Assembly (NCBI GenBank): GCA_051530055.1
Contig: CM121341.1
Coordinates: 434,001-498,000 of the forward strand
DNA length: 64,000 bases
Reading direction: 5' to 3'
From: Neoechinorhynchus agilis
Lineage: Eukaryota > Animalia > Acanthocephala
In this document: piece after piece, positions 1 through 64,000 of the stretch
How positions within the stretch are numbered: the stretch's first letter is position 1
How the letters are laid out: the number at the start of each line of letters is the position of its first letter
Notes under the pieces: model-generated
Told to the model about the DNA's origin: nothing
What the model saw: the letters and a program-made list of their open reading frames with translations, nothing else
The model's database searches: none
Made by a program: the position numbers and the translations under genes

Positions 1-1281
1 TACCTCATCAGTCGTCTAAAAAGTCTTTAATTGCTTTGTATTGTACTGCTTGGGTACGCGGGATCGCTATTCCCGAGGTTCGAAGACCCAATGTCCAACC
101 GAATCCTTAGCGTCCTTGATTGAGATAATTACGTCTCCAACAAAATCATTTCGAAGGAATTTTCTTAACGATACTGGAATCGGAGATGTGGAGGCCATAA
201 TCCCTTCCGGATAAAATCTATTTTATTGAAATATTTCGCAAGGATACCTCATCAGTCGTCTAAAAAGTCTTTAATTGCTTTGTATTGTACTGCTTGGGTA
301 CGCGGGATCGCTATTCCTAGGTTCGAAGACCAAATGTCCAACCGAATCCTTAGCGTCCTTGATTGAGATAATTACGTCTCCAACAAAACAATTTCGAAGG
401 AATTTTTCTTAACGATACTGGAATCGGAGATGTGGAGCCCATAATCCCTTCCGGATAAAACCTATTTCATTGAAATATTTCGCAAGGATACCTCATCAGT
501 CGTCTAAAAAGTCTTTAATTGCTTTGTATTGTACTGCTTGGGTACGCGGGATCGCTATTCCCGAGGTTCGAAGACCCAATGTCCAACCGAAATCCTTAGC
601 GTCCTTGATTGAGATAATTACGTCTCCAACAAAATAATTTCGAAGGAATTTTTCTTAACGATACTGGAATCGGAGATGTGGAGGCCATAATCCCTTCCGG
701 ATAAAATCTATTTTATTGAAATATTTCGCAAGGATACCTCATCAGTCGTCTAAAAAGTCTTTAATTGCTTTGTATTGTACTGCTTGGGTACGCGGGATCG
801 CTATTCCCGAGGTTCGAAGACCCAATATCCAACCGAATCCTTAGCGTCCTTGATTGAGATAATTACGTCTCCAACAAAATAATTTCGAAGGAATTTTTCT
901 TAACGATACTGGAATCGGAGATGTGGAGGCCATAATCCCTTCCGGATAAAATCTATTTTATTGAAATATTTCGCAAGGATACCTCATCAGTCGTCTAAAA
1001 AGTCTTTAATTGCTTTGTATTGTACTGCTTGGGTACGCGGGATCGCTATTCCCGAGGTTCGAAGACCCAATGTCCAACCGAATCCTTAGCGTCCTTGATT
1101 GAGATAATTACGTCTCCAACAAAATAATTTCGAAGGAATTTTTCTTAACGATACTGGAATCGGAGATGTGGAGGCCATAATCCCTTCCGGATAAAATCTA
1201 TTTTATTGAAATATTTCGCAAGGATACCTCATCAGTCGTCTAAAAAGTCTTTAATTGCTTTGTATTGTACTGCTTGGGTAC
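1..1281. repeat. Satellite array 1, about 245-bp unit, at least 5.2 copies, cut off by the window start
   Basis: TACCTCATCAGTCGTC recurs at 1, 245, 489, 735, 980 and 1225. Copies are near-identical. A diverged, internally deleted monomer-like stretch continues to about 1400. Confidence 0.97.
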
Positions 1282-1736
1282 TGGATTGTGATGACTACAT
1301 CTCCAGCTCTATCATCCCGAGTGGTGGGTGTGAGCCTTTTCGGATAACCGAAGTTTTCTAAACTATCGATCACCATTAGCATATCCTTCAGTTTTTGAAT
1401 TTTAAGGCATAAATTAACGTAGGTTTCCTTTCTTGTTAATTGGATGACTTTTTGAATCTGTCGAAGAGTAAAACATATGAAAAAATCGATTTTCTTAATT
1501 TCAAAGTACTTAAAGGAATCGCTTATGCATACCTTTTTATTTAAACTTTGTCTAAATTTTTCTGAGCGATCTTTATTTTATAAACGTGTAAATACTAGGT
1601 TATTGCATCTCTTCCTCGGCTTTTTAGTTTTCCTTTTTGGCATGAAGCCACACCGATCTCTTACATCAGAGAAGTGATTGAATCACTGAGACTCTTAATG
1701 CGACTACGGTATACGAGTTTGTACTCATCCTTCCGG

Positions 1737-4700
1737 AGAAGTTTAGTCATCAGAACTTAAGGGTAGTTATAAATAACTCGAAAATTGAACAAGGGACGAA
1801 ATTGTTGGAAAACCGAAGATAAAGCTACCGAATTCCATAGAAGTTTTTCCAGAAATTACAGATATTGCTAAAACCGAACAGAAGTTTAATCATCAGAACT
1901 TAAGGGTAGTTATAAATAACTCGAAAATTGAACAAGGGACGAAATTGTTGGAAAACCGAAGATAAAGCTACCGAATTCCTAGAAGTTTTTAGAGAAATTA
2001 CAGATATTGCTAAAAAAACCGAAAAGAAGTTTAATCATCAGAACTTAAGGGTAGTTATAAATAACTCGAAAATTGAACAAGGGACGAAATTGTTGGAAAA
2101 CCGAAGATAAAGCTACCGAATTCCTAGACGTTTTTCCAGAAATTACAGATATTGCTAAAACCGAACAGAAGTTTAATCATCAGAACTTAAGGGTAGTTAT
2201 AAATACCTCGAAAATTGAACAAGGGACGAAATTGTTGGAAAAACCGAAGATAAAGCTACCAGAATTCCTAGACGTTTTTCCAGAAATTACAGGTGATATT
2301 GCTAAAACCGAACAGAAGTTTAATCATCAGAACTTAAGGGTAGTTATAAATAACTCGAAAATTGAACAAGGGACGAAATTGTTGGAAAACCGAAGATAAG
2401 GCTACTGAATTCCTAGACGTTTTTCCAGAAATTACAGATATTGCTAAAACCGAACAGAAGTTTAATCATCAGAACTTAAGGGTAGTTATAAATAACTCGA
2501 AAATTGAACAAGGGACGAAATTGTTGGAAAACCGAAGATAAAGCTACCGAATTCCTAGACGTTTTTCCAGAAATTACAGATATTGCTAAAACCGAACAGA
2601 AGTTTAATCATCAGAACTTAAGGGTAGTTATCATAACTCGAAAATTGAACAAGGGATGAAATTGTTGGAAAACCAGAAGATAAAGCTACCGAATTCCTAG
2701 AAGTTTTTTCCAGAAAATTACAGATGTTGCTAAGGAAAACCGAACAGAAGTTTAATCATCAGAACTTGAGGGTAGTTACTAAATAACTCGAAAATTGAAC
2801 AAGGGACGAAATTGTTGGAAAACCGAAGATAAGGCTACCGAATTCCTAGAAGTTTTTCCAGAAATTACAGATATTGCTAAAACCGAACAGAAGTTTAATC
2901 ATCAGAACTTTGAGGTAGTTATAAATAACTCGAAAATTGAACAAGGGACGAAATTGTTGGAAAAACCGAAGATAAGGCTACCGAATTCCTAGAAGTTTTT
3001 CCAGAAATTACAGATATTGCTAAAACCGAACAGAAGTTTAATCATCAGAACTTAAGGGTAGTTATAAATAACTCGAAAATTGAACAAGGGACGAAATTGT
3101 TGGAAAACCGAAGATAAAGCTACCGAATTCCTAGACGTTTTTTCCAGAAATTACAGATATTGCTAAAACCGAACAGAAGTTTAATCATCAGAACTTAAGG
3201 GTAGTTATAAATAACTCGAAAATTGAACAAGGGACGAAATTGTTGGAAAACCGAAGATAAAGCTACCGAATTCCTAGAAGTTTTTCCAGAAACTACAGAT
3301 ATTGCTAAAACCGAACAGAAGTTTAATCATCAGAACTTAAGGGTGAGTTATAAATACCTCGAAAATTGAACAAGGGACGAAATTGTTGGAAAACCGAAGA
3401 TAAAGCTACCGAATTCCCTAGAAGTTTTTCCAGAAATTACAGATATTGCTAAAACCGAACAGAAGTTTAATCATCAGAACTTAAGGGTAGTTATAAATAA
3501 CTCGAAAATTGAACAAGGGACGAAATTGTTGAAAACCGAAGATAAAGCTACCGAATTCCCTAGAAGTTTTTCAAGAAATTACAGATATGTGCTAAAACCG
3601 AACAGAAGTTTAATCATCAGAACTTAAGGGTAGTTATAAATAACTCGAAAAGGTTGAACAAGGGACGAAAATTGTTGGAAAACCGAAGATAAAGCTACCG
3701 AATTCCTAGAAGTTTTTCAAGAAATTACTGAATATTGCTAAAACCGAACAGAAGTTTAATCATCAGAACTTAAGGGGAGTTATAACATACCTCGAAAATT
3801 GAACAAGGGACGAAATTGTTGGAAAAACCGAAGATAAAGCTACCGAATTCCCTAGAAGTTTTTCCAGAAATTACGGAAGATATGTGCTAAAAACCGAACA
3901 GAAGTTTAATCATCAGAACTTAAGGGTAGTCATAAATACCTCGAAAAATTGAACAAGGGACGAAATTGTTGGAAAAACCGAAGATAAGGCTACCGAATTC
4001 CTAGAAGTTTTTCAAGAAATTACAGATATTGCTAAAACCGAACAGAAGTTTAATCATCAGAACTTAAGGGTAGTTATAAATACCTCGAAAATTGAACAAG
4101 GGACGAAATTGTTGGCAAAACCGAAGATAAAGCTACCGAATTCATAGACGTTTTTCCAGAAACTACAGATATTGCTAAAACCGAACAGAAGTTTAATCAT
4201 CAGAACTTAAGGGTAGTTATAAATACCTCGAAAATTGAACAAGGGACAGAAATTGTTGGAAAAACCGAAGATAAAGCTACCGAATTCCTGAAGAAGTTTT
4301 TCAAGAAATTACAGATATTGCTGAAAACCGAACAGAAGTTTAATCATCAGAACTTAAGGGTGAGTTATAAACTACCTCGAAAATTGAACAAGGGACGAAA
4401 TTGTTGGAAAACCGAAGATAAAGCTACCGAATTCCCTGAAGTTTTTCCAGAAATTACAGATATTGCTAAAACCGAACAGAAGTTTAATCATCAGAACTTA
4501 AGGGGTAGTTATAAATAACTCGAAAATTGAACAAGGGACGAAATTGTTTGAAAACCGAAGATAAAGCTACCGAATTCCCTAGAAAGTTTTTCCAGAAATT
4601 ACAGATATTGCTAAAACCGAACAGAAGTTTAATCATCAGAACTTAAGGGTAGTTATAAATACCTCGAAAATTGAACAAGGGACGAAATTGTCTGGAAAAC

Positions 4701-7043
4701 CGAAGATAAAGCTACCGAATTCCTAGACGTTTTTCCAGAAATTACAGATATTGCTAAAACCGAACAGAAGTTTAATACATCAGAACTTAAGGGTAGTTAT
4801 AAATACCTCGAAAAATTGAACAAGGGACGAAATTGTTGGAAAACCGAAGATAAAGCTACCGAATTCCTGAGACGTTTTTCCAGAAACTACAGATATTGCA
4901 TAAAACCGAACAGAAGTTTAATCATCAGAACTTAAGGAGTAGTTATAAATACCTCGAAAATTGAACAAGGGACGAAATTGTTGGAAAACCGAAGATAGAG
5001 CTACCGAATTCCTAGAAGTTTTTCAAGAAATTACAGATATTGCTAAAACCGAACAGAAGTTTAATCATCAGAACTTAAGGGTAGTTATAAATACCTCGAA
5101 AATTGAACAAGGGACGAAATTGTTGGCAAACCGAAGATAAAGCTACCGAATTCCTAGACGTTTTTCCAGAAACTACAGATATTGCTAAAACCGAACAGAA
5201 GTTTAATCATCAGAACTTAAGGGTAGTTATAAATACCTCGAAAAATTGAACAAGGGACGAAAATTGTTGGAAAACCGAAGATAAAGCTACCGAATTCCTA
5301 GAAGTTTTTCCAAGAAATTACAGATATTGCTAAAACCGAACAGAAGTTTAATCTGATGCCAGAACTTAAGGGTAGTTATAAATACCTCAGAAAATTGAAC
5401 AAGGGACGAAATTGTTGGAAAACCGAAGATAAAGCATACCGAATTCCTAGACGCGTTTTCCAGAAATTACAGATATTGCTAAAACCGAACAGAAGTTTAG
5501 TCATCAGAACTTAAGGGTAGTTATAAAATAACCTCGAAAAATTGAACAAGGGACGAAATTGTTTGAAAACCGAAGATAAAGCTACCGAATTCCTAGACGT
5601 TTTTCCAGAAATTACAGATATTGCTAAAAACCGAACAGAAGTTTAATCATCAGAACTTAAGAGGTAGTTATAAATACCTGCGAAAATTGAACAAGGGACA
5701 GAAATTGTTGGAAAACCGAAGATAAAGCTACCGAATTCCTAGACGTTTTTCCAGAAATTACGAGTATATTGCTAGAAACCTAACAGAAGTTTAGTCATCA
5801 GAACTTAAGGGTAGTTATAAATAACTCGAAAATTGAACAAGGGACGAAATTGTTTGAGAAAAACCGAAGATAAAGCTACCGAATTCCTAGAAGTTTTTCA
5901 GAAATTACAGATATTGCTAAAACCGAACAGAAGTTTAATCATCAGAACTTAAGGGTAGTTATAAATAACTCGAAAATTGAACAAGGGACGAAATTGTATG
6001 TGAAAACACGAAGATAAAGCTACCGAATTCCTAGACAGTTTTTCAACGAAATTACAGATATTGCTAAAACCGAACAGAAGTTTAATCATAATGGAACTTA
6101 AGGGTAGTTATAAATAACTCGAAAATTGAACAAGGGACAGAAATGTGAAATTGTTGAAAACCGAAGATAAAGCTACCGAATTCCTAGACGTTTTTCCAGA
6201 AATTACAGATATTGCTAAAACCGAACAGAAGTTTAATCATCAGAACTAAAGGGTAGTTATAAATCACGCTCGAAAATTGAACAAGGGACGAAATTGTTGG
6301 AAAACCGAAGATAAAGCTACCGAATTCCTAGACAGTTTTTCCAGAAATTACAGATATGTGCTAAAACCGAACAGAAGTTTAATCATCAGAACTTAAGAGG
6401 TAGTTATAAATAACTCGAAAAAAATTGAACAAGGGACGAAATTGTTGGCAAAACCGAAGATAAAGCTAGCGAATTCTGAAACGTTTTTCCAGAAACTAGT
6501 AGATAGTTTGCTAAAACCGAACAGAAGTTTAATCATCAGAACCTTAAGGGTAGTTATAAATACTGCGAAAACTGGACAAGGGACGAAATTGTTGGAAAAC
6601 CAAAGATAAAGCTACCGAATTCCTAAAGTTTTTCCAGAAATTACAGATAATGCTAAAACCGAACAGAAGTTTAATCATCAGAACTTAAGGGTAGTTATAA
6701 ATACCTCGAAAATTGAACAAGGGACGAAATTGTTGGAAAACCGAAGATAAAGCTACCGAATTCCTAGACGTTTTTCCAGAAATTACAGATATTGCTAAAA
6801 CCGAACAGAAGTTTAATCATCAGAACTTAAGGGTAGTTATAAATAACTCGAAAATTGAACAAGGGACGAAATTGTTGGAAAACCGAAGATAAAGCTACCG
6901 AATTCCTAGACGTTTTTCCAGAAATTACAGATATTGCTAAAACCGAACAGAAGTTTAATCATCAGAACTTAAGGGTAGTTATAAATAACTCGAAAATTGA
7001 ACAAGGGACGAAATTGTTGGAAAACCGAAGATAAAGCTACCGA
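1737..7043. repeat. Satellite array 2, 142-bp unit, about 37 copies
   Basis: Unit AAAATTGAACAAGGGACGAAATTGTTGG...ATAAATAACTCG. Period 142 measured at 6883 and 7025. The repeated short ORFs in the track are by-products of the repeat. Confidence 0.98.
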
Positions 7044-9264
7044 TCGTAATAATTTTTAATGGTATTTTCGCCATCTTTCATCGGATCTTTGAATTTCATA
7101 CATGTAAGTTCATAAATAATATCATCGAGAGTGTTCTTAATATCCAGCCAGGTAATCTTCTTTTCACTTTGAGCAGCGGTGGACTCTACTGCGTGTCTCG
7201 CCATGTCGTAAAATCCAATAATATTCTTTAACATGCCAACTGCTTTATAGAATGGACAATACCTGCAAGAAACAATCACTAAAACAAGGTACAAATAAAT
7301 AACTACCTGTCGTAGGTAGAGTAACCGTTTTGCTGAAGATAATCCTCTTTTATCATCTTAGCAACTTCAAGCGTAATCTTGTCTGTTTCGTTCATATTCG
7401 CCTTTCCGACCAATTGAACAATCTCAGACAAGTCTTGTTCTTCTTGTAAGATTTCTTTACACTTTATGCGCAATTGTTCATGGAGTGAAGAGCAAAAAAA
7501 CAAACAAACCTTAGTCCGAAGGTCAATAAAACCGGGATAGTGGGTTTGATAGTACGGATCGAGTGTTCTTAGATATCGACTATAACTGACAAGCCAATTG
7601 ACAGATGGAAAGTGTTTCCTTTGTGCAAGTCTCTTGTCCAATCCCCAAAATACTTGAACGATTCCGAGAGTAGCCGAAGTGACTGGATCGGAATAATCGC
7701 CACCAGGAGGCGATACCGCGCCAACAATGGATACTGATCCGATTCGCTCGGGATTCCCTCCAATGCATTTCACTTTACCTGCTCTCTCGTAAAAAGAAGC
7801 AAGTCTTGCTCCGAGGTATGCCGGATAACCAGAATCAGCTGGCATCTCAGCTAGTCTGCCTGATATCTCTCTTAGAGCCTCTGCCCAACGTGAAGTCGAG
7901 TCAGCCATCATTGCGACATTGTAGCCCATATCACGGAAATACTCGGATATTGTGATTCCTATAGAATGGAAAGGGGACTATTTATTGAAAAGGGTATTGT
8001 CGGCGTGTTTTTTGTATAGCGACATGAATTGGTCGGATATTTGTAAATGATTATTTCGACTGATCATTAGTGCGCGGAATATAGATTAGGCTTACTCACA
8101 TCCATAGCTCACCTGTGTAAATGGAGGCTTCACGAGCAGCAACGGGCATGTTTGATGTATTGGCGACAAGAGCAGTTCGTTTCATGATTGATTCATCTAC
8201 GCCATTTTTGGCGGTTGTTAGCTTGAACATAGCAAAGTGGATATTATGTTTTCTGAAAGGAAACTTCGCGCGACACTAACCTTCGGAAAGTCTTTTAAAA
8301 CTTCGGCCATTTCATTTCCTCGTTCACCACATCCAACGTAGATTACGGTGTCACTGTTGCTGTACTTACTCAATGCCTGACTGATCACAGTCTTTCCACA
8401 ACCAAAAGCTCCAGGAATTGCAGTAGTACCACCTTGTACCGTTGGAAAGAGAACATCCAGGACACGTTGGCCAGTTATTAAAGGATCGCATGCATGGAGT
8501 TTTTCAGCAACTGGACGAGGAACACGAACTGGCCATACGTGGAACATTGAATGCTTCGTCGAATTAGAATTGAATTCTGTTTCTAGAACTGTATCGTTTA
8601 CTGAGTACCATCCACTAGGAGCCACATGCGTGACCTTTCCGTGCCTCTTAGGATGAACCATTATTGAATGAGTCATCAGTGAGTTTTCAATGACACTTCC
8701 AATTACATCGCCGCCAGTAACAAGGGAACCAACTTTACAGTTAGGATTAGGTACAAACTCCCATTCCTTTTTCCTATCCAAAGGGAGGGCTTCTATGCCT
8801 CTCTTGATGTATATGCTCTTCGTAATGTCGTAAATAAGATGCAATGGTCTTTGAATGCCATCGAAAATACTGCCCATTATACCAGGACCAAGTTCAACGG
8901 AGAGGGGCCGCTCTGTTCGCAGTACCGGATCGCCCACAGCTATTCCCGCTGTATCCTCATACGCTTGAATAATAGCCAAATCGTGATCAATGCGGATGAT
9001 CTCCCCAATCAACTCTTCGTGTCCTACTTTAACTAATTCAAACATGGATGCACCACTCATGTTCCCGGCGGTCACAACCGGTCCTGATACTCCATGAACA
9101 TATCCATATCGGGCTTCTGGTTGATCCTTTCCTCGCTCATATTCCAATCTTACTGACTCTTTTGTGTGCCCAAGACTTAACTGTTCAATTTGTTCCAATA
9201 CCGCTTTCGATTCAATGTCCTATCCGAAACAGTAAAAGGAAACGAAATCATTTACACTCACCAT
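7040..9264 (-). CDS. ATP6V1A: V-type H+-ATPase catalytic subunit A (multi-exon; 3' end runs into satellite 2)
   Basis: Motifs [67 protein letters not shown] and CPFYK. ATG at 9264-9262. GT-AG introns include 9261-9220 (42 nt), about 7510-7463 (in frame) and about 7306-7264. The last roughly 14 conserved residues are not found. Confidence 0.97.
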
Positions 9265-9875
9265 CGAAAATCTAAAATACGTATAATTTAAATGGTAAAA
9301 GATTGAGAAAAGCTCGTATCGCTCTGTGATTACAAACTAATTTATTCACTGAATCCATCAAGTTTCTTTAAAAGGATGAATAATCTAAAGTTTTATGTTT
9401 GTCTAAAGAAAAAATAATGGAAAAATTACTATTGATGTTAATTACTCAATTTCCCTTTGACCTCAATGGGATGACAAGTGGCGCCATCGAAATGCGTACT
9501 TATAGGAATCGCATTTAAAAACATTTATCGATTACTTTGTAGGTATATTAATGTAAGCAATCATAACATTTACTAATTTTAGTAAAGCTTTGTTCACTAA
9601 GAGATCGAAATAATAGGACGAAACCTTAAAATTCATGCCTTTTTTATACTTGGAAATATTCTCATTAAAATTTTAGTCACATTATAAAACAGTGATATCC
9701 TAATGAAATGCTTGAGATGTTTTTTAATTGTACCCATTTTCCCGCAATTCCACTATGCTATTGCGTGCTTTCGAGCAAGATGTGACGAACAGACGAAGCT
9801 TGAGTTGTGGGTTAGAAAAGCGTTGACGAAATTTTGCCACCACCCCTTAACTCGCTTTTAAAAATCAAACAATTT

Positions 9876-11752
9876 TCAAAATCTTCGACTGGATCGCTTC
9901 CGTCCAGTGTATTTGGTATCGGGTCGGACTTCCTTACCTTGTCGTCTCCATCTCGCCTTCTTTGACAAAACCCACTTTCTGGTGTTCTTGATCGGTTTCC
10001 GTTGCCGTTTTTCAATTTTTGACTCCGGTTCGTCGCAAATTACTTCAGCGGGAAGCTCGGGAATAACGTGTCCCATTCCGACGCAAAGTACTAGAAACAC
10101 TCTTAAAGATACGCAGAACGAATCATATTAAGCGCTAATTGAACTTACTTTTTGGCTCGAGTACTCTCCGGATTATCGATAACGAGACCTCCAGTAAATC
10201 CGGCTTTTAGTGCTTGTCTTGTCAGTAAGTTGGTTTGTTTGTCGTTTTCAGGGTAGAATTGAAACACACATCGGGTACCATTGGCCTAAAGAGAATTCTT
10301 TGAAAGAAGTTGGCTGATTGACTTACCATTACGGCATAAAGAGTAGTGAAGAAATGCAGAATACGGCGATGTGGAATGTCTGCCTTGTGATCTGAGTTAC
10401 ACAGCCATTGGAGAGCCGAAATACTAAAAGTATGTTAAACATAGTTCAAGTCGAACTTTGCACAACGAAAAACGAACGATAATTGAGAAATCTTTTTTAT
10501 TCTCCTGGATAGACGAAAATAAGATGTTTATGAAAACGAACTGAATGAAATAAAGTTCGACAATCGCCATCCTTGGCAATTTAAGCATAGTTTGGAACGG
10601 ATTTATAAACTAAGGAATCCATATCGGGATGGATTGGTACTGTAGTGCTAACGACGCAATGTGGATTTCCCCGATAAAATATTCAAATATTTCAATAATA
10701 GTCCATCGTGGAAATAATTATTATCAGCGGTGGCAATAATACAGAAACGAGGATGCAAACAAGCGATTGAATTGTTCGTGGTTGTTTATGCCGGTGAAAA
10801 ATTAAAGTGATTTTATTGATTCCAATTGTTTTCGGCGGCACAATCGTGTACGCGTTTATCACAAAGTTGTTGTTAAAGTGTTTTAGTCGTGTACCGAAAA
10901 CAATTGGAATCGAAAAAATCGCTTTAATTTTTCACCGGTATAAACAACCATGAACAATTCAATCGCTTCAAACATTACCGACATTTCACATTCCCCTTTT
11001 CGTATGAGCACTCGTAATCGCTCCTTTTTCCCCATTGTCCAATCTTGTCTCCGGATATCATAAAACCCGAAATGAACCTGAGGAAATAGCCAAAGCTTGA
11101 AACTCTCCTAAAACCCACCATCCTTCCTCCATTCGACTGGACCCGTCATCCACATTCTACGAGGACCCAGAGATGTATGGTTCCTTTGAACAATAATAAA
11201 ACGTGTTCTTATAATGTCGGAGGATAAAATTTTAGGAAAATGACCCGTGAGATAAGATTCAAATTTTCGCTCTTTCTCTCAGTACCTGATTGCACCGTCG
11301 AACATTCCCGGTCTAAAGGGCATTCCTGAGCCCATATCCAGGTTGATTAAGTCTCCCTCTACGCCCCTCTCCGAGGCCACTTGCAGCATATTTTGGCTAA
11401 TATCGAGCCCGATCCATCTATGTCCTCCGTTTTCAGTCAATACTTCACCGCTCAGACTTGATCCGCATCCAATGTCCAACAAAAAGCATGTTTCATCGGC
11501 TTTAAGGTTTAGGAGCTCAAGAGCTCGTTCACTCAGTTGCCGTTGAACCGTGATCATCCTTGAACTTTTTTTTTGATCGATTAAAAACACAATTCTTTTA
11601 AATTTACCATTGAGTGTACTTCCTCGCTTCGGTCTCACCGTAATACTATTCAATATGTGAAGAATTTGAAATCTTCGTTTTTGAGAGAGAGACACACGTA
11701 CCAATTCTGCCGGTCCAACGTGTTCCGGCCGTCTACTGCTGTGCTTTGGCAT
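9876..11752 (-). CDS. BUD23: 18S rRNA m7G methyltransferase BUD23/WBSCR22 (multi-exon)
   Basis: RRPEH.GP.EL, YYGETEARKY, LLDIGCGSSLSG, SISALQWLCN, FQFYPEN, AGFTGGLVIDNP and C-terminal RPDTKYTGRKR. Introns 11701-11646 and 11607-11565, a long intron about 11283-10430, and further short introns. Confidence 0.95.
10761..10968. mobile_element. MITE/fold-back-like element inside the long BUD23 intron
   Basis: About 70-bp imperfect terminal inverted repeat: AAGCGATTGAATTGTTCGTGGTTGTTTATGCCGGTGAAAAATTAAAG versus CTTTAATTTTTCACCGGTATAAACAACCATGAACAATTCAATCGCTT. No coding capacity. Confidence 0.8.
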
Positions 11753-12239
11753 CTACCCAACTCTGAGAAAAAGAAGGAAATCTTGAGTCCGTGGACATAA
11801 ACGAAAGAACTTCGTCTAAAGACGAAAAATCGGGTTTATCAATTCTAGCGCCTTTTATCGGATTTAGGACTTCTCTTAGTAGTCCGGCTCCTCAAAGTTT
11901 ATAATATTGAAAGAATCGTCTGCTCGTTTTCGCCAAAATCGACTGATTTAAGAAACGCACTTTGAAGCATTGCCGATGAAAGGAAAGTCCATTTCGCACA
12001 CATTGTGGGTTTGTTTTTAATCGCACGTTTATTTGTCGAAGGACCTATGGCTTTAGTTGTGTTTGAACCGTTCATAAATTGTTTTCCGCTTGAATTGGTT
12101 TCGGAAGTACGCATTTAGCACAGCATTGTTAGTTATCGTCGTAAGCTTACGGTACAATCTTGTCTACTTCCGAAACCAATCGGATTTTAAAAAAAAACCT
12201 GGATAATTTTTGAAATCCAATCTTCATCTCTCGACAATT

Positions 12240-12640
12240 AAAACACCACCTCCCGCCAAATTCCAGCTTTTGTCCTTCCTCGACCGTCGCCATCACGCTG
12301 GCAGCATTGCCTCGTTGTACTGCCAGCGAGATATTTTGTCGAAGGAATACGCCTGCTCTTGAGTCTCCGGTTGCCTTTCTCAATTTCTTCGAGAGATCCT
12401 GGAGCAGAGTGCCGAGCGCTCCATACGTCTCTACCCCAAAGGGGAATTTTCCTCCCTTCCGCTGCACTGGCGGCACCACCGGCGATTTCGAGGGAGTAGC
12501 GGATGTTACTGGCTGCGAGGGACGTGGCGTCCCAGAGAAGGCATTTGCCCTGCCGCCACGGGAAGACCGAAATTCCATCGGGCCTACGGCCGTCTAGTCT
12601 ACAGAGGTGGGCGGGTTCCTGGATGTTGGGGAACATTTCT
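12240..12640 (-). mobile_element. CRE-like non-LTR retrotransposon, 3' fragment (restriction-like endonuclease region), frameshifted
   Basis: EPAHLCRLDGRRPDGISVFPWRQGKCLLWDAT, then in another frame FPFGVETYGALG and FLRQNISLAVQRGNAASV. Confidence 0.85.
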
Positions 12641-14039
12641 ATTTATTAGTGTTGTAAACGCTATCGATCAATTTCGTACGTCAAAGTATTATTGATTGAA
12701 CCTTTTTTTGTTTAGGAGGTCGCTTGTCACAAGCAACATCCGACAATCGCGTTAAAGAATGTGAATATTTCGATTGAATCGATTTCGTAGACCAGTGCCA
12801 CTTCTTTTAACGAGAGAGCGCATTCGTCGGAACGCAAAACGACAATTTGATCCAGCACAACTTTTAAAACGCGGATGAAATTTCGACGGATGATACAAGA
12901 AAGATCAAATCGATCATTGAAGAAGCAGGTTTAACTCGTGCCACTTGAAGAAACACGATTTACTATTCCTACTTGGATTGTCCATGTTACTTACCGTCAA
13001 GATTCTTGAAATATTCACTTTCACTAATGACGCACAGACGACTCTTCGAACTTACGAACCTACCCAACCGGATGTTCTCATCCGAACGAACCGTCCTCGA
13101 TTGGATATTCCCATCCTAACGGATACGCTTTTTTTGAACAACTGTGAACTTGAATGCTTATTGCAAACCCCTATTCTTTTTCTCTATATTCTGAACAATA
13201 AACGTGTTATTATAGAGTAGACGCTCAATTCGATAATAGCTACTGTCAAGAAAGCACCGAGAGACAGACTTAATACTTGAGAGATATTTTCTAATGATGA
13301 ACGATCCCTCATTATGACTTAATATAATGGGATCATATCAAAGTTCAACTCTTGAAGAGTTAATTGCTGGAATTCTGTCATGTGTCCACTGAACACAAGA
13401 AGGTATCATCAACCGGTTCCAGTTGATTTTATATAAATTCTTCAACTACTATGCAAGCAAATCATCAACCAACTCTTTATGAACCTTAATTGTGATCGAA
13501 CACCGTGCCTTTCTTGGGAATACATTGGAATTGTGCCATCGCTCATTGAACAATTCAAAACACAAAACGTCTCAGTTCATCAGCATCTAACTCCAATGGA
13601 TTTTTGCTCAAACACTGATCATCCTCATTCATGGAATTCATCAAAGGCAGCAAGCAAAGGGTAAACGTTTCGAACTTCCATTCTGACATGATCATCTCTG
13701 TTATTCCTAGACTTTTTGACGTGTCTTCAGAAAAGGGGTCATCATCATCAGTTCTAACTCCAGCTTTTTATAACTGATAATGAACCCGATGAAGTCCGAA
13801 ATGTTTTTAAAAAAAATTGTTTAGCACGTGAAGACCTAAATAACACACTTCTCTCCTCGCACATCGACTACATTTAAAGAATTTTGCTTGAGAAAGGACA
13901 ATAATTTAAATCTTAATTTTTTACCATGCGCTAATTTAATTGGCGTTCTTAAAAACAATTTTTATTTTTAAAATCAGTTTTTACTTTTTCGGATTCCCAA
14001 AACTGGCATTTTTAGAAACCCATCCGCCTGTATCCCTTT

Positions 14040-15008
14040 TCACAGTACAATCATTTTAACTTTTCGTCCTCTCTTGGTCTTCAATCTCTTGGCTCTTTTA
14101 CGATTACAATGAACTTTCAACTGTCGTTTATTCTCTACTAAATTGCGTTGATCCATTTTTACGCGGTCTTTTTGCATTGCAAGAGCTTTGTTTCTTTGTA
14201 CATCTGCAAATAATAATTTGGATTTCCGTTCCTTATACTGAAATTCGTTAATATTCTTCAACATTCGATCGAACGGATTTAACCCTTGTTTTTCAGTCTG
14301 ATAATCAAAACACGATTGGTTTTCATCATACGATTCTTCAGATAAGAACATTCCGGGATTTTCTTTGAGATGTACCACAATCGGATGTTGTATAATTTCC
14401 CGAAGCTCGTCACTGCCAACTGTAGTGCCTAATTCCTCTTTCATATAAGCTAGACAAATTTTGTCGTCAGGATCAATATCGATATCAGGTCCAAGCCCGC
14501 TCATTGAGTTTATAGATTGATAAATCGCCGTACTTTCCGCCACTGGAACGAAGAATCCCGGTTCAATGTTTTCCAGAAAACCTGACGTCTCATTGCGATG
14601 ATTGATATTATCTAAACTGCCCATTCCACTGCGTCTCGTACTTCTACGTCTATGATCACTGGGTTTTTCAAGCCTTATTTTCTTTGATTCTGGTCTAGCC
14701 TTATTTTTAGCATCACATTTTTTGTTCATAATTCGACATTTTTCATCGAGATGTATTTTTCTCTTTAGTCCGCAATTGAGATTGTGGCGCTCTCTGGATT
14801 CGCGTATCTTCATTTTTGAATCCCGTTTCTCTTCAAATTTGCATTTCATATTCTTTTTCTGAGTATAAATTTTACAAGTGTCGACTTCTTTTTGTTGCTC
14901 GCCATTCTTTTTTCTTTTTGGCTCGACGTATCCCCAATCCGCAGCTTTGCATATACTGTTATTGTGTCCAACTCGTTTTCGGTTTTTCCTTTTCCTTAGA
15001 TCGTTCAT
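14040..15008 (-). CDS. Uncharacterised Lys/Arg-rich protein, apparently intronless
   Basis: 354-codon stop-free frame in AT-rich DNA. Likely start MNDLRKRKNRKR. No family motif recognised. Confidence 0.55.
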   Translation of the reverse strand: MNDLRKRKNRKRVGHNNSICKAADWGYVEPKRKKNGEQQKEVDTCKIYTQKKNMKCKFEEKRDSKMKIRESRERHNLNCGLKRKIHLDEKCRIMNKKCDAKNKARPESKKIRLEKPSDHRRRSTRRSGMGSLDNINHRNETSGFLENIEPGFFVPVAESTAIYQSINSMSGLGPDIDIDPDDKICLAYMKEELGTTVGSDELREIIQHPIVVHLKENPGMFLSEESYDENQSCFDYQTEKQGLNPFDRMLKNINEFQYKERKSKLLFADVQRNKALAMQKDRVKMDQRNLVENKRQLKVHCNRKRAKRLKTKRGRKVKMIVL

Positions 15009-15971
15009 TGTAGTGATGAATTGAGTATTTGCTAATGTTATCCAAGTAAGTTGGTCTGAAAGAGCTTTGGTGAAAATATGAGTGATGGGGAATTGGCTCT
15101 TCACAGTACGGGTATCTATAATCCGTTTATATAAGACTAATCAGTGCAGCCAATCAGAATCAAGGCAGTGCTAAACTCAATCTAGACACTTACAGTTGAT
15201 GGTCTGTCAATTTGTAAAACTAAACCTATAAATTTTTATTATTTATTAAATGCGTGGCTCAGCCGGTGACATTTATCAGCTTAAATGAAGTTATCAATAC
15301 ACGACTGATTTCTTGGGTATACAACCCAACAATTTGGTCGATCAGATAAAAGATGGTTTCGTTGCTGATATAAGAAATTTGTGTTAATCTAAATACCGCT
15401 GTCTTAATGCATTCATCTTCTATAAAGAAAGACAAATTAATGGATATCTTAAAGATGTAATCAAGAATATACGCCGTATATTACTGTAATTAAGATCCAT
15501 TAGTGGTACGCTTCTATTCATCATTCATTCATGCTGGCACATAGCAAAATCAATGAGTACCAGGCCTCCATTCATTTTAATCTAGACATCATGCAGCTCG
15601 ATTTTTATCGGTTCACAGTGCAAAAATTGTTTGTCGTAATTCGATGAGGCGCATTTGGAAACCGTTAATCTAATGTATGTTGGCCCCTAAAATCTAAATT
15701 ATACGCTTGGAAAAATAACATTTCCCAAAGATTATGTCATCTTTGATGTTATCATAATTTTGAAATTAACACAAATCACCCAAATACGATTGCGGAGAGC
15801 AACTTGTTCCTTGAAGTTTCAAGAGCTCGTGAAGTTTCGAAAAAGGCGGAAGAGAAGACCGAAAAATGGGAGAAATATAAATACCTCGATCCTTCGCTCT
15901 ACATTTTCTAAACCTCTCGCCATTGAGAAAATTGTTGCCGTCGAACCAAGCATCGCAAATTTTTTAACTAA

Positions 15972-18900
15972 CGATATGTGAGGTTCCGGGAAATGTGATT
16001 AGAATTATTGTTTAGGTCTTCACCCGGTAAATGATTACTTATTTAAGACGTTCTACGAACCTTGTCTGAAACAAACTTAGAACAATAATAATCAATGTCG
16101 ATATGTGAGGTTCCGGGAAATGTGATTAGAATTATTGTTTAGGTCTTCACCTTGTAAATGATTACTTATTTAAGACGTTCTACGAACCTTGTCTGAAACA
16201 AACTTACAACAATAATAATCAATGTCGATATGTGAGGTTTCGGGAAATGTGATTAGAATTATTGTTTAGGTCTTCACCCGGTAAATGATTATTTATTTAA
16301 GACGTTCTACGAACCTTGTCTGAAACAAACTTACAACAATAATAATCAATGTCGATATGTGAGGTTCCGGGAAATGTGATTAGAATTATTGTTTAGGTCT
16401 TCACCCGGTAAATGATTATTTATTTAAGACGTTCTACGAACCTTGTCTGAAACAAACAACAATAATAATCAATGTCGATATGTGAGGTTCCGGGAAATGT
16501 GATTAGAATTATTGTTTAGGTCTTCACCCGGTAAATGATTATTTATTTAAGACGTTCTACGAACCTTGTCTGAAACAAACTTACAACAATAATAATCAAT
16601 GTCGATATGTGAGGTTCCGGGAAATGTGATTAGAATTATTGTTTAGGTCTTCACCCGGTAAATGATTACTTATTTAAGACGTTCTACGAACCTTGTCTGA
16701 AACAAACTTACAACAATAATAATCAATGTCGATATGTGAGGTTCCGGGAAATGTGATTAGAATTATTGTTTAGGTCTTCACCCGGTAAATGATTATTTAT
16801 TTAAGACGTTCTACGAACCTTGTCTGAAACAAACTTACAACAATAATAATCAATGTCGATATGTGAGGTTCCGGGAAATGTGATTAGAATTATTGTTTAG
16901 GTCTTCACCCGGTAAATGATTATTTATTTAAGACGTTCTACGAACCTTGTCTGAAACAAACTTACAACAATAATAATCAATGTCGATATGTGAGGTTCCG
17001 GGAAATGTGATTAGAATTATTGTTTAGGTCTTCACCCGGTAAATGATTATTTATTTAAGACGTTCTACGAACCTTGTCTGAAACAAACTTACAACAATAA
17101 TAATCAATGTCGATATGTGAGGTTCCGGGAAATGTGATTAGAATTATTGTTTAGGTCTTCACCCGGTAAATGATTACTTATTTAAGACGTTCTACGAACC
17201 TTGTCTGAAACAAACTTACAACAATAATAATCAATGTCGATATGTGAGGTTCCGGGAAATGTGATTAGAATTATTGTTTAGGTCTTCACCCGGTAAATGA
17301 TTATTTATTTAAGACGTTCTACGAACCTTGTCTGAAACAAACTTACAACAATAATAATCAATGTCGATATGTGAGGTTCCGGGAAATGTGATTAGAATTA
17401 TTGTTTAGGTCTTCACCCGGTAAATGATTATTTTTTAAGACGTTCTACGAACCTTGTCTGAAACAAACAACAATAATAATCAATGTCGATATGTGAGGTT
17501 CCGGGAAATGTGATTAGAATTATTGTTTAGGTCTTCACCTTGTAAATGATTATTTATTTAAGACGTTCTACGAACCTTGTCTGAAACAAACTTACAACAA
17601 TAATAATCAATGTCGATATGTGAGGTTCCGGGAAATGTGATTAGAATTATTGTTTAGGTCTTCACCTTGTAAATGATTATTTATTTAAGACGTTCTACGA
17701 ACCTTGTCTGAAACAAACTTACAACAATAATAATCAATGTCGATATGTGAGGTTCCGGGAAATGTGATTAGAATTATTGTTTAGGTCTTCACCCGGTAAA
17801 TGATTACTTATTTAAGACGTTCTACGAACCTTGTCTGAAACAAACTTACAACAATAATAATCAATGTCGATATGTGAGGTTCCGGGAAATGTGATTAGAA
17901 TTATTGTTTAGGTCTTCACCCGGTAAATGATTATTTATTTAAGACGTTCTACGAACCTTGTCTGAAACAAACTTACAACAATAATAATCAATGTCGATAT
18001 GTGAGGTTCCGGGAAATGTGATTAGAATTATTGTTTAGGTCTTCACCCGGTAAATGATTACTTATTTAAGACGTTCTACGAACCTTGTCTGAAACAAACT
18101 TACAACAATAATAATCAATGTCGATATGTGAGGTTCCGGGAAATGTGATTAGAATTATTGTTTAGGTCTTCACCCGGTAAATGATTATTTATTTAAGACG
18201 TTCTACGAACCTTGTCTGAAACAAACTTACAACAATAATAATCAATGTCGATATGTGAGGTTCCGGGAAATGTGATTAGAATTATTGTTTAGGTCTTCAC
18301 CCGGTAAATGATTACTTATTTAAGACGTTCTACGAACCTTGTCTGAAACAAACTTACAACAATAATAATCAATGTCGATATGTGAGGTTCCGGGAAATGT
18401 GATTAGAATTATTGTTTAGGTCTTCACCCGGTAAATGATTACTTATTTAAGACGTTCTACGAACCTTGTCTGAAACAAACTTACAACAATAATAATCAAT
18501 GTCGATATGTGAGGTTCCGGGAAATGTGATTAGAATTATTGTTTAGGTCTTCACCCGGTAAATGATTACTTATTTAAGACGTTCTACGAACCTTGTCTGA
18601 AACAAACTTACAACAATAATAATCAATGTCGATATGTGAGGTTCCGGGAAATGTGATTAGAATTATTGTTTAGGTCTTCACGGAAATGATTACTTTTAAG
18701 ACGTTCTACGAACCTTGTCTGAAACAAACAACAATAATAATCAATGTCGATATGTGAGGTTCCGGGAAATGTGATTAGAATTATTGTTTAGGTCTTCACC
18801 CGGTAAATGATTATTTATTTAAGACGTTCTACGAACCTTGTCTGAAACAAACAACAATAATAATCAATGTCGATATGTGAGGTTCCGGGAAATGTGATTA

Positions 18901-20214
18901 GAATTATTGTTTAGGTCTTCACCCGGTAAATGATTATTTATTTAAGACGTTCTACGAACCTTGTCTGAAACAAACTTACAACAATAATAATCAATGTCGA
19001 TATGTGAGGTTCCGGGAAATGTGATTAGAATTATTGTTTAGGTCTTCACCTTGTAAATGATTATTTATTTAAGACGTTCTACGAACCTTGTCTGAAACAA
19101 ACTTACAACAATAATAATCAATGTCGATATGTGAGGTTCCGGGAAATGTGATTAGAATTATTGTTTAGGTCTTCACCCGGTAAATGATTATTTATTTAAG
19201 ACGTTCTACGAACCTTGTCTGAAACAAACTTACAACAATAATAATCAATGTCGATATGTGAGGTTCCGGGAAATGTGATTAGAATTATTGTTTAGGTCTT
19301 CACCCGGTAAATGATTACTTATTTAAGACGTTCTACGAACCTTGTCTGAAACAAACTTACAACAATAATAATCAATGTCGATATGTGAGGTTCCGGGAAA
19401 TGTGATTAGAATTATTGTTTAGGTCTTCACCCGGTAAATGATTATTTATTTAAGACGTTCTACGAACCTTGTCTGAAACAAACTTACAACAATAATAATC
19501 AATGTCGATATGTGAGGTTTCGGGAAATGTGATTAGAATTATTGTTTAGGTCTTCACCCGGTAAATGATTATTTATTTAAGACGTTCTACGAACCTTGTC
19601 TGAAACAAACTTACAACAATAATAATCAATGTCGATATGTGAGGTTCCGGGAAATGTGATTAGAATTATTGTTTAGGTCTTCACCTTGTAAATGATTATT
19701 TATTTAAGACGTTCTACGAACCTTGTCTGAAACAAACTTACAACAATAATAATCAATGTCGATATGTGAGGTTTCGGGAAATGTGATTAGAATTATTGTT
19801 TAGGTCTTCACCCGGTAAATGATTATTTATTTAAGACGTTCTACGAACCTTGTCTGAAACAAACTTACAACAATAATAATCAATGTCGATATGTGAGGTT
19901 CCGGGAAATGTGATTAGAATTATTGTTTAGGTCTTCACCTTGTAAATGATTATTTATTTAAGACGTTCTACGAACCTTGTCTGAAACAAACTTACAACAA
20001 TAATAATCAATGTCGATATGTGAGGTTCCGGGAAATGTGATTAGAATTATTGTTTAGGTCTTCACCTTGTAAATGATTATTTATTTAAGACGTTCTACGA
20101 ACCTTGTCTGAAACAAACTTACAACAATAATAATCAATGTCGATATGTGAGGTTTCGGGAAATGTGATTAGAATTATTGTTTAGGTCTTCACCCGGTAAA
20201 TGATTACTTATTTA
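15972..20214. repeat. Satellite array 3, 127-bp unit, about 33 copies
   Basis: CGATATGTGAGG recurs at 15972, 16099 and onward. A few recurrent variants (CCCGG/CCTTG, TTACTT/TTATTT, 3-bp deletion). Confidence 0.98.
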
Positions 20215-20287
20215 CGAAGAAGTTGTTGAAACGAAGCTATAAATAGCTCGGAATAGCGACCTTTCAAGGAGCTATTTATTTGATATT

Positions 20288-20557
20288 TTACAAGACGGTA
20301 TCTTTGCCTTGCTCGAGTGCTGAATGTTCTTGAATACGCAAAGCTACTCGCCTCACAAGCGAAGAAAACATATGAGCGCAGTTGTCAACACAACTCTCTT
20401 CATTTCTCGTAAGACTCTTCGATTTCATCGATTTGATACAATCCGTAAAACATGTCTGAGAAACTTCGTTGCAGAAAATCATTAATCCTTGAATTTGTTT
20501 AGACAAAATGAACTGGTTCGCATTAGAATCTGCAGTGGGCATCGAAGGCTGCTGCAT
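20288..20557 (-). CDS. Mitochondrial small Tim chaperone, Tim9-like
   Basis: 89 aa with twin CX3C motif (QTCFTDC...ESCVDNC) and a Tim9-like tail RVALRIQE. Confidence 0.85.
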   Translation of the reverse strand: MQQPSMPTADSNANQFILSKQIQGLMIFCNEVSQTCFTDCIKSMKSKSLTRNEESCVDNCAHMFSSLVRRVALRIQEHSALEQGKDTVL

Positions 20558-21260
20558 CTAAAATTGATTAGATACAATGGATTCCTTCACTAAAATAATC
20601 ATACAAATTACCAACTAAAATCACAACGCCCCTTTAAATCAGTCAGAGCGTACACAAAATAAGATGATTTCTCTGGGCTTTAGTCCTTTCTACTCGTCCA
20701 AAAGTCAGCAAATCTACAATTAAAAGCTTACAATTTTTTACGGTCTTAGCAGAAACGCAACTTTTTTGTTGCATTCCTGATAAAACCAAATGAAAAATAG
20801 CCCATATCAAATGCTGGTGATTAAAAAAAATTTCCTCCTAATCTTTTTTAGCAGAAATTCAACTCTGCGAAATCAGGAAAATTTAGCAGTCGAACATCGG
20901 GATAGAATCTTCACGGTCGGTTATCTGGAAGAAGAAAGGTTTCTTCTAATCAAGAGAAATGTGAATTAACGACAGCAACCAAATGCTCCTCTGGTTTTCT
21001 TAATGCCTTACCAATACCGTCGTTCGGTACTAAAATGGATGAGCGCTTCCCAAATCGGCAGCCATTCGTTCTCGTCTCGAATCGGTCGGTTTAAGCAGAG
21101 ATGACGACTAAAGACCGGACGACGTTAAATCCTAGATTTTATCCAACGACGAAATTCGCGGTTGTTGTCCTAAGAAAGTTAAATGGAACTGCATAAATCT
21201 GGAGGTAATAACTTTTTCAGTCAAAAAGGACTTTAGGTTGTGAATCAAAAATAAAAATCC

Positions 21261-24200
21261 TTTATATACACGGCCGAATGGACACACAGTCCACCGATTT
21301 CGGTCTGGAAGCGCTGATCTGCGCTCAATGCACCAAGACCGGACGATTATAAGTTTGTACATCCCGCCGGATTCTAGGATACCTCCCGAGGACGCGGGAC
21401 TCATCATTGAGTTTCCTCTTCCCTTCAGCGGTATTTCGTCCCCTTTGATGTGCATCATTGGCGGTTACGGATTCCAACCCGTTGACCCTTTACTGGAATT
21501 TGGAGCATTAGTCCACTTGACCACCTCGGCACAACTTCGGAATGTACAAACTTCGCCACTTTAGCCTGAATAAGCTTTCCAATTTTTAGAATTTTTTATA
21601 AATGTGGTTCAGCCGGTCGTCTTTTGATTGATATTTTTTATATACACGGCCGAATGGACACACAGTCCACCGATTTCGGTCTGGAAGCGCTGATCTGCGC
21701 TCAATGCACCAAGACCGGACGATTATAAGTTTGTAAATCCCGCCGGTTCTAGGATACCTCCCGAGGACGCGGGACTCATCATTGAGTTTCCTCTTCCCTT
21801 CAGCAGTATTTCGTCCCCTTTGATGTGCATCATTGGCGGTTACGGATTCCAATCCGTTGACCCTTAACTGGAATTTGGAGCATTAGTCAATGACCACCTC
21901 GGCAAAACTTCGGAATGTACAAACTTCGCCACTTTAGCCTGAATAAGCTTTCCAATTTTTAGAATTTTTTATAAATGTGGTTCAGCCGGTCGTCTTTTGA
22001 TTGATATTTTTTATATACACGGCCGAATGGACACACAGTCCACCGATTTCGGTCTGGAAGCGCTGATCTGCGCTCAATGCACCAAGACCGGACGATTATA
22101 AGTTTGTAAATCCCGCCGGATTCTAGGATACCTCCCGAGGACGCGGGACTCATCATTGAGTTTCCTCTTCCCTTCAGCAGTATTTCGTCCCCTTTGATGT
22201 GCATCATTGGCGGTTACGGATTCCAACCGTTGACCCTTAACTGGAATTTGGAGCATTAGTCAACTTGACCACCTCAAAACTTCGGAATGTACAAACTTCG
22301 CCACTTTAGCCTGAATAAGCTTTCCAATTTTTAGAATTTTTTTATAAATGTGGTTCAGCCGGTCGTCTTTTGATTGATATTTTTTATATACACGGCCGAA
22401 TGGACACACAGTCCACCGATTTCGGTCTGGAAGTGCTGATCTGCGCTCAATGTCCCAGGACCGGACGATTATAAGTTTGTAAATCCCGCCGGATTCTAGG
22501 ATACCTCCCGAGGACGCGGGACTCATCATTGAGTTTCCTCTTCCCTTCAGCAGTATTTCGTCCCCTTTGATGTGCATCATTGGCGGTTACGGATTCCAAT
22601 CCGTTGACCCTTAACTGGAATTTGGAGCATTAGTCAACTTGACCACCTCGGCAAAACTTCGGAATGTACAAACTTCGCCACTTTAGCCTGAATAAGCTTT
22701 CCAATTTTTAGAATTTTTTATAAATGTGGTTCAGCCGGTCGTCTTTTGATTGATATTTTTTATATACACGGCCGAATGGACACACAGTCCACCGATTTCG
22801 GTCTGAAGTGCTGATCTGCGCTCAATGTCCCAGGACGGACGATTATAGTTTTAAACCGCCGGATTCTAGGATACCTCCCGAGGACGCGGGACTCATCATT
22901 GAGTTTCCTCTTCCCTTCAGCAGTATTTCGTCCCCTTTGATGTGCATCATTGGCGGTTACGGATTCCAATCCGTTGACCCTTAACTGGAATTTGGAGCAT
23001 TAGTCAACTTGACCACCTCGGCAAAACTTCGGAATGTACAAACTTCGCCACTTTAGCCTGAATAAGCTTTCCAATTTTTAGAATTTTTTATAAATGTGGT
23101 TCAGCCGGTCGTCTTTTGATTGATATTTTTTATATACACGGCCGAATGGACACACAGTCCACCGATTTCGGTCTGGAAGCGCTGATCTGCGCTCAATGCA
23201 CCAAGACCGGACGATTATAAGTTTGTAAATCCCGCCGGATTCTAGGATACCTCCCGAGACGCGGGACTCATCATTGAGTTTCCTCTTCCCTTCAGCAGTA
23301 TTTCGTCCCCTTTGATGTGCATCATTGGCGGTTACGGATTCCAATCCGTTGACCCTTAACTGGAATTTGGAGCATTAGTCAACTTGACCACCTCGGCAAA
23401 ACTTCGGAATGTACAAACTTCGCCACTTTAGCCTGAATAAGCTTTCCAATTTTTAGAATTTTTTATAAATGTGGTTCAGCCGGTCGTCTTTTGATTGATA
23501 TTTTTTATATACACGGCCGAATGGACACACAGTCCACCGATTTCGGTCTGGAAGGCTGATCTGCGCTCAATGCCAGACCGGACGATTATAAGTTTGTAAT
23601 CCCGCCGGATTCTAGGATAAGGCGGGACTCATCATTGAGTTTCCTCCCCTTCAGCTATTTCGTCCCCTTTGATGTGCATCATTGGCGGTTACGGATTCCA
23701 ATCCGTTGACCTTTACTGGAATTTGGAGCATTAGTCAACTTGACCACCTCGGCAAAACTTCGGAATGTACAAACTTCTTAGCCTGATAAGCTTTCCAATT
23801 TTTAGAATTTTTTATAAATGTGGTTCAGCCGGTCGTCTTTTGATTGATATTTTTTATATACACGGCCGAATGGACACACAGTCCACCGATTTCGGTCTGG
23901 AAGCGCTGATCTGCGCTCAATGCCCCAAGACCGGACGATTATAAGTTTGTAAATCCCGCCGGATTCTAGGATACCTCCCGAGGACGCGGGACTCATCATT
24001 GAGTTTCCTCTTCCCTTCAGCAGTATTTCGTCCCCTTTGATGTGCATCATTGGCGGTTACGGATTCCAATCCGTTGACCCTTAACTGGAATTTGGAGCAT
24101 TAGTCAATGACCACCTCGGCAAAACTTCGGAATTACAAACTTCGCCACTTTAGCCTGAATAAGCTTTCCAATTTTTAGAATTTTTTATAAATGTGGTTCA

Positions 24201-26545
24201 GCCGGTCGTCTTTTGATTGATATTTTTTATATACACGGCCGAATGGACACACAGTCCACCGATTTCGGTCTGGAAGTGCTGATCTGCGCTCAATGTCCCA
24301 GGACCGGACGATTATAAGTTTGTAAATCCCGCCGGATTCTAGGATACCTCCCGAGGACGCGGGACTCATCATTGAGTTTCCTCTTCCCTTCAGCAGTATT
24401 TCGTCCCCTTTGATGTGCATCATTGGCGGTTACGGATTCCAATCCGTTGACCCTTAACTGGAATTTGGAGCATTAGTCAACTTGACCACCTCGGCAAAAC
24501 TTCGGAATGTACAAACTTCGCCACTTTAGCCTGAATAAGCTTTCCAATTTTTAGAATTTTTTTATAAATGTGTCAGCCGGTCGTCTTTTGATTGATATTT
24601 TTTATATACACGGCCGAATGGACACACAGTCCACCGATTTCGGTCTGGAAGTGCTGATCTGCGCTCAATGTCCCAAGACCGGACGATTATAAGTTTGTAA
24701 ATCCCGCCGGATTCTAGGATACCTCCCGAGGACGCGGGACTCATCATTGAGTTTCCTCTTCCCTTCAGCAGTATTTCGTCCCCTTTGATGTGCATCATTG
24801 GCGGTTACGGATTCCAATCCGTTGACCCTTTACTGGAATTTGGAGCATTAGTCAACTTGACCACCTCGGCAAAACTTCGGAATGTACAAACTTCGCCACT
24901 TTAGCCTGAATAAGCTTTCCAATTTTTAGAATTTTTTATAAATGTGGTTCAGCCGGTCGTCTTTTGATTGATATTTTTTATATACACGGCCGAATGGACA
25001 CACAGTCCACCGATTTCGGTCTGGAAGCGCTGATCTGCGCTCAATGCACCAAGACCGGACGATTATAAGTTTGTAAATCCCGCCGGATTCTAGGATACCT
25101 CCCGAGGACGCGGGACTCATCCTCTTCCCTTCAGCAGTATTTCGTCCCCTTTGATGTGCATCATTGGCGGTTACGGATTCCAATCCGTTGACCCTTAACT
25201 GGAATTTGGAGCATTAGTCAACTTGACCACCTCGGCAAAACTTCGGAATGTACAAACTTCGCCACTTTAGCCTGAATAAGCTTTCCAATTTTTAGAATTT
25301 TTTATAAATGTGGTTCAGCCGGTCGTCTTTTGATTGATATTTTTTATATACACGGCCGAATGGACACACAGTCCACCGATTTCGGTCTGGAAGTGCTGAT
25401 CTGCGCTCAATGTCCCAGGACCGGACGATTATAAGTTTGTAAATCCCGCCGGATTCTAGGATACCTCCCGAGGACGCGGGACTCATCATTGAGTTTCCTC
25501 TTCCCTTCAGCAGTATTTCGTCCCCTTTGATGTGCATCATTGGCGGTTACGGATTCCAATCCGTTGACCCTTAACTGGAATTTGGAGCATTAGTCAACTT
25601 GACCACCTCGGCAAAACTTCGGAATGTACAAACTTCGCCACTTTAGCCTGAATAAGCTTTCCAATTTTTAGAATTTTTTATAAATGTGGTTCAGCCGGTC
25701 GTCTTTTGATTGATATTTTTTATATACACGGCCGAATGGACACAGTCCACCGATTTCTCTGGAAGTGCTGATCTGCGCTCAATGCCCAGGACCGGACGAT
25801 TATAAGTTTGTAAATCCCGCCGGATTCTAGGATACCTCCCGAGGACGCGGGACTCATCATTGAGTTTCCTCTTCCCTTCAGCAGTATTTCGTCCCCTTTG
25901 ATGTGCATCATTGGCGGTTACGGATTCAATCCGTTGACCCTTAACTGGAATTTGGAGCATTAGTCAACTTGACCACCTCGGCAAAACTTCGGAATGTACA
26001 AACTTCGCCACTTTGCCTGAATAAGCTTTCCAATTTTTAGAATTTTTTATAAATGTGGTTCAGCCGGTCGTCTTTTGATTGATATTTTTTATATACACGG
26101 CCGAATGGACACACAGTCCACCGATTTCGGTCTGGAAGCGCTGATCTGCGCTCAATGTCCCAGGACCGGACGATTATAAGTTTGTAAATCCCGCCGGATT
26201 CTAGGATACCTCCCGAGGACGCGGGACTCATCATTGAGTTTCCTCTTCCCTTCAGCGGTATTTCGTCCCCTTTGATGTGCATCATTGGCGGTTACGGATT
26301 CCAATCCGTTGACCCTTAACTGGAATTTGGAGCATTAGTCAACTTGACCACCTCGGCAAAACTTCGGAATGTACAAACTTCGCCACTTTAGCCTGAATAA
26401 GCTTTCCAATTTTTAGAATTTTTTATAAATGTGGTAGAGCCGGTCGTCTTTTGATTGATATTTTTTATATACACGGCCGAATGGACACACAGTCCACCGA
26501 TTTCGGTCTGGGAAGCGCTGGTCTGCGCTCAATGCACCAAGACCG
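21261..26545. repeat. Satellite array 4, about 373-bp unit, about 14 copies
   Basis: TTTATATACACGGCCGAATGG recurs at 21261, 21637, 22010 and onward. The first copy is the most diverged. Confidence 0.98.
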
Positions 26546-27480
26546 TCCCGTACACCCGAGTCAAGGCTACCAACTTTGGACCCCGGATACATCCATTTTT
26601 GGATTCTTGAGAAGGATGCTGAGGCCTTGAAAATTCGCAATGGAGATTTCAATAATAAAGGTGGAGTGTGTGACAATTCGCCATTGAGAATACACATCCA
26701 CTCGAACGAACAATTGGATGGAATTAAATGGTTTTATTGACTTCTATAATAATGGTGAAGGATGGACTATAAAATGAAGGGTAAGGTCTTGTTGGTATTA
26801 AGTTTTAAAACAGCTTCAAAGTCAAATTTAAGAATTTGATTTTAATACTAGAAACAAACCACAATTATGCATTGATAGATAAAAATGTGTTTATCATTTA
26901 TAGGGCTAAAAGGATACTTGTCGCAAAAAATATCCTTGTAGCTTTGGAGGTAAATTTGACTCTTTTTCACAATTCCAAATATGCTGAATCTTTATTTGAA
27001 AATGCAAAGATAACCTGAGTGTAGAGATTTTTAATTTCGAGACATAAAAAATGTCGAATTTAAGTTAGCGATTGATTATCATGCTCATTGAAGAAAAAGT
27101 AGATTGCAAACTGCAATGAAGTTGTCGAATTATGAATTTGGTGTGTACCATTAAAAGCTTGACGACGTCGAGGATTAATCATCGATAAATTAATAATCGT
27201 GAATTTGATACGCATTCTTATTTCATGGTTTGATTGACAATTGCGATCGGAATTGTGTTGACCTCACCGCCTTTTCGAGTATTCAAATTTTGTTGATTCC
27301 TCTCCGTGGAAATGCCTCAACACAGTCGAACGCGTCTACTCATCGTTGTTCCATCGGTTTGGCAGAAAGAAATAAGTAGAAAATAGTGTCCTTGGGCGCC
27401 TTTTACTAGCTAGAAACAATTTCTTTTTTCCGAGTGTTGAGTGATTGATTCCGTGTTTTAGAACGGACGCGATTGTTCCA

Positions 27481-29575
27481 ATGGAAGACGGTCAATTCAT
27501 AGGGATAGATGTTGAGGATCAGAATGAAGGGAAACAAACCGGTCCGGTTATCGCCCTGAAGAAAGAACTCGGCCTAATGCATGGCGTCTCAGTTATTGTC
27601 AGCTCTATGATTGGTAGCGGAATATTTATCACACCCGGTGAAGTCCTTAGACTTTGTGGATCGATTCCTGCTGCGATTCTTGTATGGTTAATATCGGGAT
27701 TGCTAGCCATTTGTGGAGCATTGATGTACGCTGAATTGGGTGCAATGATGCCACGAGGAGGAGGCGATTATGAGTACCTTTTGAGAATATTCGGAGGTCC
27801 AATGGCGTTCATGTTCGCGTGGACAAGAATCGTATTGGCTGCTCCATCATCATTAGCAGCCGGAGCATTGGCTTTTGGGAATTATCTTATTCTTTCCATA
27901 TCTCCCTGTACTGTCCAACAGGCACCAAGATTCCTTTTAGCCGTGCTTGCATTAATGGGGTTCACTTATTTAAACTGCCGGAGTGTAAAGTGGGCGTCGA
28001 GAGTACAAATCGTATTCGCACTCGGGAAAGGAATGGCTTTAATTGGGATTCTAATAGCCGGAATATATGCATTCTGTATCGGTGGAGCGAGGTTTTATGC
28101 AGATGGATTTAGAGGAACCTCAACAAAACCTCTGGATATTATTCTTTCCTTCTATAGTGCCATATTTGCTTATACGGGATGGTGAGCTCTAACGCTGACT
28201 CTTTTATACAAATAAACGCACACCATAATTTAGGAATTTTCTGAATTTTGTAGTCGAGGAACTAAAGAATCCAGAAAAGTGAGTTTCCTTCAAATCTATG
28301 CATTTAAAATTCTATCTTTTAAGGGATCTACCACGTTCGATTACTATTGGTCTTGGCACCGTAACAACCCTTTAAACCGCGTTTTCTCATTTCTGGAGCT
28401 TACTAAATGAGAATTCGCAAAATACGTCTTAACGAACGTCGCCTATTTTGCGATGATCCCCATTGAACAGGCTGTAGCTTCACCGGCACTCGCTGTGGTA
28501 CGTATTTTTTGAATTCCGTTTATGTCGGTTAATGCTTTGGTTCTTAAAGACGGCACTCGGTGCTCTTTACGCCCCTCTTGGAAAACTCATCTCTGTGTTG
28601 GTTTCCTTGTCGGTCTTTGGATATCTGAACAGTGCGTTATTCGCATCCACGAGGTTCGGCTCCTTTTCGAATCACAAACTTCTTTACCGATCACTAAAAA
28701 CAGAGTTGGATTCAGTGCCGCCAGAAACGGACACATGCCAATCGTAATGGCGTACATTAATGTTCAACATGTCACGCCTATGGTTTCCGTTATTGTCCTA
28801 GTAAGTCTTCTTATAAAAACCCGACTAAATGGAGCGAACTAGGCGCTCTTTACTGTCGTTTACATCTCAATTGGATCGTTAACCTTTATCATAAATATGA
28901 ACTCCTTCAGCGAAACTTTCTTTTATTGTATTACATCCATAGCGTTTTTCTATCTGAGATGGAAAACTCGAGGTAGAAAGAGCGATCGAAAGGTTTGTAT
29001 CAAGTATTTGCTCTTTTGACAATATCATTCTTAACAGGTCAACATAATATTCCCGATTATATTTTTCGTCGGAATGGTCCTGATCACTGTCCTTTCGTTG
29101 ATACGCGAACCTATCGCTTGTGCGGGCGGACTTGGCTTGATTCTCGGAGGACTCATATTCTACTTTGTATTTTGCGTCCTTGTTCAACCTACAAACATTA
29201 GAATGATGGCAGGTGAGTTCCATTGCCTTCGCTATTTGTTATTTCAAGTGCTGAATTGCAGATAAAGTCGTTTTAGTCATCCAGAAAGCGTCATATTCGA
29301 TTTTCCAACAAGGTGATTCATAAACAAAATAAAAAAAATGGGTTTCTCATTTACGATTGCCGTGCACCGCGTAAAGTGATGGATTTTCAAAAAACCAGCA
29401 CACCGATATTGTCGCATCTTCAGGAAAAGACGGACAATAAACGATATTTTGATTAGTATTACAATCTTAAGCGAAATATTGAGGTGTAGTTGTCTTGTCT
29501 TCACCATTAGAAATCGTAGTTTATATGAAAAAGCGCGATTTTTAATTTACAGTAGCATTGAATTGCGAACCGTAA
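27481..29575 (+). CDS. SLC7 (LAT/heteromeric light chain) amino-acid transporter, multi-exon
   Basis: LKKELGL..GVSVIV.SMIGSGIFITP, YAELG...P..GGDYEYL, FAYTGW|NFLNFVVEELKNPEK, SRFESAARNGHMP. GT-AG introns. The last two small exons are inferred. Confidence 0.92.
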
Positions 29576-29819
29576 TAGATACAGGAGGGATTTGATGTCA
29601 ATGACATATTAAGCACTTTGAACTAAATCCTATACGAATTCATTAGTCAATTTTAGGCTTAAATCAAAATAGATTTCAGGTGCTACTATTGAATTTCAAC
29701 CTCGCAAAAAAAAGAGTGTTAGACGTTCAAGGTGAAAAGGTTCGTCGCAAAATCCTTGAAGGTGCGTGATAAACATTGTGAATTTTAACTATAAATGGGA
29801 ATTCAAACTGCTTATTATT

Positions 29820-30050
29820 TGAGACAAACGTTGAAAATTCAGAAACCATCTCTTTAATTTCTCGGAATTTAATAGATTTGCTGCAATCCGATAAGTTTGG
29901 CTCTGCAACGGGAGGGGACGCTGCATCCGTCATTTCGACCATTACACCATGAACGGCGGCTGAGTAATCCAGAGCGGTGGCATGAATGTTTGTAGGAAAT
30001 ACATGTTTAATCAAATTTAAACTTGATATTAAAACGATTTTATATTTAAA
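29820..30050 (+). mobile_element. CRE-like element, extreme 3' end fragment
   Basis: Aligns with 35100-35300 (TGCAACGGGAGGG...CGCTGCATCC...GCTGAGT.ATCCAGAGCGGTG.CAT.AATGTTTGTA). Confidence 0.75.
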
Positions 30051-30299
30051 CATTCACTAGAAATTCTACTCTTCGCAACAGACGATGAAGGTCAATCCAT
30101 ATCGTGTTTTCCTCGTCCCTAATTTCTCCATTTGAAGTCTATGTGTGAGTTTGCTATTTAGATCTTCACCCGGTAGAGAAAGTTTTATTAAAGACTTTTT
30201 TGAACCTCGTTGGGTTCCTGCTCTTTTTTACGTTGACGTTATGTGTTAAGGGAAAGTTTGTAAAATCGTTGATCGTTCGCATCCGGTTTCTGATCTTTA

Positions 30300-31330
30300 T
30301 TTTTTTAATTTTCTCCTTAATTAAGCGCCGGTGTTATTGTGCTCACTCACCAAAATCAAAGTTTGATCATTATTGATCGCGTGGCTTGTTTGCACATCGT
30401 TCAGAGCGATATTAGACGCTACAGTCCTCTGCATATTGGACTGATTGTAGACCTTGTAGGCCACAGCTCTCTTTTTGGATTCGTCTCGTCTGAAACTTCT
30501 TCAAATATCTATTTTTCTTATCACCAAGCTAAATATATATAAATGAACAACTTCTTTGCAGCTCTCTTTTCTGTTTCTTGGTATTTTCGAGAAATGAGAT
30601 TCCCAATCGTCATGAAGGGTCCAAAATAAAATGGGCATTTTATTGGAAGACCGCTGTTCCTGATTGTTTGCGAGATTTTGTATCGCTAACCGTTGGTCCT
30701 TGGGTCTATTTCCAGCAATCTAATTCGCATTTCCATTCGGGTTCACAGTCTTTTCGTTCAAAAAGGTGTTTCTCGCGTTGTTCACTTCCTGACGCGGTGC
30801 AAAAACGAACGTTTTAACCGCTGGAGCTCGTCCCTAGGCAGTTCATCGTCTGCGCAGTCTCTGAAGATTCCTATTTTAGTGTTCCTGTTATGGGCACTAT
30901 GTTTAGATATATGTAGTTGATCGTTTCAGTGAGTTTCATGTATTATGATGTGATCACTCATTTCGCGTTCTTTGAATCAATACATCTAGAAACGGTAATC
31001 TTCCATTCGGGTCAGGCCCATCCATAGTGAATTTTATTTGATGATGTTGCCGATTGAGATGTTCCATTTCGATAGTTGACACTGTCTTCATCACCAGGCA
31101 AAAACATGAAAATGTAGTACAAGGCAACTGCTGGTTAGCAGCATACTTTTGTCTAAAAGTCGCAGTCTTCTCGTAAAGAATATAACCTTCTTTTGGAATT
31201 TCAGGAATCGAACATCTGATTAGAGTACTATCACCTTAGCGAAATAGCAGTAGAAGCTATCAACTAATAATAACACGTTTTATTATTGATCAAAGTGAAG
31301 GAAACATGGACCTCTGGATCGTTCCTTGAA
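30300..31330 (-). mobile_element. Decayed Penelope-like element (RT thumb region)
   Basis: Minus-strand translation with a frameshift gives EHLNRQHHQI-FTMDGPDPNGRLPFLDVLIQR and CADDELPRDELQRLKRSF, typical of PLE RT. Boundaries are approximate. Confidence 0.65.
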
Positions 31331-31494
31331 TGTAGTTGTTTATTCTTGGGTGCGTGACGGTTTCCGCCGGGAGGGAAAGTTAGTGGTCATTGGTGTAGGT
31401 CAGATTGCTAGGTTGATCTATCCTCCGGTTCATTTCGGGTTATGATATCCAAAAAGATTAGGCAATGTGGAGAAAGGAACGGAGGCAGAGGGAG

Positions 31495-31612
31495 GTGCGA
31501 GTAACCGTGACACCGCCCGGTCTATGGTGACCATCGAGTCGGCAAGGATAGCTCGGGCACGACTAAGAGCATTGCGTTCACTTCGGCGTGTCGTGAGTAC
31601 CTTCCGCCGAAA
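31495..31612 (-). mobile_element. Short CRE-like fragment with an internal deletion
   Basis: GTGACACCG.CCGGTCTA...CATCGAGTCGGCAA and GTTCACTTCGGCGTGTCGTGAGTAC match 47648-47778. Confidence 0.75.
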
Positions 31613-33683
31613 TATCTCGGATTTAATATAATTCCTTCAATTTTTAATCTTCAAATTCTGGTTTACCTCCAAAGACCATTGACAATGTTCCTCAAATGCC
31701 AATCACGACATCACCAATACAAAATGAAATTCAATTTCAGGGGAATATCGAGCGCGTTCTTCGACTGAATCGAGAATAAATTACAGTTGTCGCGGACGAA
31801 TCTCTTCTTGTTCCCTAGATTAATGTTTTTCCGCTTCCGATGTTTCTGAAGGATCTACAAAAAATTACTCAATACCTTTCAACAGCATGCGCGCTATATC
31901 GCATAAACTCAAATCGGTCGATTGCTGGATGGGTTTCTTTGACCGCCTCTTAAATAACTGAGCAGTATTCAAAATATTTTTCCACGCGAGCTTCGTAACC
32001 AGTTCATTCCTCTTTTGCCGTAACAAAACTTTGGAATCCAGTAATCTATATCATGGTATCCGTTTTCCCACTTATCTTTTCCAACAACACTCTCATTAGC
32101 TGCTGTTGGTTGATTAGGACCTCTTCAATGGTACTCAATCTCTTACGACGTTCATCGTCGCCTGATGGCATGATTGACATACGAACTCATATTTCTAATA
32201 ATCAAAACGGCCTCGCATCCATAACCTACGACATAGACTACTCTTCGAGCCAAGGAGAAAAACCACTTGGTATGTTCTAGATAACAAAACTTAGAAGGCT
32301 CATTGCTCGCGTATGTCATTGTATTTTATCTGACGGTTTTTCCCGCTTATACAGAGGTTGGTCTCGTACAGGTCAAAGGATAGATAACGGGGAAGATTTG
32401 TCAGAGAAAGGCTGACTAAGACCTTCTGATATCAGTATTTTGCTATCGGTCACTAGTAACGAAATAATATTGACAATCTTACCTATATTATCGATTTTCA
32501 TGCATAATGGCAAGTACTAGATTGTATGAAGACTCTCTGAGGATTGTTGCTTTATTTTATTTAGAGGGAGAACGCCAAGAATATCAAGTTTCTACAAATG
32601 GCGTAGTGGATGGAGACGAAATTGAAATTTCGGACTCCATGGTACACAGGTAACACTTTAGTTGAAGCTCTAGAAAATTTGGATGTAGTCGTTCACCACA
32701 TCCGGTCGGAGGGATGCTCGTTCAAATGGAAGCATTAAAATATGTTGAAACTCTTTTTTCGCCGCCTTCCATTGGCGAATTTAATGCAGCGGGAGCTCTT
32801 ACAGATAGTTTCACCAGCATCGTTCATACTCGAACACAGGATTGCATATGGACATTAAGGATTTATCCGATTAAGGTACTTTATAAGTTTATCCTTATAT
32901 CCCTCTCAACGGAAGTAAAGTCCTCGAAGGACGTGTCCAACGGAGGATTCAACGTCCGGAAGGTGATCCTCCAATAGAAGTCGTCAAATTTGATGCCACA
33001 CTCTTTGAGCATTTTATTTAATAGTTCCTTCCGTCTATGGTTCATATGTGAAACTTGTTGGAGAATAATCACTTAATGCTATAGTGGCATAGTCGATGAT
33101 TTCTTATTGGTATTAATATTGGAAATATTTCCTAATGAGAAATTTTTCCTTTGGAGCGGGGCGTTGTACGAAACGAGCATATGGATCTTTTGGGAGAAGG
33201 GTCGAAGATGCCAAAACCGGGAAACACTTACTCAATTATGGAGAACGAAAACATGCCTTCTCAGGGTCAATAATCTGCAGCTACACTGTACTAGGCTCCG
33301 TCAAAAGTCCGCCTATACCGTCAGGCGAATCCGGAGTTTTTCCAGCAAAAGGTGGAAATAAACTATTCTCGGATTTCGCAGAGCCACTTTTATCTGTAAG
33401 CAGGGCGCGCGACATTGTTTTCATATTAAGATGAGATGGCCTTTTGTAACTTTGAAATTTGAGCGGGCGTCCTGTCTTGTATGGGAGGAGATGGAATTTC
33501 GAAACTTCCGCTACTACATGGGTGCTTCGATCGGAGTATTTGTAGCGTCTCGCTGTCTCCTTTTGCGAAACTGTCGGAGGATGACAATAACCGAACAGCC
33601 CCCTGCGAACATCTCCGTCCGCAAGCTTCGAAGAGACACGTTCAGTCAGTTATCGCTTTGAAAAACGGCAGCGAAACTCTTCC

Positions 33684-34094
33684 AAGTGTATTGATCAAAT
33701 TAATAACGGTGTAAAAAACCTTTTAACACGAGATCTGAGACGATTGATAAAAAAGTTAAATTCTACCTATAAATGCACTTGATGAAATTTGCAATATTAG
33801 CGAATTAAATACCAATAAAAATATCTCTTTCGAAACGTTGAAAAATTCAAACCTAAAAAACCTCCGTTAATTATTAGGTTTTCACGACTTCTCAACAAAA
33901 AAATCCACCAGACTTTAATCAAATAATTAAAAGTGTATTGATCAAATCAATAACGGTGTAAAGCACCTTTCAACTCGAGATCTGAGACGATTGATAAAAA
34001 AGTTAAATTCTACCTATAAATGCACTTGATGAAACTTGCAATATTAGCAAATTAAATGCCAATAAAAATATCTCTTTCGAAACGTTGAAAAATT
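33684..34094. repeat. Direct repeat of about 164 bp (33684-33848 and 33931-34094)
   Basis: AAGTGTATTGATCAAAT...GAAACGTTGAAAAATTC is present twice with few substitutions, period about 247 bp. Confidence 0.9.
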
Positions 34095-34159
34095 CTCTCC
34101 CTTTACTCACATTTACACTACTCGCCGTCCCTAAATTTTCCATCCTTCAGTTCCTCGCA

Positions 34160-35300
34160 AAAATCTCTACCTCCCATCTTTCTTCGCTCAATTCCCCAAA
34201 TGCGAATTGATTCAGAGGAAGGAGCGGAAAACAACAACTACCTGTTTGAACGCGACGAACGTCGAAGATGTTTAGACGAGACTGTGTAGGCCTGCCAAGA
34301 GAAAGTTTTATATACTCAGCTATTGAACGAATCCTGGCGCCACGTCTCCTTTCCTGCGTCGTTCGGCGATTTGGTTACCCGAAAAGCAGTAATATTTTTC
34401 TGTCGGTTGGTGAGGATTACAGGTAGAATGACGGATTCGTGGAGGCTGTTAGTCTTTTTTATGAACATTCCGACAACGAGCAGGTACCCATTAATGGTCA
34501 CAAACAATAAGTTTGGTACTCACTTTTAATGGCGAGAATTCATAACTCTTTAATTTCAGATTCTGGCAGTCTCGGCTGGAGAATCGAGTGTATTGCTCGA
34601 CGCTCTCTCCCGGTGGCTTTTGTGAGTGCCTTTCTCGCCAACGAGAGAGGATCGCGGTGTCCCTTAGACTTGGGATACCGACATCCCATCGCTACCGTTG
34701 CGGAGCCACCGTGGAGCGATCGGGATGCCATGGTCTCGTCTGTCAGCTATCAAGCGGAATGTACTCACGAAGAAGTGAACGAAATTCTTATTCGTGCCCT
34801 GAATATTGAGAATGTGTCCAGCATCCTTGAGCCGGGCACTCCTTTCCGAGTCTATGGTCGTAGACCGGACGGTGCCACAATGCTTCGGTTGCGAGGGGAG
34901 GCAAATGGCTTCACATCGTAGCCAGCAACATAAAATTCGCCACTGTTAAAATAGGGGGAGCAACAACCGCCGCTGATGAGCGCAAAAAGACAAAATACAG
35001 GGACCTGGGTCGAAATCATTATTTCGTTTCCGTTGCTGTCGAGACACTCGGGTCCTTGTGTACCACGGAGCAGGACCTGATCAATCAATTGTCGAAGCGA
35101 CATTGACAAATCACTGAAAATTCGAGAACAGGAGCATTCCTTCTGCAAAACATAAGCCTGGATGTGCAACGGGAGGGAGTAACGCTGCATCCATCCTATT
35201 GACCATTACATCAGGACGGCAGCTGAGTTATCCAGAGCGGTGACATTAATGTTTGTAAATGCTTTTTTGTCCTTGTTCAAAAAGTTAAAGTAAATGAACT
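34160..35300 (+). mobile_element. Internally deleted CRE-like element (5' end plus 3' part, RT missing)
   Basis: The 5' part AAATCTCTACCTCC...ATGCGAATTGATTCAGAGGAA matches the 5' end of the 49600 copy. It is followed by SWRHVSFPASFGDL, the CCHC region (RCGATVE..G.HGLVC), EVNEIL.RAL, RRPDGAT and VAVETLG. Confidence 0.8.
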
Positions 35301-35944
35301 ATCAAATATTAAAATATATTCATTATGGGCAATGCCTAAAATACGAAATAAAAGGACTATTCATGCTTTAACCAGCAAAAAATAGCCTGTATCCTATCAG
35401 CTAAAATATAAAAAGCGTGGCAAAATACACTCATTTGTGTATCTTAAAGGTATTATTTACCATGCGTGGGTTACCTACAAAAATTCTAAGTATGGAGATC
35501 ATTCTTTGTCGACATGGTTCTTTATACCTGAATCAATAAATTCTCCATCGACAAAAACACTAATTTTTACACTCATCATAAGCGAAAACTAAACATTTTT
35601 ATCGGTTTTATTTTGCCATGAATATTATTATGATTCACGCGCAATCCCCAAGAAATAGTCTTGGTCGAAACTGAGATCTTTTCCTACTAAATCAACTTCA
35701 TCCGCCGTTTGACAACTGCCAACCTCGTTTTCAATACAAAATTTATCATTAAGAAGGTACTCTGTTTTGTTTGTCATCTTTTGAGCAATCGGTGTTTCAC
35801 TGTTCAACAAACTGTCGATCGTAATTTTCAACACATTTCGATTTATTCCCATCACAGAAACCAAATTGTCCTCGGATATAATGCAGTTTTCGCAAAGTGC
35901 CTTGAATACGGCCATTTGAAGAAATGTTAAGCGGATTTTGTGAC
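34355..35944. repeat. Left arm of a 1,590-bp inverted duplication
   Basis: Reverse complement of 40516-42105. Identical ORFs appear in mirror image in the track. Confidence 0.95.
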
Positions 35945-38900
35945 TTTTGTTTGTATCAGCCGAAACGGCACAAGGTACTGAAATTGCAAGATTTGAAATG
36001 TCAGCTGCGAATATGTAATCCAGTTCAATGTTGTCATTGAACTCAGACAGCAAATGTGACCTTGTATTTTTCAACATTTCTCGAAGATCTGACGGAAGAG
36101 ATTGTGGTAAAAGACGGTAGCGCCATACTTGCTTTCTCATCTGGCACAAATAAACACAGCCTTGGAGATTAAATATTTGAGCTTCATTGAAATAAATCAG
36201 TTTCGGTGAGCCAATTTTTGTAAAAAGCTTTACAAGTTTAGGATGAATGTCAGTGCCAACGGTCTGCATCTTTGTTAAAATCGATGTAATTCCATGGAGC
36301 CTCTGCGGACTTTTAAACAATTCTATTGAAACCAAGGGAGTATCTTCGTTGAAGTTTTGCTCCATTCCATACTTCAAGCCAAACTTAAATTCATCCTCGA
36401 ACTTTTCGAGTGGTTCATAGCGTGAAAAACGCAAAATCAATTCATCTAACAATTTTCGAAACTCGACTTTTGAATTTAAGATTGTCTTCATAATCGTCTC
36501 TCTATACCAGTCAATATCATCCTTGTCGATAACTGAGCACTTTAAAATAGTTTGTAAATCCTTTTCGAGTTCCGTCAGTTTAAGAACGTGCTTCTACAAT
36601 CATAAAGCGAGAGCAAAGATTGAGTTTACATTTATAACTGCGACATTTTATTCTATGAACACTATTTAGGCATAAACAACAAGTTACAGTTTAATTTCTT
36701 ACGATTTTTTAGTTTGTATATAAACACTTCTGTGAATTTTAAGGTGCTTTAAATTGAATATTTTTAAAATCTAATTACGTTGTGGAACGTAGAGGTACTT
36801 GCTTAAGTCTAAACGACATTGATTTTCCCTTTTTAGAAAAAATTATATCTCCGAGATTTTAACATATCTATCACAAAAGCTAACTCACATTACTTGTTCG
36901 AAATTAAATATACATACATCGCTTAATTGACACTTTGATTTTTTATCCAAATAAAATTGCAGATGCACCATTCACGTGCCAAGCATAGAGGATCGATCAG
37001 TGATTTGATTGTAGCGATTTTATCCTTGGTAACCACAATTATTTTTTCTTCAAAATCGGCGTTTATCTTCTTGAGCACTATCCCCTGTGAAACAACTTGA
37101 TGAGCTTGAACTAACGAATTTAAATCCTTAGCCCCATCGAAGAAGTTTTTTCCAGCCAAGAAATATTGAGCGGCTTCACTCATGTAGGACTGAATATACG
37201 GGACAATTGGTAATCGATAGCACTTTAAGATGTCTTTTGATAATTCGTTCGTTACATTTGGCCAGTTGACAGTGTGGGAATTCGAGAACTTATTGCAAAC
37301 TTCAGATACAATTCGATCTTTATAAATCAACGCAAGGGCTCTATAATATTCTGAACGGTATGAGAAGAGTGGATCGATCAAATAAAGTTGCTTAACAAAG
37401 TCGTAGCTTTTTTCTAGGTCGGCGAAATTGAACGGCATCATTATGTCAAGAAATAATTGGCTATATTTTGATGCATCCGTTTGTATAGGCGAGCTTTCGA
37501 ACTGCATGTTTGATAAAAAGTAAATTGTATTCCAATTCATATAGTTTACTTTCTTTATAGCAATCTCCATTTCAATAGCAGTAATGGAATTCTTAAGCCT
37601 CAATTCATTAAAAAAAATGTTGAACCAACTATCGATCGTGTCACGAATGGTTCGATTGCAATAATGATAGCCTTCCGTATTTACCTTTAGTATACTGATA
37701 CATTTTAAAATCTGATCCTCTATAGCTTTGTCTGCTTCGCATTTCTGCAAACATTGATCAAACGACTTCAAAAAAATGTACAATATATCATCTCGAAATT
37801 GTAGAGGATTCTCTAATAATTTTTTTATAAAGTTTCTCGACATTGAGTTTGGCAAGTCTATACATAACTTTTTCACGAATTCGCTACGGAACAAAAATCG
37901 GCGAATTAATTTTGGCGACAACTCATGCGAGCAAAATACTCCAAGGAAATTCAACTTCTCGGAAAAATCTTTGATTTGAACTGCATTTTCCAGATCGCAA
38001 AGCGAATTAAACGCCTCTTCAAGTGCACATTCCACGCATTGAACGAGAGTGGAATGCCGCGGGTGGCACGATTCACGATAAACCGATAAAAACCTTGAAC
38101 TTCTCGCAAATCCAGACATGAGATCTATAACACTTCGTAGTTGATCGATATCCTCACACTCTTTATCGAATAAGTGTCCAACACAAATCACCTCCATGTT
38201 CGTGCTTATTTCTTTCAACAGCTCGATACACGATTTTGGCCTATTATCTTCTGCGCTTACAAACACTCTCATTTTCTCCTCAAAAACATCTTCGATAATC
38301 CCTGCTATAGAAGGTTCCGAAAATAATCCACCTTTGTTGAATCTGACTTTATCGGCGTGCCATATTATACGCGATAAAAACTTCCGTTTTATTTCTGTAA
38401 CGGGGCTTTACTATATATGAAGATTCGGGACTTTATAACTTTTGAATGTTGTCAAATACAATGCGTTTTTTCTTATTTCAAAACTTGCTCTCACGTAGAC
38501 AACAACATTCTTGGAAATTTTGAATTGTTGTGATAATAATGCAGGTTAAAAAGGTATTTTATTGTTAAGATATATTTAGCGAGGATACCTTGCCTTAACA
38601 GTCATTATAAATTAATCTAATCGACTAGATGTGGATTAATTTACAATAACTGATGAGTCGAGGTTTCCTCGCTGAATATCTTAACAATAAAATACCTTTT
38701 AACCGGGATTGTTATCATAACAATTCAAAATTTACCACCTGAAGGATTTTCTTGATATGATTCTCGGAATTTTTTTTAATTTTGTTTCCTATCATAAATT
38801 TCTAAAACCTGTTTGTCTCTTTTTGTCAAATTAAATTCCAACAAACCCATTTAATGTTAATGTTCGATAATGGAACAATTGTTTAAAGCGTGCAACTTTT

Positions 38901-39804
38901 GCAGGTGAAAAAAGTTGTATCATTTAAGTTTTTTAATTTGTACAGCCGACCGAGATCTCATTATTCCGGTTATTTTTCAAGTGGTTAATTCGGGATCATA
39001 TAAACCACATTTCTGATCACCTTGCACGACACGCTGTGATCCGTGAGTATCATAAGCGAAAAAAGGTACTCATTAACTACATTCTTGCAAAACCCAGCTT
39101 CGGAAAGATTGTTGACTAAACACTGGTTGAAGGTTTATCCGATTAGTTCTAGTCAAACGATAGTTCATCTCAACAAAAAAGTCGATCACTTTGGATCCCA
39201 CTTGTCCGTCGTGTCCAAATCTTGAAAGCATCTCTTTAAAAAATATTTCGGACATTCTTCGAGCCGCCCATCTGAATCCTGTTCTTGGATCATTGTGAAA
39301 TTCACCTAAAAGCCCTTCAATCTCTTTACAAACATCATTGATTGCTTCCAAATTTAGAATGTCAGCTTTTTGACAATATTCATTTATTAGCCCGCGGCAA
39401 ATTCTTGCTCCACGATTAACTATAACCATTTTCTCCCAATGCGCCCAGAAGGGAAACGCCCAATGATGAGGTCGCCCATTTTCCAGAAAATACTCTGTAC
39501 TATAGAAACTCAATGTATCGAGCAACGCTTTAAACACAGACCGAGCATTTCTTATACTGTATAAAAAGTCAATATCGTTCTTAATAACCAGCATTATTTT
39601 CCGGTATCTTTTTAATAGAGTCAGCGCAATATTTAACTCTACGTCTCTAAGTTTTCCTTCAATGTCAAACTTAAAACTGGCCAAAGTAACGATTTTAAGA
39701 ACCGATCTCCAGTTGTCTGATGTAGAGAATATTCCAGTATCAAACGACTGCTCGACTAGTGGCCATAATTCGATCATTGTATCTTCTTGTCTACTTTCTA
39801 TCAT
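35628..39804 (-). CDS. Divergent cullin-like protein; three long ORFs (39073-39804, 36923-38272, 35628-36491), possibly one gene
   Basis: The last ORF has cullin C-terminal-like features: LTFLQMAVF, MGINRNVLKITIDSLL and EYLLNDKF. The upstream ORFs are long, same-strand and look helical. Joining them is inference. Confidence 0.5.
38515..38733. mobile_element. MITE/fold-back-like element
   Basis: About 65-bp imperfect inverted repeat: AAATTTTGAATTGTTGTGATAATAATGCAGGTTAAAAAGGTATTT..GCGAGG versus its complement at 38667-38733. Confidence 0.8.
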
Positions 39805-40515
39805 CTAAAAAATTTCATCTTGAGTTCATTGAAATAGAGTATACGAAAATAATATAATTTGGTGCGAGTTTCAATTCTAGTAAACATCGACTTTAAGGAC
39901 AAACTTTTAGTAGAAATGAATCATCAATTGTTACGCATTCTGGAATGCAAATCATTATTTACAAAAAATTCGTGAGTAATGTCGCAGTGAATTCTAAAAA
40001 TGTACACTTGTGAGTAATATAGAAAACAGTAAGCAACATCAAAAGGTACCAATAAAGATAATCTATGAAGAATGAACCAGAAAACGAGTAATTTTGCAGC
40101 TGGTAACTTAATCAAATAATACCAGGGAATTAAACAGAGGCAAAATGAGATTAGAATACAAAAATACAAACTCTGAATTGTACCAACTAACTTGAACAAT
40201 TTCCATTTCTAAATTGATTTTTAAAGAACGAACATAAACACTTTCGGTACTAAGGTAGATCGTATGAGGTTAAGATGCAAAAATCTCTCCGCTATCTCTC
40301 TTTCCGAGACGATTGTTGCAGCGTTACTCACTGCGTTTCCCACGCGAAGATTTACGTGGAACCGTCTATGTACGATATTGGTTATTCATCTCAAGGATAA
40401 CGTATTTAAGGCGAAAAATCGCACCTTTGAAATAGCCAGCAATTGATTTTTTAAAATTGTCCTTGAAGTACAATAAACCAAGAATTATGTTGGAGGAAAA
40501 AATCTTAATTTAATG

Positions 40516-42105
40516 GTCACAAAATCCGCTTAACATTTCTTCAGATGGCCGTATTCAAGGCACTTTGCGAAAACTGCATTATATCCGAGGACAATTTGGT
40601 TTCTGTGATGGGAATAAATCGAAATGTGTTGAAAATTACGATCGACAGTTTGTTGAACAGTGAAACACCGATTGCTCAAAAGATGACAAACAAAACAGAG
40701 TACCTTCTTAATGATAAATTTTGTATTGAAAACGAGGTTGGCAGTTGTCAAACGGCGGATGAAGTTGATTTAGTAGGAAAAGATCTCAGTTTCGACCAAG
40801 ACTATTTCTTGGGGATTGCGCGTGAATCATAATAATATTCATGGCAAAATAAAACCGATAAAAATGTTTAGTTTTCGCTTATGATGAGTGTAAAAATTAG
40901 TGTTTTTGTCGATGGAGAATTTATTGATTCAGGTATAAAGAACCATGTCGACAAAGAATGATCTCCATACTTAGAATTTTTGTAGGTAACCCACGCATGG
41001 TAAATAATACCTTTAAGATACACAAATGAGTGTATTTTGCCACGCTTTTTATATTTTAGCTGATAGGATACAGGCTATTTTTTGCTGGTTAAAGCATGAA
41101 TAGTCCTTTTATTTCGTATTTTAGGCATTGCCCATAATGAATATATTTTAATATTTGATAGTTCATTTACTTTAACTTTTTGAACAAGGACAAAAAAGCA
41201 TTTACAAACATTAATGTCACCGCTCTGGATAACTCAGCTGCCGTCCTGATGTAATGGTCAATAGGATGGATGCAGCGTTACTCCCTCCCGTTGCACATCC
41301 AGGCTTATGTTTTGCAGAAGGAATGCTCCTGTTCTCGAATTTTCAGTGATTTGTCAATGTCGCTTCGACAATTGATTGATCAGGTCCTGCTCCGTGGTAC
41401 ACAAGGACCCGAGTGTCTCGACAGCAACGGAAACGAAATAATGATTTCGACCCAGGTCCCTGTATTTTGTCTTTTTGCGCTCATCAGCGGCGGTTGTTGC
41501 TCCCCCTATTTTAACAGTGGCGAATTTTATGTTGCTGGCTACGATGTGAAGCCATTTGCCTCCCCTCGCAACCGAAGCATTGTGGCACCGTCCGGTCTAC
41601 GACCATAGACTCGGAAAGGAGTGTCCGGCTCAAGGATGCTGGACACATTCTCAATATTCAGGGCACGAATAAGAATTTCGTTCACTTCTTCGTGAGTACA
41701 TTCCGCTTGATAGCTGACAGACGAGACCATGGCATCCCGATCGCTCCACGGTGGCTCCGCAACGGTAGCGATGGGATGTCGGTATCCCAAGTCTAAGGGA
41801 CACCGCGATCCTCTCTCGTTGGCGAGAAAGGCACTCACAAAAGCCACCGGGAGAGAGCGTCGAGCAATACACTCGATTCTCCAGCCGAGACTGCCAGAAT
41901 CTGAAATTAAAGAGTTATGAATTCTCGCCATTAAAAGTGAGTACCAAACTTATTGTTTGTGACCATTAATGGGTACCTGCTCGTTGTCGGAATGTTCATA
42001 AAAAAGACTAACAGCCTCCACGAATCCGTCATTCTACCTGTAATCCTCACCAACCGACAGAAAAATATTACTGCTTTTCGGGTAACCAAATCGCCGAACG
42101 ACGCA
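40516..42105. repeat. Right arm of the inverted duplication (copy of the cullin-like 3' end plus CRE fragment)
   Basis: Matches 34355-35944 inverted. Two substitutions were noticed by eye. Confidence 0.95.
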
Positions 42106-42500
42106 ATGATCAGCGCTGGCAAAACAGAAAGGCCACTTCGCCAAAGAGTGGCCGAGCATGTACGAAACTCGTTGAACCCAAGTGCGCAATCGTATGTGAC
42201 GACAGCGTGGGCGAAACATTATTCGCGAGTCCACCCGGATGGAACAGTTCAGCTGTCCACGCGCATAATGTACAAAGCGCAGGATCCCGTCGAACTGTCG
42301 ATAGCGGAAGCGCTGATCATATCCCGAGAGACCCGGGATCGAGAGGACTCTAGCGGGCATCGGTCGGTCGGTAGGACACCCACTAACCAGAAGGATGAGT
42401 TGTCTGCCGTCATGAATCTCATGTGAACCTCCACTCGCATTGCAGATTACACCCTGAAGAAGCCGTTGGACGGCGAAAGCTAGGTGTTTCAATAAAATCT
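42106..42500 (+). mobile_element. 5'-truncated Penelope-like element: GIY-YIG endonuclease C-terminal part and 3' terminus
   Basis: GKTERPLRQRVAEH...AKHY..VH and LSIAEALII resemble the PLE GIY-YIG domain. Followed by a hammerhead motif and AATAAA. Confidence 0.8.
42449..42487 (+). ncRNA. Minimal type I hammerhead ribozyme (PLE-associated)
   Basis: ACACC-CTGAAGA-A-GCCGT TGG ACGGC-GAA-AGCT-A-GGTGT. Stem I 5 bp, stem II 5 bp, palindromic AGCT stem III, NUH = CUA. Confidence 0.8.
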
Positions 42501-42549
42501 CTCTCTTTCAGTCGGATTGTCAATCAAACAATCATCACTAGACCGTTGG

Positions 42550-45500
42550 TTTTGATACGAAATTAGAACAATTCAGTGCAAATTTTTTGTAAATGTTGGA
42601 TTTCAGAATTAACACGGCGATAAGGCACCTCGAACATCGTCTTAGCAAACATTTCGATTCTCTACTGTCTTCAATAAACAATAGTCTGAGCCGAGTTGGT
42701 GATTGCAAGATTTTCGGCTATGCTCAAAAAGAGAGTGAAGCCGCAACCTACTTAACTCTTCTGCAACTGACATCGAAATGGACGACAACGAGGAGTACGT
42801 TCGAGCGATAATAGCCGAACAATCAAAAATCTGCTCGATCAAAAAAGGGTAAGAGACGGGCGTGTCGGAGCTAGTATGGATCCGGGTTCAATATCCGCCA
42901 CAATATTGGTACGATCTCGAATTCCAAACGATAAAAAAGGAAATGTATGCAACCTCCATCACTTATTCAAGGAAATCTTGGAGAAACAGGTGACACCTAG
43001 AGCATTCACCAGATCAATTGTTGTTCCACTCGCAAAGAAAGGCAGTAGATTTGAATGCTTCAACCACAGAGGGATAAGCTTACCGGACGTACATGGGAAA
43101 ATCCTATGTTACGTCATCCTGAATATCCCCGTGGAAGCTTTTGATGGCATTCTGCGGCCGCAGCAAGACGGCCTCGGCCCTGGAAGGTCTTGCATCGATT
43201 AGATCTTCGTTCCGCGAATCCTCCGTCAACAAGCCACGGAGTGGAATTCACGAATGACTTGTACGTTTGTGGATTTTGAGAAAGCTTTCGACAGCGTTCA
43301 CAGAGCATCCCTGTAGAGGATCTTAAATCTTTATGGATGGATGTCCCCCGAATCTGGTCAGGATCCTGGAGTTGCTGTATTCCAGAACTGAAAACTGTGT
43401 ACGCGTTGGGGAAGCTTGTTGGACTGGTTCGTGGTGTCCTCTGTGGTCCGCCAATTAGATCCTGTGGCCCCTTATTGTTTATAGTAGCCCAGGACTACGT
43501 AATGAGGAACGCCATGTGGAACTGACGTGGGATCTCACTTTCTCCAATGGAACAGCTCACGGATTTAGACTATGCAGACGATATTGCAGTTTATCAACCT
43601 GTTTTAATGACTTGCAAGAGCAACTTGATGATCTGAATTCTTGTGGTTCTAAAGTTGGTCGTAGGGATGATGAACGAGTCCCTGTTCTAAATGATGCAGA
43701 GTTGGAGGTGGTTCCATCCTTCGTATACCTTGGATTATTAGTACCGGATACAGGATCATCTGCACAGGATATCCGCAGACGTACTGCCCTGGCTGCGGCT
43801 AGCTTCAATGCTCTGAATAATGTTTAGAGAGCGCAGACCTTTAGTCTGAATACGAAACTGAGACTTCTTAACTCAAATGTGATCCCGATACTTCTTTACG
43901 ACTGTGAATCTTGGTCTCCAGCAAAATCGGATCTCCAAAGGTGCTTGGCCTTTGAGAACAAGTGTCCGAGAAGGATTCTTGGTGTTTTATGGAGAGACCA
44001 CGTGACTAAAGAAGCGATTTGGGATGTCACAAGACAACATCCAGTCACTGCTCGGATCGAGGAGAGAAGGTGGATGTGGCTGGGGCACATTCTCCGTATG
44101 AGAGCAGAGATAATTCCTCACGCGGTCCTGCTACTATCCCGATGGGAAGAGATCGTGGACGCCCAGCGCTCAGCATTCTGAGGCAATCGTTTTATGACAT
44201 TTAATGACTTGAAAGTATTGGCTAGAGACCGGAGAAGCTGAATAGAATTTGTAAGTACCCCACGCACTTATTAGTGTTTAATAGGATTTGTGTGTGACGG
44301 GCATGAAAATGTTGCAATGAAATTCAGGTGGGCGGATAGGAGTTCCCCCAAACTTCACCATGATTTAATGACCAGCGACATCATATTTATTCAAGAAACG
44401 AAATCAATAGTAAACCTCGGCCACTTTCCCAGCAATTTCCAGGCACTAACCAGTGAATTCTCGATTTTTATCACTAAAGCTCACCCTAATCACTCACAAC
44501 GTCTTTTATCTCTTATCAGGCACGCATTGTGCCCTTTTCGCATCTCAGAACATACTACCTCAGACCTCTCGTATATCATTTTTTTCTATCTTCGTTGGCG
44601 GAATAAAAAAATTAATCGATAATTTTTATACACGGCCAGGGAAAATACATTTATCACATAACAAATATTTTTTGAGAAAATTATTGGAATCTGTGGTAGA
44701 TATGCTGCTACTCGGGGATCACAAATGGGCCAAGGTTATCACTAGAGCTACCGCGTCACACTCCATCATTATACAACCCCATCCTACCTTTACGGACCAT
44801 TCATCTTCATACTACTTGGACCTTTGTTACTGGAATAATTCATGTTTCACAAAATCAACGGTTATTTCTCAAATTACTCTTTTCAGAACATCTGAGCATC
44901 ATTTGATATTATGGGATTTCGACAAAAATTCTCCTTTGAACAAGAGATTCAAACTGTTCATCTTCAATATTTTTCCCTTTAACGCTTCATCCCATTTTTT
45001 CTTAAATGCTGTGATCAAGCTTCACTATACGAAATAAATGATTTTCTCGCCACTAATAGTACTTCCTTCCTTACCTGAGTTGATCGACGATTTCCCAATC
45101 AAAATAAGCCTAAGTTACTTTCTTTGTATGGAAGAGAACTTTTTTGGCGCAATCACAGGGCTTCCGTGTATTGGCCTGTAGAGCACGATTCCAACTAAAC
45201 CAGGATAGGATGAAATTAGCTTCACTCAAATCCTATTTCTTGCCTTAGTCGAAGAATGTATCGCATAGATCGTTCCGAACGTGGCGTCTGACCGCCGCCG
45301 GTAACTGGATTAGGCCTCAGTACGGCGATTGAATCCCTCATCACGACCTCCAAGAATCTTTCCTCGCACAATGGCTCGTCCTTGCCTTTCAAGGCTACAA
45401 ATGTCCTTGATCAAGGGAATATTTCATCTCTCTCATAAGATATGGTCGCCACTTCACCGCAGGACTGGGCTGCAATTAATATGGCCAAACGGATTTTCTT

Positions 45501-45640
45501 GTTGAAGAATAAACGCAGAACAGTTTTTTCGGATGATCAGGTCAGAACTATCTCGATACAAAATTCCTTGGTAAGCATCAATGAACGGGCGTTGGCAGTT
45601 CTACGGACGAAAGCCCCAATGGCTTTTCGAACTAAGAGAA
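42550..45640 (+). mobile_element. Decayed APE-type LINE (ORF1 tail, endonuclease, RT start), split by an RTE insertion
   Basis: LDFRINTAI..LEHRLSKHFDSLL, IAEQSKICS, MKMLQ*NSGGRIGVPKL..DIIFIQETKS, LLLGDH, TSEHHLILWDF and AKRIFLLKNKR..VRTISIQIPW each have counterparts in the 56650-59500 copy. Confidence 0.75.
42870..44250 (+). mobile_element. RTE-clade retrotransposon RT fragment (pseudogenised)
   Basis: IVVPLAKKG...NHRGISL, GRSCID, FVDFEKAFDSVHR, FVYLG, TKLRLLNSNV.PILLYDCESW and RRWMWLGHILR, with stops and frameshifts. Confidence 0.88.
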
Positions 45641-47589
45641 TTATTCATGATGTGCGTCCGTGGCGAGTCGGGTCTATAAAATTTTTAATGAGTTTGTCCA
45701 ATGAACTCAACGTCGACAGTGGAAAACATCACGAATTTGAAATCACAATACTCAGGAGGCATACTGAGTCCAGGCTGAAGGTATGGATAAGTGATGGCCG
45801 CCGGGGCGAGTGGAAACCGGGTATCATTCGAAATAGCATGCTACTGGCATCAGGAAAAGAATTCATGAACTAAAGGAATCACAACCAAATCGATTCCGCC
45901 TTCGTTCCATTCAGATACTTTGAGATACATCTCCATTGGAGAAAGAGAAGATACTATGCGTGTGAAATATCGATCGGTGCGCAACAGTGAGCCGTTTGAT
46001 GGTGAGTAAAACAACATTTTTTTATCAAAGTCGGATGCATGCAGTGAACACAATCGTCTTATTTCTGCAACAAAAAGTTGCAAGAAACCCAATAGCGAGT
46101 GGTTCCCGCGATAAACCATAATTCGCTCCAATGTTTTGCTTGAAGAAGAGCAAAAAGGTTTCATGGGTCTTTGTGAATGCGATTTTTAGGAAATACCAAA
46201 TACCATAATAGATAGAAATTTTGATATATTGAGTGCATTTAGATCAATTTGTTATGGTAAAACTACAACCTCGTAAACTGGTTCAGAAAAACGCACTTGA
46301 ACGACGACTTGAAAATTAATGCAGAAAAATAACCAATAGAAACAGCGCAGCGATATATTCGATAAAAGCGGAACGTAAGTGATCAGCACTTAACAATTCT
46401 TCTTTTTTTCTATCAATGCATTCCTAACGAACTTCAGTGTAGGGAACACGCGGAGTCAAATGTGTCACAAATCGTTTTCCTTCTTAAACACCAAAAAGCG
46501 CTAGCGTGAACATGTGACTGTTTTGTATGGAGTTAAAAATTTCAAATCAACAGCGCAATCCGGAATAAAAACTGATCAGAAGAACGTTTACTCGAAAGCA
46601 CGATCGCGAAAGCAAAAGTTTGAATAATCGTCGAATGGCGATTTAGGATTTAAGGACGCTTCGAACTCGGGCGATAAGTTAAGCTCTAAATGCCTTCCCG
46701 CAAAGATCTCCTGAACCTTTTCGGTTACCAGTTCTAGAACCAAGATTGGACAGACATATTGTAAAGGATATTTTCGCATGGCACCTCCTTAGTGATGAGC
46801 AGTTACAACCCAACCAAAAACCTATGTGTTGTAAACGATTTCGCTATTCAATCTAATTATAGAGTATTTTCAATAATCAGGAAAGTTTGATAACCGCTAA
46901 TAAGGCTATAATGTTTGATGCGTACCAGGAATTTATTTCAAGTTAAGATTTACTGTGAAAAATTTTCGCCTGTTTCGTCGTCTACTTTATCGCTCGGGAA
47001 CTTAAAGACGTTGACCACTTAAAACATCCCCAAGTATAAACCGAAGTCCTGTTCGAATAACTTTTTTATTCCAAAAAGAGTAAAAAACTAGGTCACTAAG
47101 CGAAGGGTTAGCGTTTTACTCACCGGGAATCGCATTAAACGCTATGAGAACCGAAACACATAGAAAGTGACGGCAACGATATTTCACATAACAAACCTGA
47201 GTGGAAATCGTCTTAGTCGACGAGAAATCCAGTGCAAAGCCAAAAGAACGCACTTACCCGCCTTCGCAGTTGCAGAACGACGGCTGCGCGCAAAGGTGAA
47301 AAATGGCATGATAAATGAAATGCAATTTTCGCACTATAAAAACTCTGATTCCTATTGGTTGATCCTGTTAAATTGAAATACGATGCTATTAAGATTTTGT
47401 TTACTATTTTTGATTGATGGGATCAGATACCACTTAATAAAGTGGCAATCTTTACATTCTTTATCATTTTTGATCTTGTTCTATTATAATTTTTAGGAAA
47501 ACAAAGTGAGCGCTTTCGAATTTTTGATTTCTGTCAATTTTAAAAATATAATCTTAACGAGTGTCTATCGCTCCTTAAGTTAATGGAAC

Positions 47590-49600
47590 AGGAAGGACTG
47601 CGAATGGCGTCCCAGAGAAGGCATTTTCCTTCTCGCCACGGGTATACTGTGACACCGTCCGGTCTACAATCATCGAGTCGGCAAAGGTTGCTCGGCTCTA
47701 GGACGTTGGGCGCATTCCCAGTATTCAGGACACGACTAAGATTTGTGTTCACTTCGGCGTGTCGTGAGTACTGTCCGCCTGATTGCCGACAGACGAGATC
47801 ATGGCGTCCCGATGGTTCCACGGTCGCTCCGCAACGGCAGCGATGGGATGTGCACATCGGTACCACAAGTCTCAGAGACACCGCGATCCTTACTGTCTCA
47901 TCGGAGAGAAGGGTACCCGATTCTTTTGTAGAGACTGCCACCAATCGAGTTCGGTTCACTAGGTCACGTAAATCTGAAATTAAAGAGTTATGAATTCTCA
48001 CTACCAGGGGGGAGTCTCAAACTGATTCTTTGCAAACATTGACGGGGACCTGCTCGCTGCCTGGATCTCCACACCAAAGAATGAGAGCCTCCACGAGATC
48101 TTCATCTAAAGTATAATCATCTCCAAGAAAAGAATGAACTGTTTTGCGGCTTGCTTCATATGATCCCAAATAAGCTGGCAGAGAAATATCTGCTGCTTTT
48201 CGGTTACTCAAACCGCTGGACGACATTGACGTCAGGCCTCGTCTGACAGCTGAGTTTCACCGTCTCGTCTAATTTTGCCAGCTTATGCCTATGTTTGAAA
48301 AATGTGCTGTGCGCAGTTTATCCAGCAATTTTTGAATGAAGAGGGCGTTGTTGATGAGGATCAGAGCTTCGTGTGAAGATAATTCATCAACTCGTTCGCA
48401 CAGCACCAAATGTTGCGGTTTAAGATTTGTAATCTCTGCTTTGACATTGAACCAAAAATACAGTTTCCTAGAAGACTCAACCGGTCTAGAGTGATCGATT
48501 CTATCCCCGGTGACAGGTTCTGAAAATCTTTCATGGTAGTTTGCCTGGACGCCTCATTGTCCACGTTCATCGCTGAAATCTCGCATTTCACAGCATTCAA
48601 TTCAATGCCAATTTTCGTCGACTCATTCACGAGTGTCTCCAAATCGTGCAGTACAACAGAGGGGTTACCTCCGACCGTGGCATCATCAGAATTCCAGCCG
48701 CTAAAGCTGGACTGGAGAGAGAGTGCGCGACGGGATTGACTGCGAGTGAGAAAGCTATTGGGCCCAAAGGAACCCATTGTTGAGCTCCTTTTTCTGACCC
48801 CAAAACGTGGTTATTGAAGAACAAGGGAGTTGAAATCCCATAGGCATTAATGAAATAGCGAAATGCTTTTGTCGTGCGATCTCTAACTACTTTGAGCAAA
48901 TCTGCTCGGTAAACTGTGTTGAATGCATTTTTGAAATCACATTTCAAGATCACGCACGGCTTTGAGTTTCCGGTGATAAACGTACGGAGTGAATGCACAA
49001 TCGCCTCTGCGCCACAAGGTGTACAGAAGCCTAACTGGGTACGGCGAAGCAGTATGCCTACTTTTTGCTCGATCCTTTTATTTAAAATTTTTGCTGTTAA
49101 GCGGCGCAGAGTTGTTCCAATTGCAATGGGACGAATCACACCTTCCCTTTTTACGAGGACACACAAAGATGCGTCGAAAGATAGCTCAATTGCTTTCGGA
49201 ATCATATCTTCCCCTGCAAATTGGTCGACTAGGCGTGCCAATGCATCTTCAAGGGACTGGGCAGCGTCACCTACTGAAAAGGAAGCCATATCCTTTAGGT
49301 GTTGGGGCCGCATGCCGCCAAATCCGTGAGCTGATCCGTTAACAAAAGAGGAGATTGCTATCTTCAATTCTGATTTCGATGATAAAACGTAAGCGATCGT
49401 ATCGAAGGAGGACGCTGTCACTCGGATGTTTGGAACGGAGAGATCGTAAAGTTTCTTCGTTATCTTTTTCAAGAGACTGTCCACTGATGATAAAAAACGA
49501 ACCTGCTCCTGTGTTTTTTCGCTCTTTCCTCTGAATCAATTCGCATTTGGAGGATTGAGTGATTACGAAGAAAGAGCGGAGGTAGAGATTTGTGTGCTTT
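47590..49600 (-). mobile_element. Near full-length decayed CRE-like retrotransposon (RT, CCHC and RLE start)
   Basis: GMRPQHLKDM, RPIAIGTTLRRL.AK, QLGF...GAEAIVH, DFKNAFN, KGAQQ..PLGP, W.SDDAT.GG, RIAVSLRL, CRCG..V...GRH.L.C and RPDGVTVYPWREGKCLLWDA, with several frameshifts. Confidence 0.9.
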
Positions 49601-51099
49601 TGAAAGATTAGAGAGAGGTTTTTTTTCTAAAGGCACGAGTTCGGAGGAGCAGATTGGCGCGATCCTCTTGTGAAATGTAACGCCTTTTTTTAAGGTAGAA
49701 CGAAATAATGCTGTCCTTTCCTCAGAGGGGGATTACAGTTCTGATTAACGTCTTTTGCAATAGGATTGATTTATTAATGCAACGATTTTGCATTTAAGTA
49801 CTAGTACGCGTTCCATTTCGGCATAAAATTTTATAGACTGCGATGGGTTTGCGTCTCCAACAATAAAAATTTTTGCGTTTTTCTTAGGGTGAAAGCTGAA
49901 GTAACAGATAATACCGGTGAACTTGTATTTACTTTTTTAAAATGACGCTTAAAGTTCATTATACTCAGCTCTTTGCATGGTAGACGGATAACTTCTTTGA
50001 ATATCGTCATTCTCGACTGACAAAATTGCTTTCTTAAATGTTATTTTGTTTACCAGGCGCGCTCAGGCAACTAATCGTAGCATGCCAAACGCTCCATGGC
50101 AACATATGAAAAGCGTGCTTAAAGTTCGTGATAGAAACAACTCGTTTGGATATGGGTAACACGCACCGCAGTCGACAAAGTGAGTCTCATTTAAGGTGAT
50201 CTTCGCTTTTCTGGATTTTTTCCATATTATTAGGAGTTCAAAAACATTGTGTCGAAGTGTCTGAATTCAATTATGGAAACGGTATACTTAAGATCCGCAT
50301 AATATCCTGGAATATTGCCGAGAATCCTGAAGCGTTACATGATTCGGGATATTGCCAACTGTTTTTAAATCAAGACGTTATCCCTGATATTTACTTCATT
50401 GCTTTCCAGGAACGACGATCTTGCCGGTAAGAGAATTGAATAGTAGCGGAAACTATTAGTTCGAATTAGGAAGTTTTATGGAGAAAACTCTTTCTTTGTT
50501 GTCATCCTGAAAAAATCCAATAAGAGAATATCAAACGATTTTTTAATTTCCCTATTACTCTCGAGTGGAAGATAGCAATTTGAAAAGTAGTTAGTAAACG
50601 TAGTAATCTTGAAAACAGAGCAATTTCGAAGGAAACGCTTATCCAGGGTATTTGTTCAACTATTGCAAAGAAAGTGAAATGACAGGTTTGGCAACAGTAA
50701 TGCAAATCGGGCTCAGGGGATTTGTGTCGTCTTTCCTTTAAAGCATTACGACCCGATCTCCCTACAATATCTTGGAGATTCTCCTGCTAAGTGCATTCAA
50801 CGTCTGTCGCAATTTTAAATCACTTCTGGCAATATACCTTAGCCCTTTGTTGATATACGAATTTTACACATACTTAAAAGCTGTTTTCTGAAGCGAGTTT
50901 TACTTATTAGTCGAACTCAGACAAGTTTTACTTCTGAAGCCACTCATCGTTTAAGTTTTTAAAATGTGATTAAGAACGTCTAAAACAATCTTTATATAGA
51001 AAGCACGGAATTGAACCTAAAGTCAAGACTGCATCTTTATTAAATTGCAGGTATTGCTTGTGAGCAAACCATAAATATTAATCCAACTCATCTCCTGTT

Positions 51100-51292
51100 T
51101 TGTATTTTGAGTTGCTTTCTGGCGGAAAAATTAAAATAAATTTATTTTAAAATACGATATTTCGGTACAATCTTGTACGCGTTTATCAAGGTTATTTGAA
51201 AGTAGCACAAGTTAGTGCAGAAATATCGGATTTTAAAATAAATTCATTTTTATTTCTCCTCCCAGAAAACAACCAATATGAACAATTCAATC
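51100..51292. mobile_element. Degenerate MITE-like element related to 10761-10968
   Basis: Imperfect inverted repeat of about 60 bp. Shares internal CACAATC.TGTACGCGTTTATCA and terminal ATGAACAATTCAATC with the 10761 element. Confidence 0.65.
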
Positions 51293-51432
51293 TTCAAATA
51301 CTTTGAATTCGATTTTAAAAAGAATTGCCTCAGATGAACATTATCATATTGCGGATTTTTAACGCTTCAACTATCCCAATTTGCATTCGCAAACGGCTGA
51401 ATACTCATGGGCCGTGTCTCGCAGTGTCCTAA

Positions 51433-52491
51433 GTGTATAGAAATGGGATATTTAAGAAAATAGCGGCTTTAAACATCAAACAAATACGATGTTGTCATGA
51501 ACAATTCGATTTTTATTATAATTTTTCATACTCTAGGAAAGAAATAACGAAAAGTATTGCTGTGCTTCTTTCTTCAGCTCATGTTCATCTACGTACCGAT
51601 CACCGTGGATCGTTAACAACCTGCATTTTCGTCAAAGCTGAAATTTATCAGACGTGTTCAGGTGCGAAGAGAATTTATAAATTCAACACATTATTATTGC
51701 CTCTCATTTCAGAGTCTGCTTATTTCAAATACGATTTAAGACAATTCACACATCGTCGTACAAAGTCATGTCTTGGAATTACTCTCACTTTTGGCCTTGG
51801 ATTCAAGTTGACATTTATAAATTGCCATTTCCAAGGTCTGTATAAAAAATCCTTGACTTTAAAGACTGCCGAAAATTCAGCCGGTTCAAAAACACTCAAA
51901 TCAACTCTGAGACGGCAACGGAACATGACGAATGCCACTAAGGCACTGCTGCGTAGAATACGCGGTAGTCAGGTTGTCTTTTGGTGTGGTGATCTCAATT
52001 CAAGAGTGAAGCTACGACCAAGAGAAATCAAAACTTTTTTAAACGATAAAGACATTCGATTATCTGCCATCGCGGAGCACGATGAGCTGTTAAATTGCAT
52101 AAATGCAGGTTTGTTGAATTTAGTTTACACATACACAAATTTATTTTCTGCGGAAAAGTAGGGATGCTTAGAAATATAAGACTGATGGAAGGCTACATCG
52201 ATTTTTATCCGACATTTAAGTACAAGTACATCGATGGAGAGATCAGTGACGGCTCAGAACCGGAGGACAACGAACTGAATCGATGGCTTACCTGGAAACG
52301 AACTCCGTCGTACACCGTAAGTACTAAAAGGTTACGATAGATTAACGACATTTTTTTAGGACCGAATATTGTACAAATCGAAGTATCGCGGCCATATTGA
52401 GTGTCTTGAATACTGCTGCGCCCACCAAACGCGCTTCTCGGATCACAAACCAGTTCATGGACTATTTCATGTGCTCGTAAACCAATTGTAG
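51433..52491 (+). CDS. Inositol polyphosphate 5-phosphatase family protein (start uncertain)
   Basis: FINCHF, VFWCGDLNSRV, DEL, EG.IDFYPTFKY, RTPSYT|DRILY and SDHKPV. Introns about 52109-52161 and 52317-52360. Confidence 0.85.
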
Positions 52492-53645
52492 TTGAATGAA
52501 CCGGCACGATTCTTTATTTTATGAAGTGAAAGTTTTAGAACAAAACGATTCATAACTTTCATCCATTTTTGCGTTTGAGTTTTTGCGGAAAAACTCGAGC
52601 TGTCCAGATTGAAATCGTGAAGATTGCAGATTTACGATATCAAAAATTTAACACAATTTGTGAGTTCTATTGAAAAGTTCACATAAATGCGATTCCATCT
52701 CGAGAGCAATGCACACTTTCCCGGGATAAATTAAGAAAATTGAAGTAATTGTCAATATAACATAGAAAGTTTGCGGTCTTCATAATGTACATAGAGCATC
52801 GTGGCACATTCCCGTCAAATAAGGCGGAAAAGTCACTCTGACCTACCTCTACCTTTTATACCTGAAAAAGTCCGGCGAGATGTACGAAATATTGAGATCA
52901 ATAAAACAGTCTCTATTTTCATTAAAAACCAAAAGCACATAAATAAATGATCAGCATCTTTACAACATGTAGATTACAGTGTCTTTAAGGTCACCAACAA
53001 ACGCACGCAGCTAGCTTTGATGCCGTGGGAAATATTGATTTGCCAGCAAATTTCGATGTTGTAGAATGAAATTGATCATTAATTCCTTTTCACAGACATT
53101 TTACGTATTATCTATCCACTAAAAACGAAACTGCATTTCCAATGCTCACATTGCGTACTTTAAAAATATTTGCATAGTCGTCATGTTATCGCGGAGGTTA
53201 TTTTCTTTCTTCAATTAAAAGAAAATCATTTTATTTCAACAAAAATTCTTTAAGTACATAGCTCATTTAATTTCATCATTTTTAATTGAAACAGCGATCT
53301 GCGTTATTTTTCAGTGGGAATACAATCTAGGTTTTATACTAAAAATGAGATTCTCCACATGTGCTTTTAATAAATAGCAAAAAGTTTTAATTAGCACTCG
53401 TTAATTTTCATATTAAACTGAAATTAACTCGAATTTATGTACGAAATGATATGGCGTTTTTTGACCAAACATTCTCATTTCTTATTTTAAACATTAACTA
53501 TAAAATGTTCAAGCTTCTCTGCGTGATTCAATGTAAAAAAAGTGCCCAGAAGGACAAAATGCATTTGTGACGGATTGTCGTTGGCAGGCTCCGACGGATT
53601 CATTAGCAAGTCTCGAAAAATCAGCGGTGATACAATGGTCATTAT

Positions 53646-56462
53646 TTATTGATTTGTATAAGCATTCTCAATCAATTTGAGATTTTTCATTATAAACTCA
53701 ACTTGAATTGGATCATCGATCATTATTGACAATATTGACCACCGATATGAATGTGAAATAAATGTCCGGACGCTAATGTTCGACGAGTTATTATCGTCTT
53801 TTCTTTTCCTTCCAATTTTCCCAATGACATAATGGGGTTTGATGCTAAACAACCAAAGAAATCACTTGACGAAAATATGAAAATACTTACAAATTATGTT
53901 GATTGTATTTGAAGATAACTGTATCACCCGAATCTAAGTATTAGAAATGTTTTCTATTCACAATTTATTATTTATAAAATATTATACCGAATGATCGTAA
54001 ACGTTCTGTGAGGCATTGCGTGTCCTTATCAGCAGTACCAATGGTAACCAGTGGTTCTTTTATCAAAGCAATAAAAGTTTCTGCAGATGGAACATCAACA
54101 AGACATTTTTGCGTATCAACAAATTCTAGGGCTATTTCAATCGCCTTCGAATTTTTTAAGAGAAATGAAATTCTAAGCACACAAAGAATATCTCACTTCG
54201 CCGCTCAATCTGTATAGGTTTTCAGATTCGCAGCCAAAATTACATAGCGTCATAAATCTAATACCGGCTCCAACAAGCTTCAATCGATCAGCAATATTTA
54301 GCTGCAGTAATGGATGCAACGACTCATGAATAAAGTATATATTTTTTCGAGTATCTGAACCATTATCACGACTCGAAAGTAAATTATATGGAAAAGCGAT
54401 CTTCTCTGGTATTAATTTTTCCAGTGATAACCTTATAAGCGTTTTACGGTACAGAGACAAGGTCTTTTTAATTAAAGACAGCTTACTTTATCTTCCTATA
54501 CAGTTGTTCGTTATTTTTTATAAATACATATGGACATTCTAGTTGCATCTTCTCTTGCCTCTCTTGTGTTCTGATTAGCTCACTGATAATTAATACAGCA
54601 AATCACACAATTTTGTTACTTACAGTTCACGAACACGATCAGGACGTGTTCGTCTCAACTTCCTTAAGACGCAAACAAAAAAACCGCCTGTATTTTGGAT
54701 ATGAGGAAATATGCGAATACATCGGTCTAAATGAAGTTCGTCCACGTTTTCTGGAGGAAATAGCTGCGATAACGTAATGCATCGATTTTTGTCGACGTTA
54801 CAGCTGATTTCATCATGGCAGCTATATATGGATTTTCGATCTTTAGTATCCATAAGAACCCATTTAGTCAACCCGGGTGCCCATTTTAAACCGTTGAGCA
54901 CACCAGAATCAATTTCTTCAATTGAGAGTTGCTCAGGAAACATATTAAGCAATCGCGCTATAACAGCTTCGTTTTCCACTGGATTCAGCGAACATGTGGA
55001 ATAGACCATAGTTCCGCCATCATTGTTGAGCAATTCAACAGCTCGCATGGCTATTTTTAGTTGTATACTTTACACATAGACGAAATTTCAATATAAAATT
55101 GTAACTTCATGTTTAGAAAACCTGTGTAGATTATATGCGATATTAGGCTTCCAGTGTAGGAATATATTGTTTTTCCTCGAGGTTCCATCTCCACTAAATA
55201 AAAAATAGCAATCGACGACAAAAGCATACAAACCTGCATGGAACATCACAGAGAATCTTATCAAACATGAGATTGCAATACTCTTTCTCTTTTAGACACT
55301 CTTTACTTTTATATCGCCAGTTAGGTAACATTGCTGCATCGTGATTAACGACGGCAACTTTGGAGCAATTGAACCGCTTTAACTGATGCCATAAAGTGTA
55401 ACAACGATGAATACTTCTATCATTCGCAATGACAAATCCACTCCCAGGACCTGTTTGAGTTAAAACGACTTCAACTTGTTTATAACCCCGAAATTGCCTT
55501 AATTCCCAATATATCCCTTTTAAGACAATATAACATCCATTTAAATGGCTTGCAATACGATCAATTCGCAATTCTCTCTTTCGGAAGAAGAAAGACTATG
55601 TAATCGATGAAATTGGTGCGGCGACCTATCGACATGATTTTAACCGCTAGTCTATTTTAAAGCACGATTTTTGCCATTTACTCATTTTGGCTACCGGAAC
55701 CAGAAAAATGAGGCCGATTTTTATCATAAGCTTTTGATTGGCCTAGAAGCTACAATCACTTACTCGTTGCGAAATTCTCCAATATTTGTGAGGTTTTCGA
55801 CCCGGGAGCCGCGCACATATCCAAAACCTATTGAAAACGCAAAATGCAAATGAACAAGCGTCGATGATACCTTATCATTCGGTTGTACATTTAAAAGTAT
55901 TGGAGGAATCATACTGACCAGTTCCTGTCTTGTCAGATTACCCTGAATGCTTTTATGATTTGGCGTTCCTTAAAGGGTTCTCACCAAATACATTTGATTT
56001 ACGAAGAAATTCTTCAGAGCGTCATATTCTTGCAAATGGCGCAGCTCTTTTCGGCTTAGACTGATTTGAAAAACCCCGGATTCGCACCTAAAATACGACA
56101 AAGTACTTTTATTGGAGAGGGGTATTTACGTACCATGAGATCGGCATTGGAACCAATTCTGGCTGATTTAACTGCCTCAACCGCTCATTGATATTGTTCA
56201 CGTGTTCAAAGAACGATTGTTCAACCTTAGTGGGACAAGATGATTTCGATTGATTTATGCGGAACGTAACAGGCAATGGCTCATCCATCGTGTTCAGCAT
56301 CCTGTTGAATTCATCTTCTTTCATAAATGGAAATTGGGCCTAATGGAACTTGGGAACGTGTAAAATGTCCAGAATATTTCAACCGACCTTATAATAAATA
56401 CAAAAAGTCTCACGAGCGTCTTGTCGCCCGGACGAGGAACGCCCCTTCCGAGAATGCACCAT
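53646..56462 (-). CDS. NSUN2: tRNA m5C methyltransferase NSUN2/Trm4 (multi-exon; 3' end approximate)
   Basis: EPLPVTFRIN, DMSIGRRTNF-type SAM region, NDRSIHRCYTL.HQ, FDKILCDVPC|SGDGT.RK, MVYSTCSLNPVENEAV and RIFPH.QNTGGFFV.VLRK. Confidence 0.9.
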
Positions 56463-56649
56463 CTTCAGAAGTTTGAAAAATGACACCAGCGGGAATTTTA
56501 AAGCTTCAAAAAACCACTTAAATCGCATACTTTTTCAAAAGCAGCATCATTGGGAAAAATCGGGATTTCTGCAAACGTTCGGTTGAATAAACACTCAATA
56601 ACGAAAGAACCACACAGAAAACTGAGTAGCGAAAAGGTTGAAGAACTAA

Positions 56650-59500
56650 TCAATAACGGTCGTACTGCCGTTTTGTAATCCTTTCGGACAAATCCATTTA
56701 CTCATTTTTGCGTAGGACGAATTGGGCGATTTTGCCCAATCACAATGGAGACTGTCTAAAGCACAGGCGTTGTTCGGGCGGCCTCGGATAGAAAACGAGG
56801 TTTGAAATATCCCAAGAGTTCTGGATGGTCTTTGTAGCTTTAATATTTTCGATCCGAGAATATCGACTTTTTTGAATGTACAGAGGTCAAACTGATTCAA
56901 AAACTGAGAGGTAAATTCGCGGACTTTCGACTTCAGAATGAATTTCGCCTTTCGTTTGATGTAAAAAAAAGTCAAAAGAGACGACAGAGTCGAAATGACA
57001 GAGATTTAGCTGGGCCCAGTTAAAGGAAGGCAAATTCTGCAGTTGCTAGACGATGAACTGTGTAGCTAAGCACAAAGCGGCGATCCTTGGGTAACATCTT
57101 TGCTTGGGTAGAAGAGCCAAAATAAAAGTTCTTGGATGATATTTGTCGTTCAATTAAAGAATCTTAAAATATTCACGATAAAGTCAGGTTAGACGTTATC
57201 AAATACTTTCTTAATGTCAGAAGTAATTAGAATATTCATAGCCCCGGGGTTAATTGTAAAATTATGGATGATCTCCCCTATGGCAGTATTTATGATGAAA
57301 CCATGGCAGCGTCCAGTGCAAGGCGTACTGACCAGGGAATCTGAATAGATATGGACCTCAAATGATCGACCGAGGAGACGACTTCACGTTTGTTTTTGAC
57401 CAGAAAGATACGCTTTGCTATATTTATTTCTGCCCATCCTTCAGAGGAAAATCATGCGTTGAGAAATATATAAGATATTGAACATATTGAGACCGTTAGC
57501 AGCTTTGAAAGACATCAAATCGAATTGTCTATGCATTATCGGAACAATAGATACCGTAGTTGGGGAATTACTACATCCGTCAGAATGATGTGCAAAAAGA
57601 GTGAATGGAGAGCGCTGTTTAGACCTGAATTTTTAATCCAGGTTCCAGCGTTCACCACTTAGAAGATGAATGTCGCCCCCGACGGCACGGCCAATATAGG
57701 GAAGCCCAAAAATTCGTTAGTTCGGTATTAATTTGGGAACGTGCTGAGCTGAAATCCAGACATGTTTGGAAGGCTGCGATTTACAGTGGTTAGAAAGCCA
57801 ATCGATCTACAAGAAATCCGGTAATTTCTCTCCAATTAAAGCGAATCTGTGATTAAAAAACCTGAATGTTGACGTAGAACAATTTGAAACGTCCGTTGGG
57901 CAGGATATTCTTACTGAAATCTCAGACTATCAAGTCATGGTCTGACAACCTGAAAAAGGTGGTCGTTTGATAAACTTTCGAAAACAAAAGTCCAAGTACG
58001 TAGGCCGTGAAGGTGGATTGAGGTGGTAAGAGAACCTCATGCAAAGTTATGGAGCGAACAATACGGGGAAGAGGTCAATAAAATCATCAAAGAGCATATC
58101 TGCTCCGAATTGTAAAAGATTACTAAAGAAATAGACTCGATTTCCGCTAAATGAATTTTTCCATGTCGAATGAAGATTTTTCCAACTAAAAGCTTCTTGC
58201 CTTCGACAAGGATTGAGAAAATAGCGCAGGGAATTCTTCACAGGCGTATTCCTAGAATCTAGTTTGTAAGAGAGTGTCCTTGAAGATCGAGAGGAGACCT
58301 TGTAAGCGATCGATAAGGAGCTGAGTAACAAAAACGGCGTATTCGCCAGGAACACTGAGATTTGGTCTCTTCGGTTAGCACAATGTGGCTTCTCAAAATA
58401 TCACCCCGAAGCTTCGGAACTCGTATTCGCCCACCTGCATTACACTGCAGCAGTCTCAGGCTGTTCGTTTTACAGCTCTGCATCGAATTAGGCTATGAAC
58501 CCCGTTCGGAACAATCCTTCGTCTGTTCGGCAATGCCTCTTTTTTAGGTCTGTGAGCCGACTGCTGTGAGTGAATAGACTCGACTCATACTGCAATTAAC
58601 AACTGACATCAACACGTCGAAGTGTTTTGACAACCTGTTTTCCGAGAGCGATGTGCTTATTCTCAAATCCACCGTTTTCATGATGTTTTCAGCGAATTCA
58701 TTCATCTTTGAGTCTAGGAGATCCACACATTCGGTTCGATCGATATTCAAGATTACCTTCGACGTTCATTCGTGCCGAATAACCGTTGTTGCAGTCAACT
58801 GTTCCTTCTGTGCTCAAATAGCATATTTCTTGAATTCCGCACAGGATTTAGAAAATACGAAATGACCAACCTATCCACAATTACCGCATGATTTTGATGA
58901 TTCTGGGCACTTTTCGCCGCAATGATTTTAACCGCAATAAGGGCAAACAATAAGTTTGGCCGATTGGAGCAACGAAGAGGATAACTGTAGTCGTCTTGGC
59001 GTGAAATCTCGTTCGAGTAAAATCTAATCGCCATTCCTTGGAAATATCCGCTTCTATCCGTAAGTGCATTGCGGATATCTACACATGCCTTTACTACCGC
59101 CCGTGGAATCGATTCCCCGGTTCATTTTTACTTTAGGAAAAACAGTATTTTGCAGTTCAGCCTTTCTTCGAACTCCTTCCGATAAACGTCATAAATATCC
59201 GGCATCAGACCAGAAACTAAGAATGTAGATTCGTGAACACCGTTCGACATTTTGATTCGCCAGTTGTATCGTGGCAAGTTCAGGAACTGTTTAGCGTGAT
59301 TGTTGTTCATGAAATATATTTTGAGGCTTCCAGCGAAGTAGGATATTGTTTTTATCTCTACGGTATCGTGTCTTTAATGGATTTTAGCCACGGGGATAGG
59401 AACTTGCGGTGCATCGATTCCCTAGACAACAATGGATTCGATTTTAGCGCGATAACATGAGGCCATATCTTAGATGGTAGCTCCAGATATTGAACATCGT
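56650..59500 (-). mobile_element. Decayed LINE with a CCHC-knuckle ORF1, APE endonuclease and RT remnants (I/Jockey-group architecture)
   Basis: PLRCSN, CPYCG*NHCGEKC and CGNCG*VGH...SC (about 58830-58990); LRLLQCNAGG...IVLTEETKS; LSDHDLIV; DIKKVFDNV (about 57190-57222); TQGSPL. Confidence 0.75.
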
Positions 59501-60599
59501 TCCGCCCGCATTATATATCATTTTTTGCACGAAGGAGGACAGAGAAGCTTTTTGTGAATTGGGTGGTCATTCGCCACCTTCAGCTGCAACACACGGTTAA
59601 GAAAACATTGGAACTCCGGTCGTCGACAAGGGCAACGATCCGTGCTTTGCTCTCGGACGATTGTTTCTGGATTACACAAAGAGTAAATGGGACGCACAAG
59701 TTCTAAAGATAATGGATGATTAGAACACGTTGATAAATAGAAAGACCAATACTTAGATTCTTATTTTCGGCTACTGTGTTCATGAACTCAACAGTCCCGT
59801 AACAAGATTTCATCGCCACGTCTTTTCGTGCTGGGAAATAATTTAGCTAAATGGTTACACAATAAAGAGTTCTTTAATAATACGTTCAGATATCGAAGGT
59901 ATTTATGACGGTTTTCTTGCATCACTTCTCATTTTTAGCCCACCCGGATGCCTCCGTCGATTAATTTTTTGGGAGCAACAGCAGAATACACCATTAAAGC
60001 GTGAATCCAAAATTACTTATTAAGAAAAGGTCATCGCAACATCACGCTTTGTATTCGAAATATAAACTAAAAGTTAAAGGCTTCTCAAAAAAATTGAATA
60101 TTGATTAAACCAAAATTAGATATGTCCCAGCTGTCGATTTAATTTTTTGTACTGAACTAAACAAGACCGCCGAATACAGCGTACGCTTTTAGCATGCTCC
60201 GTAATTTCACTGATTTCATTTTGGGCTTGTTTTTCAGTTCGAAAACAAAATTTTAGAACGCTCAAAGTTGAATTGGGCATGGGTATATTATTAAGCGACT
60301 CTTCAGAGTTCGTCGAAAAGCCTCAAGGCGATATCGGCGCTAAAACGCAAATGCAATGATCAGCTTCAAAGTTCAGGATATACCAAATACTGCATTTGGA
60401 ACCAATCTTCTTGCCAAACTTGATTTTGTGTTTGTTACTATTCCTTTAATAACCTTTAAATTGAAACATTTCTGAGACATATCGCACCAACCTTTTTCGC
60501 ATTCATAGACTTTACGAAACAAACATTTCTGCATAGCCTGAGAAATGAAGTGGCAGGGAAATTGAACGGCATTAAAGAAATTTCTGCGCAAATAATTTT

Positions 60600-63262
60600 T
60601 ATTTATAGTAGGATATGGAAAAACCGACTTTTCTCAACAAGACGCAGTCTGACACGAATATTTATTTGCGTATTTCTGAAACAAATCATACTGTCGACAT
60701 TCCTTTGGATAAAATCTTTAATTCAACTCTTGATGTTTTGGTTTTGTTACCCTTAGAAGGTCGAGTAAGGATGGACCATTTCCCTTTCCTTTCACATATT
60801 CCTAAGAGACTAACTCATTATTGAGGGAATCTTGGTTGGAGCAATAGTTGTAGACACGATCAAAGAGCGACTTAATCCCAGTTATTGTATATTTAATTGG
60901 TACCATTGTAATGAATGAGGAACAATGTCAGTCGGTATACCAAGCTTCATCCTAAGAGACTTTTTTGGTTAACTCATTATTGAGTGATTCTTGGTTGGAG
61001 CAATAATTGTAGACACGATCAAAGAGCGACTTAATCCTAGCTATTTTATATTTAATTGGCGTCATTGTAATGAAAGGTGCACTGTCAGTCGGTATACCAT
61101 TCTTACTGTATACACTAGTCTCAAACTCAGCGCTTTTTCGCGTTATCGAAACGTCCAAAACAGAGATCGCATTATGATTCTCCGAGTCTACAGTCCATTG
61201 GATGTTGCTGTGCTTGGAATTCAGCATGTGAGCAAACTTTTCCGGTTCTGTGGTTTCATCGACTAAGATAAAAATGTCATCTAGGTATCTCTACCAGAAT
61301 TTCACACCCGGTAAGCTTGAAACGTTCTTAGCCTCCCAATCGCGCATGAACAATTCGGCTAGAAGTTTGGCAAGTGGACTCCCCATGGACAGTCCATCTA
61401 CTTGGTGATAGCCCTTACCTTCGAAGTTAAAATAAGTGTTCCTCGTGCACATGTGTAAGAGATCAGTCGACGGGGCAAGTTAGTACGTTTCCTTTATGTA
61501 GCAATGCATCCACGTTCCATAATGGAATTGTGATTCCAGCAAAATCGGCCTCGGATATCATCTTTTCCATTTCAACGTGTAATCTCATGTTATTGAATTT
61601 GCCAAAAGGAATGAAGTCCGTCGACTATGTCACCAATTTGGCGCTGGGATCGCTTTATAATGGAAGCCACATTCATTCGCCAGGTTGAAACAGTGGACCG
61701 ATGAATAAGGCGGACTTTAAACTTAATCTAATTACAGTATGAATTTAACTATCCCCATATGTGTTTTTAGACCTTGATAAAGGCACAAGATTAAGCCGAA
61801 ATATCTGGATCAATAAATTCTTTCAATTTTTCCGCTATATAAAAACTTATTGTAGCTCGAACAAACATACTAAACCACATGGCAGCAACTCACCAAGGTC
61901 TCGTATCCGTTCGAGCATCTAATGTTGAAGATATAATAATATCGGAGTTCGATCACACAATTGTTTTGAGAGTGCTTCAATAAACGAGAATCCCTTTGAC
62001 CTTATCGCCTCAGATGCCAATAATCAACTTCAATACATGCGAATTTTCCTCGATCGAATAGCTTACCTCACTGTTGATTTCGTTTTTCTTTTTGTCATGC
62101 TGGTGGCTATGAGTGTTCTCTCGTTCTTCGGCAATGGCTAGCTAATTTCAGTTAATTAAAAATTCGACTAATGAGAAACTACAAAAGGAACAACCGAGGT
62201 CGGACAACTGACAGTAACATATTCAAAAGGCTCAGCTAAGTATTAATCACGTTCGTAAAAGCACTGCTTTGACAAGAAATAATGATATCTATTATTAATA
62301 TTTGCTGTCAGCCATACGCTAAATAGTCGGATGAAAGCTGAAAACCTTTCGATGTTGATAACTCCATAGAAATCATCAACGTTTGTTTCAAATATTTTAA
62401 GGATCTTCTCATTGTTCTAAATGGCCTAGATCTAAGGATTAAGCCCGGATTCAAGGTCATCATAAGTAAAAGCACTTTCTGGGGATTTTCGACACTGCAA
62501 ACAAATAGGTAGCTATTGTTGGACCACCTGGAACTGAATCAATGAATTTCAATCAACTAAGACACAGTATTTCACTCCTTCCATAGTTAAAATCGATTTT
62601 TACCATACAAATCCACTGAGTTATATTTTTAGGAAGCGGTATTGATGAATATTATTATTCGGCTTAACTTGGATCCGTTGCAAGAAAAGTCCGATAGCAA
62701 GTGTGATTATTTTTTTAGTTTAAATCAAAGTATAAAGTTATAGGTTGGACTGGATAATCATCGAATTCGGCAACCAAGCTTTAGCTATTCTACAAACAAG
62801 CTCGATTACGTGTGCGAAAGCGAATTGGAATTTGGAGAAAATGAGAGGTAGTTATTGTAGTTGGCAAAGATACTTCTAGAACGGAAATTAATTGTTGTGA
62901 TTTACGAGGCCAGTTCCAGCGTCAACAAGCAAACGCAGATCAAAATCCAAGATATTATAACTAGCGAGCTAAAGGAAAGTACTATAATCAGTATAATGCA
63001 CAAGGTCCAAGATGCAATCTACAGCGATGTAGTTATGCTTGTGAAAGGTGGAGATTTGGCCGAGAGTGGAAAATCACCAGAGTTGCTAGCGAACGGAAAC
63101 AAGATCTTCCATCGGATGACGATCACCAGTGGCAAATATGCTGAGGTTACAGATATAAAAATAATATCGAATACATTGAGTTTTGGAAGCGCGAAGAGAA
63201 TTAAACAAATTCAGCAAGAACGAAAGTGGCTACTAAGTTTGCTAACGGGCGCCGTTATTTGA
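60600..63262 (+). pseudogene. Decayed ABCC/MRP-type ABC transporter (TMD2-NBD2 region), interrupted by a PLE
   Basis: NHMAATHQGLVSVRA, VAIVGPPG, LRHSISLLP, IRLNLDP and LAKILL..VVIYEASSSV...IISIMHKV...ESGKSPELL. Walker B and H-loop are altered and there are in-frame stops. Confidence 0.6.
60810..61700 (-). mobile_element. Decayed Penelope-like RT
   Basis: YFNFEGKGYHQVDGLSMGSPLA..LAELFM, W*RYLDDIF, LNSKHSNIQWT, LDVSITR and KSLFDR..YCSN..LNNEL. Confidence 0.88.
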
Positions 63263-63639
63263 AATCCCCAAAACACGTACCAGCTTCTTTCCTTTCGGAG
63301 ATGAGCCATGTCGAGAACTTAATGGAATCGTTAAGGGTTTAAAAGAGTAGATATCGGAATTCGTTGTGACCACATCAACTTGCTCAATAAAAATACGATT
63401 GAAAAAGAGCGAGTTTTAAGTCAATGAACGTATAGTATAAAAGCTTAAGTGCAAGATACATAACTGCAATGATAAGTTTAAATGTTGGCCTATTTGATGA
63501 GAGCGTAGTATAAAAAAGGGAATCCGGCGACCGTTGCAACCGTCAATCCTCACAACTGTCTCAGATTCTAGTTTTACCATGAACTAAGAGGATTTACGTC
63601 CAAGTAATCGAGTCCTCGATCACGAGACCAAATCTCAAT

Positions 63640-64000
63640 AATATGCGCAGGGGTTGCGGGTCCTCATCCCCTGTTCTTTTATGAATGGAAAGCAATATAA
63701 TAAATCAAGATACGGCTAGGGCGTCCCCTCCCGTAAGCGACCCGGTACATCATCCCCAGGTTTAGAAGCTATAAACTAAAGAAACGTCATGTCCCACTTA
63801 AGATCACAGCGAGAAATATCCGAACTCTTCTAGACAAGGGCACGGAACGTCCATCCCAAAGAGCTGTTCTTAACAGAAAAGCGGCGGTAAAATCCAAGAT
63901 TCCGACTCTGGATACACTTTCTTTTGGGAAGGAGAAAGAAGAGTTGAAAATTCGCCGCCAAAACGAAACTTGTTGAGGATCACAGTCTGCATCTTTTCAA
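63640..64000 (+). mobile_element. 5' end of an RTE-like element (UTR and start of APE domain), cut off by the window end
   Basis: LKITARNIRTLLDKGTERPSQRAVL and DSGYTF resemble the RTE/BovB endonuclease N-terminus. Confidence 0.6.

Follow-up and report, generated by a model that had tools for sequence, protein, structure and literature searches.

In bivalves and insects, transposons of the MITE, foldback or Helitron/Helentron type have been described as carrying tandem repeats or giving rise to them. Vertebrates have macrosatellites or VNTRs in introns and between genes; these are locus-specific and often intronic, stem from local duplication, and become longer or shorter through unequal exchange.

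For the euchromatic satellites Cast1-Cast9 of Tribolium castaneum, repeated seeding followed by elongation and homogenisation has been proposed (Volaric et al., 2024, PMC11610590). Within the phylum Acanthocephala, the satellitome of Acanthocephalus consists of species-specific satellite families, the monomers of the probe table measuring ~250-400 bp and some exceeding 2 kb; it was established by read clustering and FISH, without sequence context, in a study that did not address where arrays lie with respect to genes (PMC11758010).

The sequence examined here (hereafter the window) is a 64-kb stretch of the genome of the thorny-headed worm Neoechinorhynchus agilis (Acanthocephala; CM121341.1:434001-498000). 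Its arrays are probably ordinary satellite or tandem-repeat arrays in a gene-rich part of a compact genome, recurrently seeded and then grown by unequal exchange. Like the Cast satellites, N. agilis arrays have units of 100-400 bp, extend in some cases over several kb, occupy gene-rich, transposon-poor regions and show no preference for a given monomer phase at their ends (PMC11610590). However, Cast families form many arrays on several chromosomes, whereas each N. agilis family was found at one locus in the 126 kb read. Some Cast junctions carry poly(A)/(T) tracts (PMC11610590), whereas no junction motif was seen at the arrays of the window. Furthermore, the N. agilis genome is far more compact than that of Tribolium, which explains why its arrays touch exons. 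The traits of vertebrate macrosatellites and VNTRs are also shared, although the density of arrays is far higher in N. agilis.

Four satellite arrays in a gene-rich window

According to TRF, four tandem-repeat arrays make up 16,116 of the first 26,545 bp, and about one quarter of the whole window. Their units of 245, 142-145, 127 and 375 bp bear out the original prediction of 245-, 142-, 127- and 373-bp arrays filling about 16 of these 26.5 kb. Array 1 (1-1281) is seen as 5.2 copies of a 245 bp unit and runs past the start of the window. Array 2 (1737-7043), A-rich on the plus strand, consists of 36 full copies of a 142-145 bp unit and a 95 bp end piece, array 3 (15972-20214) of 33 copies of a 127 bp unit and a 74 bp end piece (x33.4), and array 4 (21261-26545) of 14 copies of a 375 bp unit and an 82 bp end piece (x14.2). 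Mean pairwise identity reaches 91.6% in array 2, 97.9% in array 3 and 96.3% in array 4, and the copies of array 1 are 97-100% identical to their consensus. With head-to-tail units longer than 100 bp that are similar throughout arrays longer than 1 kb, these repeats are satellite or tandem-repeat DNA. As such they belong to a known kind of feature, gene-region satellite DNA, of modest interest.

The borders of all four arrays are sharp. The monomer consensuses resemble neither one another nor the remaining sequence of the window, and the flanks contain no monomer-like sequence; an apparent match between array 1 and its own right flank fell within the range of shuffled sequences and was rejected. 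Unlike transposon-borne arrays, those of the window show no inverted ends, target duplications or carrier ends beyond chance when the left and right flanks of arrays 2-4 (700 bp each) are compared. Copies that share variants lie at random positions within the arrays, and neighbouring copies are not more alike. A lag analysis with permutation detected no periodicity at multiples of the monomer, hence no higher-order repeat (family-wise P 0.16-0.76). This combination fits repeated exchange, not a single burst.

The three complete arrays had been described as beginning and ending with the same sub-segment of 70-95 bp, and the end pieces of 95, 74 and 82 bp agree with this. The similarity in length had further been offered as a mechanistic clue. 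Its post-hoc chance is ~0.02, and it breaks down for the 169 bp array of a second locus, whose end piece measures ~130-142 bp; lengths of 74-95 bp are found in four of five end pieces.

A second locus of the same genome

The second locus, L003, spans 21 kb of the same chromosome (4.35 Mb), and about one quarter of it is likewise array. Its tandem repeats of 256, 116, 169, 406 and 370 bp are mutually unrelated. The 169 bp array (11.8 copies), the one with the longer end piece, resides in a 2,252 nt intron of YEATS4 and starts 35 nt beyond the splice donor. The product spliced across it aligns without interruption to residues 24-161 of human YEATS4, although the public annotation presents YEATS4 as two gene models split at the intronic array. 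An ORF that stops at an array can therefore be the end of an exon.

At least one tandem repeat of N. agilis is a fresh in-place duplication. The 406 bp repeat occurs in exactly 2.0 copies that are 99% identical, includes coding sequence and covers the 3' end of a gene, and it looks like a new-born array. It displays the whole-number copies between unrelated flanks that are the feature of in-place tandem duplication, a feature absent from the arrays of 36.7, 33.4 and 14.2 copies. The 116 bp array resembles transposon-borne repeats, since it lies within a unit with inverted ends of ~60 bp and its monomer includes part of one of these ends.

Arrays at the borders of genes

Array 2 borders on the gene for V-ATPase catalytic subunit A, encoded on the minus strand (exons within 7044-9198, with a 44 nt intron at 7259-7302), and had been said to abut the 3' end of this gene. 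This description needs to be revised: homology to human ATP6V1A (617 residues) stops with residue 601, precisely at base 7043, so the reading frame meets the array ~16 conserved codons before its normal end. The CGG (R) codon and the TAG stop that close the ORF (7037-7042, minus strand) are both made of array bases. The same bases also read CG|GTAGCT, a possible splice donor that resembles the gene's own AG|GTAGTT donor at 7302. V-ATPase A could have lost its end, or a remote exon could be joined to it by splicing. For an intronic array 2, the donor-like GTAGCT is present, but the downstream exon was not found in the window, throughout which the conserved tail (..QxAFRNLED) was sought. A candidate last exon to the left of array 2, '..RRIKSLSDSITSLM*', falls within a dispersed repeat and was rejected. 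A second one, '..KLKDMLMVIDSLEN', was discarded with a tail-profile score of 8.4, compared with 15.5-23 for the top 12 matches elsewhere in the window, and no in-frame acceptor reaches it. A protein search with V-ATPase A returned no N. agilis V-ATPase A, and its best matches were only 80% identical, leaving no close relative there for an empty-site comparison.

On its other side, array 2 is bordered by a fragment of a dispersed repeat (1606-1736) that stops short precisely at the left edge of the array. Further copies of this fragment occur at L003 15633-15725 and 16179-16258 and at L002 5975-6017, and in L003 this type of repeat is joined to array-4-like sequence. Positions 83-303 of the array 4 monomer share 70-80% identity with dispersed copies located at L003 15695-16347 and L002 19930-19992. 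Array 4 and the ~130 bp piece beside array 2 come from a single family of dispersed repeats. The family of array 4 derives from a dispersed repeat, a point of likeness with transposon-borne arrays. Copies at unrelated loci, as expected of a SINE, are represented by array-4-like sequence in L003 and L002 and by the adjoining segment at 1606-1736. The array 4 monomer is absent from metagenome contigs. Arrays 1-3 each turned up at a single locus in the ~126 kb of genome read.

Array 3 lies beside a one-exon gene of the Tim10/DDP family (20288-20557, minus strand, 89 aa), which is missing from the public annotation and has an AATAAA signal 12 nt past its stop codon. As predicted, the array ends close to this gene, 73 nt (74 bp in the original prediction, which called the gene Tim9-like) from the stop codon at 20288-20290, with the AATAAA in between; about 25-50 nt separate the likely poly(A) site from the start of the array. 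At the opposite border, the plus-strand ORF at whose end the array was said to start (15760-15981) indeed has its stop codon inside array 3. Array 4 lies upstream of two start codons, at 704 bp from the Tim10-like ATG and at 936 bp from the annotated ATG of a permease gene. Since it is upstream of both diverging genes, it occupies a 5'-5' spacer and not a 3' end.

A process acting at the 3' ends of genes or at transcription ends, as originally envisaged, is consequently not borne out, as only array 3 among the four arrays of the window lies just past a 3' end. Context could be assigned for seven of the nine tandem repeats at the two loci. Three are in 5' spacers (array 4 and the 116 bp array and 370 bp repeat of L003), one lies in an intron (YEATS4), one interrupts the V-ATPase A frame, one is past a poly(A) signal (array 3), and one spans the last coding part of a gene. 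With introns of 44 nt and spacers below 1 kb, any non-coding site is near the end of an exon or gene. The apparent link to 3' ends probably results from this crowding and from exon ends taken for gene ends.

Proposed seeding and growth of the arrays

In the mechanism that we favour, each array would be seeded independently, possibly when a short piece of local or transposon-derived sequence was duplicated in tandem, or by an inserted concatemer. Unequal sister-chromatid exchange, replication slippage and gene conversion would then account for growth and uniformity. Survival of an array would be limited to sites where it does little harm, here introns and short intergenic spacers, and arrays would for this reason come to be pressed against exon and gene ends. 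The idea of repeated local amplification near transcription ends survives in part: new arrays do arise repeatedly, with L003 adding at least four unrelated repeats, whereas their siting at transcription ends finds no support.

As to the seeding step, simple in-place duplication should give whole numbers of copies, but copy numbers are non-integer in all multi-copy arrays (36.7, 33.4 and 14.2 in the window, 11.8 in L003), so seeding may have involved ready-made concatemers, or borders may have been trimmed later. Rolling-circle products of eccDNA from another array of the same family could have been inserted at chromosome breaks, a possibility that we consider less likely. It would agree with the non-integer copy numbers, with sharp and arbitrary borders, with flanks devoid of similarity to the monomers, and with array 2, which cuts a conserved reading frame on one side and a dispersed repeat on the other, a pattern expected of an insertion or rearrangement; a precedent is the model put forward for the Cast satellites of Tribolium (PMC11610590). 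Nevertheless, none of the four families was seen at another locus in the 126 kb read, the same genome harbours a whole-number in-place duplication (406 bp), and the scattered shared variants require many later exchanges anyway. Rolling-circle or concatemer insertion, as originally put forward, would account for the non-integer copy numbers, although the sequence gave no direct sign of such an event.

Part of the picture could also stem from the assembly, either through wrong array lengths or through a misjoin or collapse at array 2 in which the final exon of V-ATPase A was lost. Pooled worms supplied the nanopore, Illumina and a few HiFi reads that MaSuRCA combined into a hybrid assembly with Hi-C scaffolding (PMC12690905), and both the absence of the conserved V-ATPase A tail from the window and the missing N. 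agilis protein would be explained. We nonetheless deem an artefact improbable, as the arrays contain structured variants and indels and not perfect copies, the arrays of 4-5 kb are close to the 5 kb minimum length of the reads kept for assembly, and the same kind of array occurs in a clean intronic context in L003.

A mechanism that creates arrays preferentially at transcript ends or splice donors, for instance through breaks caused by transcription-replication clashes or through R-loops, is very unlikely. Array 3 does start just past the Tim10-like poly(A) signal, array 2 at the possible donor CG|GTAGCT and the 169 bp array of L003 35 nt past a donor, and the 406 bp duplication spans a gene 3' end. 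However, array 4, the 116 bp array and the 370 bp repeat are all upstream of genes, nearness to exon ends is expected by chance given introns of 44 nt and sub-kilobase spacers, and nine tandem repeats are too few to test such a process. In a bolder version, which we find doubtful, N. agilis would unusually often give rise to locus-specific arrays with units of 100-400 bp, amounting to thousands of one-locus families, preferentially in very short introns beside donors and just past poly(A) sites. If so, a break-and-amplify process would be coupled to transcription or splicing and able even to put array sequence in place of the end of an essential gene, V-ATPase A.

Finally, ribozyme-bearing or SINE-like transcribed repeats spreading via RNA, as metazoan retrozymes, Schistosoma Sm-alpha and newt satellite 2 do, are hardly credible here and already largely refuted: tandem units of 150-400 bp are a common trait, array 4 is loosely SINE-like and related to dispersed sequence, CUGAUGA and GACGAAA motifs can be picked out by eye in arrays 1, 2 and 4 and a box-A-like and a T-arm-like stretch on the minus strand of array 4, but the strands or order of the motifs are wrong for a hammerhead core, Rfam gave no hammerhead, other ribozyme or tRNA match even at E<=10 on short stretches, and ARAGORN gave no hit in array 4 even with its thresholds lowered to 70%. 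We accordingly rejected a hammerhead or retrozyme identity of the arrays (by-eye motifs, no Rfam match at gathering score or E<=10) and a tRNA-derived SINE head in array 4 (no tRNA model match, ARAGORN empty at relaxed thresholds), and the RNA-mediated route of the original prediction finds no support in Rfam.

Consequences for gene models

Intronic arrays break gene models in a new parasite genome, as illustrated by the split YEATS4, the uncalled Tim10-like gene and the V-ATPase A protein that was not retrieved. Tallies of core genes "missing" from acanthocephalans may hence reflect annotation in part. Moreover, the locus shows the satellite load that a very compact genome tolerates directly beside essential genes, and young arrays, including the two-copy newborn, are material for work on the origin of satellites. 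If V-ATPase A truly ends in array sequence, a protein tail that hardly ever varies would have been altered in an unusual way.

Other features of the window

Matches to Pfam or PDB confirm V-ATPase A, the Tim10/DDP gene, a Bud23/WBSCR22-like methyltransferase (9876-11752, minus strand) and an SLC7-type amino-acid permease, whose first annotated gene model is ACOME3_000038 (27481-28375, plus strand). The methyltransferase gene has six exons with GT-AG introns and an intact product of 275 aa; introns of V-ATPase A and Bud23 are short (44-57 nt). A homologue search with a large lineage-specific ORF of the window gave none, and a 322 aa ORF is not on public record. Arrays 1 and 2 are separated by a unique spacer (1282-1605) from which a recognisable V-ATPase tail is absent, and a minus-strand ORF passes from this spacer into array 1, as had been noted. 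A dispersed retroelement-like repeat fragment (12147-12636, minus strand) has copies in L002, in L004 and at 47605-47710 of the window.

Tandem Arrays and Their Homogeneity

The tandem arrays of N. agilis are real and striking in their density, yet of a known kind. Numbered from left to right, those of the first 26.5 kb of the window were delimited by Tandem Repeats Finder as array 1 (1-1281; 245 bp x 5.2, cut by the window start), array 2 (1737-7043; 142-145 bp x 37), array 3 (15972-20214; 127 bp x 33.4) and array 4 (21261-26545; 375 bp x 14.2). Their lengths sum to 16,116 bp and are to be regarded as approximate. The assembly is a hybrid built from nanopore and Illumina reads of pooled worms, with Hi-C scaffolding (PMC12690905). 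Anchored segmentation revealed regular monomer spacing in the complete arrays 2-4. Copies are 87-100% identical to the consensus of their own array, and comparison with this consensus detected no extra divergence in edge copies relative to inner ones. Mean pairwise identity reaches 91.6% in array 2, 97.9% in array 3 and 96.3% in array 4. The four consensus monomers have no match in one another or in the remaining 37 kb of the window, and the original prediction described the arrays correctly in these respects. The window's only other tandem repeat is short (60811-61099; 159 bp x 1.8, 89% identical).

Arrays and Gene Ends

The surrounding genes were confirmed by Pfam, PDB and spliced reconstruction. 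They include V-ATPase subunit A (7044-9198+, minus strand), an intact Bud23-like methyltransferase of six exons (9876-11752), a single-exon Tim10/DDP gene (20288-20557, minus strand) and an SLC7-type permease (from 27481, plus strand). One permease exon is 100% identical to N. agilis protein ACOME3_000038, and positions 17481-38375 are identical to its public locus, which places the window at CM121341.1:434001-498000 of assembly GCA_051530055.1, on a chromosome of 19.4 Mb. At least four permease paralogues, sharing 65-71% DNA identity, were found at 27481-29323 of the window and at about 10001-11900 of three other loci of the genome (L002, L003 and L004), each annotated as two adjacent gene models. 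Three long ORFs at 35628-39804 (minus strand; 979 aa in total), probably a single gene, lack Pfam domains, and a search of 5.8 billion proteins returned no homologue for them at E<=1e-3.

Amplification had been proposed to act repeatedly near transcription ends. Array 3 does lie just past a gene 3' end: 73 nt separate it from the stop codon of the Tim10-like gene, and this interval contains an AATAAA 12 nt past the stop. Between array 3 and this poly(A) signal (20230-20262) lie the palindrome AGCTATAAATAGCT and, close by, an inverted partner. Array 4, also placed at a gene 3' end by the proposal, instead occupies most of the spacer that separates the start codons of two diverging genes, the Tim10-like gene at a distance of 704 bp and the permease at 936 bp; both start codons face the array.

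Nor does array 2 abut a normal V-ATPase A 3' end. The alignment with human ATP6V1A extends only to residue 601 of 617 and breaks off precisely at window base 7043; the codons that follow, CGG and TAG, are array 2 sequence, so that the stop codon is array-derived. The tail ..QxAFRNLED, nearly invariant among animal relatives, is encoded nowhere in the window, as judged by tblastn and by scanning the six reading frames with a profile. Array 2 can be read in two ways. V-ATPase A may today terminate in array 2 sequence, in which case the ATTAAA found about 85 nt downstream in each monomer is available. Alternatively, CG|GTAGCT may be a splice donor, with the last exon beyond the window. In this acanthocephalan parasite of mullets, introns are very short; one of V-ATPase A, for example, measures 44 nt and has the donor AG|GTAGTT. 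As for the 130 bp adjoining array 2 on its left (1606-1736), a gene-sequence reading was rejected, because this segment is a dispersed repeat in truncated form.

Further Arrays in the Same Genome

The three paralogous permease loci provided a second sample of 62 kb. Two of them are devoid of arrays, L003 being the exception. This locus, at 4.35 Mb on the same chromosome as the window, carries the following repeats, none of them related to another or to any array of the window: 256 bp x 6.5 (1-1654, truncated by the locus start), 116 bp x 6.3 (2831-3561), 169 bp x 11.8 (5377-7365), 406 bp x 2.0 (7939-8751) and 370 bp x 2 (20114-20858, truncated by the locus end). Of these, the 169 bp array lies within an intron of the YEATS4/GAS41 orthologue (5017-8538), starting 35 nt past the GT donor and ending 228 nt ahead of the AG acceptor; the protein encoded by the joined exons aligns without interruption to human YEATS4 residues 24-161 (E = 7e-32). 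Because of this array, the public annotation calls the gene as two models of 113 and 183 aa. Hence, in N. agilis, an ORF that runs up to an array may simply have reached the end of an exon, and gene models can be disrupted by arrays. The nine tandem repeats examined in the window and L003 lend no support to a link between arrays and transcription ends.

Origin and Probable Elongation of the Arrays

Variants shared between copies occur scattered throughout the arrays and show neither a neighbor effect nor a higher-order period. This suggests unequal exchange or conversion over many rounds, not a single burst. The seeding step is less clear. The larger arrays are all non-integer (36.7, 33.4, 14.2 and 11.8 copies), through either insertion of ready-made concatemers or later trimming of the borders; the whole-number outcome of plain one-segment duplication is exemplified by the 406 bp repeat, whose exactly two copies, 99% identical, duplicate the final coding portion of the YEATS4-like gene. 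This repeat is a fresh in-place duplication and resembles a newborn array. The similar length of the partial copies closing the arrays, regarded earlier as suggestive, holds for arrays 2, 3 and 4 (95, 74 and 82 bp; post-hoc chance about 0.02), but fails in the 169 bp array of L003 (130-142 bp). In the 116 bp array, this end piece measures about 74 bp with the diverged last copy counted in. The pattern is given no weight here.

With respect to the monomers, positions 83-303 of that of array 4 are 70-80% identical to dispersed copies at L003 15695-16347 and L002 19930-19992, indicating that array 4 is an amplified piece of a dispersed repeat. In L003, the array-4-like sequence is joined to the segment that adjoins array 2 in the window. 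The 116 bp array has a MITE-like origin: its six identical copies lie in a unit with inverted ends of about 60 bp (L003 2615-3603), and the monomer includes part of one inverted end. Arrays 1-3 have no detectable relatives, and the flanks of arrays 2-4 show no inverted ends, target duplications or monomer similarity. By eye, monomers show CUGAUGA and GACGAAA motifs, and array 4 a tRNA-like stretch; a ribozyme or tRNA reading was rejected, as Rfam returned neither match, including in runs on short stretches at E<=10, and ARAGORN with relaxed thresholds gave no hit in array 4.

Among described systems, the nearest to this one is Cast1-Cast9 of Tribolium castaneum, satellites whose arrays of up to >10 kb lie in gene-rich, transposon-poor regions, end in no preferred phase and are proposed to have spread via circular DNA and transposons before elongation and homogenization (PMC11610590). 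Species-specific satellite families are also reported in Acanthocephalus (PMC11758010). N. agilis differs from known systems by its extreme compaction, hence arrays that touch exons, and in that each family was observed at a single locus in our small sample.

Consequences for Annotation and Other Repeats

Arrays may hide core genes from annotation. The Tim10-like gene (20288-20557) is missing from the public annotation, which calls no gene over 17481-27480, and a protein search returned no N. agilis V-ATPase A protein. Arrays located in introns and splitting the gene models of the assembly are a most useful by-product of this analysis, as is the question raised by the V-ATPase A terminus.

Other repeats were also observed in the window. 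An inverted duplicate of 1.59 kb, 99.9% identical (34355-35944 and 40516-42105; ORFs of 130 and 112 aa), could represent either a pair of inverted copies or one transposon whose inverted ends are long; a further copy, at 75% identity, is present at L004 12769-13562. An RVT_1 reverse-transcriptase fragment and related retroelement pieces occur at 47540-49484 and 12147-12636, with copies in L002 and L004.
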